A DNA stretch of 64,000 nt from Methanoregula sp. (GTDB taxonomy: Archaea > Halobacteriota > Methanomicrobia > Methanomicrobiales > Methanospirillaceae). Positions 1 through 64,000 of the stretch are shown here, piece after piece. Both the position numbers and the translations under genes were made by a program. Numbering within the stretch: the stretch's first letter is position 1; every line of letters begins with the position of its first letter. The notes under the pieces were generated by a model. The model had not been told where the DNA came from, did no database searches, and worked only from the letters and a program-made list of their open reading frames with translations. The stretch covers positions 1,065 through 65,064 of the forward strand of contig JALOBP010000003.1 in assembly GCA_023228295.1 (NCBI GenBank). Reading direction: 5' to 3'.

Positions 1-1
1 C

Positions 2-1573
2 TGGCTTGGCGTGGCCGTCACCGTTGCGGTGCTTGCCCGGGTTACAAAAACATTCCAGGATTATTTCGCACGACTCTCCGTACAGATGTTCGGGATGCAG
101 ATCTACAACGACGGACTGGAACAGACGCTTCGCCTTTCCTATGACGAATTCGAGGACCAGCGGAGCGGCGAGACCTTATCGATACTGCAGAAAGTACGGT
201 CGGATACCCAGACATTCTTCAATGCATTCATCAATGTCCTCTTCTCTGCTTTCGTGGGAATTGGTTTTCTCCTCGTCTATTCCCTCACCAAGAACTGGCT
301 GCTGGTTCCGGTTTTTCTCATTGGCATCCTCATCCTCGGGTCACTCACCTGGCTGCTCTCGAAAAAGATCAAGACCACCCAGAAAGAGATCAACAGTGAA
401 ACGACTGAGATCGCCGGGGTGATAACCGAATCCCTCCGGAACGTCGAGCTTGTGAAGAGTCTTGGCCTGACTTTCCCCGAGATCCGGCGGTTGCGGGAAC
501 AGAACCTGAAGATCTTCAACCTGGAAATGAAAAAAATCAAAAGGATCCGCTTCCTGACATTTTTCCAGGGAACAACGCTCTCCATCCTGAAGCAGTCGAT
601 ATTATTCATCCTCCTCTGGCTAATCTTCCGGAACATCCTTACCACGGGAGAACTCGTCTCGATGCAGGCCATCACCGCTATCATATTTATCCCATTGCAG
701 GACCTTGGCACCGTGATCGTGAATTATCGCGAAGCCGAAGCTTCCATGAGTAATTTCAACGAGCTCATGCAGAAACCGATTGAAGTACGACCGGAAAACC
801 CGATCGAGATCGAAGAGCTCACCGATATCCGTTTCGAGAATGTCGTCTTCCGTCACAAGACTACCCGGTATAATGCAATCGACGGGATATCGTTTCATGT
901 GAAGACCGGCGAGACGATTGCGTTTGTCGGTCCTTCCGGTGCAGGCAAGTCAACGCTCATGAAGCTCCTGGCGGGATTGTACCAGCCCGACAACGGGGAG
1001 ATCTATTTCAACAGCCAACCCTCATCCATCATCAGGTATAACCCTTTGCGCCGACAGATGGGCCTCGTCACACAGGACCCCCAGTTGTTCTCGGGTACGA
1101 TCAGGGAGAACCTCCTGTTCGTGATGCCCGATGCGACCGACAGGCAGCTGATGGATGCATTGCACAAGGCTTCGTGTGACTGGATACTGGCTCGTTCTGC
1201 TCCCGGGATTGACACGTTTATCGGAGAAGGCGGAATGATGTTGTCAGGAGGAGAGAAGCAGCGTATCTCCATTGCCCGTGCCCTGCTGCGTCATCCTCGC
1301 CTGTTAATCTTTGATGAGGCCACTTCGGCACTCGATTCACTGACCGAGGAGGATATCACGAACACCATCCGTGATATTTCCATGAGTAAAGACCAGATCT
1401 CCATCATGATAGCACACCGCCTGTCAACCATCCTGCATGCCGACATGATCTATGTCATGGAGGCGGGAAAGATCGTTGAGACCGGTTCGCACCAGAGTCT
1501 TCTTGACCAGAAAGGCCTGTATTACGCAATGTGGCGCCAGCAGATCGGTGAACGCAGGAACCCCAAACCATGA
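2..1573 (+). CDS. ABC exporter, fused permease + ATP-binding domain (MsbA/ABCB-like), 5'-truncated by window edge
   Basis: TM helices, then Walker A GPSGAGKST, signature LSGGEKQR, Walker B LLIFDEATSALD, H-loop IAHRLST; frame is open back to base 2. Confidence 0.9.
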   Translation, partial: WLGVAVTVAVLARVTKTFQDYFARLSVQMFGMQIYNDGLEQTLRLSYDEFEDQRSGETLSILQKVRSDTQTFFNAFINVLFSAFVGIGFLLVYSLTKNWLLVPVFLIGILILGSLTWLLSKKIKTTQKEINSETTEIAGVITESLRNVELVKSLGLTFPEIRRLREQNLKIFNLEMKKIKRIRFLTFFQGTTLSILKQSILFILLWLIFRNILTTGELVSMQAITAIIFIPLQDLGTVIVNYREAEASMSNFNELMQKPIEVRPENPIEIEELTDIRFENVVFRHKTTRYNAIDGISFHVKTGETIAFVGPSGAGKSTLMKLLAGLYQPDNGEIYFNSQPSSIIRYNPLRRQMGLVTQDPQLFSGTIRENLLFVMPDATDRQLMDALHKASCDWILARSAPGIDTFIGEGGMMLSGGEKQRISIARALLRHPRLLIFDEATSALDSLTEEDITNTIRDISMSKDQISIMIAHRLSTILHADMIYVMEAGKIVETGSHQSLLDQKGLYYAMWRQQIGERRNPKP

Positions 1574-1753
1574 GAAATTTTTTATGCAGCCCACCAGGTT
1601 CTTGTTTTTTTCCGATACGTTCTCAAAAAATGTTCAGCGGAGTCAAGGTAAACCCGTCAAACGGCACCCGTACCGTTTTACCGTACGGTCACCGGTCTCC
1701 TGGATGTCAGCACCTGATTTTTATTGCAGGCAAAATCAACCGGGAAAATCCCA

Positions 1754-1996
1754 CTATCTTTTGAAGCAGAAGTGCCCGATGATAAGACTGTGCTTTGAAT
1801 AAATTTCACAGGCCGGACAATAGCAATTCAGTTCTTTCTGGGACGGGGCCGATGATTCTCCGCGTGCACAGAAGAGTATATCGGGCTGATATTTTTCAAG
1901 GGAATTATGCCTGCATGTCGGGCATATACCACAGTACTTCCGGCAGATCTGTCGGTTCTCTTCTGTATTCTCAACAATACCTGCACCGGTTTTCAT
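1754..1996 (-). CDS. DUF2769-like small Cys-rich protein
   Basis: CxxxCxxCP, LFCARG, CxCPxC and terminal FC pattern typical of this methanogen family. Confidence 0.7.
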   Translation of the reverse strand: MKTGAGIVENTEENRQICRKYCGICPTCRHNSLEKYQPDILFCARGESSAPSQKELNCYCPACEIYSKHSLIIGHFCFKR

Positions 1997-2299
1997 AATG
2001 GTGGGGTAGTATCATGAGGATAATATGCTTCTTGTTGAATTTTCCGGTCTTTGCGGAGTCGACATCCCTTTCACGGATTTTCCGATCCGGTTTTCCCCTT
2101 TATGGGAAATTATCCTTATCCCCAGTGACTAACGTGGTGCGGATGAATACTGCCGGTGTGTTCTCCGGGTGTAAATCCCTTCCATTGGATTATAGGATAT
2201 GGTAGATTTCATCAGGGGTTGTGCGATTTACCGGCATGCGCCCGGGCACGGGATTTGCTGCAGGTGAATCCTCCATCAGTAAGGGAAGAGCAGAAGGCC

Positions 2300-2585
2300 C
2301 CTGCACAGGTAACAAGGGCGTTCTGACCCATCAGCGGAGCCACAGCTTACGGGCGGTTGGCGTACAGCCCCATGAGAAACGTGCCGGTAGTGACGGCAAT
2401 AACTGGTGCAAAGACCGCGTTGCCAAACGGGATGCCGGCAACCATGTGGATGGCAGGGTTGACGATAAGGATGTAGCATATCGAGAAGAACGTGGTCAGG
2501 CTGGCAAGAATCTCGGTCCTGATAGTGCTTCCCCGGCCGGTGATCCCAAAAAGGAATCAATTCGCGATGTCACCGGCTCAAACAT
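2300..2585 (-). pseudogene. NCS2/AzgA-family nucleobase permease remnant (N-terminal fragment)
   Basis: ATG at 2585 (MFEPVTSRIDSF), then a frameshift into ITGRGSTIRTEILASLTTFFSICYILIVNPAI..GTFLMGLYANRP*AVAPLMGQNA; in-frame stop at 2347-2349; matches the NCS2 N-terminal signature. Confidence 0.75.
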
Positions 2586-2924
2586 TACCCGGTGTCGGAT
2601 GAATTTGGTCATAACTGTTGTTTTTTTGATCCTGTGCGTTCCTGACAATCCGGTTTTAAAAACAATTAAAGCCCGGATTACCTGCCCGGGACACGAAGAC
2701 CCGCTGAGATGGAGAGGTTCGCAGTGCCGGAGTTCCCGTACCTGTGGGGGGCCAGAAGGTTCCGTGATCCGGCACGCTCGGAATGTCTGACGGACTATGT
2801 AGACCGGCTGCAACTCCTCTGCAGGAACCGGTCAGGTTCCGGGCCTGTCATTTTTAATTGAAACTGTAGACTGTGGACAACAGGATGTATCCCCCTGCAG
2901 GCTGGATAAAAAATGCACATGTTG

Positions 2925-3167
2925 TTATTTCTGGATTGCCAGAAGATCTTCAGCTGCATCATGCAGGTATTTGTGGGAATCATAAACGCCCTGGTTATAA
3001 AATTCCGGCGCCAGTTTTTCCATGATAAAATCCAGGATCATGCCTGCTGCCAGATTGCCAATTTCTTCATCCATCTCTTTGGAAAAATATTTCTGTATTT
3101 CAGAGATCATCTCGTCCCTTCTCTCTTTTGTCACCTTAACCGGGTTTTTATTTTTCACACAATTCAC
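2925..3167 (-). CDS. DUF2164 family protein
   Basis: EIQKYF..E.DEEIGNLAAGMILDFIMEKLAPEFYNQGV motif. Confidence 0.8.
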   Translation of the reverse strand: MNCVKNKNPVKVTKERRDEMISEIQKYFSKEMDEEIGNLAAGMILDFIMEKLAPEFYNQGVYDSHKYLHDAAEDLLAIQK

Positions 3168-3546
3168 TCCTTTTTCCCATTCGGCTTATCAGATATCCAG
3201 CTGAATACAATCATGCACCGGCATGCAACCGGTATGCTGCTTAAGATGATAATTTCCTAAGAGAGTTTTTTTTCACGCTAAAAAAAATCCCCTGCCGCCC
3301 GGCAATGATCGACCGGGATCTGGAGGACGATAGAATATCATCAATATGATCAGCCGGAACACCAACATACCCGGAAGAAAACCAAAAACCCTGCTCGTGT
3401 CCCTGCGGTTGTACCCTCCACGCGATGACCTGCTCTCTCCCGGGCTTTTTTGTGGGTGTGACCGGAAAGATGACGAGCCGGGGAATCATGTCCGGTAATA
3501 ACAACCATATGCGATTCCAGCGTTATTCAGGTAAGGAAAATTCTGT

Positions 3547-4755
3547 ATGCCTGATCCTGATATTTCTCTTGAAACTGCCGTTGGTTCGCTTCACTTCAGA
3601 AACCCGTTCATTCTGGCCTCGGGCCCTCCGACTGCCTCGGGAGAGCAGATACGGCATGCGTTCCGGCTCGGCTGGGCGGGAGCGGTGACGAAGACCATTG
3701 TCCCGGACACGATGGAAATTTCCGATGTATCGCCACGGTTTGCGGTCTGGAAAGATGAGAATTCCAAGCTCCTTGGTTTTGAGAATATCGAACTGGTAAG
3801 TAAAAAGGATGAATCGTACTGGACACGGGAGATAGCCTCCATCCGGACTGAATATCCGGACCGTATCGTTATTGCGAGCATCATGGCCTCACCCGATCCC
3901 AATGAATGGCAGGAACTTGCCGGTACCGTGCAGGATGCCGGGGCTGATGCCATCGAGCTGAACGTCTCCTGCCCGCACGGGATGCCCGAGCGGGGAGTCG
4001 GTGCGGCTATGGGTCAGCACCCCGATCTCGTGCGTGACGTGACCTGTGCTGTGCGAAAGACAGCAACCGTCCCGCTCATTGTCAAGCTCACACCCAACGT
4101 GACGGACATCCTGCCGGTTGCAGAGGCGGCGGTGGGTGCCGGGGCCGATATCCTTGCGGCCATCAACACGGTCCAATGCATCATGGGTGTCGACCTCGAT
4201 ACTCTCGAACCCGTTCCCTCGGTTGCCGGCTCCGGTACCTATGGCGGATACTCGGGTCCTGCGATAAAACCCATCGGCCTCAGGATTATCTCACAGATCG
4301 CAAGCGTTATGCCGGTACCGCTCATGGGGATCGGAGGTATCTCCCGCTGGCAGGATGCAGCCGAATACATCGCCGCAGGGGCATCGGCAGTCCAGGTCTG
4401 CACGGCGGTCATGTGGGACGGCGCCGGTATCGTTCGCGATATGAACGCAGGACTTTCGGTATACCTTGCCCAGAAACATTTCTCCGGCCCCGGTGACCTC
4501 ATGGGCCGGGCCCTCCCCCGAATCGGGACGCATGAATCGCTCTCACGGGACGAGTCCCGGTATGCTATTGCTGCATTTCCTGAACGGTGCACATCATGCG
4601 GCCGCTGCGTTGTGGCTTGCCGTGACGGGGGATACCATGCGATCTCGCTGGCAGATCGGCATATCATCATTGATTCAGAACGGTGTGACGGGTGCAGCCT
4701 GTGTTCGCATGTCTGTCCTGAAAAAGTGATTGTCCTGAAGAAGCCCGTCTCGTGA
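3547..4755 (+). CDS. preA: Dihydropyrimidine dehydrogenase subunit PreA (FMN TIM barrel + C-terminal 2x[4Fe-4S])
   Basis: NPFILASGPPT, ELNVSCPHGMPERGVGAAMGQ, VKLTPNVTDI, GGYSGPAIKPI; C-terminal CxxCxxC ferredoxin motifs. Confidence 0.88.
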   Translation: MPDPDISLETAVGSLHFRNPFILASGPPTASGEQIRHAFRLGWAGAVTKTIVPDTMEISDVSPRFAVWKDENSKLLGFENIELVSKKDESYWTREIASIRTEYPDRIVIASIMASPDPNEWQELAGTVQDAGADAIELNVSCPHGMPERGVGAAMGQHPDLVRDVTCAVRKTATVPLIVKLTPNVTDILPVAEAAVGAGADILAAINTVQCIMGVDLDTLEPVPSVAGSGTYGGYSGPAIKPIGLRIISQIASVMPVPLMGIGGISRWQDAAEYIAAGASAVQVCTAVMWDGAGIVRDMNAGLSVYLAQKHFSGPGDLMGRALPRIGTHESLSRDESRYAIAAFPERCTSCGRCVVACRDGGYHAISLADRHIIIDSERCDGCSLCSHVCPEKVIVLKKPVS

Positions 4756-4874
4756 ACCGGTACGTTTCCTGCAGTTCCCCCTGTCACCCCTCACGATATG
4801 ACAAAATGCTGTGCAGTGCCGTTTTGAATTTTTTTTTATAAAAACCATTAACCATTCAGCGCACTTGTAAGAGT

Positions 4875-5102
4875 GTGGTGATACCGGTGGAAAGACAGTC
4901 CGTAAAGTCCCGTATTCTGCGCACTGTGGGATATGATGACAGTAAAAAAATCCTGGAGATTGAATTTACTTCAGGACTTGTATACCAGTTCATTGGAGTC
5001 CCTCCGAAAGTCTACGCAGATCTCATGCATTCCGATGAGATTGGAAAATTCTTTTCCGAGAAAGTCCGGCCCAAGTTCCAGACAAAACAGGTTGCTGCAT
5101 AA
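4875..5102 (+). CDS. KTSC domain protein
   Basis: VKSRILRTVGYD..KILEIEFTSGLVYQF.GVP..VYADLM.S..IGKFF. Confidence 0.85.
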   Translation: MVIPVERQSVKSRILRTVGYDDSKKILEIEFTSGLVYQFIGVPPKVYADLMHSDEIGKFFSEKVRPKFQTKQVAA

Positions 5103-5574
5103 TCTGCATCCCCGGGTATATTGACCCGGCTGCGGTGACATGCACCTACGGGAACGTGGAAAACCGGAGTCCAAAACTGTTTTTTTCTCATTAGATCAAT
5201 ACATACTCCCCGGCCATCCTGAGTTTCGCCTCCTGTAAGCGAGCATTAGCATATATTTTTCTGCCCGAAAAAGGGTAATTTCAATTTAAAACGTAGATTT
5301 CGCTTCGTTAAAAAACCTGTGCCGGAATTCGGTGTTTTTTGCAGGAATTGCGGAAACGAGTTCTCGGATGAGCAATCCGATCTCGTAACGTGCCCGGATT
5401 AAGTGGTGGGAATTACCCTTGGAAGTAGTGGGCCGGGTATCCAATATACCGATGTCATAGACTCGCACCCATGAATAAAAAATAGATTCAGCCGGTTTTT
5501 TCCGGTGGGAACACACATTTCCCTTATTGTGGATTACACCTGCAATGTTCAGGTGAACGGTTTTTTTAACGATG

Positions 5575-5964
5575 TTAATCGCGATCTTTGGCAAACATCT
5601 GTCCCAGGTATCTCTGGATATATGCTGTGAGATATGGTGCAAATATCGGCATCAGCATGCCAAGAATATCCGTGGTCATACCTGTTGGGGATCGCTCTTT
5701 CCTGTTGTCGTGTTCTTTTCGTCCGGATGAACCCTTCCGGTTCATTATCCTGAACAGTCCGTAAATGATGATACCGGCCCCGACCGCGGCACCTGCAGTT
5801 GCATAGGGATGCTTCCTGACGGTATCCCCGACCGCCTCTCCAACGGAGCCAAGGGTCTGGGATGACACACGGGTCACGGAATGCTTCAACTGTCCATAGG
5901 ACTTGGCGATCAGCAACTCGGTCAGGTAGATATCGTCTTCGGTTATCGGCCTACGGTTTTCCAC
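5575..5964 (-). CDS. YqjK/DUF883-like membrane-anchored protein
   Basis: Helical N-terminus, VRKHPYATAGAAVGAGIIIYGL TM motif; third gene of a coupled triplet. Confidence 0.6.
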   Translation of the reverse strand: MENRRPITEDDIYLTELLIAKSYGQLKHSVTRVSSQTLGSVGEAVGDTVRKHPYATAGAAVGAGIIIYGLFRIMNRKGSSGRKEHDNRKERSPTGMTTDILGMLMPIFAPYLTAYIQRYLGQMFAKDRD

Positions 5965-6334
5965 GATTCATCATCTCCAGTGCCGTCGGGGTTTGCAGGA
6001 CAATCTTTTTTGCGAAGAATACATGGGCGATTACTGCTCCTGCGAGGAATATGATCGCTCCTGTGAGCAGCAGGGCCGCCCAGAGCGGTAGCATTGTCGC
6101 GATAAGAAGGACCACTCCTGCCAGTACAACCAGGGTTCCTGCAATGAGCAGGGTAATCACGATTGACAGGTACATGACCTTTATCCCGAGAAAGTCAAAC
6201 GGCTCGAATAAGTACTGCTGCAGGTACAGGTCGGTCTTCTGCCGCAGGTACAGGTCAAGATACTTGAACGTAGTGACAAGATCCGACTCTACCGATACCT
6301 CATCATCGCAGGTTTCAGGCTCCATCGCGTTCAC
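5951..6334 (-). CDS. YqjE-like (phage holin family) two-TM membrane protein
   Basis: Two long hydrophobic helices (..LPLWAALLLTGAIIFLAGAVIA); overlaps the downstream gene. Confidence 0.6.
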   Translation of the reverse strand: MNAMEPETCDDEVSVESDLVTTFKYLDLYLRQKTDLYLQQYLFEPFDFLGIKVMYLSIVITLLIAGTLVVLAGVVLLIATMLPLWAALLLTGAIIFLAGAVIAHVFFAKKIVLQTPTALEMMNRGKP

Positions 6335-6337
6335 TCA

Positions 6338-6712
6338 TCAATCGCGGAATTTTCCCAATAACATCCCAACGAGAACCCCGACTCCCATTGCGACGAGAAC
6401 TGCAGGGATGGGGTGATCGCAGATAACGTTCTCGACAGGTTCCACCTGTTTCTGGTACTCCACTTCCACGTCACGGTATCTGGTACCAATTTCGTCTTTG
6501 AAGTGGTCCATCTTATCCTGGATTCCATGCAGGATATTCCTGACATTCTCGTCATTCACGGTCATGTCAGCACTCCGCAGTTTGCGGGCAGCCTCTTCCA
6601 GTGCCTCTGCAGTCTGGATCTTGAGATGTTCGGCTCCGGAAATACTCTTGTTGGTCATTGTTTCTATCGCATCTTCTGGCATATGTATTATCCAACTCCT
6701 GGTTTTTGTCAC
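6338..6712 (-). CDS. DUF883/YqjD/ElaB-like tail-anchored protein
   Basis: Coiled-coil body and C-terminal HPIPAVLVAMGVGVLVGMLLGK anchor; true start may be a later Met. Confidence 0.7.
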   Translation of the reverse strand: MTKTRSWIIHMPEDAIETMTNKSISGAEHLKIQTAEALEEAARKLRSADMTVNDENVRNILHGIQDKMDHFKDEIGTRYRDVEVEYQKQVEPVENVICDHPIPAVLVAMGVGVLVGMLLGKFRD

Positions 6713-6900
6713 CGAATATGATCAAATTCAGGATCTTTTTACCCAATCATCCTGAATGATTTTTGTTCATATCAGCGTATGCGAGTATATGCAGTATCTA
6801 TACAAAATCTTATCCGTGGGAATTATATCCGGATTATTCTCTGGATCCATGCCGGCTGCATGACTTTCTCATCACCGGGATAGCGGTTTTTTTATGTTTT

Positions 6901-7503
6901 TTATCCTGTTGTCACCGAAGTTAACCGTCGGTCCCATTCACGGCCGTAAACTAGCCCGTTCCGGAATGCCGGTTCATACGTCAGCCGGAACAGGACCGGC
7001 CCGACCATCATGGCCCAGAAAATGTTATTACCAAAATAACTGATGAACTTGCTCTCAAACGGGCGGGCAAGGAAGATAGTCCCGCATGCGGCAAGGAACA
7101 GCATGCAGGTGAAGGTCGTAACAAGCGTCACAACCCAGAAACAGCCCAGGCCAAAGAAGTCCATACGGATTGTGTGACCTTTCATCAGATTGTGCCAGAG
7201 CCGGTAAGCGAGGTACGGGTAGATGAAGTTGATGAGAAATCCAAAAACACTCATCAGGGACCATGAACCGGAGAGATCTCCTGCCACGTTACCGATCCCA
7301 AGGCCCCAGGCCGCTGCCGGGCCCCAGAGAATCCCGCAGACAACCGGCAGGACTGCGGCCGGGCGCAGTGTTATGCCGGCAATCTCCCAGTTATGTTGGT
7401 TGAAGGGGACCAGAATCACAATATAGAACAGTGCCGTTACCGCGATCCAGAAAAGACCCTTACGGTCGGTCAGGACCCTGGCGAGTTCATGCATATTATC
7501 CAT
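6901..7503 (-). CDS. ECF-transporter S-component / QueT-like membrane protein
   Basis: LRPAAVLPVVCGILWGPAAAWGLGIGNVAGDL pattern; about 5-6 TM helices; start taken at MDNMHE. Confidence 0.6.
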   Translation of the reverse strand: MDNMHELARVLTDRKGLFWIAVTALFYIVILVPFNQHNWEIAGITLRPAAVLPVVCGILWGPAAAWGLGIGNVAGDLSGSWSLMSVFGFLINFIYPYLAYRLWHNLMKGHTIRMDFFGLGCFWVVTLVTTFTCMLFLAACGTIFLARPFESKFISYFGNNIFWAMMVGPVLFRLTYEPAFRNGLVYGREWDRRLTSVTTG

Positions 7504-8120
7504 TGGGTGTTTACCCAAAAAAAACCGGGGTTCATATCGCGATGGGTTACGGATAATACCAGAGCCCCGCGGCCTTATCTCTTTTTTATATTTACATTCT
7601 CGTGTGAACGTACGGTGAAAACCGGAGATCACAACGGGAATTTCCTAATGCAGGATCATGAGCGGATATGGAAAAAAACCTGGGTTTGATACCCATCAAT
7701 AATGATATGTATTTCTTATTTGCAAATATATTATCATCGGACCATTTATCACATCCGGCCCTTTTCAACAAGGGTATCGGTAGTTATCGCCACAATATCC
7801 AGCAATGCTGCAGGCTTTTTAAAACTGTCAGAGAGCATAGGTGGATTAAAGAAAACCTCGCTTCCTGCTGACGCTCATTTACCCGGATTGCAAAAGTAGT
7901 AATTACCTGAGTTAAAGTCCATTTGGAAATTTTCATTTTTTTGCCAGGTAGTCAAGAACAGAACTGATAATTTACCGATTAGAATCCTGGAGGGGTTCTG
8001 GCGCTGCGCTCTCCCATTGTATTCATCATCCCGGTTAAATCCTATAACAAGCGTATTAAGAGAACAGTACAGAAAATACCGGTATCCCATTCATAAAGGC
8101 AGGAGAACGGAAACGATCAC

Positions 8121-9107
8121 ATGACAATCGCACTGCAGATTCTGAACTTGACCCGCCGTTTCAATGATCTTGTTGCCGTGGACAACATCTCATTCGAGAT
8201 CCAGCAGGGGGAGATCTTCGGCCTCCTTGGACCCAATGGAGCCGGGAAGACCACGACCCTGTCAATGCTTGCCACCATGCTCCCCCCAACGTCCGGCTCG
8301 GCAACTGTCAATGGTATCGATATCGAGAAGGATCCGGACGGCGTGCGGAAATCCATCGGCATTGTCTTTCAGGACCAGAGTCTCGATGAGGAACTGACTG
8401 CATGGGAGAATATGGACTTCCACGGCCGTCTCTACCGGATCCCTTCAGAGGCGCGGGCTCAGCGTATCGCTGAACTCCTTACGCTTGTTGAACTCAACGA
8501 ACGCAGGGACGATATTGTCAAGACCTTCTCCGGAGGAATGCGGCGCCGTCTTGAGATCGCCCGCGGTCTTCTCCACCACCCCGTGGTTCTCTTTCTCGAC
8601 GAACCCACGCTCGGTCTTGATCCGCAGACCAGAAACCACCTCTGGGAATACATTGCCACCCTCGCAAAAGAGAAAGGGATCACGATTATCCTCACAACGC
8701 ATTACATGGAAGAAGCAGACAGGTTGTGCAACCGAATTGCTATCATCGACCACGGCAGGATCATCGCCATCGACACCCCGAAAAATCTCAAGGATGGTCT
8801 TGGAGGCGATCTTGTGACAATCGGGTCTCCCGATCCGGCAGCTGTTGCCGCCGCCCTCATTGAACCCTGGGTTGCCCGGGTGGAAACCCACAATAATGAA
8901 GTGATCGTCAGCCTGAAAAATGCCGACCAGCATGTCAGCAGCATTGTCACGCTTCTCAACACCCGGCACATCCCGATCTCGTCGATTACTATCCACAAGC
9001 CCACGCTCGAGGATGTCTTCCTATCTTTCACCGGCAAAACAATTCGTGAACAGGAAGCCGGTATTAAAGAGACCATGCGCATGCATCAGAGAATGATGAG
9101 GCACTGA
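8121..9107 (+). CDS. ABC-2 (DrrA-like) exporter ATP-binding subunit
   Basis: GPNGAGKTT, FSGGMRRRLEIA, LFLDEPTLGLDP, C-terminal PTLEDVFL. Confidence 0.92.
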   Translation: MTIALQILNLTRRFNDLVAVDNISFEIQQGEIFGLLGPNGAGKTTTLSMLATMLPPTSGSATVNGIDIEKDPDGVRKSIGIVFQDQSLDEELTAWENMDFHGRLYRIPSEARAQRIAELLTLVELNERRDDIVKTFSGGMRRRLEIARGLLHHPVVLFLDEPTLGLDPQTRNHLWEYIATLAKEKGITIILTTHYMEEADRLCNRIAIIDHGRIIAIDTPKNLKDGLGGDLVTIGSPDPAAVAAALIEPWVARVETHNNEVIVSLKNADQHVSSIVTLLNTRHIPISSITIHKPTLEDVFLSFTGKTIREQEAGIKETMRMHQRMMRH

Positions 9108-9109
9108 CC

Positions 9110-9859
9110 ATGGACATCATCTACACCATCTGGCTACGGAACATGCTGCGGTACATCCGGTCAAAGAGCCGCATCATCGGTAGTATCAGCATGCCACTTT
9201 TCTTTTTACTCTTCCTCGGGTTTGGCCTGAACTCCATTGTCTCCCTGCCCGGGCTTGGCGATAATTACGTTGTATTCCTGGTCCCGGGCATGGTTGCGAT
9301 GAGCGTCATGTTCACGTCGGTCTTCTCAGGTATCCAGGTGATCTGGGACAAGCAGTTCGGCTTCCTGAAAGAGACGCTCGTTGCACCGGTTTCGCGGCTG
9401 GAGATCATGCTGGGACAGGCCGCCGACGGGGCAACAACGGCGGTCCTCCAGGGTTTTATTATCCTCATCCTATCGCTCTTCATCGGGCTCCATGTCTCAA
9501 GTGTATCCGGCTTTTTGATGGCATTCCTGTTCATGGTCCTGATCGGCATCTCGTTCACCGCTTTTGGCATTGCGATAGCATCGAGGATGGAGGACATGAC
9601 CGGGTTCCAGCTGATCATGAACTTTGTCATCTTCCCGATATTCGGATTATCCGGGGCACTGTTCCCCATCAGTTCGTTGCCCACCTGGATTGTACCGATA
9701 ACCCTTCTCGATCCCCTGACCTATGGTGTGGTAGGGATACGATATGGCCTGACCGGAGTATCGCAGATTAATCCTGTGGTTTGTTTTGCCGTTATCGGGG
9801 GTTTTAGCTTGGCAATGACGGCCATTGGGGCCTTCCTCTTCAGGAAGATCACGATATAA
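9110..9859 (+). CDS. ABC-2 (DrrB-like) permease
   Basis: Six TM helices, FLVPGMVAMSVMF, DKQFGFLKETLVAPVSR; coupled to the ATPase gene. Confidence 0.9.
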   Translation: MDIIYTIWLRNMLRYIRSKSRIIGSISMPLFFLLFLGFGLNSIVSLPGLGDNYVVFLVPGMVAMSVMFTSVFSGIQVIWDKQFGFLKETLVAPVSRLEIMLGQAADGATTAVLQGFIILILSLFIGLHVSSVSGFLMAFLFMVLIGISFTAFGIAIASRMEDMTGFQLIMNFVIFPIFGLSGALFPISSLPTWIVPITLLDPLTYGVVGIRYGLTGVSQINPVVCFAVIGGFSLAMTAIGAFLFRKITI

Positions 9860-9988
9860 CCGGGAATGGATTTCCTGAACACAACGGCTTAAGGTGTAAC
9901 TATCATGGGCAAACAGGCGAGATATCGTGATATCGGTTCCCCCCATAGGGACCCCCTTACAATAATACTCATCAAAAAAATAAAAAAA

Positions 9989-10282
9989 TTATTTTACCTG
10001 ATGAGCTTCGGTATCGGTTATTTCATAGGTTATATCCTTTGTTTCCCGTTTCAACTGCTGAAGATCTTTTAAGATTGCCTGTAACTCATACTCCCGGTCC
10101 CTTCGGGCAATAATATATGGTGTGTTTGGTCGGGGATTTTCCGGTGTGGTGGCAAGCAGTTCACATGTATTGCGCAGATGGGCTATCTGGAGTTTAGTAA
10201 TTTTTTCAAGATCGAGTGATTTAAATTTCCCGTCATTAAACGACCCGGATTGCAAGAATTTTACAAGAACACTCATACACAT
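9989..10282 (-). CDS. Hypothetical protein
   Basis: Isolated ORF in otherwise unoccupied space; plausible composition; no recognised motif. Confidence 0.45.
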   Translation of the reverse strand: MCMSVLVKFLQSGSFNDGKFKSLDLEKITKLQIAHLRNTCELLATTPENPRPNTPYIIARRDREYELQAILKDLQQLKRETKDITYEITDTEAHQVK

Positions 10283-10587
10283 CCTGCTCCGTCATCCCTG
10301 TTCACTCCCTTGTGATCATCGGTCTTTTCTGGGGCACTGATCCCCATGTGCCTTTTTTGCTGTTGTAACATCTGTGTCTCCCTTATCAGTATCAGTAATC
10401 CTGTCATGGATAATCCCGGTTCCGGAAAAACGGCTTTTGAACCGTTGATTGTGCCGATTTTTGCACTATCTGTAGTATGGCCGAAAAAAAACGACGTGCT
10501 CGTTCTGATGCGATGGGCTATTGTTGGTGTGAGGGCCGATATAGGTATCTGCCTGACTATTTCTATTCGGTGTAATCTGTATTATCT

Positions 10588-12375
10588 CTAATACACCAGT
10601 ACGAAATACGCCATCAGGGTCGTCAGGAAGGCGCCAAGGAGTATGATTATCGCAACAGGAATGAGAAAACCCATCATCCCGTTAACCGTTGACGCGATCT
10701 GGGAGATCCGTTGCGAACCAAAAACCACGATCCCACGGCACCACGCGGTTGCACCGGCAGTGCGAGCTGGAGCGGCATCAGCAAGAGCTTCTATGACTGC
10801 TTCTTCAACACGGGGATAAAAATTGTCAACACTGACACGGAGTCCCACCTGGTTCCTGCCGGAGACCGTGTTGACAACATGGGTATCGGTTGTTGAAATC
10901 TCACATTCATCAACAATTGTGAGCAGCCGTTTGCGGATCTCGTCACGTGCACCGGTCTGCATGTTGTTGCCGTCAAAGAGGACGTACGCGGTCTTCTGGC
11001 CTCCGGTGTCCACAACGAGAACCTGGACACCGAGATCGCCAAATCCTTCCTTCCGTGAGAACGGGAATGTACGGGCTGCGTATCCGGCAGTGAACGTTAC
11101 CTGATCTTTTTGTGCGGTTGCCGCAAAAGCCGATTCTGCGGCGCCAAGATACTCCATGGCAAGTTCCGTTCCCGAATACACGCCGTCCTCCATTGCATCC
11201 ATGCAGTTATGGGCATCGATAAAACCAACATGTGGGAAATATTTCTCACCTGCTTTCATGATCGCAAACCCGAGTGCAAAATCAAGGTCTTCGGTGACGA
11301 GTGGCGATCGGGTTGCAATAACAAGGATGGTATCCCCGAATGCCTGTGCAAGTACATCCACCGACCCACAGCGATACCTTTCTGACCTGGTGCAGCCGGT
11401 ATTCGTGCAAACCGACGGACGGGCAGCAAGAACCGCATCACCCACTTTTTTTACTTCCACCTCATCGACCGGGTTGAAATCGTGCGAGGCAGAGCCGTGG
11501 AAGACCATCGATGCCGGTCCAAGCTGCTCGTGGAGGAGTTTTGGCAGGTTGCTCCCCCCGATTTCACCGAGAGGGCCGGGATGGACATTCGGAACTGTAA
11601 TGAATATGTCTTCCTTTCTCTCCCGCTGCATAACCAGCGAGACCTCCGGCACGACCACGCTCTCGCCTATGCTCCGGAAGAAGTCATCGAGTTTCCTGCT
11701 GCCCTCTGACAGGTGGAGGAGGAAGGCATTGACCAGTTCGAGTGGTCCGACCCTGAAGTTTGCCTTCATCGGGCGTTCAATGACATTGATAAAGACAAGG
11801 ACGCCGGCTGCAAAGCTGATATGGAGGAGGATGGAGATCTGGATAAATCCTATCCCCAGAAATGGTGCTGCCCCGACAACCGCGATGCCGGAGTGGAGGA
11901 GTGCCGGGATAATGACCCGGCTGATGCGGAAATTGACGACCGCTGCAAGAAGGAGCATCCGGAACGCAAAGACAAGAGCAAGCGAGATTGCAAAGAAGAG
12001 CGGGAACGAGAACCGGAAGAGCAGGATCGGTGAGAGTGAGACAAAAATCGAGATGATGAGACCAAGAGCTGCCGTGAGTCCCGACCAGCCATAATTGAGT
12101 TTTCCTGAGAACCGCCGGGCAAGCCAGGGTGTCAGGGCAAGGGCGGCAAGGGCTGGGATAAGATAGGCTGCGACCGGGAAGAGTGTTGGGTGTATGAGGG
12201 ATCCGGTTCCCAGCATTGCCATGACTTCGACACAGCCGGAGAGGATGAAGATGAGGACGAGTGACCGGGCCCATGATGGGCTTGTCACGATATATTTCGA
12301 GAGTGCCTCCAGTTTGAGGTCCATCTCACCGGACACAGAGCATGCCTCCTGTATGGGGCATCCCGCTCTCCTCAT
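10588..12375 (-). CDS. DUF2070 family archaeal membrane protein
   Basis: N-terminal TM bundle, then VHPGPLGEIGGSNLP, FHGSASHDFNP, IDAHNC, FDGNNM, TTDTHVVN motifs. Confidence 0.85.
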   Translation of the reverse strand: MRRAGCPIQEACSVSGEMDLKLEALSKYIVTSPSWARSLVLIFILSGCVEVMAMLGTGSLIHPTLFPVAAYLIPALAALALTPWLARRFSGKLNYGWSGLTAALGLIISIFVSLSPILLFRFSFPLFFAISLALVFAFRMLLLAAVVNFRISRVIIPALLHSGIAVVGAAPFLGIGFIQISILLHISFAAGVLVFINVIERPMKANFRVGPLELVNAFLLHLSEGSRKLDDFFRSIGESVVVPEVSLVMQRERKEDIFITVPNVHPGPLGEIGGSNLPKLLHEQLGPASMVFHGSASHDFNPVDEVEVKKVGDAVLAARPSVCTNTGCTRSERYRCGSVDVLAQAFGDTILVIATRSPLVTEDLDFALGFAIMKAGEKYFPHVGFIDAHNCMDAMEDGVYSGTELAMEYLGAAESAFAATAQKDQVTFTAGYAARTFPFSRKEGFGDLGVQVLVVDTGGQKTAYVLFDGNNMQTGARDEIRKRLLTIVDECEISTTDTHVVNTVSGRNQVGLRVSVDNFYPRVEEAVIEALADAAPARTAGATAWCRGIVVFGSQRISQIASTVNGMMGFLIPVAIIILLGAFLTTLMAYFVLVY

Positions 12376-12504
12376 TTGGACTGATCGTAATGTCAGGTAT
12401 GAGGTGGAAATATTGGCGGGTTCTATGGGTCATAGTATCAATGGTGTATCTGGATTATGACAGGATGAACGTTTCCGCGATCTTCCGTTACCGTTTTTCT
12501 GTCA

Positions 12505-12656
12505 GACTCCCGGAAATTGCGAAGTATGCGGGGGTGTGCGGGGGTGCCGGGATTCACGTAACGCGGCCGGAGGATCTCGAAACCGCAGTTCTTCGTGCAA
12601 TGACCATGAACCGCCCGGTCATCATTGATGGGGATACCGACGTTAAACGATTCTGA
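12505..12656 (+). pseudogene. C-terminal remnant of a TPP-binding enzyme (pyruvate oxidase / acetolactate synthase type)
   Basis: PEIAKYAGVCGGAGIHVTRPEDLETAVLRAMTMNRPVIIDGDTD..RF resembles the TPP_enzyme_C tail; the upstream part of the gene is absent. Confidence 0.6.
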
Positions 12657-12852
12657 AACAACAACTACAGCAAGGTTATCGCCCCTGCGGTCTCATCTTT
12701 TATGTCGGCCCTCCCCCAAATACACCAGTCTGGCCGGGCCCCCCAAGACCGATCCGGAAACCGCGTGCAGTGGGTATTTTAGTGAGATCCGGAAGACCTC
12801 TCATAAAGGTTCTCCATTAGTCTTATGCTTTAAAGAACGTCATAGTGTGTGG

Positions 12853-13407
12853 ATGGTCAATAAAAAATACGAATCATTGAAGATTGAAAACATCGTTGCA
12901 TCCGGTGTCATTGCAGAGTCTATTGATCTTGCTGATTTTTCAGATAAGACCGAGAACTGCGAACTCAATAAGAAACGATTTCCCGGCGCAGTATACCGTA
13001 TTGCGGATCCCAAGATCGCGTGCCTGATATTTTCATCGGGCAAGATCGTAATCACGGGTGTCCGTAACGATTCTGCACTCGCTGAAGGGCTTGCCATTGT
13101 TCTCAAATCGTTAAAATCTGCGGGCATCAAGCCACTCAAAGAGCCCCGTGTTGCGATTACCAATATGGTCTGCTCGTACAATCTTGGCAGGTACATTAAT
13201 CTCAATAAGCTGACTGTCACGCTCAATGTTGAAAATGTGGAGTACGAACCCGAACAGTTCCCCGGGCTTGTTTACCGTATCCAGGATCCGAAGATTGTTG
13301 TTCTTATCTTCTCGTCCGGGAAGATCATTCTGACCGGTGGAAAGACCCTTGATGATGTCAAGAAGGGCCTTGACGTTCTCGAAAAGAAGCTTGAAAGCCT
13401 TATCTAA
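12853..13407 (+). CDS. tbp: TATA-box binding protein (probably a secondary paralog)
   Basis: Two repeats: ENIVASG..RFPGAVYR..PKIACLIFSSGKIVITG and NMVCS..YEPEQFPGLVYR..PKIVVLIFSSGKIILTG. Confidence 0.95.
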   Translation: MVNKKYESLKIENIVASGVIAESIDLADFSDKTENCELNKKRFPGAVYRIADPKIACLIFSSGKIVITGVRNDSALAEGLAIVLKSLKSAGIKPLKEPRVAITNMVCSYNLGRYINLNKLTVTLNVENVEYEPEQFPGLVYRIQDPKIVVLIFSSGKIILTGGKTLDDVKKGLDVLEKKLESLI

Positions 13408-13934
13408 TTTTTTATTCCGTCAGGTCCCTTTTATCGTCCCATGACTGAAATGGAATGAACACCAGCGTGTGGAACTGCACACTCCTGTTTCTGTGCAGGC
13501 ATATGCCCCTTGGTATGAAGATCCTTCAACACTAAGATCCGTTTGGTTGAATTTCAGTGGCCAACGGCAGCGCGATCAGGAAAAAGTGTGTATTATTTTC
13601 TGTACCCGAGCCGACATGATTATCCCGCAGGACCGAGAGGATTCCAGACCGAATGGGATCGCGGCACATGAGTGCAACCATGTGTATTACAAAACGCATC
13701 ATTCATTTCCGGGTGTGTGATTGAGTCATCTCTCAATACCCCCTCTTTGCCATGGCCGATCCTGACGCAATTCCGGTGGGATGCCAGATCCAGGTTCCAT
13801 CTATCATGATACGCGGGATCCGGTCGGACATTTGGGGCGGGGAAATGATCACCTTTCATGGAGCAATAAAAACAATTCAACATGACCCTTTATGAGAATC
13901 CGTGTGCAAACCTTATAGTACCGGGCAAATTACT

Positions 13935-15317
13935 ATGGATTACTCAATTCTGTCTTCACTCCTCGTCCTCCTGCAACTGATCTGTGTTATCATCGTGGCA
14001 GCCTATCTTCTCACCCGGAGCCGGATATTCCCGGAGATCCTTGATGGCCATCCTACGATAAAAACCCAGGTCATCCTTGTCCTGCTCTTTGGCGCCCTTT
14101 CCATGTACGGGACCCTTAGCGGGATCGATTTTATGGGTGCGCGTACCAATGTCCGCGACCTCGGGCCGATGCTCGCCGGCCTGCTTGGCGGCCCGTGGGT
14201 GGGACTCGGGGCCGGACTGATAGGTGCAGCCCACCGGATGACCATTGAGGGGTTCACCGTATATTCCTGCTCGCTCGCAACGGTCTTTGCCGGGCTTTTT
14301 GGAGGACTCATCTGGCTTGCCCATAAGCGGAAGTTTGCCGGAACCACGATAGCGGTGCTGTTTGCGATTCTTATGGAAGTGTTCCACATGGCCCTCACCC
14401 TCCTCATGTGCCGCCCGTTGGACCAGGCGCTTCTTGTAGTATCAACAGTTTCCATCCCGATGATTTTAGCCAATGCCGCGGGAATGTTTATCTTTGCATC
14501 CATGGTTGAAAATATCCAGAACGAACGGAAGATGCAGGCGGAACGCGATACGCTCATGCGGGAGATCGAACGCAAGAACACCGAGCTTGCCATCGCAGCA
14601 GAGATCCAGCAGAGTTTCCTTCCTGATACGATTGCCCAAATCGAAGGGTACGATATTATAGCAAAATGTGTCATGGCAAAAGAAGTTGGCGGGGACTTTT
14701 TCGATGTTATTCCGCTTGAAATCCTGCCGCTGGGAAAAGGTCAGCTTGGGATCATGATCGCGGATGTCTCCGGTAAAGGGATCCCCGCAGCCCTGTTCAT
14801 GGCCTTGTCAAGGATCGTGGTCCGGGTCAATGCCCCGTGGTATGGAAACAGACCGGCTGCTGCCATACGGGATGCAAATGCCGTCATCTCGCACGACTCG
14901 AAATCCGGTATGTTTGTGACCCTCTTTTACGGATATCTCGACTCAACAACCCGGACACTTACGTATGTAAATGCCGGCCACAATCCCCCCATCCATTACA
15001 CGGAGGCAGATGGCACACTTTCGGAACTTGTTGCAAACGGTATTGCAATGGGAGCAATAGATGATGCAGATTATACTCAGGAAGTGGTGCGTCTGGCGCC
15101 AGGCGATATCCTTGTCCTGTACACGGACGGGATAACCGAAGCGGAAAATTCCCGGCTGGAGATGTTCGGTCTCGACCGGCTGGAAAAGATTATCATTGCA
15201 TCACACAATCTTCCGGTAAAAGAGATTGGATCTGCAATCATGGATGCGGTCCATGAATTTACCGGCGATCACCCCCAGTCGGATGACATCACCCTGATGA
15301 TAATTCGGAGCCTCTAA
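13935..15317 (+). CDS. Membrane sensor (5TM-LytS-like) fused to PP2C/SpoIIE (RsbU-type) phosphatase
   Basis: NVRDLGPMLAGLLGGPWVGLGAGLIG LytS-type TM region; VGGDFFD, IADVSGKG, AGHNPP, LYTDGITEA, DDITL phosphatase motifs. Confidence 0.9.
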   Translation: MDYSILSSLLVLLQLICVIIVAAYLLTRSRIFPEILDGHPTIKTQVILVLLFGALSMYGTLSGIDFMGARTNVRDLGPMLAGLLGGPWVGLGAGLIGAAHRMTIEGFTVYSCSLATVFAGLFGGLIWLAHKRKFAGTTIAVLFAILMEVFHMALTLLMCRPLDQALLVVSTVSIPMILANAAGMFIFASMVENIQNERKMQAERDTLMREIERKNTELAIAAEIQQSFLPDTIAQIEGYDIIAKCVMAKEVGGDFFDVIPLEILPLGKGQLGIMIADVSGKGIPAALFMALSRIVVRVNAPWYGNRPAAAIRDANAVISHDSKSGMFVTLFYGYLDSTTRTLTYVNAGHNPPIHYTEADGTLSELVANGIAMGAIDDADYTQEVVRLAPGDILVLYTDGITEAENSRLEMFGLDRLEKIIIASHNLPVKEIGSAIMDAVHEFTGDHPQSDDITLMIIRSL

Positions 15318-15319
15318 TC

Positions 15320-15736
15320 ATGAATCCCCCTGTAGTCCTGACAATTGGATCGGATATTGCGGAGATCCCCAAAGTTTCTGCCCATCTGGAAGATCTGATG
15401 CAGGTATCCGGTTTTCTTCCTGAGGCTATTCTCGATACCCAGCTCGCTGTAGAGGAGGCCATCACCAATGTAATTGTCCATGGTTATAAAAAATCCCGTG
15501 GCGTGATCCGCGTCTCCTGTCAGGTTAGCAGTAACGCAGCAGAGATACAGATCGCGGATGCCGCACCGCCCTTTGATCCGTTGTCAATCCCGGAACCCGA
15601 CCTGGATGGTGATGTAACCGAGCGGCGGATAGGTGGACTGGGTGTGCACCTTATCCGGCAGGTGATGGACGATTTCTCATATCGGTATGAAAACGGAGAA
15701 AATGTTCTTATCCTGACCAAAAAAAAGGCTGATTAA
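15320..15736 (+). CDS. RsbW/SpoIIAB-like serine kinase (anti-sigma-factor family HATPase)
   Basis: AVEEAITNVIVHGY (N box), IADAAPPFDP, GGLGVHLIRQVMD. Confidence 0.88.
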   Translation: MNPPVVLTIGSDIAEIPKVSAHLEDLMQVSGFLPEAILDTQLAVEEAITNVIVHGYKKSRGVIRVSCQVSSNAAEIQIADAAPPFDPLSIPEPDLDGDVTERRIGGLGVHLIRQVMDDFSYRYENGENVLILTKKKAD

Positions 15737-15740
15737 CTAT

Positions 15741-17048
15741 TTACGATTCTTTTGTGATCGTCTGGATATAGGCAACGCCGATCTTGGCCTTGCGGAGCCG
15801 GGTGGAGTCGAGGAGATGGCGCATATCGGCAAACTCGCCCTCGCTCGTAATCTTTCTCACCTGCGTGTTGAGGTCAAGCGACGGGTCGTACGGGATATTC
15901 TTGAACACCACCCCGTGGTTGTGAAGGTACATCTGTTTTCCTGCCCCTTTGTTCAACGGGTTGGCGTAATAGATGGAGGCGATGTCTTCGACATTGAAAC
16001 CGGAAAGATCATGGGTGAGATCGATCCCGATCCCGAAACTGACCAGCGTGTCGCCCTTGTAGGATGACCCGGTATCGGCGGCAACCCATTCGTGGAGGTG
16101 CGCCGGGGACATGATCGACTGTCCGTCAGCGGGCGTGGAACCGGCCACAGGGGCTTTTTTCAGCCCCGAGCTGGCAAGGCTGTCAAGGACACCCCAGATC
16201 GTCACGGCAACCACGCCATGATAGCTCTGCACCCGCTCGTTTGCTGACGAGAAGATGGTCCGGTAGATGTCGGCAATGGAAACCCCGGTTGCGTTCTCGC
16301 TCTCGAGCGTGAAATACTCGTTGAACGGGCCGTCCAGCGTGATGTTGTAGCCGGTGTACACCGGGACATCGCCCCCGGTGTCAAGGGGAGTGAGGAAGTC
16401 AGGCGTATTGTTGCCGTCCGTGGGCAGCCAGACCATCGAGCCATGGAGCGTGATCATCTCGCCAAGGAGCGGGAGCGCATCGTTGACATCTGCGCCGAGT
16501 GCCCCGAGACCGAGCGAGTAATTCACTTCCGAGAACTTCCGGGTTTTTACATCAGATGCGGTGATCGTTGCATAGAGCACTTTCTTCAGATCGCCCAGCA
16601 CGCGGAGGGCCGGAGGCGTGGTCATCCAGCCGGGCTCGATGGTCAGCTTCACGCCTTCCCCCACGATCTTCTTGTAGAAGAGCTCGTTGAAGAGCGAGGG
16701 GTTTTTCCGTTTTTTGACAATATCCCGGACCGCTTCTTCGGTTGTCGGGAAGATATCAAAGACCGTGGTGAACCCGGCCATGTCGAGGACCTTTTTGGGG
16801 TACTCCCCGACATTGCTGAGGGCGAGCCGCCCGTTCCGTCGTTTCATCTCGCGCTTTAAGCTGTTGAATGTCCTGATTCCCCCGCTGCTCAGGTAAGATG
16901 AGCCTGCAAGGTCAACGACCAGTTCCTTATCGTCATCATGGAGGGCTTCGCGGGCCCAGGTGTCAAGCTGCTGCGCCCCGAATGCATCGAGACGGCCTGC
17001 AACAAAAAAGATGAGGACGCCGTCATTCCTCTCGCTTCGTGCTTCCAT
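15741..17048 (-). CDS. STAS (RsbV/SpoIIAA-like) domain fused to a ~320-aa unknown C-terminal domain
   Basis: GRLDAFGA..VVDLAGSSYLSSGGIR..VLDMAGFTTVFDIF STAS core in the first ~110 aa. Confidence 0.85.
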   Translation of the reverse strand: MEARSERNDGVLIFFVAGRLDAFGAQQLDTWAREALHDDDKELVVDLAGSSYLSSGGIRTFNSLKREMKRRNGRLALSNVGEYPKKVLDMAGFTTVFDIFPTTEEAVRDIVKKRKNPSLFNELFYKKIVGEGVKLTIEPGWMTTPPALRVLGDLKKVLYATITASDVKTRKFSEVNYSLGLGALGADVNDALPLLGEMITLHGSMVWLPTDGNNTPDFLTPLDTGGDVPVYTGYNITLDGPFNEYFTLESENATGVSIADIYRTIFSSANERVQSYHGVVAVTIWGVLDSLASSGLKKAPVAGSTPADGQSIMSPAHLHEWVAADTGSSYKGDTLVSFGIGIDLTHDLSGFNVEDIASIYYANPLNKGAGKQMYLHNHGVVFKNIPYDPSLDLNTQVRKITSEGEFADMRHLLDSTRLRKAKIGVAYIQTITKES

Positions 17049-17553
17049 AGGGTATCTGCTCCTGATGATGGTTTATTCCCGGTGGCATTTAAAGTTGGGG
17101 TAATATGAATGCGGGCAGGAAATCTCCCCCGGGCCTGTTCTGCCGGAGCATCTGCCGGTAACCGGGTTCTCTCCTGCAGGCCCAGGGGGATCCATCCAGG
17201 ATTCCGGCAGACTCGCGACGGGGGGTTTGCAGGCAAAAACTCGTCAGGGAATTCCATATGGCACGAGAAAAAGGGGAAAGGCTGCACCAGTTCCGGTTAT
17301 GGTTGCAGCTCACCCGTGAGTGCTCTCGTCAGCTATGCCCCTGCCACGGGTCAGGTAAAGACGGCCCTGAAAAGGAAATAGACGTTCAGGAAGAGCGAGA
17401 AGACCAAAATGATGCCCCGAACATGAACAACAGGATATACGTGTTCTCTTCCTTCACTACTGAATTGTCCATGGAAGTTTGATTTTCTCATGAACTCTTA
17501 ATACCATCGGTTTTGTTTCACCAAAAGGGGGAAACGATCCCTGGATTCCCGGA

Positions 17554-18069
17554 TCAATTAAGGGAAGTAAAAATAAGCAGCTGCCTTCCATCTTTTCCAA
17601 ACATCTTCAGGCTGGTTTCCGAGACCCGGAATTCGGTACAGTTCATGAGATCCACGAAGTACGCCTCTTCCTGTTCTGTTGCTTCCGGGTCCCAGCAGCG
17701 CAGGCCGGCAATGACGGGCTCCGAAAGGGCGATGCTGTAATCGTTTGTCGTATAATTGACCGCGTAAAAACTGCACCCCGATCGGCCTCCGGCAACACCG
17801 GCCTCAGGGAACCCAAACGTGACTGCAGCATCAGGAAGGGCGGGAACCATGACGCCGGTTGCATCAACATAGGTCTGGAGCTGCCATTCATGCGAGGCCA
17901 TGGTCGTGCCGGCCGATGCCCGGATATCGGTAACGTTTGCAAAGATTAACAGGAATACGAGAAATCCCACCAGAGCGATGGCAACCCAGAGCATCGGGCC
18001 GTGCTTATCCGGAGGACCTGCGGGTTGTCGGTCCTCCAGCATCTCGTCTTCCGGGCCCTCTTCATCCAT
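17554..18069 (-). CDS. META/HslJ domain membrane-anchored protein
   Basis: One TM helix, then EWQLQTY..GGRSGC..Y..LSEP....RC....TEQEEAYFVDL..F.V..TSLKM. Confidence 0.75.
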   Translation of the reverse strand: MDEEGPEDEMLEDRQPAGPPDKHGPMLWVAIALVGFLVFLLIFANVTDIRASAGTTMASHEWQLQTYVDATGVMVPALPDAAVTFGFPEAGVAGGRSGCSFYAVNYTTNDYSIALSEPVIAGLRCWDPEATEQEEAYFVDLMNCTEFRVSETSLKMFGKDGRQLLIFTSLN

Positions 18070-18210
18070 TGTATGATTCCGGCAGCATGGCGGACAATAA
18101 TCCTTTCGGTTACACACTGTCCGCACCCTGTGCAGTCACACGGGAGGGAGTGACGGGTAAGAGCCTCCTGAAACGGGTGGTTTTATCAGGAGGCAAAAAA
18201 CAGTACTGGT

Positions 18211-18435
18211 ATGGATGTGACGTCAGTAAAGAGGGCGGGGTTTCTTATTCTGGGCCTCATCTGCGCGTATTTCCTGGCAAATACGGTCTCGGTCGCGTTC
18301 CTCTCCACGTTGCGTCTGAGCGGGGCTGTCATGTCGGTCGGAGGATTCCTCATCTTTGCCATCATCTTCCTCCTCATCCTCAGGGGCCTTGAGAAGATCT
18401 CAGGAATGGTCTTTTTTGCATTTGACCTGAAATAA
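18211..18435 (+). CDS. Small two-TM hypothetical membrane protein
   Basis: 74-aa hydrophobic ORF between convergent genes. Confidence 0.5.
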   Translation: MDVTSVKRAGFLILGLICAYFLANTVSVAFLSTLRLSGAVMSVGGFLIFAIIFLLILRGLEKISGMVFFAFDLK

Positions 18436-18508
18436 CCAAAAATAACGTTCTGTTTTTATTCATGCAGCCGGAACTCCGGTTTGGCAATGTCCGGCAAAGA
18501 AAAAAGTA

Positions 18509-19072
18509 TCAGGGTGCTGCCTGTGCACCTTTTGCCACGAAAGCTACATAGATCGAGGCAAGGCCCGAAACTATTGCAAACCCGCCAAAGACAAACGGGA
18601 GGAGGGCGGCGGCGATGAATGGGTTGATTAGCAGGAGAAGACCGAATATGATGATGATGATCCCAAGCACACCGTTCCCGGCATCCTTTGCGGTATACGC
18701 CTGGTAGATATGGGCGGCACCGATGAAACAGGCCCAGAACCCGATGAAGATAATCATGAACGTGAAGACGAAGATCGTGCTGAACAGGGGATACATCAGG
18801 ATCAGGATGCCGGCAAGGATGTTGATGACCGAGAGGAAGATCTTCCATCCCATGTTGCTCCGGTCAACAAAAAGGCTGCCAATCGTGAACAGTCCGCCCA
18901 CAAGCCAGTACGCTCCCAGGAAGATGATGAAAAATTCCATGGTCTGGCCCGGGTTAATCAGGAACATGAATCCGACAAGAAGCGTCAGGATGCCCCAGAG
19001 GAGCAGGAGCCACCAGGGGAAGAATTGTGTGTCTGCAAGTGTCTGTTCAGGTTGGGAAATATCATCCGTCAT
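18509..19072 (-). CDS. HdeD/DUF308 family acid-resistance membrane protein
   Basis: WWLLLLWGILTLLVGFMFLINP repeated twice, six TM helices. Confidence 0.82.
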   Translation of the reverse strand: MTDDISQPEQTLADTQFFPWWLLLLWGILTLLVGFMFLINPGQTMEFFIIFLGAYWLVGGLFTIGSLFVDRSNMGWKIFLSVINILAGILILMYPLFSTIFVFTFMIIFIGFWACFIGAAHIYQAYTAKDAGNGVLGIIIIIFGLLLLINPFIAAALLPFVFGGFAIVSGLASIYVAFVAKGAQAAP

Positions 19073-19287
19073 GGTAACTATCACCAGTGATACATAAACA
19101 AAGATAGTATTTGTACTATTCTCTTGATTGCGGGACAATCACACTATTTGAACCCAGTCTGTACGTAATGGACGTGGCATTGGGGCAGCCCGTATTCGCA
19201 CCTCCCATTTAAATACAAGGTGCCACTAAGCCATGGTTTGAGGGAAACGGCCGGGAAGTCCCGTGTCGGATCTTAAAAAGGTGGTAC

Positions 19288-21594
19288 GTGATGAACCCGG
19301 AAGAGCGACTGCTGGTCGCGATACTTGACGATACGATCCATACCGATACTCCGCATGGTCGGGCTATCAAGCGGGTCGCAAAAGGGCTTGAGGAGTTTGG
19401 GATCACGGTTGCAGATATTGCATCAGCTGCTGATGCCCGGGCCGCGTATCCTGCCATGCCCGATGTCGATTGTTTTCTCATCAACTGGAACCTTGGCGGG
19501 GATACGCCGGAAAAGCATACCGAGACGGTTGGCCTTATCGACGAGATCCGGAAACGGAACGAGGATATCCCGATCTTTCTCATGGGGGAACCCACAACGT
19601 TACCCCCGACTACTCTCACTCTCGATATGATCAGGGAGATCAATGAATACATCTGGGTGATGGAGGACACGCCGGAGTTCATTGCCGGGCGTATCACTGC
19701 TGCGGCAAAACGGTACCGGGAAAAACTCCTGCCCCCGTTCTTTAAAGAACTTGTCAGCTTTTCCAGGGATTTCGAATATTCATGGCACACGCCGGGCCAC
19801 GCAGGGGGCATTGCATTCCGGAAATCTCCGGCCGGCCGGGCATTCTTTGATTTTTTTGGGGAGCAGCTTTTCCGGTCGGACCTCTCCATCTCCGTGGGAG
19901 AACTGGGATCGCTCCTCGACCATTCCGGTCCTGTTGGCGAGGCCGAGCGGTATGCAGCAAAGGTCTTTGGCGCTGACATGACCTACTTCGTGACCAACGG
20001 CACATCGACCGCCAACAAGATCGTCTTCTTTGGCAGGGTGACAAAAGACGATATCGTGCTGGTTGACCGGAACTGCCACAAGTCTGCCGAGCACGCGATT
20101 ACCATGACCCATGCCGTGGCAGTCTACCTCATCCCTACCCGCAACCGGTACGGGATCATCGGGCCCATTCCCCCGGACCAGATGACCCCGGAAGCGATCC
20201 GGGAGAAGATCGGTTCATGTCCCACGGCAAAGACCTGCGAGAGCCAGGTCCCGGTACATGCCATCATCACCAACTCCACCTATGACGGGCTCTGCTACCA
20301 TGCGGGACTGGTCGAGGACCTTCTCGGAAAGAGCGTGGACAGTATCCATTTCGATGAGGCCTGGTATGCCTATGCCCGCTTCAACCCGCTCTACCGCGAC
20401 CGGTTCGCCATGCGGGACGGGGCAAAGAACGAAAAAGGCCCAACGGTCTTTGCCACCCAGTCCACCCACAAGCTCCTCGCCGCACTCTCGCAGGCATCCA
20501 TGGTGCATATCCGGAACGGTCGCATCCCCATGGAGCATGACCGGTTCAACGAAGGCTTCATGATGCACACTTCGACCTCACCGCTGTATACCATCATCGC
20601 GTCCTGCGATGTCTCGTCAAAGATGATGGATGGAGCAGGGGGGCGCGTGCTCACGACAGAATCAATCGAGGAGGCAATCCGGTTCCGACGGATCATGGCA
20701 AGGATCGGGCGGGAAATCGGGCATATGAAGACGAAGAGCGACTGGTGGTTCGGCATGTGGCAGCCGGATATGATTCTCGATCCTGCAACAAAAACCAGGA
20801 TCGCGTTTGCCGATGCCCAGCTTGACACCCTCCGTGACAATCCTTCGTGCTGGGTACTCCATCCCGGCGAAACATGGCACGGGTTCACCGGGCTCCCGGA
20901 CAATTATTGCATGCTCGACCCGATCAAGGTCACGGTGCTTATGCCCGGAGTAAACGAGGACGGGACGCTCGCAGACTGGGGCATCCCTGCAGCAATCGTG
21001 GTGAAATTCCTTGACACGAAGGGGATCATCAACGAGAAGTCCGGCGATTATTCCATCCTCTTCCTCTTCTCCATGGGGATCACCAAGGGGAAGTGGGGGA
21101 CTCTTGTGACCGAACTCTTCGAGTTCAAGCGGCACTACGATGAGGATGCGCTTCTTGAGGATGTGTTTGCAGACCTCCCGAAAACGTACCCGGAACGCTA
21201 CAAGGACATGACGATCAAGGGACTCGTTGCCGAGATGCATGCGTTCAAGAAGGAACACCGGATGTGCGAACTCCTCCAGCAGGCGTTCTCGGTCCTGCCG
21301 GAACCCGCCATGTCCTATGCCGAAGCATTCCGCAGGCTGGTGAAGAACGAAGTCGAACAGGTACCGGTCGAAAAGGCCGGCAACAGGACGGTCGCCACCG
21401 GCATTGTTCCCTATCCCCCCGGCATTCCGCTCCTCGCACCCGGTGAGCGGACGGGAAAACTGGAAGGGCCGGTCCTCCAGTACCTCAAATGCCTGCAGGA
21501 CTTCGACAACCGGTTCCCCGGGTTCTCCCATGACACTCATGGGATTGAGATGGTCAACGGCCAGTACGTGATGTACTGCACAAAGGAGCGGTGA
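19288..21594 (+). CDS. Wing-domain PLP-dependent Lys/Arg/Orn decarboxylase (CadA/LdcI/AdiA class)
   Basis: Receiver-like N-terminal wing, WHTPGH, SDLSISVGELGSLLDHSGP, VTNGTSTANKIV, HFDEAW, PLP-lysine TQSTHK, PYPPGIP. Confidence 0.93.
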   Translation: MMNPEERLLVAILDDTIHTDTPHGRAIKRVAKGLEEFGITVADIASAADARAAYPAMPDVDCFLINWNLGGDTPEKHTETVGLIDEIRKRNEDIPIFLMGEPTTLPPTTLTLDMIREINEYIWVMEDTPEFIAGRITAAAKRYREKLLPPFFKELVSFSRDFEYSWHTPGHAGGIAFRKSPAGRAFFDFFGEQLFRSDLSISVGELGSLLDHSGPVGEAERYAAKVFGADMTYFVTNGTSTANKIVFFGRVTKDDIVLVDRNCHKSAEHAITMTHAVAVYLIPTRNRYGIIGPIPPDQMTPEAIREKIGSCPTAKTCESQVPVHAIITNSTYDGLCYHAGLVEDLLGKSVDSIHFDEAWYAYARFNPLYRDRFAMRDGAKNEKGPTVFATQSTHKLLAALSQASMVHIRNGRIPMEHDRFNEGFMMHTSTSPLYTIIASCDVSSKMMDGAGGRVLTTESIEEAIRFRRIMARIGREIGHMKTKSDWWFGMWQPDMILDPATKTRIAFADAQLDTLRDNPSCWVLHPGETWHGFTGLPDNYCMLDPIKVTVLMPGVNEDGTLADWGIPAAIVVKFLDTKGIINEKSGDYSILFLFSMGITKGKWGTLVTELFEFKRHYDEDALLEDVFADLPKTYPERYKDMTIKGLVAEMHAFKKEHRMCELLQQAFSVLPEPAMSYAEAFRRLVKNEVEQVPVEKAGNRTVATGIVPYPPGIPLLAPGERTGKLEGPVLQYLKCLQDFDNRFPGFSHDTHGIEMVNGQYVMYCTKER

Positions 21595-23030
21595 CAATGG
21601 GAGATCCCCTGGCCGTCGATACACCCGGCATCCCGAGAAAAAAAGTGCTGGGCCTCTTTGCCCTTGCCATGATCAACGTGGCAGCCGTGCTCAGTATCCG
21701 TAATTTTCCCTCGATGGCAGTCTATGGCTGGTCCTGCATCGGCTGGTACGTTATCGGCGCCATCTTCTTTTTGATCCCCATCTCCCTTGCCGGTGCGGAA
21801 CTCGCTACCGGCTGGCCGGAAGGGGGCGGTGTGTATGCATGGGTGAAGCAGGCCTTTGGCGAGAAAGGCGGGTTTACCGCGCTCTTCTGCGAATGGTCCA
21901 ACAACCTTGTCTGGTTCCCGACCGTCCTCTCGTTCATCGCCTCGACACTCGCGTTCGCCCTGACACCATCGCTTGCAACAAGCGGCCTGTACATGTTCAC
22001 GGTCATGATGATCGCGTTCTGGGGCACAACCGCTATCGCATATTTCGGCGAGGAGGTTTCGACGAAATTTGGCAACGTCGGCGTAATACTCGGCAGCATC
22101 ATTCCATCTGTCCTGATCATCATCCTCGGGGTCTGGTGGCTGGGCTCCGGGGCCGCCATCGTTCTGCCGCCGTTCTCGTTCAGTGCCATGGTCCCGACCA
22201 TCAGCCTTGCAACCCTGCCATTCTTTTCAACAGTCATCCTCCTTTTTGCAGGCATGGAGATGGCCGGGTTCCATGCCCTCGAGACAAAAAATCCCCAGGA
22301 GGATTACCCCAAAGCCATGGCCTTATCCGCGATAATCATCGTGGCCTGCACGGTCCTTGCCACCATTGCCATTGCAATCGTCATCCCGGTTGACCAGCTC
22401 AGCCTCGCGTCCGGGGTCATGCAGGCGATCCAGTACTTCTTCAATGCCGCCCAGATCCCGTGGATGGTGGCGCCGATGGCAGTCCTCATCACGCTCGGAG
22501 GCGTGGTTTCGCTCGCTGCCTGGCTGATTGGCCCGGCCAAGGGACTTGGAATTGTCGCAGAAGAGGGGAATATGCCCCCGATCTTTGATCGGACAAACAA
22601 ATATGGCGCCCCTGTTGCAGTTCTCGTCATCCAGGCACTCATCGGTTCGGCAGTCTCGCTCCTGTATGTTTTCCTCCCGTCCGTCAACCAGGCGTACTGG
22701 ATCCTCTCGGCAATGACCGTCGAGCTGCTTTGCATCGTGTACGTCCTTGTCTTTGCCGCGGTCATCAAACTCCGGTACAGCCAGCCGGATACGCCGCGCC
22801 CGTTCAGGATCCCCGGGGGCATGCCGGGCATCTGGATCGTGGGGGGTCTTGGGATACTGGGTACCACCTTTGCCTTCATTGTCGGGCTCATGCCCCCCTC
22901 GTACTTCCAGACCAGCGGGCTGGTCTATGTCGGGTCGGTCCTTCTCGGTACTTTCCTGCTCGCGGTTCCTCCGCTGGTGTTCCTGCACCTGAAAAATCCC
23001 GCGTGGCTGAAGAAAGGAGGTGTCCCATGA
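21591..23030 (+). CDS. APC-family amino acid/amine antiporter (GadC/AdiC/CadB-like)
   Basis: About 12 TM helices, EGGGVYAWVKQAFG, FAGMEMAG; start overlaps the decarboxylase stop codon. Confidence 0.88.
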   Translation: MTMGDPLAVDTPGIPRKKVLGLFALAMINVAAVLSIRNFPSMAVYGWSCIGWYVIGAIFFLIPISLAGAELATGWPEGGGVYAWVKQAFGEKGGFTALFCEWSNNLVWFPTVLSFIASTLAFALTPSLATSGLYMFTVMMIAFWGTTAIAYFGEEVSTKFGNVGVILGSIIPSVLIIILGVWWLGSGAAIVLPPFSFSAMVPTISLATLPFFSTVILLFAGMEMAGFHALETKNPQEDYPKAMALSAIIIVACTVLATIAIAIVIPVDQLSLASGVMQAIQYFFNAAQIPWMVAPMAVLITLGGVVSLAAWLIGPAKGLGIVAEEGNMPPIFDRTNKYGAPVAVLVIQALIGSAVSLLYVFLPSVNQAYWILSAMTVELLCIVYVLVFAAVIKLRYSQPDTPRPFRIPGGMPGIWIVGGLGILGTTFAFIVGLMPPSYFQTSGLVYVGSVLLGTFLLAVPPLVFLHLKNPAWLKKGGVP

Positions 23031-23467
23031 CCCCGGTTACCCGCCATGAGGCAGCGCTCGTGATCTTCCTCTTCGCCATTGCCCTTATCCCAGTCGGGAT
23101 TGTGATCCTTATGGGTTCCCATGTGCCCTATTACCCGGTCAGTGGCGAGCCCGTCAGGGAACTGCTGGACGCTGAAGGCATCAGCATCGTGAGTATTCAG
23201 GATAGCCAATGGAATATGCCGGGAGCAGTAGGGGGAAAAACGTACGTGATCCTTGATACAGACAACCGGCAGACCATCATTGCGACCCAGAATTTTGAGA
23301 GCGGGGATGCACGCGATGCCGCCATCCGCTCATGGCATACCAGTACAACCGGGCGCGGAAAACCGACCGGCAGCCTGTTTGTCATCGGCCAGCAGCTGAT
23401 CGTGATATCCCCGTCAGACAGGCCGTTGCTGGAAACCCTTGGTGCCAGCCTGAACGGAAACCAGTAA
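23027..23467 (+). CDS. Hypothetical membrane-anchored protein, third gene of the decarboxylase operon
   Basis: ATGA overlap with the antiporter stop; AGGAGG upstream; single N-terminal TM helix. Confidence 0.65.
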   Translation: MTPVTRHEAALVIFLFAIALIPVGIVILMGSHVPYYPVSGEPVRELLDAEGISIVSIQDSQWNMPGAVGGKTYVILDTDNRQTIIATQNFESGDARDAAIRSWHTSTTGRGKPTGSLFVIGQQLIVISPSDRPLLETLGASLNGNQ

Positions 23468-23541
23468 TCTTTTTTTTGGTATCCTGTTATCCCGGATAGT
23501 ATCATTCCGATATGCGGGGGAAAGAGTGGCACTCTTCCGCG

Positions 23542-24660
23542 TCAGTCCTTCCGGATATGGCCCGTGATGACCATCCGGGTCGTGGTGTCCAGCAGGACCG
23601 AGAAGTCAAGGTCCACGACAAATACCGGGAACGTGCCAAGGAGGGTATTGCGTTTGATTAAGTAGATCCGGGATTCGAGCATGGCGGAGGTTGTTTCATA
23701 CTCCTCGTCCGGATCCCTGCTTCCAGCTGCAGCAGTATTGCAGGCGGCATCAGCCTCATCCAGCAGTTCCACAAGGGCGCTTTCCCGGTGGTCCAGCAGC
23801 CGTTCTGCCATTGCCCGGCTCGTGATGCCGTGGATGGCCCGGATGAGGAAGTACTGGCTCACTACAAGGACGAGGATGAGACTGAAACGGTGGGCGATGT
23901 CCGTTAAGCCGGACTGGGTGACAAAGGCATCCAGCGTCATCCCCGGCAGGAGGATGATCGTGGTTAAGAAGACCAGGACAACCAGAAGGAATCCAACAAG
24001 GAACATGACCGAGATGAGCCATGCGGGCAGGTCCTGTGCAAGCCGGTTCCGCACCTTGTCAAGGTCCCGGCTGAAACGTGAGGTGAACGGTTCGGTCCGC
24101 CAGACAAGGTAGTAAAAGGCGATGAAGAAGATCGACTGGCCGATGATGATCGCGGTTGTGTGAAGCGGGAGCCCTTTGAGGAAATCGATGAGCACCATCA
24201 GGATATCGACCGCGAACAAAAGGCCGATCCCCAGAGAGAGACCCCGGCTGTTGATCAGGAACGAGTTGATGAAGATCCGGGTAAACCGGGTCGTGCTGGT
24301 CTTCACCCCGTTCTCCTTTAGCCAGCTCTGGAACTTTGCGATCTCCGGCATGGACATCTGTCCGCCCCCGGCACTCGTCGGGATCAAAAGCGTGATGAAG
24401 TACCCCATGTTCAGGTAAAAACTGGCAGCGATAAAGAGCGTGAAATAATCGGGCCGGAATAGAAGGTATAAGCCGTTGATAAGGATACAGCCAAGCAGGA
24501 CCATGATTTCCCAGCTCCGCCGTGATCCCGGGGCAAGGAGGGCTCCCCTGTTGGTGCGGACGGTTTGTAATTCCCGGGCGATCATGTCGCGGACAGGGAT
24601 ATCGGGAGCAGTACCGGGAAGGGTTGTAGCAGCTGGGTTTTGCAGGGTCATGCAGATCAC
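23542..24660 (-). CDS. Hypothetical multi-TM membrane protein
   Basis: 372-aa ORF with about 6 hydrophobic helices and genome-typical codon use. Confidence 0.7.
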   Translation of the reverse strand: MICMTLQNPAATTLPGTAPDIPVRDMIARELQTVRTNRGALLAPGSRRSWEIMVLLGCILINGLYLLFRPDYFTLFIAASFYLNMGYFITLLIPTSAGGGQMSMPEIAKFQSWLKENGVKTSTTRFTRIFINSFLINSRGLSLGIGLLFAVDILMVLIDFLKGLPLHTTAIIIGQSIFFIAFYYLVWRTEPFTSRFSRDLDKVRNRLAQDLPAWLISVMFLVGFLLVVLVFLTTIILLPGMTLDAFVTQSGLTDIAHRFSLILVLVVSQYFLIRAIHGITSRAMAERLLDHRESALVELLDEADAACNTAAAGSRDPDEEYETTSAMLESRIYLIKRNTLLGTFPVFVVDLDFSVLLDTTTRMVITGHIRKD

Positions 24661-24891
24661 CGGAACAGGTTGGTATAACTACGCAGGAGACGGGGTCGTG
24701 TCACACGGGATACACAATCATCGGTTGCTGGTTGTTTAAAGATTGCCACTCACGGCTTTCAAAGCCCTGGATCAACGCAAAAAGGTGGAATGTGCACTTC
24801 ACACCAGCAGGATAGTTATCATGACAGCAGAGATTTTGTAGTTGTATCGCTAATTATAGTACAGATCAATTAAAAACCCGGGTATTCTGGA

Positions 24892-25479
24892 ATGGGAAAA
24901 ATGCTTGATACGAAAACTTCATGCCTGTTGCGGGGAATTATTGGCGTAATATTTGGATTTCTTGCCCTGATGATCCCAGAAACTGTCACGGTCACCTTTT
25001 CTGGTTTATTCCTTGTATTCATTGGGCTCGGGATGGCCCTCTTCCTCTTCCTTGCGATCACTTCCCGGAGTGACGAATCGATGTTCTGGTTTGGGCTCTC
25101 GGCGATACTCCTGGTAATCGCTATCATCTCAACCTTCCTTTTCGATATTGCCGGAATCCTGTTGATCATTATCATAGCAGCAATCGCAGCGTATAACGGA
25201 TTTTACGATATCACGATAGCCATGACCCACCCGAAGAGCAAGTACATCCTCATTCCGGCGATGATCCTAACGGGTGTTGCCCTGCTCTGCATTTTCTACC
25301 TCTACTTCCCGAACTTCAACAACCACCTCAATGTTTCAATTGTGGGAACCCTCGCGTTCACGTTCGGGCTTTTTTCCATCGGCATGGGGTATTTCAAACC
25401 CGGGCAAGCCGATGTGGATGAGGTTCCGGTGCAGAAAGCCAACCGTATATTCCGTTGGCCGGATGCAAAGAAGAAATAA
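24892..25479 (+). CDS. DUF308/HdeD-like membrane protein
   Basis: LLRGIIGVIFGFLALMIP start, six TM helices. Confidence 0.65.
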   Translation: MGKMLDTKTSCLLRGIIGVIFGFLALMIPETVTVTFSGLFLVFIGLGMALFLFLAITSRSDESMFWFGLSAILLVIAIISTFLFDIAGILLIIIIAAIAAYNGFYDITIAMTHPKSKYILIPAMILTGVALLCIFYLYFPNFNNHLNVSIVGTLAFTFGLFSIGMGYFKPGQADVDEVPVQKANRIFRWPDAKKK

Positions 25480-25519
25480 TCTTCATCATTCGCAACAGTT
25501 TATTTTACGGTATATTCGT

Positions 25520-26665
25520 ATGAAGCATGATGTGATCGTTGTTGGTGCAGGGCCTGCCGGCAGCGCTGCTGCTGCTGAGTGTGCAAGGCTTGGCCTTTCA
25601 ACGCTCTGCATCGAAGAGCACGGGACCATCGGGTTTCCGGTCCAGTGCGCCGGGCTCCTCTCAACTGCAGCATTTGACGGATGTAGGGTCTCGGAACGAT
25701 CGGTGTTGAACCGGGTCTGCGGAGCCCGTGTCATCTCCGAAACCGGGAGTGTTCTTACCTTTGATGCCGGCACGACAAAGGCAGTAGTGGTGGACCGGGG
25801 TATCCTGGACCGGGAGATGGCAGAGGTTGCAGCAGATGCCGGTGTGGAGTTCCGTATGAAAACCTCGGTCTGTTCCCTTGGAGAGAACTTTGTCTGCACC
25901 CGGGGGGTATACGGCCATGAGGAGTTTCCCTTCAGGATCTTGATTGCAGCCGACGGTCCTCGCAGTACGGTAGCCCGGCTTCTGGGAATGCAGCGTGCCA
26001 GGACCTACCTTGCCGGGATCCAGGCCGATCTTTGCGGTGAATGCGACCCCCGCATGGTGGAGATCTTCCCGGATGCATCCCCGGAGTTCTTCGGCTGGTC
26101 AATCCCGACCGGACCCGGGAGGATCCGGGTCGGCCTCTGTGGCGCAACAAATGTGCCCGGGCTGTTCAATACCTTCCTTAGGCACTTTGGCACAAGCTCT
26201 GCCCACCTTGTCACCGGGACGCTGCCACTGGGCATCATGCCAAAGACCTACGCCAACCGAACGCTCTTTGTGGGCGATGCTGCGGGTTTTGCCAAACCCA
26301 CCTCAGGTGGCGGCATCTACACCGGGGTACGCTCGGCCCGGCATGCCGCGGCAGTTACGGCAGACGCGTGCAGCAGTGATACCTTCACTGATACATTCCT
26401 TGCCGGTTACGAGCAGCGGTGGAGGGGGGATTTCGGGCACGAGCTGGAAGTGGGATATCACTTGTTCACCCTCCGGCAGAAACTGGGCGGGCAGGATATG
26501 GATGCCCTCATCCGTGCACTGAATGACCCGGAGATTGTGCGCACCATCGAAGAGCACGGTGATATGGACCGGCCGGGGACACTCATACGAAAGCTTCTCT
26601 TAAAACCTGCCGTGCTCCGGTTGCTGAAACCCCTGGTCCGCACCGGGCTGCGCTCACTGTTGTAA
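25520..26665 (+). CDS. Geranylgeranyl reductase family FAD oxidoreductase (archaeal lipid reduction)
   Basis: DVIVVGAGPAGS, IGFPVQCAG, AADGPRS, VGDAAGFAKPTSGGGIY. Confidence 0.9.
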   Translation: MKHDVIVVGAGPAGSAAAAECARLGLSTLCIEEHGTIGFPVQCAGLLSTAAFDGCRVSERSVLNRVCGARVISETGSVLTFDAGTTKAVVVDRGILDREMAEVAADAGVEFRMKTSVCSLGENFVCTRGVYGHEEFPFRILIAADGPRSTVARLLGMQRARTYLAGIQADLCGECDPRMVEIFPDASPEFFGWSIPTGPGRIRVGLCGATNVPGLFNTFLRHFGTSSAHLVTGTLPLGIMPKTYANRTLFVGDAAGFAKPTSGGGIYTGVRSARHAAAVTADACSSDTFTDTFLAGYEQRWRGDFGHELEVGYHLFTLRQKLGGQDMDALIRALNDPEIVRTIEEHGDMDRPGTLIRKLLLKPAVLRLLKPLVRTGLRSLL

Positions 26666-26679
26666 TCAATCTATAAAAA

Positions 26680-28152
26680 TCAGGATTTTTCCGATGCCGG
26701 CATCATGATATGGCACCGTTCGGCCTGTTGGTTACGGGGATACCTGTACTTACCCTGCGGTACGCGCATTTCGAACCGTGCACCCCTCTGGTACTCCCCG
26801 TTTTCGCAGATGGTAATTCCTGTGATGGAGAGGATTTCCTGCACGAGGAACAACCCGAGGCCGGTATTTTTACCAAAACCCTTGCCAAAGATACTGGCCT
26901 TGTCAAAGGGGGGAATCCCGGTACCATTGTCCTCTATATGGATCGTCACTTCCCCGTACGGCGATTCCGTTGCGGTGATCCGGAGAAGCGTTACAGGACC
27001 CCCATGCTGGAGTGAGTTTTCAATAACATTGTAAAATGCCCGTTCCAAGTGAGGATCGGCAAAGAGCTCCAGATCCCGCGTATCCGACTGGACCGTGAGA
27101 TTTTTGATATCAATATGCGCACAGGCATGGAAGAAAACGTCGTGCACGTTCTGCCAGACGGGAGCTGTCACGCCAAGATCCTGGTAGAGTTTGGAAAATT
27201 CGATATTCTCCCCGATTATCTTAACCGTGGACATGATCTTTTTTAAGTACATTGAGAAATCAGGTTCCGGTGGCCGGCTTTTCACGAGATCGAGATATCC
27301 GCCGATCACGGTCAGCTTGTTCCGGATGTCATGCCGTGTGATCTCGGTCAGCATGCTGAGTTTTTTATTTGCCAGCTGCAGTGCATCCTGTGTCATCTGG
27401 ATCTCTGAGATGTCGTGGAAGATACCCATAATGCAGTGTCTTCCGCCAAGATCGATGACCGTTGCACTGACTATCATCGGAATATACCTGCCATCAGCGC
27501 CGAGGATGATGAGCGTCAGTGATCCTGATCCATCCCGGGTGATAGTCTCAAATGCTGCCCGGTACTTGTCGTGGTATGCAGGAGGATGGATGGATAAGTG
27601 GGGCCGTGCGGTTATCTCATCAGGGGACAGGCCGGTGATCTCCCGGGCTTTTTTGTTGGCATCGATGAACCTGCCGGATGCAATGTCAATAATGAAGATA
27701 GCATCGCTGGCATGATCCATGAGATTCCGGTTCTTCTCATTCTCACTTTTCAGGGCGTCGACCGTCCGGCGCCGTTCAAGTGCAATGAGGATCTTGTGCC
27801 GGAGCTCGGCGAACTGCGATTTTGCATCGCCGCCTTTCTGGAGATAAAAATCAACACCAAGGTTGATCGCCTCGATCACAACTTCCTCACGGCCCCGCCC
27901 GGTGAAGAGGATGAACGGGAGGTTCCCGTACAGAGAACGGACCTGATTTAAAAACTCGAGGCCGTCCATATCCGGCATCTGGTAATCCGAGATCACGGCA
28001 TCAAATGCCGAGGTGGACAGTTTTTCTAAACCATCCTGCGCTGAGCAGGTTATGGTTACGGAGAATTCCCCGCCCCGTTCGAGAAAGAGCTTGCCAAGAT
28101 CAAGAAGATCCGGTTCGTCATCAACGTACAGGAGAGTTATCATACTGGTCAT
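26680..28152 (-). CDS. Receiver-PAS-histidine kinase hybrid
   Basis: LYVDDEPD..ISDYQMP receiver, PAS, ITRHDIRNKL H-box, NVIENSLQHG, DNGTGI, GLGLFLV. Confidence 0.9.
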   Translation of the reverse strand: MTSMITLLYVDDEPDLLDLGKLFLERGGEFSVTITCSAQDGLEKLSTSAFDAVISDYQMPDMDGLEFLNQVRSLYGNLPFILFTGRGREEVVIEAINLGVDFYLQKGGDAKSQFAELRHKILIALERRRTVDALKSENEKNRNLMDHASDAIFIIDIASGRFIDANKKAREITGLSPDEITARPHLSIHPPAYHDKYRAAFETITRDGSGSLTLIILGADGRYIPMIVSATVIDLGGRHCIMGIFHDISEIQMTQDALQLANKKLSMLTEITRHDIRNKLTVIGGYLDLVKSRPPEPDFSMYLKKIMSTVKIIGENIEFSKLYQDLGVTAPVWQNVHDVFFHACAHIDIKNLTVQSDTRDLELFADPHLERAFYNVIENSLQHGGPVTLLRITATESPYGEVTIHIEDNGTGIPPFDKASIFGKGFGKNTGLGLFLVQEILSITGITICENGEYQRGARFEMRVPQGKYRYPRNQQAERCHIMMPASEKS

Positions 28153-28445
28153 TTATTTGTTACAGGGGGATATATTTTTTTATCAGCAGTTTTTTTTATA
28201 AAAATGTTTGTAATTATCCACTCAATGCTGTTCAGGTAGTTCTGCGAAATGGGCAAGGATCGTTAAAAATGGTATATCCTCCGGTATCCGGATTATTACC
28301 ATCTCGTACGTCTCTCTTTCCGGCAATGCAAACCCCCGGCAGATTCCTCCCGCATACTATGGCGGGAGAAAAAAGCTGGGCATGGAGAATGTACTTATTC
28401 AAGCGGAGAGTATTTTCCCCTAACCCCCCCAAGAGGAATTCTGGT

Positions 28446-29606
28446 ATGATCCGTATTGAACTGGGAACCACACCAAAAGAACAGGAGCAGTCCATCTTAG
28501 TTGCTATCGTCTGCCTCACGATTGGTATCTTTGCAGCCGACATCCTCCTTCCCCTTGGTTTCGTCATCTGGATCCTGTACCTTGTCCCGCTTCTGATGTC
28601 TGTCTGGCTTCCGCACCGGTATGCACCCTTTCTCATGGCATGTGTTCTGTCCGGGGCACTGCCTCTCGGGGGCCTGATTACGGGATCTGAGCAGGGACGC
28701 GTCTCCGATCTCCCGTATCGTGCGGTTTTCATTCTGATGATCGCCGTCATTTCCCTCCTTGCGTGGGAGATCCGGAGCAATTATACCAGTCTCAAAGAGG
28801 AGATTGCCGAACGACGCATAGCACAGGAGAATCTCGAGGTGCTGGCCGGGACGCTCGAGAAACGGGTGGGGATGCGGACCGCTGAACTCTCGGATGTGAA
28901 TGCCGAACTGACCCGTGATATTACCGAGCGGTTGCGGATTGAGGAGGCCCTTGCCACCGCGAACCAGAAGCTTTCCCTCCTCGCCCAGATCACCCGCCAC
29001 GATATCTCCAACCGGGTCTTTGCCCTGCTGGTTAATCTCGATCTTGCAAAGGATCAGAGTGCCGCAATGAACGATGCGGCCATGGATGCCAATCTCCGGA
29101 GCATGGAAAAGAATATCCACGGTATCCAGGACCAGATCGCGTTTGCGAAAGATTACCAGGAGATTGGGGCGCAGACCTCTGGCTGGTATCCTGTTGGGGA
29201 AATCATCCACGCTTCGGCAGTTCAGCTGAACCTGGGGAATGTCCAGCTGGATGTCAGCACCGGCCGGCTTGAGATCTTTGCCGATCCGTTGATCGGCAAG
29301 GTCTTTTACAACCTGATCGACAATGCTATACGGCATGGCGGGGATGTCTCCTGTATTACATTTTCCTGTCGGAGAGAAGGGGCCGTGATCATTATTCTCT
29401 GCGAGGATAACGGGGCCGGGATTTCGGAGAGGGATAAGCAGCATATCTTTGCCAAGGGATTCGGTAAGGATTCCGGTCTCGGCCTCTTCCTGATCCGCGA
29501 AATCCTCGGTATCACCGGCATCACGATCCGAGAGACCGGCGAACCTGGGAAAGGCGCCCGCTTCGAACTGACCGTGCCGGAGGGGAAGTTCCGGGATGTA
29601 CCCTGA
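28446..29606 (+). CDS. Membrane-bound histidine kinase
   Basis: N-terminal TM helices, coiled coil, ITRHDISN H-box, NLIDNAIRHG, DNGAGI, GLGLFLI. Confidence 0.9.
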   Translation: MIRIELGTTPKEQEQSILVAIVCLTIGIFAADILLPLGFVIWILYLVPLLMSVWLPHRYAPFLMACVLSGALPLGGLITGSEQGRVSDLPYRAVFILMIAVISLLAWEIRSNYTSLKEEIAERRIAQENLEVLAGTLEKRVGMRTAELSDVNAELTRDITERLRIEEALATANQKLSLLAQITRHDISNRVFALLVNLDLAKDQSAAMNDAAMDANLRSMEKNIHGIQDQIAFAKDYQEIGAQTSGWYPVGEIIHASAVQLNLGNVQLDVSTGRLEIFADPLIGKVFYNLIDNAIRHGGDVSCITFSCRREGAVIIILCEDNGAGISERDKQHIFAKGFGKDSGLGLFLIREILGITGITIRETGEPGKGARFELTVPEGKFRDVP

Positions 29607-29912
29607 TGTGGATGACACCGGTTTCTCTCCCGAATGATTCCACCCGTGCAGGTACTCGTGCAGGTTCCGCCCGGCATTCTGCACTGGTTATGTGCCGGAA
29701 GTCCGGGCTGTCATTATGAAAAAAGTCGACGATTGCGGGTCGGATTCTGTTCATTGTTTGCTCATGCTACTTTTTTCTTTTTGCATCATACCCAATGATA
29801 CAGGGCCCTGTTTTTTTTTTGAAAATACGCGAAATGATAAATATTTTAGTAATTCCAAACTCAAATTAAAATTATCCTGATCACAAAATATTTTAACGAG
29901 CCCCTGATATGT

Positions 29913-30299
29913 GTGTTCATGACCGCGCAGGAACACAGGTCTGGAATCCTGGCGGGTAACCCTGTATGCCGCCCGGCCAATGAGGTAATAGACCGGCGGA
30001 TCACGGAGTTCTCGCTCATCCTTGCCGCACTTTTCCTGCTTGATATCATCACCACAGAACTCATCCTCCGTCTGGGCGGGATCGAGTTGAACCCGCTCAT
30101 GGCCGGGGTTGTGACAAGCCCTCTTGTGCATCTCGCGATCAAGGCCGGCACTCTGCTCCTGATCATCATCGTCTCCCATTTTGCTGAGAGCAAAGTAAAG
30201 GGATCCGCGATCGCATTCTACTGCGTTATCATTACGCACTATGTCTTTGTGATCGTCAACAACATGTTCGTGCTCATCCCGCACGTTGCCGGATTATGA
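29913..30299 (+). CDS. DUF5658-like small membrane protein
   Basis: LFLLDIITT..ILRLGGIELNPLM motif. Confidence 0.7.
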   Translation: MFMTAQEHRSGILAGNPVCRPANEVIDRRITEFSLILAALFLLDIITTELILRLGGIELNPLMAGVVTSPLVHLAIKAGTLLLIIIVSHFAESKVKGSAIAFYCVIITHYVFVIVNNMFVLIPHVAGL

Positions 30300-30397
30300 C
30301 CAGCACTGATTTTTTTAAAGGGACGTGCAGGTTTTTATGGCCGGGTCCTGCAATTATCCCAAAACGAATGTGGATATAATGAGAAGGCCGTTTTTTT

Positions 30398-30742
30398 TTA
30401 GAACTCTTCTGCTATGCCGTACCCCCATTGATAGAGTGATGCAATCGGATCGCTTTTTGGGAAGATATTGCAGATCAGCCCTTTGCTCCGGAGATACCGT
30501 TCCGCATTCTGCGGGGACATGGGCAGGATTTTCTCCCGTGTCGATTTGGTTGTTGACCAGAGATGCAGATAATAAGTTGCGTTCTTTTCGCGGTCCATAT
30601 GGAGATAGAGATCCTTTCCTATATGCTGGATATCCGCAGTTTTTTTTTCAGGCCGCGGTGCCGCGTAGAGACACTCGTCATGCCGGGTGTCAACCGGGAT
30701 CTGCCGGCTTCCGTTATACAGTACAGTTTTCATAACGAACAA
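30398..30742 (-). CDS. Hypothetical protein
   Basis: 114-aa ORF with its own AT-rich promoter; no recognised motif. Confidence 0.65.
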   Translation of the reverse strand: MFVMKTVLYNGSRQIPVDTRHDECLYAAPRPEKKTADIQHIGKDLYLHMDREKNATYYLHLWSTTKSTREKILPMSPQNAERYLRSKGLICNIFPKSDPIASLYQWGYGIAEEF

Positions 30743-30877
30743 CTCCTGCCGTGCCCGAGGCCGGTTTCCCCACCGGCCCGGATCCGGCGTTTGAGTTTTT
30801 CTGGCGTTTACCTTGTCGAAGGTGCGGGTTGTGCCGGAATCCCAGCAGTACCCTGATTCATCTATAGGGGCTTTGCG

Positions 30878-30905
30878 TTATTATACTTTTTCATTTTTGT
30901 AGCAA
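30878..30905. promoter_or_regulatory. Putative NikR-type operator TTATTAT-N14-GTAGCAA
   Basis: Same spacing as the other sites; lies in a ~45-bp stretch that aligns with the cobN promoter region. Confidence 0.35.
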
Positions 30906-31123
30906 TTAATATGTAAATTTTTTTGAAATGTAATATTAAAAGAGGCTGGACCTGACGGTGATCACTACTCTCCCTCAGATAACCGTCAATTCATAGAGTT
31001 GCACAAGAAAAATCCAGTCCGGACAACACCCGACAGTGGCGACCGGGTCCGGAGTAAATCTCCGGTCACGCCGGGTAAAACAATTGGCAGGAAACAAGGA
31101 ATGAACTAAAAAGAGAAACGACC

Positions 31124-31546
31124 TCAATCCTCAATCGAGATAGTTGTCAGTTTTACTGATTCGACACCCTTGTGGGCCATCAGTTTCTCAGCAAGTTCCT
31201 TCAGCTGCGAACCGTCCCCATGGACAAGGATTACCTCCAGGCACCGCTCGTGCGTGACATGGGAGTGGAGTGAGGCCTTGATGATGTCGTGGTAGTCGTG
31301 CTCGATCTCCGTGATGGCCGAGAGGAGGTTGCGCTGCTCGTGGTCGTACACCATCGTGATGACGCCCTCGCGTTCGCCCTTGACATCGGACATCCACTTG
31401 TAGTACGTGATGTACGTGCGGATCGCATCGCGGATACCTTCCGAGCGTGACGAATAGCCACGGTAATTAAGGATTTCATCAAAGCGGTCGAGCAGGTTCT
31501 TTGGGAGTGAGATCCCGATCCGGGAGAGGTCGTCTTCCATAGGCAT
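31124..31546 (-). CDS. nikR: Nickel-responsive ribbon-helix-helix regulator NikR
   Basis: RIGISLP..SRSEGIRDAIR RHH domain; Ni ligands YDH, HSH and RCLEV conserved. Confidence 0.93.
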   Translation of the reverse strand: MPMEDDLSRIGISLPKNLLDRFDEILNYRGYSSRSEGIRDAIRTYITYYKWMSDVKGEREGVITMVYDHEQRNLLSAITEIEHDYHDIIKASLHSHVTHERCLEVILVHGDGSQLKELAEKLMAHKGVESVKLTTISIED

Positions 31547-31642
31547 GATTCACCAGTGATGAGAATATCGTAGCTTGTAGGTGTTAAAGTTTTTGAAAAA
31601 CAGAGAGATTGGGTTGTACTTGGTATGAATTATCGTTGTGGA

Positions 31643-32755
31643 TTACGGCCAGATCAACCCGGTCTTGTTCGTCCCTGCAACATATCGCTCATCGTAGTCA
31701 GTGAGCATCTGTCGGGGATGCAGGTCCCGGAACTCTGAAGGGTGCAGGAGCTGGGCCGTGTATACAAGGCCGATGTACGCTCTGGGCCCGTACACGATCT
31801 CATTTTTCATTGCATGCACATGGTCGTTCTTTACAGCAGGGATCATCTCCCAGCCGGGCCGGGTTTTGAGCGAACCGACCATCTCTTCAAGACTGATTGT
31901 GTTGGTGCTGGAAACAACTTTCAGGATATACTCAGGCTGTCTTGCAACAACCCATTCCGGGCTCACCTTGACAGATGATGATGAGACATCATCCGCAATG
32001 TTCTTCCCGCCGGCACCGGTAACCAGTTCATGTGCACCGGAGCCCGCCGCTGCAACGGTATAGTCCGTGTACATCTCAAAATAGACTTCCGGGTACGTGC
32101 CTGACGGGATTTTCTTTAAACGTCCTGTCACATCACTAATAGTATCCTCGACAAGCCTTGCATAGACCTCAGCCTCGTTCATCTTCCCGGTGAGCCGGCC
32201 CAGGGCCCGGGCATCGGAGGAGAGCGTGGAGAGCTTGAAGCAGTCCAGCGAGATGATGGTGATGTTGGCTGCTGTGATCTGGTCGAAGTTTTTGGGTTTC
32301 GAGCTTGAGTATGCGATCACGATATCCGGATTCAGGGCGAGCATCCGCTCGATGTTCGGGTTCTGCCAGTCTCCGATACTCACCGCGTTCGGTATTTTGT
32401 CCATGACATATGGAACACTCTTCGTGGACTCCGTAACACCGACAATCCGGTCACCAGCCCCCATTGCGATCAGGAGCTCAGCGGCATTGGCATTTGCAGC
32501 AATAATACGCTGCGGTTCACAGGGCAGGGACACGGTCATCCCATCCGTCTGGGTGATGGTTAACGGCTGGCATGAACTCGTTGCCGGGGCCGGTGTACCG
32601 GACGGGGCTTGTGTCCCGACGGGTATGATGGTTGCGGAAGGTGCAATGGCTGAAGTGACCGGTTGTTCTGCAGGCTTTTCAAGGACCAGGGCTGCTCCAA
32701 CTGCGACAATACCGCAGATGAGGAGGGCGATAAGAATCGATGTTACTTTTTCCAT
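31643..32755 (-). CDS. Substrate-binding protein of a BtuF/FepB-type (corrinoid/heme/siderophore) ABC importer
   Basis: N-terminal membrane anchor, P/T/A linker, PQRII..AAELLIAMGAGDRIVGV, PNIERMLALNPD, IPAVKNDHVH. Confidence 0.88.
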   Translation of the reverse strand: MEKVTSILIALLICGIVAVGAALVLEKPAEQPVTSAIAPSATIIPVGTQAPSGTPAPATSSCQPLTITQTDGMTVSLPCEPQRIIAANANAAELLIAMGAGDRIVGVTESTKSVPYVMDKIPNAVSIGDWQNPNIERMLALNPDIVIAYSSSKPKNFDQITAANITIISLDCFKLSTLSSDARALGRLTGKMNEAEVYARLVEDTISDVTGRLKKIPSGTYPEVYFEMYTDYTVAAAGSGAHELVTGAGGKNIADDVSSSSVKVSPEWVVARQPEYILKVVSSTNTISLEEMVGSLKTRPGWEMIPAVKNDHVHAMKNEIVYGPRAYIGLVYTAQLLHPSEFRDLHPRQMLTDYDERYVAGTNKTGLIWP

Positions 32756-32816
32756 GGTAAATCTCCGGAATCTGAACAATGGCCGGCCGTGCAGAAAAAT
32801 GACCGGGACAAGACCA

Positions 32817-33542
32817 TCAGATCGTCACCCGCCGGAATACGGACATGCAGATCCCCAGGATGACTGCTGATATGGTAACGAGGAGGATGACGGACAGTGA
32901 AGGTATTATACCGGCTCCGATCTCCCGCACGGCATCGATGGCAAAACTGAGTGGGTTGAGCCGGGCAAGCGTTGCAAGCCACGCAGGCATTACATCGTAA
33001 GGCATCAGGGCGCTTGAGGTGAAGAAGAGCGGCATCGAGATCATGGTGCTGAAGGCCGAGTAGGAATCGTGGTCGTCAAGGTACAGCGCAATGGTCGTGG
33101 CAAAAGCCGAGATGAGTACCCCGAACAGGAAGAGAACGAAGTACGTCAGGAGATACTGGAGCGGGCTCATCAGCGTTGCGCCAATCATGAGAGCGATGAC
33201 GAGGATGATGGTAGTCTGGATCAGGCCCCGGCCGGTGATGAAGAGGATCTTCCCCACAAGAATGCTGCTCCGCGGCGTAGGCAGGGCAAGGAATTTGTTC
33301 AAAAACCCGAGGATCTTGTCAAACATCAGAAGCGCTCCCCCGGACAAACCGGCCGAGAGCATGGTCATGACAAGAATTCCGGGCGTAATGAAGTCCAGAT
33401 AATTGCCCGTGAATTTTACCGGCAGCGCGAGCCCGACAAAGATCAGCCATGCTGCCGGCATGACCAGAGCCGAGACCACGGCAACACGGCCACGGTACCA
33501 TTTCAGGAAGTCACGTTTCATGTACGTAAAAATACCCTTCAT
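32817..33542 (-). CDS. ABC-2 exporter permease
   Basis: YLDFITPGILVM, FFTSSALMP, LNPLSFAID; six TM helices. Confidence 0.85.
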   Translation of the reverse strand: MKGIFTYMKRDFLKWYRGRVAVVSALVMPAAWLIFVGLALPVKFTGNYLDFITPGILVMTMLSAGLSGGALLMFDKILGFLNKFLALPTPRSSILVGKILFITGRGLIQTTIILVIALMIGATLMSPLQYLLTYFVLFLFGVLISAFATTIALYLDDHDSYSAFSTMISMPLFFTSSALMPYDVMPAWLATLARLNPLSFAIDAVREIGAGIIPSLSVILLVTISAVILGICMSVFRRVTI

Positions 33543-34501
33543 TTCCGCCTCCGCAGCATTATCCGGAACTTCGCGTCTTCAAACCCGTGAGGCTCCTCCT
33601 GCTGGCCGACCGCTTGTAGGAAGACATCATCGAGGGTGGGCTCACGCAGGAACATCGCCCTGATGGCTGCACCAGACCGTGCAAGCGTATCGGCAAGCAC
33701 CGGGAGCGCCTCGCTCCCATTCTCGGCAGTAAATGAGACCTCATCGCCGGTCCTTCCCACAAAGATGACGCCCTCAATATGTGGTGGGGTGCATTCCCCT
33801 TCAATCCTGACCGTGATGACATCCTTCATCAGCCTTGCCTTGAGTTCTGAGGGAGAGCCCAGAGCAGCTATCCTGCCCTTGCTGATGATCCCGACCCGGT
33901 CGCAGAACTGGTCGGCCTCATCCATGTAATGGGTAGTGACAAAGATGGTCATGCCCTTCTTCCGGAGGTTCCTGATGTGCTCCCAGATCTTTTTCCTTGC
34001 AGCAACATCGAGACCGATCGTGGGCTCATCAAGAAAGAGCACTGAGGGTTCGTGGACGAGGGCCTGTGCCAGCTCGAGCCGCCGGCGCATCCCGCCCGAG
34101 TAAGTTTTGATGAGGTCGTCAGCCCGGTCCGTCAGCTCCATAACCGCGAGTACCTCATCCACGCGGTCTTTGGCATTTTCAACGCCATACAGGTCGGCAA
34201 AGAAGCGGACATTTTCCCGGCCGGTCAGTTTAATGTCTACGGCCATATCCTGCGGCACGTAACTGATACAGCTCCTGACTTCCTCCGCATTACGGAGAAT
34301 GTCATTGCCGCATACCGTGGCACTTCCTTTGGTCGGGTGGAGGAGGGTCGTGAGCATAAGAACCGTGGTCGTCTTGCCCGACCCGTTGGGGCCAAGCAGG
34401 GCGAAGATCTCGTTATTGATCGAGAGCGTGAGGTCATCCACGGCACAGAGCGCGTCATAGTATTTGGTCAGGTTGCTCGTCTCAATTGCATTCATTGTCA
34501 T
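33539..34501 (-). CDS. ABC-2 exporter ATP-binding subunit (DrrA-like)
   Basis: GPNGSGKTT, YSGGMRRRLELA, LFLDEPTIGLD, PTLDDVFL. Confidence 0.9.
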   Translation of the reverse strand: MTMNAIETSNLTKYYDALCAVDDLTLSINNEIFALLGPNGSGKTTTVLMLTTLLHPTKGSATVCGNDILRNAEEVRSCISYVPQDMAVDIKLTGRENVRFFADLYGVENAKDRVDEVLAVMELTDRADDLIKTYSGGMRRRLELAQALVHEPSVLFLDEPTIGLDVAARKKIWEHIRNLRKKGMTIFVTTHYMDEADQFCDRVGIISKGRIAALGSPSELKARLMKDVITVRIEGECTPPHIEGVIFVGRTGDEVSFTAENGSEALPVLADTLARSGAAIRAMFLREPTLDDVFLQAVGQQEEPHGFEDAKFRIMLRRRK

Positions 34502-34523
34502 TTCGCCATCCCATTCCCGTGCA

Positions 34524-37500
34524 TCAGTGCCGGTGTTTCGCATGCACCTTTGCCATGAGGTCCTTCATAGAATCGTTCCAGCCGGGGATATCCTGTACCG
34601 TGACCACGTCCACTTCCCCTCCCTGGTATTCCCCGCCACTGATCTGGTCTTCCATCCATGATTCGATCTCGAGGTAGTTCCTTTTAAGTTCATCGAGTAC
34701 TTCCACATCCGCGTGCCAGAGCCCGCGTTGCTCGGCTTCAAGAAGACGTCGCGAGATCTCCTCGAGGGCATGGGGGTTGTTCTCTTCAAAGAACTGGCGC
34801 ATCTCATCATTGTTCACAAAAGTCTCAGCAATATCATCGAAAATCCAGTCATCCACTTCCTGCGTGGATGCTTCCCAGCCATAGACCCGGGTCACCCGCT
34901 TCATGATATCGGAAGCCCCCTTGTACCCGTGTTTCTTCATCCCATCGATCCATTTCGGGTTGAGCAGTTTTGTCCGGACCACGCGCCGTATCTCATCGGA
35001 GAGATCCCTGACCTCGATATGTTCGGGCTCGCGGGTATCACCATAATAGGGTCTGACCTCGCCCCCGGAATAGTGCCGTGCTGCTGCAGTCATTCCCCCG
35101 TGGGCACCAAAGTAACAGCAGCAGCCAAGGAGATCGTACTCGTCGGACTGGACCTTGTTGAACGTGACAGAGACTGTCGAGAGGTTCACTGCGAGCTGCT
35201 CATGGGCACCCTTTCCGGTAATATCCTTGCCATAGGCATACCCGTTCACGGCAACAAAGATGTCGGCAAGGTCCTTTTCATCTTTCCATGCACTCGCAAG
35301 TACGGCAAGGTTCACACCGCTCGAGTACGTGCCGGGCTGGGATGAAAAAATCCGCAACGTGGCATCACGAAGGGACATGCCGTCCTGTTCGATCGCAGAC
35401 AGAGTATGCTTGCGGACATAGTTCTGATCAACCGGCTCGTCAAGGGTCGCGACTGCTGTCACGGCCTCATCGAGCAGTTCGTAACAATTGGCAAAGTTGT
35501 CCCGCAGAATGCCGGAAGTCCGGACCGTGATATCGATCCTTGGCCGGCCAAGTTTTTCGAGCGGGATGATGGAAAACGATTTTACCTGCCCGTTGGGGAG
35601 CCAGACCGGCTCGACCCCCAGCATGGCAAACATCTCGGCAAGCATCTCACCGTCCGATGACATGATGTCGCCTGCCATCCAGTAGAACGCAATATTCCCG
35701 GGAAGTTTTCCCTCCTCTTCATTATATTTGGCAACCAGTGACTCGGCAAGGCGCTGGCCCACCCGCCAGGCTGCCCGGGTGGGGACCTGGTAAGGGTCAA
35801 GCGAGAAGAAGTTACGGCCTGTGGGCAGTACATCCTCGTGACCGCGGGTGATGAGACCAGAGGGACCTGCCGGAATGTACCCGCCATCGAACCCGTTAAA
35901 GAGCGATTCCATCTCCTTTGAGTCTTCGATCCGCTGGTTGATACCGGCAACCCGTTCCCGGATCGTGTCCAGCTCACGGGCCATTTCCATGGATATCGCA
36001 TGGGTGAAAACAGTATCAAACGATTTGTTGGGATCCTGGAGAACCGACCGGACGAACAAACGAAGGTTCGCGTCAATCTGTTCAAGGAGTGCGCCATACG
36101 AGGCCTGGTGCTTTTCGGAATACTTCTGCTGGTTTTGGAGCAGGTCCACAAGGTCGAGTCCCATAACCTGCGCGATGATCCGCCGGGCTGATCGTTCACC
36201 GGCATCATAGCGGATAATGGAGCTGATGAAATCCACCCGTTTATCTCCATCAGGGAGTTCGCCAAAGATATGCATCCCGGCCTGGATCTGGGTGTTCCGG
36301 ATTTTCGAGAGGGCTTCGTGCGCTTTTCCCACAACTTCAGCCAGCGGCATATCATGGGTGAGACGAAGTTCTTTATCGAGATTATTTGCAGTAATCGCAT
36401 CGATGATAAGGTGCTGGAGGGCATGGGCCCGGGCCGGGTCGATCTTCGCAGTCTCGTACTGGGTGAGCAGGTTCTCCAGTTCCTCAAGACCGTCGTACAG
36501 TCCGCTGCCGGTCATTACAGTCTGCATGTGGTCGACGAGCGTTGCATAACTTCTCCGCTTCGCAAGCGTGCCCTCGGGGGGGTTGTCCGCATTGTAGATG
36601 TAGAGATAGGGGACGATCCCCGCTGCAACATCCGGGAAGCAGTCCTGAGATAGACCGAGGCCCTTGCCCGACAGGAACTCCAGGCTCCCGTGAGTTCCGA
36701 CATGGACAACAACATCGGCACCGAAAATTTTCTGGATGTACTGGTAGGTTGCAAGGTACTGGTGGGGGGGCGGGCAATCAGGATCGTGGAGGATCTTGCA
36801 GACGCTCCCGTCACAACGGGCACCGTAACACCCGCGCTTGGGCTGGACATGCACGGTGGCATTGCCGTACGAGAGTCCGGTTATCAGGATCCGGTTCTCA
36901 TGCACCATCCCCATGCCAGGAGGTTCGCCCCAGGTATCATTGACGCGTTGCTGCACGGCCGGGGTAAACGACTGGAAGTGCGGGAGGTAGGTTCCCAGGT
37001 CCATACTGTGGAGCGCACCTCCATTTACCACGATATCCTCAACGGTTGTCCAGCGGAACTCCGAGATCGCTTTCTTCCCCATGATAGACTCAATCAATTC
37101 CTTTCCATTGGCCGGGGGATTGACCGCGTACCCTGCCTCTTTCATCCGGTGAAGGATCCGCGCAACGCTCTCCATAGAATCAAGATGTGATGCCGATCCC
37201 ACGTTTGCCTCGGCATTTGCGCAGGGATTATTATTGAAGATGAACGAGACACGGCGCTCGTGAACTGGTTTTTTAGCAAGCATTACCCACGCTTTCACGC
37301 GGGCTGCAACCTTATCGCACCGGTCCGGCACCGGTTCGCGGGGCTTCTCCCCGTCCGGGCTGCTGCTGCTAGCACCGATGAAGACCGGCTCGATGGCTCC
37401 CTCGAACTCGGGCATGGCAACCGCCCAGCCGGTATCCAGCGTGAGCCCCGTTGATTCGCGCCACTGGTCAATGGACTTGTACATCGAGATGACCGGGTGG

Positions 37501-38339
37501 AAGACCGGGATATTCAGCCGGGTCAGGAGTTCGACACCGCTCTCTGCTGCGGTCTTTCCCCGGTAATCGTCCCCCCGCGAGGTGCCAAGCAGGAACGGCA
37601 CCAGTTTGATCATGGCATCGATCCGCGGTTTTCCGTTTCTGACAAAATACTGGTCGATGACGTACATCATCCCCTTCGCGCCCATGTTTTCATCACGGAT
37701 TGCATACGTAAACGCGGGGATGACCCCCAGACCCTGCACTTCAAGGCTCCGGATCAGCGTATCCTCGATTGCGGTATTCGATGAGGCCCATGTTACGCGG
37801 GAGAAGATCAACCCCACAAGCGGCGATCCCTCCGGCATATGCGGCCTGTACCATGCAAGGTACTCATCGATGTCAGTGAAAGCCTCCGGAGCATCAGGGT
37901 GATAGAGCCCCTCCCACGGGAGATCGAGCGGAGGGGGAACTTCCCCGGCGATCCCGCCAAGGATCTCTTTTTCTATGAACCGGAGGAGGTTTTGGTAGTT
38001 CTCGTCCCCGCTGTTAACGATATAGGTCTGGCAGGTTGTAACAATTCGGGGAGCAACAGAGGAATAAACAAAGAATGACGGGTCGTAACCCAGGGAGATG
38101 ACCGGAACAATCTTGCCGATCTCTTTGATCTCCTTGTCGATCCGCTCCCAGAACATGTCTGAAGTGTGGTAGAGAATGACGACATCGGCAGCCCGCATTG
38201 ATGCAAGCGCCTCGTCAACCTTCTCCGGGGACTCATCCAGAACGCGATTGGGATAGATCGTGAGTTCAACACCGGTCGCTTCTGCAGCGCGTTTCAGGAT
38301 CGGGGAGTACGAGCCCCACATGATTGCGGTCAGTTTCAT
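34524..38339 (-). CDS. cobN: Class I chelatase large subunit, CobN/ChlH family
   Basis: 1271 aa; AMPEFEG, HDPDCPPPHQYLA, HVGTHGSLEF, LPTGRNF, RPRIDITVRTSG, RTKLLNPKWIDGMKKHGYKGA. Confidence 0.93.
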   Translation of the reverse strand: MKLTAIMWGSYSPILKRAAEATGVELTIYPNRVLDESPEKVDEALASMRAADVVILYHTSDMFWERIDKEIKEIGKIVPVISLGYDPSFFVYSSVAPRIVTTCQTYIVNSGDENYQNLLRFIEKEILGGIAGEVPPPLDLPWEGLYHPDAPEAFTDIDEYLAWYRPHMPEGSPLVGLIFSRVTWASSNTAIEDTLIRSLEVQGLGVIPAFTYAIRDENMGAKGMMYVIDQYFVRNGKPRIDAMIKLVPFLLGTSRGDDYRGKTAAESGVELLTRLNIPVFHPVISMYKSIDQWRESTGLTLDTGWAVAMPEFEGAIEPVFIGASSSSPDGEKPREPVPDRCDKVAARVKAWVMLAKKPVHERRVSFIFNNNPCANAEANVGSASHLDSMESVARILHRMKEAGYAVNPPANGKELIESIMGKKAISEFRWTTVEDIVVNGGALHSMDLGTYLPHFQSFTPAVQQRVNDTWGEPPGMGMVHENRILITGLSYGNATVHVQPKRGCYGARCDGSVCKILHDPDCPPPHQYLATYQYIQKIFGADVVVHVGTHGSLEFLSGKGLGLSQDCFPDVAAGIVPYLYIYNADNPPEGTLAKRRSYATLVDHMQTVMTGSGLYDGLEELENLLTQYETAKIDPARAHALQHLIIDAITANNLDKELRLTHDMPLAEVVGKAHEALSKIRNTQIQAGMHIFGELPDGDKRVDFISSIIRYDAGERSARRIIAQVMGLDLVDLLQNQQKYSEKHQASYGALLEQIDANLRLFVRSVLQDPNKSFDTVFTHAISMEMARELDTIRERVAGINQRIEDSKEMESLFNGFDGGYIPAGPSGLITRGHEDVLPTGRNFFSLDPYQVPTRAAWRVGQRLAESLVAKYNEEEGKLPGNIAFYWMAGDIMSSDGEMLAEMFAMLGVEPVWLPNGQVKSFSIIPLEKLGRPRIDITVRTSGILRDNFANCYELLDEAVTAVATLDEPVDQNYVRKHTLSAIEQDGMSLRDATLRIFSSQPGTYSSGVNLAVLASAWKDEKDLADIFVAVNGYAYGKDITGKGAHEQLAVNLSTVSVTFNKVQSDEYDLLGCCCYFGAHGGMTAAARHYSGGEVRPYYGDTREPEHIEVRDLSDEIRRVVRTKLLNPKWIDGMKKHGYKGASDIMKRVTRVYGWEASTQEVDDWIFDDIAETFVNNDEMRQFFEENNPHALEEISRRLLEAEQRGLWHADVEVLDELKRNYLEIESWMEDQISGGEYQGGEVDVVTVQDIPGWNDSMKDLMAKVHAKHRH

Positions 38340-38469
38340 GGTTCTTTGGTCCTGGCCTTTTTACCGGTGCAGAACCCGCGGGTTACGGATTTCATCTCAG
38401 TTTTTTTACCAAAATCTTCCGGTCTGAGATAGACACCGTGAATGCCTGAGTTGAAGTTGCTCGCAGGAA

Positions 38470-38497
38470 TTAATAAAACAGTTAGTTTTTGTATTAC
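38470..38497. promoter_or_regulatory. Putative NikR-type operator TTAATAA-N14-GTATTAC (extra GTATTAC at 38521-38527)
   Basis: In the divergent cobN / permease intergenic region. Confidence 0.5.
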
Positions 38498-38673
38498 TAA
38501 ATTTGTAAATTTTTTGAATCGTATTACAAAATATTCACATAGTTCTTATTTGCAATATTTGTTATCACATAAATTTTCAGATTGAATAATCATCGCAGGT
38601 GCCGGATCGTCCGGCCCTGTGAATTTCCCGAAAGGGACCGGACACACCCGAACATCACGACAGTACCCGAACC

Positions 38674-39810
38674 ATGACAGCAAAGATCCCCAAAAAAGCC
38701 CGCAGTGTCCATCACTTATATTGCGAGGGGACCCGGAAACGTTTCACGCTCATCATCACCCTTACGGCCCTGCTCGTTATCTCGGCTGTGATTTCTGCCG
38801 GAATCGGTACGGTGTCCATTACACCGGCCGATACGCTCTTTGCAATCGGGCAGGGATCTCAGCAGATCATGGATTCGGCCCTACCCTCACTTCAGGGTAC
38901 CATCATCCTGCCGGTACCGGGTAATCCCCAGGCCGGCATTATTGTCAACAATTTCCGGCTCCCCCGGATCATTATTGCAATCCTTACGGGCATGAGTCTC
39001 GCAGTAGCCGGAACCGTGATGCAGGGGCTCCTGCGCAACCCGCTCGTGAGCCCGTTCACACTGGGTATGTCATCTGCAGCTGCATTTGGTGCAGCCCTCG
39101 CGATTGTCATCGGGCCCGGTATCGCGGCTACACTATTTTTCCTCTCCTATGAATCGTGGATAGTCCTCTTTGCGTTCCTCTCGGGCTGGCTCTCGATGCT
39201 GCTCATCTACGGTATCGCCCGTTCGCGGGGTACCAATCAGGCAACGCTCATCCTTGCCGGTGTGGTGATCGGGTACCTCTTCCAGGCAGGCGTACTTGCC
39301 CTGAAATACTTGTCGAATAACGACAAACTCCGGGAACTGACCACGTGGCTGATGGGCGGCATGTGGGGGGCGAGCTGGGATGCCGTCATCCTCCTCATCC
39401 CCTGCTGCATCGTCTGCTTTCTCATCCTCGAATCGATGTCGTGGGACATGAACACCCTGGCAGCCGGGGACGATGTGGCAAAGAGCATGGGAATCAACGT
39501 TGAAAGAACACGACTCTTCGGACTTATGGTTGCAACCTTTGTCGCATCCTGCTGCCTTGCCTTTACCGGGATAATCGGATTTATCGGCCTCATGTCACCC
39601 CATATATGCCGGATGCTCATCGGAAACGACCACCGTTACCTCATCCCGGCATCTGCATTGCTCGGCGCCCTGATCCTGCTGGTTTCGGATACAGCAGCCC
39701 GGACAATCCTAAGCCCGGTCGAGATCCCGGTCGGCATCGTAATGTACATCATCGGGGGCCTCTTCTTCCTGTACCTTCTCCTTCGGAGCAAAGGGCGGGG
39801 GCTGTATTAA
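38674..39810 (+). CDS. FecCD/BtuC-type ABC importer permease
   Basis: NFRLPRII.AIL.G.SLA.AG..MQGLLRNPL, IGFIGLMSPH, EIPVGIV. Confidence 0.92.
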   Translation: MTAKIPKKARSVHHLYCEGTRKRFTLIITLTALLVISAVISAGIGTVSITPADTLFAIGQGSQQIMDSALPSLQGTIILPVPGNPQAGIIVNNFRLPRIIIAILTGMSLAVAGTVMQGLLRNPLVSPFTLGMSSAAAFGAALAIVIGPGIAATLFFLSYESWIVLFAFLSGWLSMLLIYGIARSRGTNQATLILAGVVIGYLFQAGVLALKYLSNNDKLRELTTWLMGGMWGASWDAVILLIPCCIVCFLILESMSWDMNTLAAGDDVAKSMGINVERTRLFGLMVATFVASCCLAFTGIIGFIGLMSPHICRMLIGNDHRYLIPASALLGALILLVSDTAARTILSPVEIPVGIVMYIIGGLFFLYLLLRSKGRGLY

Positions 39811-39821
39811 CGGAGGATAGT

Positions 39822-40598
39822 ATGGAGATCATAGTAAGCCAGCTCACAAAACCGTACGGGGATATTCCGGCTGTTACCGGTGTTTCATTCGAAGTCCACC
39901 CGCAGGAAGTCGTAGCCCTTGTCGGGCCCAATGGTTCAGGAAAGTCCACCCTGATCAAGACAATGGCCACCATCTTCAGCCCAACATCCGGGACGGTCAC
40001 GTTCGATGGCGAAGACATATTCACCGCTGACCCGGCGGACCTTGCAACAAGGGTCGGGTATGTCCCCCAGCATTTCACCTATACCCTCTACACTTCTGTC
40101 TTTGAGACGATTCTTCTCGGGCGGCGCCGGCATATCAAGTGGTCAGTCTCGGCAGAAGAACTGACCAGGGTGCAGGACGCGCTCGACACTTTGGAGATCG
40201 GCCACCTTGCAGCCAAGAACATGGACCAGCTTTCCGGAGGGGAACGCCAGAAAGTTTTCATTGCCCGGGCCCTTGCGCAGGACCCGGCCCTGTACCTGTT
40301 CGATGAACCCACGAGCGCACTCGACATCCGGCACCAGATCGATGTGATGGAGATAATGCGGGAAGTGACCCGTTCGCACGATGCAGCGATGATCATCGCG
40401 GTTCACGACCTCAACCTTGCCTACCGGTATGCAGATGTTGTCGTGATGCTCGATCATGGGACACGGGTCGGGTACGGGAAGCCCGCGAATGTCCTGGCGC
40501 CGTCGTTGATCGAACAGGTGTACGGGGTGACTGCCTGTATGGTGGAGAACGAGTACGGCCAGTTTCTCCTCCCGGTCAGGAAGCACGAACCTGTCTGA
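39822..40598 (+). CDS. FecE/BtuD-type ABC importer ATPase
   Basis: GPNGSGKST, LSGGERQK, LFDEPTSALDIRHQ, VHDLNLA. Confidence 0.92.
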   Translation: MEIIVSQLTKPYGDIPAVTGVSFEVHPQEVVALVGPNGSGKSTLIKTMATIFSPTSGTVTFDGEDIFTADPADLATRVGYVPQHFTYTLYTSVFETILLGRRRHIKWSVSAEELTRVQDALDTLEIGHLAAKNMDQLSGGERQKVFIARALAQDPALYLFDEPTSALDIRHQIDVMEIMREVTRSHDAAMIIAVHDLNLAYRYADVVVMLDHGTRVGYGKPANVLAPSLIEQVYGVTACMVENEYGQFLLPVRKHEPV

Positions 40599-40642
40599 GA
40601 GGATCACCGTGGGGGATAAAAACAAAAAACCTATATCCGGTA

Positions 40643-41146
40643 TTACAGGTACATCGATCCCATCGAAACCGTCTTACTGCTCCGGGTATCGATGACCATC
40701 CAGGTAACTTCGGTATCCGGGTACATCCGCAGGTTCCCGTATTCAATGCCGGAAGAGTCCCCGATCACGTTTGTCGGTGTCTCACCCTCGATGTAGAACG
40801 TATCGCCTGCTTTTACCGTTGTCTGACTGGTTCCCACCTGCGTGAAATTGACGCAGGTCTTGCCAACATCCGCCCTTGTCAGGGTCGTCTTCTTCTCACC
40901 TGAAAGGAACGCCACCTGGAGAGTATTTAGCGAGACCGGATCCCCGCCGGCATGATCGAAGTAGGTGCGGTTCTCAAGGAGATTGACTCGGACCTTGAAG
41001 GTGGCCTGCGGCACCTTCTCTCCAGTGTCGCTGAACCCGCCGGCAAAGGTGCTGACAACGGCCGCGATCATGATCGTGACGGCCAGCATCAGCATCACGC
41101 CGACAACGGGTGAAACGGCATCCTGTCGGTGACCGGGCCGGATCAA
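40643..41146 (-). CDS. Archaeal type IV pilin (DUF1628/Pilin_N), subtype B
   Basis: Class III signal RQDA-VSPVVGVMLMLAVTIMIAAVV; HAGGD motif. Confidence 0.88.
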   Translation of the reverse strand: MIRPGHRQDAVSPVVGVMLMLAVTIMIAAVVSTFAGGFSDTGEKVPQATFKVRVNLLENRTYFDHAGGDPVSLNTLQVAFLSGEKKTTLTRADVGKTCVNFTQVGTSQTTVKAGDTFYIEGETPTNVIGDSSGIEYGNLRMYPDTEVTWMVIDTRSSKTVSMGSMYL

Positions 41147-41805
41147 ACGATCACCACGTCTTTGTCATAGATGATCTGCCCACTGGGAGTGTGGATGATC
41201 TTGACACTGACTGTCGATCCCACCGGGAAATCGTCTTCCAGATCAACTCCCGGGAAGAGGTACTCCATGCCGGGATTGTGCTGGTCGGCCGCTTCACAAA
41301 ACTGTGCCGGAGTAACAAGAATATCCCCGGGCCGGAAGGTTGCCGAGGCATTGCCGAACCAGTTCTGGAAGCCTTTGTCTGAATCCTGGAGGGATTCTGC
41401 CGGGGACGCAAGATCAAAGCGGTTGTCGTCATTGAGGAAGAGAACGCCGGAATATTTTCCGGACGTGTAGATACCCCAGTCATCATCACCGCTCACTGCC
41501 TGCTGGCCGTTCAGGGATCCCTTAACTGTCATGCCGGAAGGCGAACGATAATACGTGATGAGCTGGAGGTCTTTTGTGGGGAGGACATTACCACTGATGT
41601 GCTTGATTGTCATCGATGGGATCGTACAGCCCCCGTAATCCTTGGCAGCATACATGCTGACATCGAGAATCGCACTCGGGGCTTTCTTCTCGGTACCTGA
41701 AAGCCCGCCCGCTGCTGCGCTGACAATCGCTGCAATCATAACGGTGATGGCCAGCATCAGCATCACGCCAACAACTGGTGATACTGCATGATCCGTTCGG
41801 TTCAT
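41143..41805 (-). CDS. Archaeal type IV pilin, subtype A
   Basis: DHA-VSPVVGVMLML; LPTKDLQL; C-terminal IIHTPSGQIIYDKDV. Confidence 0.88.
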   Translation of the reverse strand: MNRTDHAVSPVVGVMLMLAITVMIAAIVSAAAGGLSGTEKKAPSAILDVSMYAAKDYGGCTIPSMTIKHISGNVLPTKDLQLITYYRSPSGMTVKGSLNGQQAVSGDDDWGIYTSGKYSGVLFLNDDNRFDLASPAESLQDSDKGFQNWFGNASATFRPGDILVTPAQFCEAADQHNPGMEYLFPGVDLEDDFPVGSTVSVKIIHTPSGQIIYDKDVVIV

Positions 41806-41848
41806 TCCTTCATCCCCTGCACTTTATTGTAGGTTATTTTCCATCCAA

Positions 41849-41994
41849 TTAATACTTTTTTTTATTTTTGTAATACCAAACTTGTTAACAACTTCTTTTG
41901 TTTTAACTCAATATATATTTATCAATTGAGTCTCAAGTCTAATATAAGATAACACTTCCGAATCGGGTATTACAAAAAGAAAAATTTTTATTAC
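41849..41994. promoter_or_regulatory. Divergent pilin promoter with two putative operators: TTAATAC-N14-GTAATAC (41849-41876) and GTATTAC-N14-TTATTAC (41967-41994)
   Basis: The two sites are near-inverted copies flanking a central TATA-like AT tract. Confidence 0.55.
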
Positions 41995-42127
41995 TTTGTG
42001 CCGAACGTAAAGAATACGAATGAGGGGTAACCTGACCGTGGCTGGCGGACAATGGTTATGCCCGGGTCTATGCTGTCACCCTTATGAAGAATGGAATTTT
42101 TAGACTATACCGAAAGTCTTCTGAGGA

Positions 42128-42550
42128 ATGATGAAAATCCCCCGCGATAACAGGGAATCGGGCGTCTCCGAAGTAGTCGGCGAGATGCTGATGATCGGCC
42201 TGGCCATCATCCTCATCTCGGTCTTTGCCTCGGTTGTGGGGAATTTCACCCCCTCCGCGCACGATCCGGTTGTCACGATCATGATGACCCATGACTGCCA
42301 GAACGTCACTCTCTGGCACAAGGGGGGTGACTGGGTGAAGACCGAAGAGCTGACGGTTATCATTGGCAACGACTCCTCCCGGCAATCCTACACGCAACAG
42401 GATACCTGGTTCATCCCGGTGCCGAAAAAGACTGTCTTTGATCTCGGCAGCAACATCACCATAACAACCTATACGAACTTTGCAGGTGACGAAACCGTGA
42501 GCCTCGTCACATCCCGCGCAAACATATTCTCCGGGAAGGTGCACCTGTGA
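42128..42550 (+). CDS. Archaeal type IV pilin (short, HxGGD type)
   Basis: RESG-VSEVVGEMLMIGLAIILISVF; WHKGGD. Confidence 0.85.
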   Translation: MMKIPRDNRESGVSEVVGEMLMIGLAIILISVFASVVGNFTPSAHDPVVTIMMTHDCQNVTLWHKGGDWVKTEELTVIIGNDSSRQSYTQQDTWFIPVPKKTVFDLGSNITITTYTNFAGDETVSLVTSRANIFSGKVHL

Positions 42551-43509
42551 AGGACGATGCAGTTGCCCCGGTTGTTGCAGCCATGCTCGTGCTTGCCGTC
42601 ATTGTTACCATCTTTTCGGCATGGAATGCGGTTTTACTCCCGTCCTTAAAGGAGCAGTCCGAGATGACGCAGGATCGCGAGGTTGTCGGGGCATTCAGCC
42701 GTTTCTCTTCCGATATTTCAACCGCAGCATCCATGAAACGCGACCTGACATTTTCCGAGCCGCTGCCGCTGGGCGGGGGTGGCACGGCTTTCAGTCCCCT
42801 CACATCAGCAGGGACGATCAGGGTGAACGGCGAGCCGTACCCGCTGTACAATGTCACAATCACGGACGGCGGTCTTGATTATATTACGGACGGGAGGCTC
42901 GTCAATTTCTCGTATCATCCGGTTAGTGATTTCTGGCTGGACCAGGGGTATGTCTGGCGCTACGGGTACGTGAACGTGACCAAAGGATCTTCCCCGCATG
43001 GTACGGACGGGGCAGCGCTCTCGACCCCGCTTGAGTACCCAACCATGGAGAACGTGACAAAGTCTGCAACGATCCGGAAGTTTGCTTCTTCGCTTACCGG
43101 TATTGAGTCACGCCCATGGTACAACTCCTCGACAAACTGCTCGCAGATCACCATGTCATCCGTTACGTTCCGGCCGGAGCCGGGCGCAGATTATACAAGC
43201 AGCAACGGTATCGGTACATTTGCCCTTACAGCAACCGTGAACGAGACCGGGTATGGGATTCCGGAGACAACGAGCCCGAACGCGATCACGGTGTACGTAA
43301 ACCGGGTTGATCCCGACTCGTTCCCGCTCGCTGTGTACGTGCAGTGCAACAAAAGTTTTGCCAGTCTTTCAGAAAAATATCCAGGCAATGTCGTGCACAG
43401 CTTCGCATCCGGCCCGGAGTACAAGATGACCCGGATCGAACCGGTGCCCGGCAGCCTGCCCTTCATCGTCACCCACCGGCACATCGCGATCAATGTTTCA
43501 GTCATGTAG
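42547..43509 (+). CDS. Large minor pilin-like protein with class III signal peptide
   Basis: MKDDA-VAPVVAAMLVLAVIVTIFSAWN; S/T/N-rich secreted body; GTGA overlap with the upstream pilin. Confidence 0.75.
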   Translation: MKDDAVAPVVAAMLVLAVIVTIFSAWNAVLLPSLKEQSEMTQDREVVGAFSRFSSDISTAASMKRDLTFSEPLPLGGGGTAFSPLTSAGTIRVNGEPYPLYNVTITDGGLDYITDGRLVNFSYHPVSDFWLDQGYVWRYGYVNVTKGSSPHGTDGAALSTPLEYPTMENVTKSATIRKFASSLTGIESRPWYNSSTNCSQITMSSVTFRPEPGADYTSSNGIGTFALTATVNETGYGIPETTSPNAITVYVNRVDPDSFPLAVYVQCNKSFASLSEKYPGNVVHSFASGPEYKMTRIEPVPGSLPFIVTHRHIAINVSVM

Positions 43510-43853
43510 AAGGGGGGACGCGTGCAGAACGCAGCCCGGGTACCAGAGAAAACTGGATCCGAAAAAGCCCTCCTCCCGCAGGAACACACCCTCCAGCAGG
43601 ACCGGGGGGTGAGTTTTGCCACCCAATTCACCCCCAATTAGACCGTATGGGCTTCAGGTGATAAAACCGGGAAACCGGGGCCATTGCGGGGAGATATTTT
43701 TCAATTTACCGCCCGGATCCGGCGATTTCCCCGCGTTTTCGGGGTCCCGAAAAATCAGGGGATTTTCAAATCGCCTGTAAAACGCTCAGATTGGCAAACG
43801 GAGCCCGTTTTGAGATAGAGGGCCTCTGCTCCACCATACCCCTCCCCCGAGGA

Positions 43854-44321
43854 TCACTCTCCGACGGAGGGGGTGACCGGGAACCCCTCCTCTGCCGGGA
43901 CAGGCCCGGCTTTCGGGAGGGGTGCCGGGACAGTCTTTGGGGATGCAGGGGGCCTGGTCCTCGTCATGGGGGGCAGCACGCTCCCGTCCGGCGCGAGTTC
44001 GACAAGACCGTTTGCCGTCACCCGGAAGAACCGGATGAAGTACTTCTCCGAGCATATCCAGAGCTCGCGGGAGATCTGCTCCGATACCGGGTACATCCGG
44101 AGTGCAGCGATCTCTTCTGCTGCCTCGCGCTCAAGCCACTGCACCGTGCAGCGGGCATAGCGCATCCGCTTAAGTTTCACCTCAATCTTCAGGGCCGGCG
44201 TCGTGATCGAGAAGTCCGCAAGCAGCCCCCTCCGCCGCTCGTAGAAGTGGACGAGCCCGCGCCTCTGTGCGATCTCCTCTGCCCGCTCGAGTGCCTTGAG
44301 CGGGTGCCGGCCTTTCGTCAT
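43854..44321 (-). CDS. Hypothetical protein with possible PD-(D/E)XK nuclease-like motif
   Basis: ADF..IEVKLKR D..ExK spacing; Pro-rich tail. Confidence 0.6.
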   Translation of the reverse strand: MTKGRHPLKALERAEEIAQRRGLVHFYERRRGLLADFSITTPALKIEVKLKRMRYARCTVQWLEREAAEEIAALRMYPVSEQISRELWICSEKYFIRFFRVTANGLVELAPDGSVLPPMTRTRPPASPKTVPAPLPKAGPVPAEEGFPVTPSVGE

Positions 44322-44770
44322 CGCGATCCTCCGAAAGAGAACGCGGTTTTTTCCCGATCAATGCTGCGGTCGGGATTCGTTGTTCCTGTAGCGGTACCGG
44401 GAAACGATCCAAAATGTGCGGATCGTTCTGTCAGCAATGCAGTAGTCTGGATTATTGCACCATCTCCTTGTTTTGGTATGCCCGCCCCCACCAGTCCCGG
44501 CAGGGGCGTGATGATTCCCGGAATAGTATTCGGTGAAATTATATACGCTTTGTTGTATGAATGATAAATTACAGGAATTCAGGACATTACAAAAAAATAT
44601 TCCGAAATCCACGTTGTTATCGATAATAAAATCATGTGAACTCTCAACAAAATTTCATTTCCTTTTAAGAAAATTTTAAAAAATTTCCTTAAGAAGTCAT
44701 ACAAATTTTTAAACCAACAATACTTTATAATTAAATTCCTAAAATTGATCATACAAAATAGAGGTTTTTT

Positions 44771-45820
44771 ATGACCGACCTATATGTTTTTGCATCAATT
44801 CCCAACCAGGGAAAAACCACCACGGCATTACTGCTTGAAAAAAAGTTACGCGAAGATGGCAAACGTGTCGCGTGCCTTCAGATGAACAAAGACAAAATGG
44901 ATGTCTGCCGATATTTATCCGGGGGATGTTTTCATTACACTCTGCCATTCGAAGCATGCCAGTCGCGGGAATCATTTGAAAAATGGCTGCCGAAGGGATA
45001 CGACGCATACATTCTTGAGATAAGTTACAGCTTTTCCCCGGTCGGGATCCCCTTCATCACCCTGTTCGATCAGGTCAACGAGGTCATTTCCGACGGGCTT
45101 GCAGACAGCTGGCAAAAGAATGCGGAAACACGTTGTCGAAAAAGCTGGGATCGGCATTTCCCGGGCATTCCTGTTCCAGCCGATCTTTTATCGCTTTGGG
45201 ATCTCGTCCATCAGCGTAAAATGCAGCAGGTCTTCACGAAAACGGACGGGCCGAAAGGACCATCCGTGGACCGGAACATGGTCCTGCAAAATCCGGAACA
45301 GTTCGCGGTTGAACAGGCCCGGCCGGGAATGATATTTCCGGTAGGGAAGAAAAAAGCAATTGCCGTTGGCATATTCCCTGCGGAATACTGGGACATCTTC
45401 CCGGGTCTCCGCTGGTTCGGCATGGACTATGCCGGGTTCATGGATGCTGTGCGAAAGGACAGATACGATCTTGCCGTGATTGGCGGGTGCGGGGCGCACC
45501 AGCTGAAACTCCGGAAGTACCCGGACGGGATTCCTACCGTGTGTTACCAGCCGTCGGTTTTCCTTGATCTGGAATACCGGAAGGTTTCAAAGCCGCTCAG
45601 TACCAGTATCCGCTCCATATATGATACGATCAAGGCAGGGAAACCGGGAACACCACTTACAACGGAAGGCGAGCCCTTCTCCGGGTATAACAACCCGTTT
45701 TGGGTAAACCGGCTGTACAAGAAGCCGGAGGTTGTATGGAAGAACGGGAATGTCGTGAACTGCAACGGCTGGTTGCTCCCGCAGTATCTTATCCGGGACG
45801 GGTACCTGGAGGTGAACTAA
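44771..45820 (+). CDS. P-loop NTPase of the BioD/CobB/CobQ-like type with divergent C-terminal domain
   Basis: N-terminal YVFASIPNQGKTT, then GKRVACLQ; strong AT-rich promoter and GAGGT RBS upstream. Confidence 0.7.
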   Translation: MTDLYVFASIPNQGKTTTALLLEKKLREDGKRVACLQMNKDKMDVCRYLSGGCFHYTLPFEACQSRESFEKWLPKGYDAYILEISYSFSPVGIPFITLFDQVNEVISDGLADSWQKNAETRCRKSWDRHFPGIPVPADLLSLWDLVHQRKMQQVFTKTDGPKGPSVDRNMVLQNPEQFAVEQARPGMIFPVGKKKAIAVGIFPAEYWDIFPGLRWFGMDYAGFMDAVRKDRYDLAVIGGCGAHQLKLRKYPDGIPTVCYQPSVFLDLEYRKVSKPLSTSIRSIYDTIKAGKPGTPLTTEGEPFSGYNNPFWVNRLYKKPEVVWKNGNVVNCNGWLLPQYLIRDGYLEVN

Positions 45821-45848
45821 AAATGGGAAGCCCGCCGCCGAGTCCGCC
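45807..45848 (+). repeat. 42-bp exact direct repeat, copy 1 (RBS + first codons of the MGSPPPSPP gene)
   Basis: tggaggtgaactaaaaatgggaagcccgccgccgagtccgcc, identical at 47372-47413. Confidence 0.95.
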
Positions 45849-46512
45849 GGTTATCACGATGAATACCAGTTGCCCGAATGGAAGGCAGATCTGCCCATCC
45901 GGGATTCCTGCGCAATTTCTGGTAATGTCCGATCAGGCCGCGAACCTGTTTGTCAGTATCAACAATGCTCCCGCAGGAAGTTATTCAAATGTCACATCCC
46001 AGTCATTCTCGTTAACACCAAATCCGAATTATAACCCGCTCCGTGTTGTCGGTTCCAATTCCAATGGTTCGACCGAGATGATTTGTGCCGTGTATGGAAC
46101 AACACCCGGAGAAAATGGTTCATATTGGTATTATGATGAAAACAACAGCAATAATATCCATTTACCCTATGAAATCTTACAGGGTATTTCCGCAATATTA
46201 AACGCTGGAGGAACAACTGCATTGATATATGCAGCAAATGCTTTATATGTGCATTTGCAAGGTCTCGCGATTTCCCCCCCGGGAGGTGTTGCGGTTCTTG
46301 AAGGGGCAAGGCCCGGTGTTCCTATTGCCCTACTCCCAAGGCTAATTGACATTCATCAATCAATTCCAGATAGTTATTTGAATTTGACTATCGGACAGAA
46401 TACCGTAATACAGTACAACAGTGATTATTCAAATAACCGGTCAGGTCAGGGAACGATACTCGTCAACGGCAACCAATCAACAATTTTTTGGGGGCCTGAA
46501 AATTGGGCGTAA
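45823..46512 (+). CDS. Conserved-N/variable-C protein 1 (Ig-like N-terminal half)
   Basis: MGSPPPSPP start; YSNVTSQ.FSL.PNPNYN shared with 47388; perfect GGAGGTGA RBS. Confidence 0.8.
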   Translation: MGSPPPSPPVITMNTSCPNGRQICPSGIPAQFLVMSDQAANLFVSINNAPAGSYSNVTSQSFSLTPNPNYNPLRVVGSNSNGSTEMICAVYGTTPGENGSYWYYDENNSNNIHLPYEILQGISAILNAGGTTALIYAANALYVHLQGLAISPPGGVAVLEGARPGVPIALLPRLIDIHQSIPDSYLNLTIGQNTVIQYNSDYSNNRSGQGTILVNGNQSTIFWGPENWA

Positions 46513-46596
46513 TTACCAACGACTTCCGGATTTTTTTTATTGCCTACTATCGGGACAAGAGGACTACAATGTTGTAAAAGTGAAGGACCTGAATTT

Positions 46597-47385
46597 ATGA
46601 CCGAATCGTTTAAAGCGCATCTGATTGATTCCCTCCGGTTCACCAGAGAAACCGTTGCCGGGGACGCGACCCGCAGCATAACTTTTATTCTTGCATGTCT
46701 TTGTGCGGGATTATCAATGATATCAGGACAATTTCTCCCCATTCTCTCTTCCCTGGAGAATGTCCTGCATGTCCCTTATTTAACGCTGGGAGCGATTATC
46801 ATCCTCGGGACGATCATTGTGCTATTCTGGATCGCCCTGGCAGGATATGGCGTCAGGGTTTTCCGGGGAGGTTCTGCTCCGCCATCGTTCACTCCGGTAA
46901 AAATCCTGATGAAAGACGGTTTACTTGTCCAGGTTCCGCTGACACTATGGCTGATTCCCGTCTACCTTTTTGGGGCAGTCAGTATCGGGGCACTGGAAAT
47001 CTTTGGTATCCGGATTTCAAATCTGCTGTGGCTTGGGTATTATTTTCTGGCCCCGGCCATATGTTTCCTCTATGCAAATACCGGAAATGTTATCGAGAGC
47101 ACCCGGCCCTTAAAAATTCTTCTGACAATTAAAAATTCCTCCGGGTTTTTTTATACTGCAACATTTTTTGTTTTCATTGCAGTCTCACTTGTTTATACCT
47201 GGATTGTCTGGGTGCTGACCTTAATCCTGGCATACGTCCTGCCATTCCTGTTCACCCCTGCCTCCTATAATGCAGTTCTATTTTTTTTCTCTCCGATCTA
47301 TATGATTTTCACAGCCAGGTTTTTTACAAATATTCTCGGGAAGCAGACCACGGGAGATAGCATTGGGATTGTGGAGGTGAACTAA
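46597..47385 (+). CDS. DUF4013-like polytopic membrane protein 1
   Basis: GYGVRVFRG..PPSF..MKDG motif and several TM helices. Confidence 0.75.
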   Translation: MTESFKAHLIDSLRFTRETVAGDATRSITFILACLCAGLSMISGQFLPILSSLENVLHVPYLTLGAIIILGTIIVLFWIALAGYGVRVFRGGSAPPSFTPVKILMKDGLLVQVPLTLWLIPVYLFGAVSIGALEIFGIRISNLLWLGYYFLAPAICFLYANTGNVIESTRPLKILLTIKNSSGFFYTATFFVFIAVSLVYTWIVWVLTLILAYVLPFLFTPASYNAVLFFFSPIYMIFTARFFTNILGKQTTGDSIGIVEVN

Positions 47386-47413
47386 AAATGGGAAGCCCGC
47401 CGCCGAGTCCGCC
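47372..47413 (+). repeat. 42-bp exact direct repeat, copy 2
   Basis: Identical to 45807-45848. Confidence 0.95.
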
Positions 47414-48101
47414 AATCCTTATTGTGCCAAGTACCAATTGTCCAATGGGCCGACATTTTGGTTTTGCTGGAGTTCCTGTGCAATTTTCCGTTGCATCCGA
47501 TTCAGCAGTCAATCTGGCAGTTTCTCTGAATGGTCTGAATATTGGTAACTATTCGAACGTTACAAGTCAAAATTTTTCATTAATCCCGAATCCGAATTAT
47601 AATGAGGTCATTATTACCTGCTCAAACAACAATGGGTCGAGCGAGCAGGTCTGTCCACTTTTCGGAAAAACAGCTTTGGGATCTGAAGGATCATATGGAT
47701 ATTTTGACGAAAATTCCAGCATGTATCTGTCAGCAGCCAACAGCATCCTGCAAACCTGGAACTCAATGCCCATTGGTTCGCTACAGGGAACTGTAAGCCT
47801 GTTTCTTGAGCCTTTATTTCCAGAAACGTTAGTTCCAGCGATAATCGCCCGAATTGTTGGCCAATGTGTTAAAGCATTTGAACCAAACCAGGGAAATACC
47901 CTATATTATTTCGACCATGACAGCATGCAAACAATGATTGCATCTGAAGAAAACAAGACCGCCTGTACAGGTATTCTGTATCAGGCATGGGATGATAGCG
48001 GCGATTGCCCACTTATCGGAAATAATTGTCCCTGGTATTGTATTAATTACACTTACGATGGTGACAGTAATTTTTCATTTTCCGATCCGCAGCCGATATG
48101 A
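47388..48101 (+). CDS. Conserved-N/variable-C protein 2
   Basis: First ~110 aa align with the 45823 protein; C-terminus is unrelated and Cys-rich. Confidence 0.8.
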   Translation: MGSPPPSPPILIVPSTNCPMGRHFGFAGVPVQFSVASDSAVNLAVSLNGLNIGNYSNVTSQNFSLIPNPNYNEVIITCSNNNGSSEQVCPLFGKTALGSEGSYGYFDENSSMYLSAANSILQTWNSMPIGSLQGTVSLFLEPLFPETLVPAIIARIVGQCVKAFEPNQGNTLYYFDHDSMQTMIASEENKTACTGILYQAWDDSGDCPLIGNNCPWYCINYTYDGDSNFSFSDPQPI

Positions 48102-48113
48102 TGGAGGGAAAAG

Positions 48114-48845
48114 ATGAATTTTCATTTTTTAATTTTGGAATCTCTTCATTTTACCAAAGCATCCTTTTTTGGCGACCGAACCCGTAGCATATTCTTCCTC
48201 ATTCTTGGGATCATAAGCGGTGTTCTCTCCCTTTATCATAACGCCATCCCACAAATTGAAAACTTCAGGATCTACTGGCAGATAATGTATTCCTGTGCGA
48301 TCTGGGGCGGCCTGATTATACTCTGGCTCCTGACCAACACCATAATCGCAGGATACATGATCCGGATTTTCAGGGACCCCGCATATCCTCCCTCATTTGA
48401 TAATGTAAAAAGCCTGATTGCGGATGGAATAATCGCTGAAATCCTGATCCTGGTTTGGGCCGTTCCTGCACTGATCTGGATGTTTGCGTTTTCCTATCCT
48501 TTCGTCCAGATAGCATTACTGGTTTTTTTAGCTCTCATGTTTCCGGTGAGCCTGTTTCTTTATGCAAACACCGGTAATTTTGCGGAATGCCTGCGAATAT
48601 CCAAAATCCTAACAGTGATTCAACATACCGGGTGGTGGAGATATCTTGGAACCTGGTGCATTGCAATCCTCTGTTTTCTGTTTGCAATCGTTATCACCGG
48701 AATATTCTGGTTCTTGATAACACTGTTCCCGTCAGTCCCGGCTATTCTTACATCGGTAATCAAGTACGGCATTTTCGGGTATGTCATGCTCATGTTCAAT
48801 ATTTTCTTTGCAGGGTTCTTTGCCAGTGTTTTTAGAGATGCATGA
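48114..48845 (+). CDS. DUF4013-like polytopic membrane protein 2
   Basis: GYMIRIFRD..PPSFDN.KSLIADG; YANTGNF..LRI. Confidence 0.75.
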   Translation: MNFHFLILESLHFTKASFFGDRTRSIFFLILGIISGVLSLYHNAIPQIENFRIYWQIMYSCAIWGGLIILWLLTNTIIAGYMIRIFRDPAYPPSFDNVKSLIADGIIAEILILVWAVPALIWMFAFSYPFVQIALLVFLALMFPVSLFLYANTGNFAECLRISKILTVIQHTGWWRYLGTWCIAILCFLFAIVITGIFWFLITLFPSVPAILTSVIKYGIFGYVMLMFNIFFAGFFASVFRDA

Positions 48846-49422
48846 ATGGAAAGGATCGCTGGTGGAGTCAGTGACGGGATTCGGGAAAACAGGAGATTTC
48901 CGAATCTCATGCAGTTATTTTCCTTAACGGCAGTACCAGCCCGAGAAGGAATGATGCTGCGTTCATGAATCGCGTCTGTCAAAAATAATGCGACATTGCG
49001 ATCATAGGCGCCAGTAACATAGAAAATCGGTGGAAGCAATGGCAAGAGTCGTGTTCCACCTGTTGACGGAAAATCCCCGTTGCTTTTTATATTGATGTCT
49101 CGTGTTCCACAGATGAAGCCATCTGGAAGTCAGCAAACAGTGGAACCGATGAGGCGGATCAGATACATCAATATCATTATTCCAGCCAAGCCAATCCCAC
49201 ACTTCTGTTGTCTATAAAGAAAGGATATAAATTATTGCCGGTGGTTTGGACCGGATTACGGACAAAACGGTAGGACCGTTCAATATCAGGTTCAAGAACG
49301 ACATGTCGTATTCGGGAATCGGAAATGATTCTAATATTCGGACACAGGTAAAAAAAACTGGATAATTCCATCTGGTTTTTACATCGGTTCCGCTTCAATT
49401 TTCAAAGGGCGAATAATTTCCT

Positions 49423-51324
49423 TCACATCACGAACACAAACAGCCCCAGTGTGGCAATGAGCAGGACGATCGTATGTTTGAACCCGGCCAGGATGCTGTT
49501 GGAGCTGAACTGCCCGGCCATGATCCCGGAGAATGTGGCGAGGATGACGGCGATATTGAACATCTCCGAGAGGTTACCGGCAGTATCGATACTAAGATTC
49601 ATACCTTCGCCTTTGAATGCTTCGAGGAATGGGACATTAAGCTGGTAAGCGGTGTAGAGGAAAATACCGAATGAGAGGTAGATGATCATCACATAAATGA
49701 TGGTAGTGTTGGAGCGTTCGCGTTTGAGTTTGAGGTAGTATTCGAAATCAGTGATAGCGATGATGAAAATCTGTCGGAGGTTCGTGGTGATCTCGCTTGC
49801 CCGGACGAGCAGGGAGATCGCACGCTTCACGGAAACCAGCCCGATCCGTTCTTCCATTCGGACGAGTGCGGTATTGACATATGCCCCTGATTCGATGTCC
49901 CGCGAGGCAACCGATAGTTCGGAACTGAGCACCCCGAGTTTTGCACCGGCAATCCGGTGGATTGCCTCGTGCAGGGTGATCCCGATATCTTTCATGTCCG
50001 AGAGTTCCCGCAGGAAATCCGGAAGATGTGCCTCGATGTTCCGGACATACCATCTCCTCCCTTCATAAGCAAGCGCTACGGGGGCCATGAACCCGATGAT
50101 GATGATGCAGACGACTGACTGCATCTGGTCGTGCAGGAAGATCTCATCAAAGCCCCCGGTAAACCAGAACAAGGTAATACTGGCGGCAATGATCCCGCCA
50201 AGGATAATACCATAGTTATAGCTGGTGATGTACGTCCGGAGCGGGTGGCGGAGCCGGCTGAGGAGCAGTTCGCGTTTTTTGCTCTCTTCAATTCGCTTGT
50301 AAAAGTCCTTGTTCTCCGGATCCTGTTCAAACAGGTTCCGGGCATTCTGTTCGCTGGCCCCGTGACCGAACTCGTGTTCCACCACTTCCTTTCGGGAGAC
50401 CTCCAGATTCTCCGGGGGAATCATCATGGATAGGATCCAGATAAGGACGATAGCCCCGGCCGGGATACAGATGTACATCATTGGCAGGATCCATTCCATA
50501 CCGGAAGAATTGGTCATCCCCTGTGCCACGATCATGATGATGAGAGCGATTGGCCCGGCAACAAATGCTGTTACGTACACCTCGGCCATGATCTCGATGG
50601 TCTTCAACGTCAGTTCGAGTTCCTGTTTGGCCTGATCGCGGTAATACTCGGTCTTTGCGCCAAGGTAATTGGTAACATCGCCGCCACTGTCAAAGACGAT
50701 GCCGAGATCGTTGATGAAGTCCCGCAGGTTGGGCGATGGCGTGGTATGCTGCAGGTTCTTCATGGCCTTATCGAGATCGTCCCCGAAGAGTTCCACGTCT
50801 CGGACGATCATCCCGAACTCTTTTGAGATCTCGCCAAACATCTCCTGCTCCTCGTACACCTTGTGGATGATCTGGTACGGGGGCATGGTGGTGGAGAGAG
50901 CCTGCATGTAGGAGATCGCATACGGCATATCCAGTTCGATCCTGCTTTTCCGCCCGTGGGCAACCATCTCCGGGTAATAGATCTGCATCAGGTACTGACC
51001 GGGGACAAAGAGGACAAAGATGATGAGCCAGAGCACGGGATCGCTGGTCATGAAGCCGAATATCTCCAGCTCGAACCCGCTGAACTGCAATATCCCCCAG
51101 AGTGCCGCCAGCATGAGAGTTGTATAGATGAGGTTGAGCCGAGTTGTCCGCAGATATTCCTCAGCCGTTACCGGCATATGGGCTGAACGCAGGACTTTTC
51201 TTAAGTTATTGCCATGGATCGATAACTCGAAATCCGTGAGTTTCTTCTCTGCGTGCCGGATAAATGGGGGAGGGGTAATATTCACATCCACGTCATTCAC
51301 CCAGGTCGTGGATGGCGTTGGCAA
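49423..51324 (-). CDS. Type IV pilus platform protein with two fused TadC/FlaJ (T2SSF) domains
   Basis: IELDMPYAISYMQAL..FGEISKEF and second repeat IEAHLPDFLREL..LGVLSSEL. Confidence 0.88.
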   Translation of the reverse strand: MPTPSTTWVNDVDVNITPPPFIRHAEKKLTDFELSIHGNNLRKVLRSAHMPVTAEEYLRTTRLNLIYTTLMLAALWGILQFSGFELEIFGFMTSDPVLWLIIFVLFVPGQYLMQIYYPEMVAHGRKSRIELDMPYAISYMQALSTTMPPYQIIHKVYEEQEMFGEISKEFGMIVRDVELFGDDLDKAMKNLQHTTPSPNLRDFINDLGIVFDSGGDVTNYLGAKTEYYRDQAKQELELTLKTIEIMAEVYVTAFVAGPIALIIMIVAQGMTNSSGMEWILPMMYICIPAGAIVLIWILSMMIPPENLEVSRKEVVEHEFGHGASEQNARNLFEQDPENKDFYKRIEESKKRELLLSRLRHPLRTYITSYNYGIILGGIIAASITLFWFTGGFDEIFLHDQMQSVVCIIIIGFMAPVALAYEGRRWYVRNIEAHLPDFLRELSDMKDIGITLHEAIHRIAGAKLGVLSSELSVASRDIESGAYVNTALVRMEERIGLVSVKRAISLLVRASEITTNLRQIFIIAITDFEYYLKLKRERSNTTIIYVMIIYLSFGIFLYTAYQLNVPFLEAFKGEGMNLSIDTAGNLSEMFNIAVILATFSGIMAGQFSSNSILAGFKHTIVLLIATLGLFVFVM

Positions 51325-53260
51325 GATCGTGGATGGTGGGAGTCTCGACCTTCATGGCCCAGGTGAAGAACTCCTCGCGCATCTTTAGCTGGCGTGCAAG
51401 TTCATCTGCACCCCACCCGCAATGGAACGCGATCTCGTCAAGGACCCGGGACGTTTCAAATTTTTTCGTAAACGAGTCGCTGTGGATATCCCATTCAAAG
51501 AGCAGCCGTGGTACGATCTCACCGCTCTTTGTCACTTCGACCTCATGGATGGAGAGGTTCCGCCGGATCCGCCGCTTGCCGAGGGTGTAGATTGACTGAA
51601 CGACAACAAGGTCGAGCGCCTGGAACATGACCGACGGGACATTGATGGGATCGTGGGTCAGCCGGTTTATAGCTTCATACACGCTGCCGGCGTGGATGGT
51701 GGAAAGGGTGGCATGGCCGGAGTTCATGGCCTGGAAGAGGGTCTGGGCTTCGCGGCCACGGACCTCGCCGACAATGATGAACTCCGGGCGCTGCCGCATG
51801 CAGGCTTTGAGGAGCGAGAACATGTCGATATCGCCTTTCATACCTTCCGAGGTGAGTTCCCGTGTCTGGGTGGGGAGCCAGTTCTTGTGCGGGAGCTGGA
51901 TCTCGCGGGTGTCCTCTAAGGAAACGATCTTGGCATTCTGCGGGATGAAGAGCGAGACCGCGTTCATCATAGAAGTCTTGCCGCTCGCAGTACCGCCAAC
52001 AACCAGCAGGCTTTTGTGGTGCTCGATGGCAAGCCAGAGGTATGCAAGGGTCTCGGCACTGAATGTACCGAACCGGAGAAGGTCGATCGGGGTCATGGGT
52101 TCTGCCCGGAACTTCCGGATAGTGAATGAACTGCCCTTGGTAGAGACCACATCGCTGTAAGTAATCTGGACCCGCGCCCCGTCGGGCAGGGTGGCATCGG
52201 CAAGGGGGTTGGAGAGCGATATCTGCTTGTTGGCTTTCTGGGCAAGCTTGAGCACGAACTGGTTCAGCTCGCTTTCTGAAAAGACGATATTCGTAGGCAG
52301 GCTGCCGTAGGCACGGTGGAAGATAAACACCGGATGGCTGTGGCCATTGCAGCTGATGTCCTCAAGGGCCGGGTCCCGCATGAGGACTTCGAGAGGGCCG
52401 TAGCCGGAAAGGTCCCGTTTGATATAATAATTGAGGATACGGATCCGCTCTTCCGTGATGCCGGGGTCGAACTCACGGATGATCCTGTCGACAACCGCAG
52501 GTTCGATATGCGTTTCCCTTCCGTTTTCTGACTCGTCAAAGATGATGACGTCTCTCAGGCGGGCATGGGTCTCGAGCAGGATAACCTTCTCCTTCTGGCT
52601 GACCGCAGGTTCCGTGACAAAGTAGGTGAAGCCCACGGTTCCCATCCGTTGGATCTTGACATACGAGTACGGTTCTGCTACCCAGTACCATTCCAGTTCC
52701 GTAAGAGAGGGTTCGTCCAGCTCCGGACGGGGACGGTCCTGCGAAGATTCCGGCGGTTCGTCCGGCCCTGTTCCGGACACGACCGGAACCGGGGCGATTG
52801 GAGCTGCTTCGGCCGGAACTGGACTGGCAGGTTTCCCGAACGCAAACCATGACTTACGCTCGTACCGGGTCTTGAGAACAAGGCCGGAGGTGGCGAGTGT
52901 GAGGAGGGCTGCAAGGGAGACGGCTGCCATTAGGAGGAGATCGAGATCGACAAGGAGCGCTACATATGTGGTGGCAAGTGCGGCAAAGACGAGGATACCG
53001 GTCATGATAATCCCATCCTGCGTGGGAGCGCAGAAGTAGTCGAGGGCTTTTGAGTACCAGTAGTTCACCTGCGGGGGGAGGCCGGGCCGGGGCGGGAGTT
53101 CCACGGTAACTGTGACGGGAACCTGGGTCGGCTCGTGCCGTTCTTCCGCTTGCCCCAGGCCAGGGATCTGCTCTTTCAAATTGACAAGGGCTCCCAAGAC
53201 GCCGTTAAGGGAGATGATGGACATAACAGCTGAAAGAATGATCGGGATATTCGGGAGCAT
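51293..53260 (-). CDS. Type IV pilus assembly ATPase (VirB11/FlaI/CpaF family) with N-terminal TM extension
   Basis: LEDISCNG, FTIRKF, GGTASGKTS, SLEDTRE, RQRPEFIIVGEVRGREA, GHATLSTIHA. Confidence 0.93.
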   Translation of the reverse strand: MLPNIPIILSAVMSIISLNGVLGALVNLKEQIPGLGQAEERHEPTQVPVTVTVELPPRPGLPPQVNYWYSKALDYFCAPTQDGIIMTGILVFAALATTYVALLVDLDLLLMAAVSLAALLTLATSGLVLKTRYERKSWFAFGKPASPVPAEAAPIAPVPVVSGTGPDEPPESSQDRPRPELDEPSLTELEWYWVAEPYSYVKIQRMGTVGFTYFVTEPAVSQKEKVILLETHARLRDVIIFDESENGRETHIEPAVVDRIIREFDPGITEERIRILNYYIKRDLSGYGPLEVLMRDPALEDISCNGHSHPVFIFHRAYGSLPTNIVFSESELNQFVLKLAQKANKQISLSNPLADATLPDGARVQITYSDVVSTKGSSFTIRKFRAEPMTPIDLLRFGTFSAETLAYLWLAIEHHKSLLVVGGTASGKTSMMNAVSLFIPQNAKIVSLEDTREIQLPHKNWLPTQTRELTSEGMKGDIDMFSLLKACMRQRPEFIIVGEVRGREAQTLFQAMNSGHATLSTIHAGSVYEAINRLTHDPINVPSVMFQALDLVVVQSIYTLGKRRIRRNLSIHEVEVTKSGEIVPRLLFEWDIHSDSFTKKFETSRVLDEIAFHCGWGADELARQLKMREEFFTWAMKVETPTIHDLANAIHDLGE

Positions 53261-53364
53261 GAAGGGCCTCGCTTGAATATGAATCCTGATATTCCTGTTG
53301 CGATATCAACAGGATTGGTTAGGAATTCTGGGACAAGTATCAGTGTAGTATGTTCGGGCGCCAT

Positions 53365-53515
53365 GTAATAAATTCTTACGTTTTTGTGTTACGACATCCG
53401 TATGAAGAGAGATCGGGCCAGAATACACCGAAATAGTATTAAAAATTTGTTTGAGAGTTATGAAAAGGCATATTTTTATAGCATTGAGTATTACGAAAAG
53501 TGATAGATTTATTAA
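53365..53515. promoter_or_regulatory. Divergent ATPase/pilin promoter with three putative operators (53365-53392, 53436-53463, 53488-53515)
   Basis: GTAATAA-N14-GTGTTAC, GTATTAA-N14-GTTATGA, GTATTAC-N14-TTATTAA. Confidence 0.55.
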
Positions 53516-53551
53516 CAATAAGTCTGCATTATCATATATGTAAGAGGAATT

Positions 53552-54259
53552 ATGATGAATTCAAACAGGAAAATGCGGGATGCAGGAGTTTCACCGGTCG
53601 TTGGTGTGATGCTGATGCTCGTTGTCACCATCATTATCGCAGCAGTGGTGAGCGCTTTTGCCGGTGGGATGGGCAAGACCACGGAGAAAGCGCCAACTGT
53701 TTCAATGGAGTGCCGTATCGCTAATGGCGGGACGTGGGGTTCCAGCGAGTTCGACTGCGCTGTACTCGGTACCAGTGATGCAATCCCGACTAAGGATCTG
53801 AAGATTATTACTTCATGGACTGCACGTGATGGCACCAAGGGTGGGGGCACGGTGGTTGGTCCGAACAGCACGTTCCCCAACACCAGAACACACAGCGGGG
53901 GTGGCACGCAATACAACTCACCACTGGGATTTGGGCCGGGAGTCGGGATTACTATGTCAACGGGATCGTATTATCCCGATCAATCATATGGTAACTATTC
54001 CCTTGTGGCGGGAACCCACATGCACAATGTGCCGTATGGATATCTGCCCTCATATGGTGGGTATGGCGTGAGTGTAGACAATCGATTTAATTACACATTT
54101 GGCACAGCATATCAGACCGATGATGTGGACGCATTACAGGCAATTCTTGGAGACAACTGGGAAACACTCCGGCAGGGCGATATAGTAGAACTGAGGATGT
54201 TCCACATTCCCAGCGGCAAGATCATCTATGAAAAAGATGTAACCGTAGGGGGACAGTGA
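53552..54259 (+). CDS. Archaeal type IV pilin, subtype A
   Basis: RDAG-VSPVVGVMLMLVVT; IPTKDLKIITSW; FHIPSGKIIYEKDV. Confidence 0.9.
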   Translation: MMNSNRKMRDAGVSPVVGVMLMLVVTIIIAAVVSAFAGGMGKTTEKAPTVSMECRIANGGTWGSSEFDCAVLGTSDAIPTKDLKIITSWTARDGTKGGGTVVGPNSTFPNTRTHSGGGTQYNSPLGFGPGVGITMSTGSYYPDQSYGNYSLVAGTHMHNVPYGYLPSYGGYGVSVDNRFNYTFGTAYQTDDVDALQAILGDNWETLRQGDIVELRMFHIPSGKIIYEKDVTVGGQ

Positions 54260-54831
54260 TGAAATCACGGTCAAATGGTGAGGCTGTGTCCCCGGTTGTC
54301 GGTGTGATGCTCATGCTTGTTGTCGTCATCATCATTGCCGCAGTTGTGAGCGCTTTTGCCGGAGGTTTGACAACGACCAAGGATAAAGCACCAACCACCC
54401 AGATTCGTGCCGATTACAGCGTGACCAATGGGATGAAGATCGAACATGTCGGGGGAGATACAATTCCCACCATGGGAACGACTGTTATGGTGCGCCCTTC
54501 AAAAACATGGGGGACTGCCGATCATATTACATCAATTGTAAACAAGTCTTCCATCACTAACGGCGGTAAGGATAATGGAGTGTATACCGGTACATCAAAT
54601 CCCTGCAAATTCTGGCTTAAACCAACGGGGTCTTCTGATATCAAATCTTTTGCAACTGGGGATGTTGCCTATATCAAGCCACCCTATAATGAAGGACCAT
54701 TCCTGAACACAGGAAGTAGTAAAACATACTGGTTCAATCGCACAGATGCCGTTGGGCGGACATTCTGGCTTGAACTTGCCGATGAGGGCGGACGGGTGTT
54801 TGCGAAAACTGAGGTAACCGTTGCACCTTAA
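54256..54831 (+). CDS. Archaeal type IV pilin, subtype B
   Basis: GEA-VSPVVGVMLML; EHVGGD. Confidence 0.9.
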   Translation: MMKSRSNGEAVSPVVGVMLMLVVVIIIAAVVSAFAGGLTTTKDKAPTTQIRADYSVTNGMKIEHVGGDTIPTMGTTVMVRPSKTWGTADHITSIVNKSSITNGGKDNGVYTGTSNPCKFWLKPTGSSDIKSFATGDVAYIKPPYNEGPFLNTGSSKTYWFNRTDAVGRTFWLELADEGGRVFAKTEVTVAP

Positions 54832-54835
54832 GGAG

Positions 54836-55555
54836 ATGATGATTGTGAAAAGAGAGAGTCCAACAACAGAAAACGCAGTTTCGCCGGTCATTGGGGTAAT
54901 GCTCATGCTGGTCGTTGTCATTATCATCGCTGCTGTGGTCAGCGGGTTTGCCGGTTCACTCGTGAGTGGTGAAAAGAAAGCTCCGCAGATGTCTGCTGAA
55001 ACCACAATCGCCAATACGGGATATTATTACGGGAGTTATTTCTCGATTGTCGTAACCGGTGTTAGCGAACCGATCCCCAGCAGGGATCTCAAACTTGTTA
55101 CTTCCTGGACGGCACGGGATGGCACAACAAACACAACATCGGTTCTTCCCCTGGTTGGTAATTACCAGTACGGGACTATGACGTCCAAGTCCATCGCTCC
55201 ATGGGGCAATGGTCCGGGCATTACCAGTTATGGTATGTTCGAAACAAAAACACCGGAACAGCTCTTCGGGAATTTCACGATAACTTCCGGGACCTCCATC
55301 CACGCATCCCCGATGGGACTCTGGGATCCGGCAGCAGTTGCTGCACATGGGGGATATGGACCCGATACACCGACCTATCAGTATGTCGATGGGACACAAT
55401 TCCTTCCATTAAGCGGGGAGACTGATGGAATGCAGGCAGTCCTGGGTATCGACTGGAATAAACTCCGGGAGGGGGATATCGTAAATGTTAAGTTGATCCA
55501 TGTCCCCTCCGGGAAAATCATATTAGACCAGAATGTGGCTGTGAGAGGTGGATGA
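54836..55555 (+). CDS. Archaeal type IV pilin, subtype A
   Basis: ENA-VSPVIGVMLML; IPSRDLKLVTSW; IHVPSGKIILDQNV. Confidence 0.9.
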   Translation: MMIVKRESPTTENAVSPVIGVMLMLVVVIIIAAVVSGFAGSLVSGEKKAPQMSAETTIANTGYYYGSYFSIVVTGVSEPIPSRDLKLVTSWTARDGTTNTTSVLPLVGNYQYGTMTSKSIAPWGNGPGITSYGMFETKTPEQLFGNFTITSGTSIHASPMGLWDPAAVAAHGGYGPDTPTYQYVDGTQFLPLSGETDGMQAVLGIDWNKLREGDIVNVKLIHVPSGKIILDQNVAVRGG

Positions 55556-56117
55556 AATGAGATGGAATAGGGAAAATGCAGTTTCACCGGTCGTTGGGGT
55601 GATGTTGATGCTAGTCGTCACAATCATCATCGCAGCCATTGTCAGCGCCTTTGCCGGAGGCATGGGAAGTTCACAGGAAAAAGTACCGCAAGTTACACTC
55701 AAAGCTGAATACAGCATATCCGATGGTATGAAGATCTATCATAACGGGGGGGATTCCCTGACCGTGGGTGATTTCAAAATCCTGCTCTCACCGTCTAATA
55801 ATTTTGATAACAGTGAATCAAGGACATACATTAATGAGATTGATCAGAGCATTATCCAGAACGGTCCAAATCCCTCATCAGCAAACTGGTTCCGGTCGAA
55901 TAATGGTGGAAGAGAAGTGTTTCGTTTCTCTCCAGGAGATATTGCGTACATCAATGCGACAAACAGTAATACAGAGACACTAACACCCAATATGATATAC
56001 AACGGTGCCAATTATGGTATCAATCAAACCAGCAAGGTTGGGGCAACATTTTTCCTTGATTTCGTCACTAAAGATGGCAAGAAGATCGCACGGATAGAAG
56101 TTCCCATCCAATCCTGA
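55548..56117 (+). CDS. Archaeal type IV pilin, subtype B
   Basis: RENA-VSPVVGVMLML; YHNGGD. Confidence 0.9.
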   Translation: MDEMRWNRENAVSPVVGVMLMLVVTIIIAAIVSAFAGGMGSSQEKVPQVTLKAEYSISDGMKIYHNGGDSLTVGDFKILLSPSNNFDNSESRTYINEIDQSIIQNGPNPSSANWFRSNNGGREVFRFSPGDIAYINATNSNTETLTPNMIYNGANYGINQTSKVGATFFLDFVTKDGKKIARIEVPIQS

Positions 56118-56348
56118 TTCTCTTTTTTTTTCACAGGTTCTGAAGATGTTAAGTCGTATACGAATATCATCGACGGCCATTCAGTATCCCGTACAGATTA
56201 CCTGTAATTCTCCTCTCCACCTCATCACATGTCGTATATGTCAGTGAGTTGTTCCAGTAATGATGAGGAATTTTGGTGGTTTCGTTCTTAATTTTCATAA
56301 AAAAATACACAATTTTTTCCATGCTATCTTTTACAATGATCTGATCTG

Positions 56349-56376
56349 TTACTACAAAAATAAAAATTAATAACAC
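56349..56376. promoter_or_regulatory. Putative operator TTACTAC-N14-ATAACAC just upstream of chlD
   Basis: Same spacing; spacer AAAAATAAAAA matches that of the 41849 site read on the reverse strand. Confidence 0.45.
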
Positions 56377-56399
56377 TTGAGATACCACTATCCTCTTAC

Positions 56400-57464
56400 A
56401 TGTCACACCACATCCGCCGGAATATCCTGCCGTTCACGGCCATCGTCGGCCAGGACCAGATGAAACAGGCACTCATCCTCAATGCCATCAACCAGCGCAT
56501 CGGAGGGGTCCTGATCCGGGGTGAGAAAGGTACCGCAAAATCAACGGCCGTACGGGCCCTTGCCGAGATCCTTCCCGTCATCGGGATCGTCCGGGGCTGC
56601 CCGTTCAACTGCAACCCGGCAAACGAACAGGAGCTCTGCGATATCTGCAATGAGAAGATCGAGAGTGGTGAGAAGATCGAGACGCTCAACAAAAAGGTGC
56701 AGGTGATCACCCTCCCGCTCGGATCAACCGAGGACCGGGTTATCGGCACCATCGACATCGAGCGGGCGATAAAAGAAGGTATCAAAGCGCTGGAGCCGGG
56801 GATTCTTGCGGCCGTGAACCGGGGCATCCTCTATATCGATGAGGTGAACCTGCTGGACGACCATGTGGTGGATGTGCTGCTGGACTCCGCGGCCATGGGC
56901 GTCAACGTTGTCGAGCGCGAAGGGATCTCCCTCTCCCACCCGGCAAAATTCATCCTGATCGGGACCATGAACCCAGAGGAAGGGGAACTTCGCCCCCAGA
57001 TGCTCGACCGCTTCGGCTTGCAGGTGACCGTTGAGGGCATTGCGGATGTGGATGACCGGGTCGCGATTGTGCAGGTTGCCGATGAATTCGAGACCGACCC
57101 GCAGGTTTTCATGCAGAAATACGAACCGGAGCAGAGGCGTTTGACCGAGAAAATTGTCACGGCCAAGAAGATCCTTTCGCAGGTAAAGATATCCGATGCC
57201 ATTGTCCGGAAGATTGCCGAGACATGCGTACAGATGGGAGTCATGACCCACCGGGCAGAGATAACTATCGTGCGGACTGCCAAGACCATCGCGGCATTCA
57301 ATGGCCGCGAGGAGGTCACAGTCGAGGATGTCCGCGAGGCAATGGCCCTTGCCCTGCCCCACCGGATGCGGAAGAAGCCGTTCGAGGACCCCCGCGTTGA
57401 CCAGCAGAAGATCAACGAGATGATGCAGGACGAGCAAAAAAAAACGACCGTGAGCCAGAGCTAG
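56400..57464 (+). CDS. chlI: Chelatase AAA+ subunit (ChlI-like; 0-frame product of a frameshifted chlD)
   Basis: [45 protein letters not shown]. Confidence 0.92.
57435..57446 (+). other. Putative -1 frameshift / slippage site (A9 run, 57436-57444)
   Basis: CAA AAA AAA ACG; 0-frame stop at 57462-57464; the -1 frame is open to 58462. Confidence 0.75.
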
Positions 57465-58462
57465 ACAATCCCCCCCCACCACATCAGCAGGAACAGCAGG
57501 CTCCTCCACCCCCGCCGCCTCCGGAGAGCGAAGACCCGCAGGATCCCGGGAACAATGGTGCACCGGCACCCCAACCCCCGCCGGAACTTGTTTTTGATAT
57601 CGGAAAACCCATCGAGACCTCGCAAATCCGGTACGATGACTGCAAAGACCGGATGAAGCGACTCTCTGTATCCGGCCGCCGGGTCGATACGATTTCAGCC
57701 GAGAACCGTGGCAGGTACGCGAAGGTCCGGATGCCGCACGATCTCACGGATATCGCATTTGATGCCACCCTGCGGGCCGCCGCTCCCCACCAGAAGGACC
57801 GGGCACAGGAAGGGATGAGTATCGTTATCCGGGATGCAGATATCCGGGAGAAGAGCCGTGTCGGCAAGGTCTCGGTCACCTGCGTCTTTGTTGTCGACAT
57901 CAGCGGATCCATGGGGGCAGAGAAGCGAATGGAGAGCGCGAAGGGTGCAGTCCTCTCCCTGCTTGAGGATGCCTACCGGAACCGGGACCGGGTCAGCCTT
58001 GTTGCATTCCGGGGCAACGATGCCGAGATCGTGATGCCCCTCTCAAGCAGTGTCGATCTGGCGTACAAGCAGCTCAAAGAGATGCCCACCGGGGGAAAGA
58101 CGCCGCTTGCCCGCGGGCTCATGAAAGGGTACGAGGTTCTCATGAACGAGAAGAAGAAGCGCAAGGAGATCATCCCGCTCCTCGTCCTCATCTCTGACGG
58201 CAGGGCCAACACCGGATATGGAAAAAATATCAAAGATGAGATCCTTTCAATCGCGGGCCAGCTCCGCGAAGAGCGAATTCATACGGTCATCATCGATACC
58301 GAATCGGTGAAGCGATCGTTTGTGAACTTCCAGCTGGGATACTGCAGGGATATTGCCGAAGCATCTGGCGGATCCTATTATCCGCTCAGCGAATTGACCG
58401 TGCAGGGTGTGACCGCGATCGCGCAGGGGGAGAAAGAGCATCTCCTCTCATCAATGCTGTGA
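57443..58462 (+). CDS. chlD: -1 frame continuation of chlD: Pro/acidic linker + vWA domain (full ChlD about 687 aa from 56400)
   Basis: [24 protein letters not shown] linker, [37 protein letters not shown]. Confidence 0.88.
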
Positions 58463-58517
58463 GGGAGATCCAACAGGTGTCCTACGGAGAGCCACCCCCA
58501 CCTGCCAATGACTGCAG

Positions 58518-59270
58518 TCACCAGTATTCATCCTCTCCATCAAATGGATTGGTCACAGGAACAGTTACGAGCGGCTTGTCGGCACCAGCACCGGATGTCA
58601 CCTCCATCTTCACGTCCATGAAGTCTCCTGAAAGCGTGATGATGAACGTCCCCTCGCGGTAAAGGGTGATCCTCTTCTCCTTGTCGGTACTGTACTCTGA
58701 CCCATACCCCTCCTGTTCCAGAATTGCAGACGAGTTTTCTTTGTGCACGGTCACGAGTGCCTTTGAATGGACAAACGAGCCACTCGCCCCGGTCGTCTGG
58801 TCGGGATTGCTCCAACAGGGATTGAACGTCAGGTCAATAACCAGCGGCGCCTGGGGAACCAGCACTCTCACCGCGGTTACATTCGAGCGGAGCACAAACG
58901 ATTTTGAGTACTGGGGGATCTTCTCGATGCGCAGGGCTTCGACCGTTGACCAGTTCCCATGATCGCGATAGGGAAGCCGGTAGGGATTTTGAGTAACATA
59001 GGGAATCGCGCTCACCTCCTCGACAACAAAGGTAACTGTCGGAGACGGTTCGGATGTCGGGAGATAGCCGGATTCACCCCCATTTTCATAATCACGGGGA
59101 GCGGCATCCATGAACGGGATGTTTTCATCCTCGTACGGGAGACCGCCTTTTGTATCGCTCCCGCCCAGCATGGCCGGGACAGCGTTGATGCACCCTGATG
59201 AGAGGATGACCATGGACAGGAGAAGGACCAGGGCAAAGAACCGCAGCAGAGGATGAATACGAATTATCAT
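58518..59270 (-). CDS. Putative lipoprotein, hypothetical
   Basis: Signal peptide with lipobox-like LSSGC; start taken at MIIRIH. Confidence 0.65.
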   Translation of the reverse strand: MIIRIHPLLRFFALVLLLSMVILSSGCINAVPAMLGGSDTKGGLPYEDENIPFMDAAPRDYENGGESGYLPTSEPSPTVTFVVEEVSAIPYVTQNPYRLPYRDHGNWSTVEALRIEKIPQYSKSFVLRSNVTAVRVLVPQAPLVIDLTFNPCWSNPDQTTGASGSFVHSKALVTVHKENSSAILEQEGYGSEYSTDKEKRITLYREGTFIITLSGDFMDVKMEVTSGAGADKPLVTVPVTNPFDGEDEYW

Positions 59271-59410
59271 TTTCGTAATAATGATCTGCGATATCGAACT
59301 AATAAAGCATATCGAAACAACCCTGGAGAGAACGTTTCGTACTACCGTCCCTGCTCTGCCCAATTCTTTTTATCCAAACCAGCACCAGTTATTTCACAGG
59401 AGGCTTCCCC

Positions 59411-61420
59411 GTGGTATTTGCCCTCTTCACCGACATCCTGATCGTCTTCTCCATCGCGCTCATAGTCGGCCTCATCTTCAACCGTCTCAAAGTCCCGCCG
59501 CTGGTCGCCTTCATCCTGACCGGCATCATTGTCGGCCCGTTCGGCTTCTCCTTAATCCAGAGCGAGGAGCAGGTCAACGCCCTTGCCGAGATCGGCATCA
59601 TCCTTCTGCTCTTCACCATCGGCATCGAGTTCTCCTTCAAAGACCTCTGGAAGATCCGGCTTATCGCTCTTGTGGGAGGTGCCCTGCAGGTTGGCCTCTC
59701 GTTTATCTTCTTCTGCGGCCTTGCGCTCCTCTTCGGCTGGCCGGCCGGCGAGGCAATCCTTTTGGGTTTTTTACTCTCCCTCTCAAGCACCGCAATCGTG
59801 CTGAAGATCCTCCACGAGCGCGGGGAGATCGACTCCCCGCACGGCAGTATCGCGCTTGGGATCCTCATCTTCCAGGACCTTGCTGCCATCCCGATGATCA
59901 TGGCCATCCCGTTCCTTGCCAGCACCACGCTTTTTAACATCGAACCGCTCCTCACAGGAACCGACCTGCTCTGGCTGGTATTCCAGGACATTGCCATTGT
60001 CATCACGCTCATTATCAGTGCCAAATGGGTCGTCCCCCGGATGCTCTACGAGATCGCACGAACGAAGAACCAGGAGATGTTCCTCCTCTTTGTCATCCTC
60101 ATCTGCTTTGGTGTGGCATGGCTCGTCTCGTTTGCCGGCGTCTCCTTTGCCATCGGGGCGCTCCTTGCCGGCCTCATCATCTCGGGATCGGAGTACAGCC
60201 ACCAGGCTGTCAGCATCGTGCTCCCCTTCCGGGACATCTTCACGAGTTTCTTCTTCATATCGGTCGGGATGCTCGTCAACATCCATTTTATTGCAGCCAA
60301 CCTCTGGCTGGTCATCTTCCTCATCCTTATCGTGCTCGGTGCAAAGGCCCTGCTCGCAACTGCGGCTCCGCTTGCCCTCGGGTACCCCTTGAGGACCGCG
60401 GCCCTGAGCGGTCTTGCCCTTGCACAGGTCGGGGAGTTCTCGTTCATCATCGCAAAGAGCGGGGTAAGTGCAGGCATCCTGCCGGTCGACACCTACCAGA
60501 TGTTCCTCGCAATCGCGCTCGTGACCATGGCCACAACTCCCTTTGTCCTTGGCTTCGGGCATCCGTTCACCAGCCGCATCTGCCGGATTCCGTCCCTCTC
60601 CCGGATCGCGCAGGGCACCTGTGGTGTTGATGACAAAAAGCCCCACAAGGACCGCAAAGACCACCTCGTCATCATCGGGTACGGGGTCACGGGAAGGAAC
60701 CTTGCACGGGCCGCACGGCAGGGAAAGATCCCGTATGCCATCATCGAACTGAACCCCGATCTCGTAACCGAGGCGCGTCTCGAAGGTGAACCGGTCATCT
60801 TTTGCGATGCCACGAGCGAGGGAGTGCTGAACCATGCCGGCATCCATCTGGCCCGGATCGCAGTTATCGCCATCAATGATCCGGTGGCGACCCGAAAGAT
60901 CACGTCACAGGTCCGGCGGCTGAACGAAGGGATCACCATCATTGTGAGGACCCGGTATGTCAGCGAGATGGAGGGACTCTACCTGATGGGGGCTGACGAG
61001 GTGATTGCGGAGGAGTTCGAGACCTCGGTCGAGATCTTCACGGTCGTGCTCCACAGGTATTTCATCCCCCGCGACCAGATCGAATCGTTCATTTCCGAGG
61101 TGCGGGCCGGAGGGTACCGGATGCTCCGCAAGAGGAGTGACCCCCAGGCCGGCCTCCCCGATCTCGTCAAGAACATCCCCAATATCTCAATCACTGCGTT
61201 TACTATCGAGAACGGATCGCCTCTTGCGGGAAAGACGCTTGGCGAGTTCAACCTGCGCAAACGCCATAATATCACCATCCTTGCTCTCCAGCGGGGGGAG
61301 GAGACCATGACGGGGCTCGGCGGGGAGACCCGGCTTGAAGCCGGCGATGTGGCCATCGTATACGGGACACCTTCGTATATCGCGCTTGCGGCGCCACTGT
61401 TCCGAAAGGAGGGCGGATAA
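59411..61420 (+). CDS. CPA2 cation:proton antiporter (KefB/KefC-like) with TrkA-N and TrkA-C domains
   Basis: LAEIGIILLLFTIGIEFS, LSLSSTAIV, LIFQDL, LAQVGEFSFI, IIGYG..GR. Confidence 0.92.
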   Translation: MVFALFTDILIVFSIALIVGLIFNRLKVPPLVAFILTGIIVGPFGFSLIQSEEQVNALAEIGIILLLFTIGIEFSFKDLWKIRLIALVGGALQVGLSFIFFCGLALLFGWPAGEAILLGFLLSLSSTAIVLKILHERGEIDSPHGSIALGILIFQDLAAIPMIMAIPFLASTTLFNIEPLLTGTDLLWLVFQDIAIVITLIISAKWVVPRMLYEIARTKNQEMFLLFVILICFGVAWLVSFAGVSFAIGALLAGLIISGSEYSHQAVSIVLPFRDIFTSFFFISVGMLVNIHFIAANLWLVIFLILIVLGAKALLATAAPLALGYPLRTAALSGLALAQVGEFSFIIAKSGVSAGILPVDTYQMFLAIALVTMATTPFVLGFGHPFTSRICRIPSLSRIAQGTCGVDDKKPHKDRKDHLVIIGYGVTGRNLARAARQGKIPYAIIELNPDLVTEARLEGEPVIFCDATSEGVLNHAGIHLARIAVIAINDPVATRKITSQVRRLNEGITIIVRTRYVSEMEGLYLMGADEVIAEEFETSVEIFTVVLHRYFIPRDQIESFISEVRAGGYRMLRKRSDPQAGLPDLVKNIPNISITAFTIENGSPLAGKTLGEFNLRKRHNITILALQRGEETMTGLGGETRLEAGDVAIVYGTPSYIALAAPLFRKEGG

Positions 61421-61585
61421 CGAGCCGGGGATCGCCGGATCTGCCCGGTCTCACGATATAACCGGTAGTTCCCGTTTCTCTTCGTCCGTTTGAAAACGGG
61501 GCAGCCAGACCATCTATCGCCACCCCATTTCGCAATCCGGACGAGCGGTGGGCATATTCCCGGACACGTTCGTTGCACCAGCCGT

Positions 61586-61948
61586 TCACGTTCTTTTCAG
61601 GTTGCCACAGATCCTCCGGATCGCGGGGGAGTCCGGTTCCCGGAGCCGGTAGATCTTGTGGTTCGATCGATAGTACGATTCGATGAGCCCGCCATCCCGG
61701 AGTTTCTTTAAATTATATGAGATGAGGTTCCGGGGCTCCTCAAAGACATAAAAAAACTCGCAGACACAGTGGTCACGGTTGTGCAGCATCAGGATGATCC
61801 GGAGACGGAGCGGATGGGCAAGGAGTTTTATGAGCCGGTCCAGGTCCGTGACCGACACCGAACCAAGCAGCTCCTTTTCGATACGCAGTTCGTCTTCCCA
61901 GTCGCTCCGGAGGGCGCAGTCGGCCGGACAGCAGCGGGCAGTTGCCAT
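61586..61948 (-). CDS. ArsR/SmtB family transcriptional regulator
   Basis: LAHPLRLRIILML..HCVCE..ISYNLKKLRDGGLI; N-terminal CC..C. Confidence 0.85.
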   Translation of the reverse strand: MATARCCPADCALRSDWEDELRIEKELLGSVSVTDLDRLIKLLAHPLRLRIILMLHNRDHCVCEFFYVFEEPRNLISYNLKKLRDGGLIESYYRSNHKIYRLREPDSPAIRRICGNLKRT

Positions 61949-62094
61949 GAGAAATGATGGTTCGCGGAAGACTAATAGATTCCCGATTTTTAAAAATGGT
62001 CACGATCGGATAAAGGAGATCTGTCCCGTTCAATTTTATTTGAAATCCGGTTCGGGCCTCTATATAGCGACAGTTCCTATGTGCTCTGAGAAGT

Positions 62095-62646
62095 ATGGAG
62101 TACGAAACCGTAAAAATTGCAACGGTGACCGGGAAGTGCCCGGCCTGTGAAGATTATGCAGCGAAGAATTCCACAACGCCGCCGAAGATCGCGGTGATGG
62201 CCTGCGAGGGTGCATGCGCCCGGGGCGAAGTAGCAAGAAGGGCTGCAAACCTGGTAGCCCACCGGCTGGCAAAAGATGAGACCGTCCGGATCTGCCTAGG
62301 CGGTGCATTCACCAAGGACACCGGCCAGCGGAACCTTGTGCGCCGGGCAGAGAAGGTGATCGCCATCGAGGGCTGTTTCATCAACTGCTCCTCGCGGATG
62401 ATGGAAGGGGTTTTGCCGGAAGTTAAGCCGGAGATCGTCCGGGCGGACCTTATCTACAACCTCGATCTGCCGTTTGGGATCGATGAGGTGGCAGACGAGA
62501 TGTTCACGATCTATGCCTACCAGGTCGCAGAGCAGGTTGTCCGCAATTTCGGGAAGAACTCCGGGGGTTGTGGCACCCCAGAAGAAGTGTCCGGCTGTTC
62601 AGCGGGCGGGTGCAGCCAGAAGCCGGACGGGGGTTGCGGCCAGTAA
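62095..62646 (+). CDS. DGC-domain putative zinc-binding protein
   Basis: CPAC, ACEGAC.RGE.ARRAA, ICLGG, IEGCFINC; Cys/Gly-rich tail. Confidence 0.8.
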   Translation: MEYETVKIATVTGKCPACEDYAAKNSTTPPKIAVMACEGACARGEVARRAANLVAHRLAKDETVRICLGGAFTKDTGQRNLVRRAEKVIAIEGCFINCSSRMMEGVLPEVKPEIVRADLIYNLDLPFGIDEVADEMFTIYAYQVAEQVVRNFGKNSGGCGTPEEVSGCSAGGCSQKPDGGCGQ

Positions 62647-62677
62647 GGGGAACGCCCTGCGGTCGGAGATCTCCACC

Positions 62678-63232
62678 TCATTTTCTCAACTTCAGAAGGT
62701 AGTTCCGTTGCCGGGCAACGTCATCCAGGAGTGCGTGAAGCACCCCTGCTCTCTCTTTTATGGGTAGCCCGGCAGAGTTCTTCTTCGCTTCAGCCAGGGC
62801 CTGTTCCAGTTCCCCGATTTCCATAACGGTTGCGGCAATGCAATAGTAGCTCTTTGAACGACCTTCGTTGAACTCGGCAAGCATCTCATTCAGGAGGCTT
62901 TCTCTCTTCTTTTGCAGGTTTTCAAACGCCTCTGTGCTGTTCTTCAGGACAAAGGCAATATCGTCTTCAAGGGTCTGGTAACACTTGAATGAATCGGCTG
63001 TTTTCCCGGCCTTCCGGTGTCTGGCCCATTTTTCACAGGCTTCATGGTCTTCGCAATCCCAGCAGAATTCCACTCCTTTTTTCTTCAGGGCACAGGTGAT
63101 GAACGGGCAGCCCGCACAGGTCCGGGATTCGGTCTTGCACCCGCCGCACCGGCTTTTCCCTTCCGTGTGGTAATGGGGGCAGAGCCGGCAGGAGAGGCCG
63201 CAGATGGCAATTTCAGGGTACCTGATGTTCAT
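62678..63232 (-). CDS. DUF3795-like Cys-rich protein
   Basis: AICGLSCRLCP..CGGC..C.F..CA..KGVEFCWDC....C. Confidence 0.8.
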   Translation of the reverse strand: MNIRYPEIAICGLSCRLCPHYHTEGKSRCGGCKTESRTCAGCPFITCALKKKGVEFCWDCEDHEACEKWARHRKAGKTADSFKCYQTLEDDIAFVLKNSTEAFENLQKKRESLLNEMLAEFNEGRSKSYYCIAATVMEIGELEQALAEAKKNSAGLPIKERAGVLHALLDDVARQRNYLLKLRK

Positions 63233-63579
63233 GGGAATCGCAGTACTCTACTATCTTTCCGGTATCGCTCAAAAATTCTCGCCTGTCCCGGGGTGGACAT
63301 ACATGCGTGTGCCGGAACAGCAGGCAAAAATGAGGATTGCTAAAAAAATGGCCGGGGGAGGGGAGGTAAAGGCCTGATCTGCTCCTTTTTGTTGCTGGCC
63401 TTTTTCCCTCACAACCTACCCCGCCGTTTGTTCGTTTCACGATACTATCCGGGTACCGGACCGATCTGGGCGGGTACCCGGTCCCGGATCGCAAGGGTTC
63501 ATGGAATGATCGCGAAGGCGAAGCAGCCCCGCTCAAAAAGAACCGGGTGAGCCAGCCTTCGGTCTCTCTCCACCTCTCC

Positions 63580-63999
63580 TCACGCGAGTGCTGTTACCCC
63601 GTCGGACCAGGTCTCGATCACGGTGCGGATGGCATCATCCTCGTACGAGGAGATGGAAACCTGCCTGCGGGAGAGGTTCACAAAGTACAACTCCCCGTTG
63701 GGGTCGTGGCACTTCAGGGTCACCGAGAAGGCATCATTCCCTTCATCGTGAACCGGACTTCCGCCGTGGGCCGTGTTGTTGGCGGTGTTGGCGAGCACGG
63801 CTGCGATACCGGCCGTATAACCGGCCATGGTGTTGTAGTTCTCCGATGTGCTCCCAACACTCTTTGCCAGCGCATCCTGGTACACGAATCTGGCCGTGAA
63901 ATTCTCCCTGGTCTTCTCTACGGGCGGGTGGTTGACGCCCGAGCTCATATACGATACACACCCGAATGGGTTGGTCGTGATGATCGTCTGGACGAGCGC
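63580..63999 (-). CDS. Conserved hypothetical protein, 5'-truncated at window edge
   Basis: Frame is open beyond the listed Met (..ALVQTIITTNPFGCVSYMSSGVNHPP..TLKCHDPNGELY..WSDGVTALA). Confidence 0.7.
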   Translation of the reverse strand, partial: ALVQTIITTNPFGCVSYMSSGVNHPPVEKTRENFTARFVYQDALAKSVGSTSENYNTMAGYTAGIAAVLANTANNTAHGGSPVHDEGNDAFSVTLKCHDPNGELYFVNLSRRQVSISSYEDDAIRTVIETWSDGVTALA

Positions 64000-64000
64000 G

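Follow-up and report, generated by a model that had tools for sequence, protein, structure and literature searches.

Does one regulator govern the pilin, chelatase and importer operons that lie side by side in this Methanoregula locus, and is it the nickel sensor NikR that the locus itself encodes? The original prediction had reported eight sites with exactly 21-bp periodicity in the window, by which we mean the whole 64,000-nucleotide stretch of DNA analysed. The coordinates of all eight carry the quoted sequences, and seven of the sites hold as genuine boxes, spread over a 28-kb stretch and scoring 23.5–34.3 bits when each is left out of its own matrix. The eighth, site H (53436..53463, plus strand), is noise: its leave-one-out score of 4.5 bits is equalled or exceeded at 8521 positions, and the motif scan of the window gives no match there. 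The boxes and the operons they face are as follows.

30878..30905, minus strand: box A, TTGCTACAAAAATGAAAAAGTATAATAA, 135 bp ahead of the start of the 114-aa gene; leave-one-out score 24.6 bits
31124..38339, minus strand: cobN operon (cobN, ABC-2 ATPase, ABC-2 permease, Peripla_BP_2 binding protein, nikR)
38470..38497, minus strand: box B, GTAATACAAAAACTAACTGTTTTATTAA, 130 bp ahead of the cobN start; 26.9 bits
41849..41876, minus strand: box C, GTATTACAAAAATAAAAAAAAGTATTAA, 43 bp ahead of the pilin operon 40643-41805; 32.1 bits
41967..41994, plus strand: box D, GTATTACAAAAAGAAAAATTTTTATTAC, 133 bp ahead of the pilin operon 42128-43509; 34.3 bits
49423-53260: pilus ATPase/platform operon (pilB-pilC)
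53365..53392, minus strand: box E, GTAACACAAAAACGTAAGAATTTATTAC, 104 bp ahead of the pilB-pilC operon; 23.5 bits
53488..53515, plus strand: box F, GTATTACGAAAAGTGATAGATTTATTAA, 36 bp ahead of the four-pilin operon 53552-56117; 24.1 bits
56349..56376, plus strand: box G, TTACTACAAAAATAAAAATTAATAACAC, 23 bp ahead of the chlI (AAA+)-vWA operon 56400-58462; 24.9 bits

Box B sits in the divergent region between cobN and the FecCD permease. The gene behind box G had at first been named chlD, which needs correction: the gene at 56400 encodes a ChlI-type AAA+ protein, and the ChlD-like vWA gene comes next.

All seven boxes are oriented toward the closest gene start, the strong distal half always lying on the side away from the gene. 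When re-oriented and aligned, they read GTAWTAC-AAAAA-N9-TTTATTAM, that is, a 28-bp imperfect inverted repeat in 7/7 sites, in which a strong outer GTAWTAC followed by AAAA is matched, at exactly 21 bp, by a weaker TTATTAM. Distal halves are GTATTAC at three sites and GTAATAC, GTAACAC, TTGCTAC and TTACTAC at the others. The original prediction had described the half-sites as close to GTAWTAC; a correction is needed here, in that the boxes are asymmetric, with a TATA-like half on the side of the gene. The heptamer GTAWTAC nearly equals its own reverse complement.

The spacing is strict. The proximal half-site scores positively (3.6–6.6 bits) solely when the box spans 28 bp in all, in each of the seven boxes, and at every other offset from 20 to 37 its mean falls to -5 to -17 bits. 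In addition, spacers N8 to N20 were scanned genome-wide with a half-site model whose training set came from other genomes: pairs above the 16-bit cut-off numbered 11 at N14 versus 0–7 at the other spacers. For each box, 2–11 of the 6.2 million genome positions score as high or higher in the leave-one-out analysis, a count in which the six training sites are included.

The motif is also specific to the locus, with 8 matches in its 5.1 kb of intergenic DNA versus 15 in the 526 kb of other intergenic DNA. Such rarity among unrelated promoters is not that of a core-promoter (BRE/TATA) element only. An AT-matched comparison had been suggested with the original prediction, and the motif does not prove equally frequent in such DNA: intergenic DNA of at least 62% AT contains 9 matches in 74.5 kb, a density 13 times below that of the locus. 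When the dinucleotides of the locus are shuffled, 0.23 matches arise on average and never more than 2, versus the 8 observed. As had been noticed from the start, the AT-rich promoters at 28.2, 29.8 and 44.6 kb give no match in the scan of the window.

Known nickel transporters, where the pattern was also to be sought, carry the same heptamer-N14-heptamer. Over 20 further genomes of Methanoregulaceae have GTRTTAC-N14-GTAATAC 14–17 bp ahead of a cbiM-type nik(MN)OQ operon that is divergent from nikR. The 22 distinct boxes found ahead of cbiM(PDGLE)-cbiO-cbiQ operons in relatives (nikM boxes) are clear inverted repeats with both halves strong, and they lie downstream of the TATA box; two distant cbiM paralogues, taken as a negative control, have no box. 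A matrix independent of the window, made solely from nik(MN)OQ promoter boxes of other Methanoregulaceae, ranks box C first genome-wide, the genome's own nikM box (contig C169, position 10534) second and box D third, and all seven window boxes fall within its top 36 entries (both strands listed). Two results count against reading the boxes as NikR operators: boxes B, E and G reach merely 13.8–17.4 bits with this matrix, and long leaders are needed, four boxes lying 104–135 bp ahead of the start codon. An Rfam scan of 28–60 kb found no relevant riboswitch in these long leaders, its one sub-threshold match being a chance one. Other high-scoring sites, on contigs C137, C118, C108, C116, C126, C43, C87 and C5, have no nickel-related neighbours and are probably chance matches.

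How do these boxes compare with NikR operators described elsewhere? The proposed geometry of two NikR half-sites agrees with published 7-N13/14-7 signals, namely the predicted GTGTTAC-[N13/14]-GTAACAC of delta-proteobacteria (Rodionov et al. 2004, PMC545781) and the experimentally based enterobacterial consensus GTATGAT-[N13/14]-ATCATAC (PMC545781). NikR sites in methanogens have been surveyed (Rodionov et al. 2006, J Bacteriol 188:317, as cited in PMC10617489). Half-sites here are related to GTATGA and GTGTTAC, and the halves are inverted over a fixed span of 27–28 bp, with imperfect symmetry in the window sites. The E. coli nikABCDE operator, GTATGA-N16-TCATAC (NikR-DNA structure PDB 2HZV), has the same 28-bp span, two inverted half-sites two helical turns apart with a GTAT.A. 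half-site, and a position at a nickel-importer promoter, and its regulator shares domains and nickel ligands with the one encoded here. The present boxes differ from it in their half-site, GTAWTAC and not GTATGA(T), in the degenerate, TATA-like state of one half at the window sites, in their archaeal host, whose promoters depend on TBP/TFB, and in their number, many operators in a single locus as opposed to one. Delta-proteobacterial NikR boxes (PMC545781) share the heptamer-N14-heptamer form, the position ahead of nik(MN)QO transporters beside nikR, and the GTGTTAC/GTATTAC variants, which are present here and in G001. Whereas the predicted delta-proteobacterial and methanogen regulons comprise transporters and a hydrogenase, boxes here also front type IV pilins, the pilus ATPase/platform, the CobN/ChlI/vWA chelatase and the FecCD importer. 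The operator type is therefore a known one; what would be new is a NikR regulon that extends to a class I chelatase and to the type IV pilus system of an archaeon.

The candidate regulator and the element ahead of its gene are the following.

31124..31546, minus strand: nikR, 140 aa, with Pfam domains RHH_1 and NikR_C
31613..31629, minus strand: TTCATAC-CAA-GTACAAC, a heptamer-N3-heptamer within the 96-bp gap ahead of nikR

The assembly encodes no other full-length NikR. The protein can be aligned over its full length with the structurally solved NikR of P. horikoshii (PDB 2bj1) and of E. coli (1q5v/2hzv), and keeps the four nickel ligands equivalent to E. coli H76, H87, H89 and C95, so that the genome encodes a cognate NikR with an intact nickel site. 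That nikR is the last gene of the cobN operon is correct, with the addition that it has a promoter element of its own. Since the heptamer-N3-heptamer is followed by the BRE/TATA-like TTTTTCAAAAACTTTAAC, nikR probably has its own autoregulated promoter. The nikR promoters of relatives show the same layout, and the spacing of heptamer pairs in 78 NikR loci peaks at 10 and 21 bp. Listing the exact 7-mer palindromes ahead of nikR led to the heptamer-N3-heptamer element and did not otherwise discriminate, because many nikR genes are operon-internal.

Comparison with other Methanoregula shows that the boxes are kept at orthologous pilin, pilB, cobN, chlI and 114-aa-gene promoters while their flanks drift; in alignments they stand out, box C among them, as conserved islands. 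Box A is kept by 6/8 genomes with an orthologous 114-aa gene beside nikR, cognate boxes are present in the cobN promoters of relatives, and box E is kept in 4/5 aligned relatives as GTRWYACAAAAAC..AATTTATTAC. In the alignment of box D orthologues, TTTTTATTAC is the sole conserved AT-rich element ahead of the gene. With presence defined as a score above the 99th percentile of background, boxes occur in other genomes ahead of 75% of 114-aa, 71% of pilin-220, 50% of chlI and 40% of cobN operon-first genes; the same scan and cut-off find none at operon-internal genes. The pilB orthologues of G004 and G012 were set aside: their genomic context differs and contains no pilins, and their box-like sequences are weak.

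We consider it quite probable that the seven boxes are operators of the locus-encoded NikR, a reading consistent with every in-silico test run, and most likely the whole locus is under control of this nickel sensor. NikR binds DNA through two ribbon-helix-helix units of its tetramer, which are spaced by about two helical turns. The strong outer heptamer with its A-tract would receive one of them, and the weaker heptamer, exactly 21 bp off, the other. The inner heptamer of boxes D and E, TTTATTAC, follows an A-rich BRE-like run, and it probably doubles as the TATA box, because it is the sole conserved AT-rich element ahead of the gene. Box F carries a conserved TTTTATA 7 bp upstream; like the nikM box, with its TATA just upstream, it would cover the place where transcription is expected to begin. 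With nickel bound, NikR would in both layouts keep TBP/TFB or RNA polymerase off the promoter. NikR would thus probably repress the locus when nickel is plentiful, and nickel starvation would switch on together the cobN-exporter-binding protein-nikR operon, the FecCD importer, the three pilin operons, the pilus ATPase/platform operon, the chlI-vWA operon and the 114-aa gene. H. pylori NikR is a pleiotropic nickel regulator that activates or represses depending on operator position, and repression here accordingly stays a prediction. It resembles the present case in that one regulator serves many promoters beyond the transporter, its own gene included, and differs in being bacterial and recognising a different half-site.

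The proximal half could be merely a TATA box, since it is weak and built from words enriched across the genome's promoters (TTATTA 3.1x, TATTAA 3.3x). This opens another reading, which we hold to be unlikely: a factor, NikR or other, would bind only the distal GTAWTAC-AAAA and recruit TBP/TFB, switching the locus on, and the 'second half-site' would be just the TATA box 21 bp downstream. The distal half faces away from the gene in every box and boxes D and E have no other conserved AT-rich element ahead of the gene, as such an activator site would have it. Ptr2 is an example of an archaeal activator that works from a position immediately ahead of BRE/TATA. Two activators of archaella, EarA (Methanococcus fla promoter) and ArnR (Sulfolobus), likewise use short repeated elements just ahead of the BRE/TATA in filament operons; their motifs are unrelated to the present one and have no metal-sensor link. 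Against activation, the same heptamer and spacing are used at nikM, where both halves are strong, downstream of TATA and 14–17 bp from the ATG, which is a repressor layout. Moreover, the proximal half is positive at exactly N14 in 7/7 boxes, box F has its conserved TATA upstream, and a tetramer seated on the distal half would itself put its second DNA-binding unit onto the TATA box.

Less probable still is that the boxes belong to another locus-specific regulator, for instance a pilus regulator or the 114-aa protein, and that nikR is a mere neighbour. The 114-aa gene always adjoins nikR and has its box in most genomes, as given above; yet Pfam finds no DNA-binding domain in its product, nik(MN)OQ is boxed also in genomes without a nearby pilin, cobN or 114-aa gene, and the box matches both the enterobacterial and the delta-proteobacterial NikR signals (PMC545781). 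Chance matches in AT-rich promoters, or inert copies left by promoter duplication within the locus, are already disfavoured and very improbable: not all seven sites are independent, because boxes A and B resemble each other in their flanking sequence and the chlI paralogue on contig C169 carries the same box as box G at the same distance, but the density over AT-rich DNA and over shuffles, the exact and specific N14 spacing and the persistence of the boxes across species with diverging flanks all speak against it. A direct-repeat reading (AraC/LytTR-like) was rejected on the clear inverted repeats of the nikM boxes and the near self-complementarity of the heptamer, and a Bacteroidetes promoter reading, from TAnnTTTG-like words, on the archaeal pilins identified by Pfam.

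Among trace metals, nickel is the one that limits methanogenesis (F430, hydrogenases, CODH), and Methanoregula is a dominant peatland methane producer. To our knowledge, no NikR targets have been tested in methanogens, and we know of no role for the many methanogen CobN/ChlID homologues. The shared operator predicts that nickel shortage switches on pili, class I chelatase and chelate importer together, which would extend NikR control to cell-surface structures and give these pilins and CobN homologues a first functional context. More tentatively, we propose as one possibility a Methanoregula nickel-starvation regulon in which an archaeal type IV pilus-like machine, a NiuBDE-like chelate importer, the CobN/ChlI/vWA chelatase and the mcr promoter are all under one NikR. 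Its members include about nine pilins with a PilB/PilC pair and an ATP-driven class I chelatase. If so, pili and 'orphan' methanogen CobN homologues would form a dedicated apparatus for nickel scavenging and nickel insertion (or extraction) that comes into use at low free Ni2+, for instance for contact with nickel-bearing minerals or to take up nickel chelates or nickel tetrapyrroles. The same nickel signal would also tune how much MCR, the F430 enzyme, is made.

Two further elements were noted in the window.

38521..38527, plus strand: one more exact GTATTAC, oriented towards the FecCD permease operon 38674-40598
59254..59281, minus strand: candidate box I, TTATTACGAAAATGATAATTCGTATTCA, 18.0 bits

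The extra heptamer has no N14 partner, and the distance to the strong half of box B is 30 bp; a spacing of 30–31 bp between heptamers is modestly enriched in NikR loci. Candidate box I overlaps the ATG of a 281-aa lipoprotein-like gene, homologues of which adjoin pilB/nikR in relatives.

The heptamer-N14-heptamer sites lie among the following genes, ordered from Pfam scans; ORFs outside the window were called with a crude purpose-made ORF caller, and the assembly is a MAG of 3.1 Mb in 173 contigs with 4.9% estimated contamination.

30398-30742, minus strand: 114-aa gene, function unknown
31124-38339, minus strand: nikR (RHH_1 + NikR_C), Peripla_BP_2 binding protein, ABC-2 permease, ABC ATPase and cobN (1271 aa)
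38674-40598, plus strand: FecCD permease and ABC ATPase
40643-41805, minus strand: two archaeal type IV pilins
42128-43509, plus strand: pilin and 320-aa protein
44771-48845, plus strand: genes of unknown function
49423-53260, minus strand: pilC and pilB (T2SSF platform, T2SSE ATPase)
53552-56117, plus strand: four pilins
56400-57464, plus strand: ChlI-type AAA+ protein
57653-58462, plus strand: vWA protein

In relatives cobN and chlI are usually divergent neighbours with one common control region of 220-290 bp (L034, L041, L050, L052, L075, L079). In the window 18 kb separate them (38339-56400), a stretch that contains the importer and every pilus gene.

Eight sites had been claimed. The quoted sequences are present at all eight coordinates and seven of them, oriented towards the nearest gene start, align as GTAWTAC-AAAAA-N9-TTTATTAM (boxes A to G). 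The eighth, at 53436, was rejected: in leave-one-out scoring it reaches 4.5 bits, equalled by 8521 genome positions. A further candidate box overlaps the start of a lipoprotein-like gene, homologues of which are found with pilB/nikR in relatives, and an extra exact heptamer at 38521 is oriented to the FecCD operon.

30878, minus strand: box A, 135 bp to the start codon of the 114-aa gene
38470, minus strand: box B, 130 bp to the cobN start codon
41849, minus strand: box C, 43 bp to a pilin start codon
41967, plus strand: box D, 133 bp to a pilin start codon
53365, minus strand: box E, 104 bp to the pilB start codon
53488, plus strand: box F, 36 bp to a pilin start codon
56349, plus strand: box G, 23 bp to the chlI start codon
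59254-59281: further candidate box, overlapping the ATG of the 281-aa lipoprotein-like gene

Left out in turn, each box is among the best 2-11 of 6.2 million genome positions, and six of those best positions are training sites. The spacing was examined with a half-site model trained on genomes other than the window's. In 7/7 boxes the second half-site scores positive at one total length only, 28 bp, its mean being strongly negative at all other offsets; genome-wide, pairs above 16 bits number 11 at spacer N14 versus 0-7 at any other spacer length between N8 and N20. In the locus, 5.1 kb of intergenic DNA contain 8 motif matches, compared to 15 in the 526 kb of intergenic DNA elsewhere, and dinucleotide shuffles of the locus give a mean of 0.23 and a maximum of 2. 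As AT-rich intergenic DNA contains 9 matches in 74.5 kb, the motif is not equally frequent in unrelated AT-rich promoters; its reported absence from the promoters at 28.2, 29.8 and 44.6 kb was confirmed (zero matches). The seven boxes are not seven independent events, because A and B have flanks in common with each other and G has a paralogue.

A search with the window's NikR gave 78 loci from Methanoregula, Methanolinea and Methanoregulaceae, in many of which nikR is divergent from an operon for a CbiM-PDGLE (CbiN-like) fusion, an ABC ATPase and CbiQ, which is the nik(MN)OQ nickel ECF transporter. The 140 bp upstream of every cbiM homologue were inspected directly, without a matrix. They carry a conserved TATA-like CTTTTTAAC and, about 6 bp further, GTRTTAC-N14-GTAATAC (the nikM box), 14-17 bp from the ATG with a GGTGA Shine-Dalgarno sequence in between. 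The motif therefore does precede nickel transporters in relatives (22 boxes), where the original prediction had proposed to look for it. Two cbiM paralogues about 30% identical to nikM (L056:6377, L059:8400), presumably cobalt transporters, have no NikR box upstream. They have in common another conserved upstream element, TTTTATTTAnTTAAnGCAAGTAAA, and may represent a cobalt-specific transporter under separate control.

An independent matrix, built solely from the 22 nikM boxes, was run over the window's genome. Box C ranked first and box D third; between them came the nikM box of this genome itself (C169:10534), 14 bp from its ATG. Boxes F, A, G, B and E were all within the 36 top entries, both strands being listed. 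Using as cut-off the 99th percentile of the genome's promoters, this matrix retained, across the NikR loci, 75% of promoters of the 114-aa gene, 71% for pilin-220, 50% for chlI and 40% for cobN, and 0% for the operon-internal genes (ABC-2 permease, vWA, pilC, pilin-167, binding protein).

The boxes are also conserved in position. The congener G001, whose PilB is 65% identical, has two copies of the pilB/pilin intergenic region; both keep box E, as GTGTTAC/GTATTAC-AAAAAC-..-AATTTATTAC, and box F is kept too. Boxes E and F, with TTTTATA just upstream of F, are the conserved islands of a five-genome alignment of this region. In the divergent pilin/pilin region of four other Methanoregula, both boxes are kept about 120 bp apart while the remainder drifts.

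This type of NikR operator is experimentally established in E. coli, and comparative genomics predicts it in proteobacteria. Published signals are GTGTTAC-[N13/14]-GTAACAC in delta-proteobacteria and GTATGAT-[N13/14]-ATCATAC in enterobacteria (PMC545781), and the window and nikM boxes have the same geometry and half-sites. The GTGTTAC variant is present in G001 and several nikM boxes; GTATGAA-N14-TTAATAM, found in some cobN promoters, is an even closer match to the E. coli half-site. Operators were also predicted in eight methanogen genomes, as stated in PMC10617489. Full-text literature searches gave no paper tying NikR to Methanoregula, to pilins or to archaeal cobN, and in a 2011 review on methanogen genes the targets of NikR in these organisms are treated as unknown. 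We therefore file boxes A to G as putative operators of a known kind, and consider the predicted regulon content as new: an archaeal type IV pilus-like system with ATPase and platform, a class I CobN/ChlI/vWA chelatase, a FecCD importer similar to NiuBDE, and the 114-aa protein.

The NikR tetramer has two ribbon-helix-helix DNA-binding units and, when loaded with nickel, clamps a pair of half-sites separated by two turns (E. coli structure 2HZV). The window's NikR, the sole full-length copy in the assembly, aligns over its full length with the solved P. horikoshii (E = 4e-30) and E. coli (1e-22) proteins. Residues equivalent to E. coli H76, H87, H89 and C95 are retained in it, as is the arginine in the beta-strand that reads the DNA. 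A strong distal and a weaker proximal heptamer would be bound as in E. coli. Boxes D and E are followed by a GC-rich leader of about 100 nt. Their proximal TTTATTAC, with an A-rich run in front of it, is the sole AT-rich element conserved ahead of that leader; since it is also composed of words generally enriched in promoters of this genome, it is probably the TATA box. In box F and the nikM promoter the TATA element is just upstream, and the box would cover the expected start. In both layouts bound NikR would be expected to exclude TBP/TFB or polymerase, keeping the locus silent when nickel suffices and letting it be expressed in nickel starvation. Of the steps that we infer, this sign of regulation is the least secure; in a rival, less probable reading the distal heptamer is an activator site, placed at a fixed distance from the TATA box. 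Four boxes are separated from start codons by leaders of 104-135 nt (30743-30877, 38340-38469, 41995-42127, 53261-53364), GC-rich where read and with zero Rfam family matches; the leader of the pilin gene at 42128, the only one aligned, shows no conservation.

Start-to-start distances of heptamer pairs in the 78 loci peak at 21 and 10 bp. The 10-bp form, TAWTAC-CAA-GTAWYAC, precedes most nikR genes, with a BRE/TATA-like element about 15 bp downstream of it. A degenerate version, TTCATAC-CAA-GTACAAC (31613-31629), is present in the 96 bp (31547-31642) that separate nikR from the binding-protein gene, where it is followed by TTTTTCAAAAACTTTAAC in the conserved nikR-promoter layout. Hence nikR, described as the last gene of the cobN operon, does hold that position but is probably also expressed from an autoregulated promoter of its own, and would be transcribed both with cobN and alone.

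Related arrangements occur elsewhere. A second, smaller locus in this assembly (C83:3835-9728) begins with a 94-aa ORF for the NikR C-terminal nickel-binding domain alone, without RHH, followed by the perfect palindrome GTAATAC-CAG-GTATTAC (C83:4186-4202), two pilins, a FecCD permease, an ABC ATPase and a probable binding protein. Contig C169 carries the nikM-nikO genes and nikM box and, in a locus at C169:9876-16825, a chlI (354 aa)-vWA (269 aa) pair paralogous to that of the window. A site resembling box G lies 24 bp upstream of the chlI ATG, and the contig ends in a pilin fragment. Two more boxes there, TTCAYAC-..-TTTATWAC, stand ahead of a 68-aa lysine-rich ORF and its structured leader of about 130 nt, and this pair of boxes recurs in several relatives. 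In G001 (C3, locus L029, 950-8400), seven tandem Peripla_BP_2 binding-protein genes adjoin pilins and a pilB orthologue, recalling the pilin-dependent 'bindosome' idea for archaeal binding proteins. Finally, the mcr operon promoter carries a NikR-like array, GTAAAAC-N14-GTAATAC-TGC-GTAAAAC (C57:37505-37542), about 260 bp before mcrB. The best box within 340 bp upstream of mcrB is at -257 to -261 in 12/16 Methanoregulaceae genomes, which suggests that synthesis of the F430 enzyme, methyl-coenzyme M reductase, may be tied to the nickel sensor.

Follow-up and report, generated by a model that had tools for sequence, protein, structure and literature searches.

HmuS of Bacteroides has been proven to act as a dechelatase; this homologue of CobN, whose gene lies in a heme-uptake operon, depends on NADH and uses no ATP, and its describers state that the role of the archaeal homologues is unknown (PMC12583661). 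In Methanothermobacter marburgensis, it is only when nickel is limiting that CobN1, NikR1 and a transporter are produced (PMC12350162); judged by locus tag, the transporter gene is two genes away from a putative chelatase cluster listed in PMC3087415. Frameshifting of chlD is likewise already known, with frameshifted genes assigned to cobalt chelatases (PMC9227772), and the published NikR box reads GTGTTAC-N13/14-GTAACAC (PMC545781). No description of a combination of pilus, importer, exporter and CobN was found in the searchable literature.

The window, a 64,000-nucleotide stretch of a Methanoregula sp. contig, carries such a combination at 31124-58462, where Pfam and NCBIfam profiles assign NikR, CobN and chlI/chlD, the components of a BtuCDF/Fec-type importer and of a DrrAB-type ABC-2 exporter, PilB, TadC and seven of eight pilin-like genes. 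Apart from a supposed double TadC, whose two T2SSF domains belong to a single gene, this content bears out the preliminary description of the DNA. The locus would belong to a conserved, co-regulated metal-starvation system of the Methanomicrobiales that joins nickel-starvation uptake and chelation to a dedicated pilus, a reading to which we give about even odds (probability roughly 0.5). Judged by sequence, the core of this system is CobN with its ChlD/ChlI motor, a BtuCDF/Fec-type importer with an anchored binding protein, a DrrAB-type exporter and, in Methanoregulaceae, NikR; these core components also occur, free of pili, in further anaerobic archaea and bacteria. What the Methanomicrobiales alone would add is a type IV pilus machine dedicated to the system, built from PilB and TadC together with a small pilin and a pilin-like protein of 320 aa; the A/B pilin pairs of this machine are scattered among BtuCDF-type importer operons. 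The metal-handling genes are as follows:

31124-31546 (-): nikR; RHH and NikR_C domains, NCBIfam nickel-responsive regulator models above cut-off
31643-32779 (-): substrate-binding protein (cluster A, BtuF/HmuT/FhuD-like); Peripla_BP_2, E = 2e-29
32817-33542 (-): ABC-2 (DrrB-like) exporter permease; PF01061, TIGR01247
33539-34543 (-): DrrA-like exporter ATPase; ABC_tran and DrrA1-3_C, TIGR01188 above cut-off
34524-38339 (-): cobN, class I chelatase large subunit ('type-1'); PF02514, 1259 bits, NF004646 above cut-off
38674-39810 (+): FecCD/BtuC-type importer permease; PF01032, E = 7e-90
39822-40598 (+): importer ATPase (FecE/BtuD-like); ABC_tran
56400-58462 (+): chlI/chlD gene ('type-2'); the halves together match the full length of TIGR02442

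The nikR gene is the only full-length one in the genome and retains the nickel ligands H76, H87, H89 and C95 in alignment to the E. coli and Pyrococcus proteins; two genes with a NikR_C domain occur in the genome, each at a pilin-plus-importer locus. The binding protein, with its likely start at Met 32755, begins with a transmembrane helix followed by a Thr/Pro/Ala linker, and its PDB relatives include heme, B12, siderophore and Ni-His binders that match about equally well. The importer permease matches BtuC best among NCBIfam models, below cut-off, while the importer ATPase most likely starts at 39822 and not at 39606, as a GGAGG motif precedes the former position and relatives align over ~258 residues. 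On the opposite strand, the exporter permease gene overlaps the exporter ATPase gene by 4 nt, and the latter overlaps the 3' end of cobN, immediately downstream of which it lies in nearly all relatives. The cobN gene is single-copy in the genome.

The chlI/chlD gene is frameshifted, as previously read. Specifically, the ChlI-like frame at 56400-57464 (+) yields a 354-aa ATPase in the 0 frame, whereas the -1 frame, open over 57401-58462, encodes a Pro/acidic ChlD linker and a VWA domain. The shift site is an A9 run at 57436-57444, 18 nt before the 0-frame stop, where a -1 shift is predicted to give a ChlD of ~687 aa; both site and direction are conserved in C169, G009 and G030. In contrast to the ATP-independent HmuS, CobN is thus accompanied by an AAA+/VWA motor, and this motor is strictly conserved with CobN across the relatives examined.

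The pilus genes occupy the middle of the locus:

40643-41146 (-): B-type pilin; Pilin_N
41143-41805 (-): A-type pilin, forming an A/B pair with 40643-41146; Pilin_N
42128-42550 (+): pil3, small pilin; Pilin_N
42547-43509 (+): u320, 320-aa pilin-like protein; class III-type N-terminus read in the sequence
49423-51324 (-): tadC-like platform protein; PF00482 in two stretches
51293-53260 (-): pilB-like assembly ATPase; PF00437
53552-54259 and 54256-54831 (+): pil4 and pil5, A/B pair; Pilin_N
54821-55555 and 55548-56117 (+): pil6 and pil7, A/B pair; Pilin_N

Pilin_N thus matches seven of the eight pilin-like genes, u320 having no Pfam match, and both members of the 40643-41805 pair carry class III-type N-termini. 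The arrangement PilB-TadC-pil3-u320 is kept in G013, G030, G039, L015, L066, L072 and L073. The A-type fold model (pLDDT 88.6) resembles archaeal filament subunits and the B-type model a Haloferax type IV pilin, so that by predicted fold the pilins are genuine filament subunits. Neither the pilin sequences nor these two models display metal- or ligand-binding features, and the proteins are poor in His and Cys; the proposal that they bind tetrapyrroles thereby loses ground. The bindosome-like arrangement suggested earlier survives in part, with pilin pairs lying inside BtuCDF-type importer operons. Unlike the binding protein of the Sulfolobus bindosome, which carries a class III signal, the binding protein here has none recognisable in its N-terminal sequence and bears a plain membrane anchor instead.

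The locus had been regarded as one contiguous unit. Its gene order is indeed kept in L002 and L029, which were assembled independently, and an assembly chimera is therefore ruled out. The contiguity is interrupted at 43510-49422 by a stretch of 44-46% G+C that carries a P-loop gene, genes for two secreted proteins paralogous to each other and for two DUF4013 membrane proteins, and one doubtful ORF. Because this stretch is absent from the nearest relative, L029, where only 1.1 kb separates TadC from the u320 homologue, it is an unrelated insertion outside the system. Moreover, sequence comparison indicates a hybrid of two paralogous modules, whose CobN paralogues are only ~32% identical to each other. 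The 'type-1' module contributes CobN, the importer, the exporter and NikR and has lost its own chlD, and the 'type-2' module supplies chlI/chlD and lacks, between pil7 and chlI, the ~10.6 kb that run from cobN2 through the ABC-2 permease.

A shared promoter element connects the pilus and chelatase blocks:

38470-38527: divergent cobN/fecCD promoter; one 28-bp element, TTAATAA-N14-GTATTAC, with an additional GTATTAC at 38521
41849-41994: divergent pil2/pil3 promoter; two 28-bp elements, 41849-41876 and 41967-41994
53365-53515: divergent pilB/pil4 promoter; two 28-bp elements, 53365-53392 (one mismatch) and 53488-53515
56346-56373 (+): weaker element of the same architecture just upstream of chlI, CTGTTAC-N14-TTAATAA, read from the sequence

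The 28-bp pattern KTAWTAM-N14-KTAWTAM was defined after inspection of these promoters, so its four occurrences in the window against none expected are an inflated figure. Counts across the genome and across relatives are fairer tests: the element occurs seven times in the whole 3.1-Mb genome, four of them in the cobN and pilus promoters here, and the loci of relatives, 864 kb of sequence, contain it eight times, in every case in a cobN or pilus promoter. The half-site of the element agrees with the published NikR box. Individual sites are also retained, with the pil2/pil3 elements recurring in L002, L029 and G038, an equivalent of the pilB/pil4 site in L015, and the chlI-proximal element falling in a stretch homologous to the region upstream of chlI2 in G009, G030 and G038. 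In addition, GTAWTAC pairs with 30-bp spacing recur in relatives' cobN promoters, and GTAACAC-N14-TATA-like sites precede pilB and pilA in Methanoculleus and Methanocalculus. No element was found upstream of the cbiMQO Ni/Co transporter genes. The suggested control by NikR fits the element shared by both blocks, yet in three other families the cluster has no NikR gene within 10 kb.

The preliminary description had set pilus-chelatase linkage in relatives as its test beforehand, and such linkage is found both within and outside Methanoregulaceae. In many Methanoregulaceae, as well as in Methanoculleus, Methanomicrobium and Methanocalculus, A/B pilin pairs and PilB-TadC adjoin SBP-FecCD-ATPase-CobN-(ABC-2)-ChlD clusters. 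Among the 19 Methanoregulaceae genomes that carry CobN, 8 have pilin genes within 15 kb of cobN, where 2.0 at most would be expected (p ~3e-4), and among 41 genomes of the family the PilB orthogroup and CobN are both present in 13, PilB alone in 5, CobN alone in 6 and neither in 17 (Fisher p = 0.004), both p-values being optimistic since related genomes are non-independent samples. The linkage is not due to chance. Arrangements vary among genomes, with two CobN paralogues taking part; because the pilins and cobN2 of type-2 modules have a gene of the opposite strand between them, these modules are not one operon. A FecCD gene lies within 8 kb of 33 of the 102 listed pilin genes, against 2.5 expected; 45 of 61 FecCD genes have no pilin nearby, and many pilins lie away from importers.

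Outside Methanoregulaceae, a metal-type ABC importer adjoins each of the seven A-type pilin homologues whose surroundings on long contigs were inspected, and SBP-FecCD-ATPase-CobN(-ABC-2) with ChlD adjoins five of them, such clusters occurring in Methanoculleus sp. 7T, Methanomicrobium antiquum, Methanocalculus sp. MC3 and metagenome contig L072. L073 holds ChlD-FecCD-FecE and NikR within the stretch compared, beyond which its cobN would lie, and in L074 the importer is of ZnuABC type and CobN is absent. Across at least three other families of the order, pilus genes thus lie beside, and appear to be co-regulated with, an importer, an exporter and a CobN-type chelatase. A sister arrangement on contig C83 of the same genome (NikR_C-only gene, pilin A, pilin B, FecCD, ATPase, SBP, CbiZ) shares its pilin pair and importer with G005, G013, G022, G036, G038, L002, L004 and L013.

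In the proposed mechanism, nickel-bound NikR would occupy GTAWTAC-N14-TTATTAM elements, whose second half may also provide the TATA box in the promoters of cobN, the pilin genes, pilB and chlI, and nickel scarcity would allow all of these promoters to fire. Filaments or short pseudopili of A/B pilins might then help a bulky metal complex, putatively a Ni or Co chelate or a metallated tetrapyrrole or corrinoid, to reach the envelope binding protein, from which the importer would bring it into the cell. CobN-ChlID, using ATP, would insert the metal in short supply into the cell's own tetrapyrrole, acting as a high-affinity back-up for the housekeeping CfbA/CbiX, and the ABC-2 pump would expel the spent ligand.

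The pilus could also be explained otherwise. Chelatase, importer and exporter could be the working unit, with the pilus answering the same metal-starvation signal for adhesion or biofilm formation, for example attachment to particles or partner cells, and taking no part in uptake. The ordinary pilin folds suit this account, as do the pilus-free cores of Methanocella, Ca. Argoarchaeum, Methanothrix and Nitrospirota, the PilB orthologues in five CobN-less genomes, and the separate transcription units of the pilus and cobN genes in the window. It is nevertheless unlikely, since in several genomes pilin pairs stand directly upstream of, and co-directional with, importer genes, linkage persists through rearrangement across four families, and an adhesion pilus gives no obvious reason for major pilin genes to be scattered among ABC importer operons. 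The earlier suggestion that pilins capture F430, corrinoids or heme, that CobN dechelates them after import as HmuS does, and that the pump exports the empty ring draws on the HmuS precedent, on the presence of PDB 9d26 among the CobN matches, on the role of the archaeal homologues that the HmuS authors left undefined, and on the order importer ATPase, cobN, exporter, which recurs with overlapping ends in several families and fits import, processing and export. CobN is much closer to CobN/ChlH (7c6o and 4zhj; E = 1e-162) than to HmuS (E = 1e-109), and this difference, together with the conserved motor and the featureless pilin models, makes ring harvesting improbable.

Cobalt is the other candidate metal, with CobN-ChlID acting as the ATP-driven cobaltochelatase of current annotation, serving cobamide synthesis alongside BtuFCD-type salvage import of corrinoids or cobalt and cobalt-responsive NikR-family regulators. 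CobN does exceed the NCBIfam 'cobaltochelatase CobN' equivalog cut-off, TIGR02442 is named 'putative cobaltochelatase', and frameshifted chlD genes have that assignment. CbiZ in the C83 operon, and CbiK and CbiZ beside the Methanomicrobium antiquum cluster, point to cobalt or corrinoids over nickel. Against this, corrinoids are required by every methanogen, yet CobN is missing from 22 of 41 family genomes, including two near-complete ones of the same genus, and small CbiX/CfbA is present in 39 of 41; CobN, at 19 of 41, is accessory and not part of core cofactor synthesis, in keeping with the earlier remark that the locus does not look like a B12 synthesis operon. To our knowledge, a CobG/CobZ-type late-insertion pathway is not expected in strict anaerobes, which also counts against cobalt. 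With the NikR nickel ligands intact, no cobalamin riboswitch found and a CobN paralogue induced by nickel limitation in another methanogen (PMC12350162), a dedicated cobalt function seems a doubtful prospect, about as improbable as ring harvesting.

The overall hypothesis of the preliminary description is thus partly supported, in the form of the proposed nickel-starvation system with a dedicated pilus. On this reading, the unexplained archaeal CobN proteins gain a testable function, probably in nickel starvation.

Every gene class named in the preliminary description, namely NikR, the importer, the ABC-2 exporter, the pilus genes and all three chelatase subunits, is borne out by domain searches of the window. 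The locus contains the following features (window coordinates, strand, gene or genes).

31124-31546, minus strand: nikR, the last gene of the minus-strand series
31643-32779, minus strand: Peripla_BP_2 binding protein gene, 3' of the ABC-2 permease gene
32817-33542, minus strand: ABC-2 permease gene, with a 4-nt overlap with the ATPase gene
33539-34543, minus strand: DrrA-like ABC ATPase gene, overlapping the end of cobN
34524-38339, minus strand: cobN, the first gene of the minus-strand series
38674-39810, plus strand: FecCD permease gene, divergent from cobN
39822 (most likely start), plus strand: importer ATPase gene, after the FecCD permease gene
41805-40643, minus strand: A/B pilin pair (A-type and B-type pilin genes), pilus region
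42128-43509, plus strand: genes for a small pilin (pil3) and a 320-aa pilin-like protein (u320), pilus region
49423-53260, minus strand: tadC and pilB, pilus region
53552-56117, plus strand: two further A/B pilin pairs, pilus region
56400-57464, plus strand: chlI-like ORF, at the end of the locus
57401-58462, plus strand: chlD part with Pro/acidic linker and VWA domain, open in the -1 frame

The same gene order is found in two independently assembled relatives, L002 and L029 (the latter the nearest), which rules out an assembly artefact. The genome itself is a bin, 92% complete with 4.9% contamination, and the closest public loci are, without exception, Methanoregula metagenome bins. Between the u320 gene and tadC lies a low-G+C segment (43510-49422) containing a doubtful ORF (43791-44564), the gene for a P-loop protein of 349 aa and, in tandem, two gene pairs, each encoding a secreted Asn/Ser-rich protein and a DUF4013 membrane protein. 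Because this cassette is missing from L029, and homologues of its P-loop gene and first secreted protein are located elsewhere in another family genome (G039), the P-loop gene and the DUF4013 pairs are ruled out as parts of the system; the segment is an insertion with no relation to the other parts of the locus. Downstream of nikR, between convergent genes, positions 30880-30940 resemble the cobN/fecCD promoter segment (TTTTTGTAGCAATTAATATGTAAATTTTTTTGAAATGTAATATT) and may be what is left of a promoter or mark where an unannotated transcript begins.

The locus encodes the large, ChlI-type AAA+ and ChlD-type subunits of a class I (ATP-dependent) tetrapyrrole chelatase. CobN is full length, with PF02514 covering residues 105-1213 (model positions 2-1088 of 1090); it matches NF004646, 'cobaltochelatase subunit CobN', with 1856 bits against a cut-off of 1468, and finds PDB relatives in 7c6o and 4zhj. 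The ORF at 56400-57464 carries AAA_5, Mg_chelatase and AAA_lid_2 domains, while the VWA domain is found in the -1 frame, its translation displaying a DISGS motif; taken together, the ChlI and ChlD halves cover the full length of TIGR02442, a model built for a single protein. The partners of CobN are of the ChlI/ChlD type rather than the CobS and CobT of CobNST, and its distribution does not follow the need for cobalamin, CobN being missing from 22 of the 41 family genomes.

The slippery run, at the boundary between ChlI and the linker, consists of nine A residues (57436-57444) that can be read as A_AAA_AAA; the 0-frame stop follows 18 nt downstream. This A9 site and the -1 relation are common to the window, to another contig of the same genome (C169) and to two further family genomes, G009 and G030. 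At the chlD junction of a third, G038 (G038:C9, locus L054), the run is A8 and the downstream frame is +1, not -1; the A9 and A8 versions would both be in frame given an A10 messenger. The pattern would fit transcriptional slippage to A10, and the A8 form hints either at this process or at a change that arose by mutation or during sequencing. Known class I chelatases with a frameshifted chlD likewise combine a full-length CobN/ChlH-family large subunit, a ChlI-type AAA+ module, a ChlD-type Pro/acidic linker, a VWA domain with a DxSxS motif and a -1 shift at an A-rich run followed 18 nt on by the 0-frame stop. The window chelatase differs from them in standing outside, and not being co-distributed with, a cobalamin or chlorophyll pathway, and in being accessory in the family and encoded with importer, exporter, NikR and pilus genes. 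In addition, the stretch after its A9 run yielded no stable or stimulatory RNA structure on folding and folds worse than shuffled sequence.

Contig C169 holds a second copy of the pil7 3' end, the intergenic region, chlI and chlD (C169:14261-16825), with the same A9 run and 82% DNA identity to window 55896-58407; the contig ends inside a pilin gene. This copy could be a true paralogue or derive from a co-binned strain. A CbiM/CbiQ/CbiO Ni/Co transporter is encoded about 4 kb from it. In both copies chlD faces a convergent gene whose product, 281-294 aa long and secreted or lipoprotein-like, matches no family (window 58518-59363; C169:12615-13499); homologues of it recur near pilus/chelatase loci of three family genomes (G013, G009 and G039).

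Two paralogous modules are distinguished among the relatives. Type 1, present in most Methanoregula relatives, has the layout fecE<fecCD<chlD <> cobN>ABC-2 ATPase>ABC-2 permease>SBP>(nikR), where SBP is the substrate-binding protein; its chlD is one uninterrupted ORF of 655-668 aa, and no dnaX-like slippery site is conserved in these single-ORF genes. Type 2 (G009, G038 and G030) opens with four pilin genes, a divergent SAM-methyltransferase-like gene and cobN2, whose product is about 32% identical to window CobN, and continues with genes for a small secreted protein, SBP, fecCD, fecE, the ABC-2 pair and a frameshifted chlI/chlD; pilB-tadC lies alongside, and the neighbour of tadC is nikR in G009 and a NikR_C-like gene in G038. 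Window ChlI and ChlD are 88-92% and 72-76% identical to the type-2 proteins and about 54% and 45% identical to those of type 1, and DNA comparison places window 56111-56351 where the type-2 module has 10.6 kb. The locus therefore keeps parts of both modules. Specifically, the type-1 CobN, importer, exporter and NikR have been retained and their own chlD lost, and the type-2 pilin block and chlI/chlD have been retained and cobN2 lost. The assembly contains one copy of cobN, and the type-2 motor presumably serves this type-1 CobN. The 10.6-kb gap also explains why the SAM-methyltransferase-like gene is missing from the window. This gene, divergent from cobN2 in G030:C26 (L059/L060) and G009:C31 (L048/L049), encodes a 243-249-aa protein with the class I motif DYGCGSG, and its place by cobN2 recalls the ChlH-ChlM pairing of chlorophyll synthesis.

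The importer is of type II (BtuCDF/FecBCDE/HmuTUV class), with the FecCD permease, ABC ATPase and cluster A Peripla_BP_2 protein all present. Binders of heme, B12, siderophores and Ni-His are all at roughly the same distance from the binding protein. The filament genes are those of an archaeal type IV pilus, comprising a PilB/T2SSE ATPase, a TadC/T2SSF platform and pilins with a class III signal and pilin fold; no prepilin peptidase gene is noted among the annotated genes of the locus. Structure models of one A-type (pLDDT 88.6) and one B-type (pLDDT 78) pilin both resemble archaeal filament subunits, and their Foldseek matches are limited to such subunits and generic Ig-like folds, with no ligand-binding fold among them.

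PilB, TadC, the small pilin and u320 form a constant base machine, and the A/B pairs are its dispersed, variable part. Pilin genes stand within 8 kb of a FecCD gene in 33 of the 102 cases listed, from 14 genomes, against 2.5 expected, and pilin pairs adjoin FecCD genes in G022, G024, G036 and G005, the last of which lacks CobN. On C83, another contig of the same genome, an operon encodes a NikR_C-only protein, pilin A, pilin B, FecCD, an ATPase, an SBP and CbiZ in this order, followed by a second unit of SBP, FecCD, ATPase and a His-rich FmdE-domain protein; within this region (C83:3835-15266), the NikR_C-only protein measures 94 aa and the ATPase 426 aa. Units made up of a small NikR-like gene, a pilin pair and an importer also occur in genomes G013 and G038 and in loci L002, L004 and L013.

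This arrangement resembles the bindosome of Sulfolobales (BasEF and BasABC), which also has its base machine in one place, class III-signal proteins within ABC importer loci and a presumed role in substrate capture for ABC uptake. The bindosome's binding proteins themselves carry class III signals, whereas the binding protein here (N-terminus MEKVTSILIALLICGIVAVGAALV) has an ordinary anchor without a K/R-G/A cleavage motif and is accompanied by separate A/B pilin pairs; moreover, the importers are sugar importers there and type II (BtuCD-like) metal-complex importers here. Window PilB and TadC fall far short of the cut-offs of the Bas models (NF053672, 195 bits against 1000; NF053673, 35 bits against 1300), which speaks against orthology to BasE and BasF. 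A wider class of type IV filaments carrying substrate-binding proteins, and a wide occurrence of the bindosome-type layout, have recently been proposed (PMC13705601).

Pilus and chelatase genes are linked beyond the window. CobN is present in 19 of the 41 Methanoregulaceae genomes and Pilin_N genes in 40, with 1-18 each among the matches listed. Pilins lie within 15 kb of cobN in at least 8 CobN genomes against at most 2.0 expected (p about 3e-4), and the PilB orthogroup, defined at >=51% identity, co-occurs with CobN across the 41 genomes (13/5/6/17, Fisher p = 0.004), both tests ignoring shared ancestry. The pilin-cobN arrangements vary between genomes and involve both CobN paralogues. Stronger evidence than these counts comes from outside the family, where seven A-type pilin homologues on long contigs were looked up and five of the loci contain CobN: those of Methanoculleus sp. 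7T, Methanomicrobium antiquum, Methanocalculus sp. MC3 (two contigs) and the metagenome contig L072. With 47-50% identity to window CobN, the CobN proteins of these genera are orthologues of the type-1 form. In four of the five, the A/B pair is divergent from an operon encoding a small surface protein, SBP, FecCD, ATPase and CobN, and in L072 it converges on the operon. All five loci encode ChlD, and all except that of M. antiquum also have the ABC-2 pump and pilB; tadC, pil3 and a u320-like gene accompany pilB in L066 and L072. Of the two remaining loci, L073 and L074, the former has NikR in a type-1 layout.

In Methanoculleus, Methanomicrobium and Methanocalculus, the SBP-FecCD-ATPase-CobN operon begins with a gene for a 147-181-aa protein that has a signal peptide and ends in a PGF-CTERM-like tail (L066:9097-9579, L068:9182-9727, L070:9212-9676 and L072:20086-20529). 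This protein may act as a surface receptor for the compound taken up, and the window module has no counterpart of it. In L074, without CobN, a pilB-tadC-pilin cluster with A/B pairs is followed downstream and co-directionally by FmdE and a ZnuABC-type (ABC-3/ZnuA) metal importer (L074:2868-14649), so the pilus association may extend to other metal importers. Outside Methanomicrobiales, the core of CobN, ChlD and Fec-type importer, often with ABC-2 and NikR, occurs without pilins in Methanocella, Ca. Argoarchaeum, Methanothrix and Nitrospirota, and no pilin genes lie near the CobN homologues of loci L014-L022 or L030-L043. The linkage counts and the cross-family loci rule out chance adjacency of pilus and chelatase. 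The coupling of the two blocks, on which the preliminary description had made its proposal depend, thus holds in relatives, both in the Methanoregulaceae counts and in the five out-of-family CobN loci.

The window nikR is the sole full-length NikR gene of the genome; its product combines a ribbon-helix-helix with a C-terminal nickel-binding domain in which His76, His87, His89 and Cys95 are kept. NikR_C is otherwise encoded once in the genome, at the head of the C83 pilin-importer operon. Each of the three divergent promoter regions of the locus contains 28-bp elements, KTAWTAM-N14-KTAWTAM, which read towards the gene as GTAWTAC, an A-rich spacer and TTATTAM, the second half-site occupying the expected TATA-box position about 25 nt before a short leader. 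The elements are putative operators and have the half-site of the published NikR box, GTGTTAC-N13/14-GTAACAC (PMC545781). They share with published boxes the 7-N14-7 spacing and a GTRTTAC-type half-site, but their second half-site is TATA-like and the element is not a true inverted repeat. The pattern was defined after the sites had been seen, and the genome-wide and cross-genome counts are therefore the fair tests: against four exact matches in the window (none expected), there are seven genome-wide, four of them in this locus, and eight in 864 kb of related loci, all in cobN or pilus promoters. One-mismatch sites precede pilB (53365) and chlI (56346), GTAWTAC also occurs upstream of two C83 importer operons, and GTAACAC-N14-TATA-like sites stand before pilB and pilA in Methanoculleus and Methanocalculus. 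Some 140 nt before the C83 pilin pair is a palindrome, GTAATAC-cag-GTATTAC. The same operator was not found before the cbiMQO Ni/Co transporter on C169, and a riboswitch is not indicated, there being no Rfam match anywhere in the window. The intact nickel ligands and the placement of nikR beside a FecCD-type importer are shared with NikR-controlled Fec/Ceu-type importers, of which the nickel importer NiuBDE of Helicobacter is one. The putative regulon here would differ from known NikR regulons in including a chelatase and a pilus, which to our knowledge is undescribed for NikR.

Small CbiX/CfbA is single-copy in 39 of the 41 family genomes and CobN is accessory; housekeeping synthesis of F430 or cobamides therefore does not run through the CobN system. 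Nickel limitation is the only condition under which CobN1, NikR1 and two transporters were seen in Methanothermobacter marburgensis (PMC12350162), and one of these transporters is, by locus tag, beside a putative chelatase cluster (PMC3087415). Gene order, promoter motifs and this single proteome of a distant methanogen point, with a probability of about 0.5, to a nickel-starvation regulon composed of importer, chelatase, exporter and pilus. The importer would take in a bulky metal complex, the ATP-driven chelatase would insert the scarce metal into the cell's own ring, the ABC-2 exporter would remove the spent ligand, and the pilus would aid capture or passage at the envelope.

Other assignments of these parts are conceivable. 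The pilus might merely be a co-regulated adhesion pilus, which is unlikely. A cobalt/corrinoid version of the system is favoured by CbiZ/CbiK neighbours and by the annotation models, and is nevertheless given a low probability. The preliminary description had proposed the reverse process, a metal harvest like that of HmuS, the CobN-family protein of the hmu heme-uptake operon of Bacteroidota. That operon likewise encodes a CobN-family protein with a metal-tetrapyrrole uptake system, for metal acquisition and not cofactor synthesis (PMC12583661). Its uptake is TonB-dependent in a diderm, whereas a BtuCDF-type ABC importer is encoded here in an archaeon; HmuS is membrane-anchored and ATP-independent (PMC12583661), whereas the ChlID motor is conserved here; and hmu has no pilus. 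HmuS is the weakest full-length PDB relative of window CobN and ChlD is co-encoded in all compared loci, which sets the window system apart from the Hmu type. The conserved ATPase motor and the closer similarity of window CobN to CobN/ChlH make an HmuS-like harvest rather improbable. Beyond the starvation regulon, a speculative and doubtful extension is that Methanomicrobiales practise filament-dependent uptake of bulky metal cofactors or their wrecks, joined to a CobN-ChlID 'nickel harvester' and ABC-2 ring discard. The cargo would be set free in methanogenic habitats and might be F430, corrinoids or another Ni/Co macrocycle; A/B pilin filaments would pass it through the envelope to the BtuCDF-type importer, ATP-driven CobN-ChlID would strip or transfer the metal, and the ABC-2 pump would discard the ring. 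If true, this would constitute a new class of metal acquisition and provide the first function for a large orphan group of archaeal CobN proteins.

Methanogens need nickel (F430, hydrogenases, CODH) and cobalt (corrinoids), which are often limiting for methane production in peat, sediments and digesters, and archaeal CobN homologues are numerous. Recent papers call these homologues unexplained (PMC12583661, PMC9227772), the HmuS paper stating that their role is unclear (PMC12583661), and one archaeal CobN belongs to the small set of proteins whose production is confined to nickel limitation (PMC12350162). The parts of the cluster are of known kinds, with precedents for frameshifted chlD and for NikR-controlled Fec-type importers. 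The union of pilus, pilin-pair importer operons, class I chelatase and ABC-2 exporter is unmentioned in two archaeal type IV filament censuses (PMC4858521, PMC13705601), and a literature search on archaeal pilins with chelatase, corrinoid or CobN yielded no description of the cluster. There is a real chance that this conserved union represents a new type of metal-acquisition machine. By tying CobN-ChlID to a metal-complex importer, an exporter, NikR-type control and a dedicated pilus, the cluster opens the question of archaeal CobN to experiment, and it would extend the idea of type IV filaments in nutrient uptake, as in the bindosome, to metal cofactors and to Euryarchaeota.
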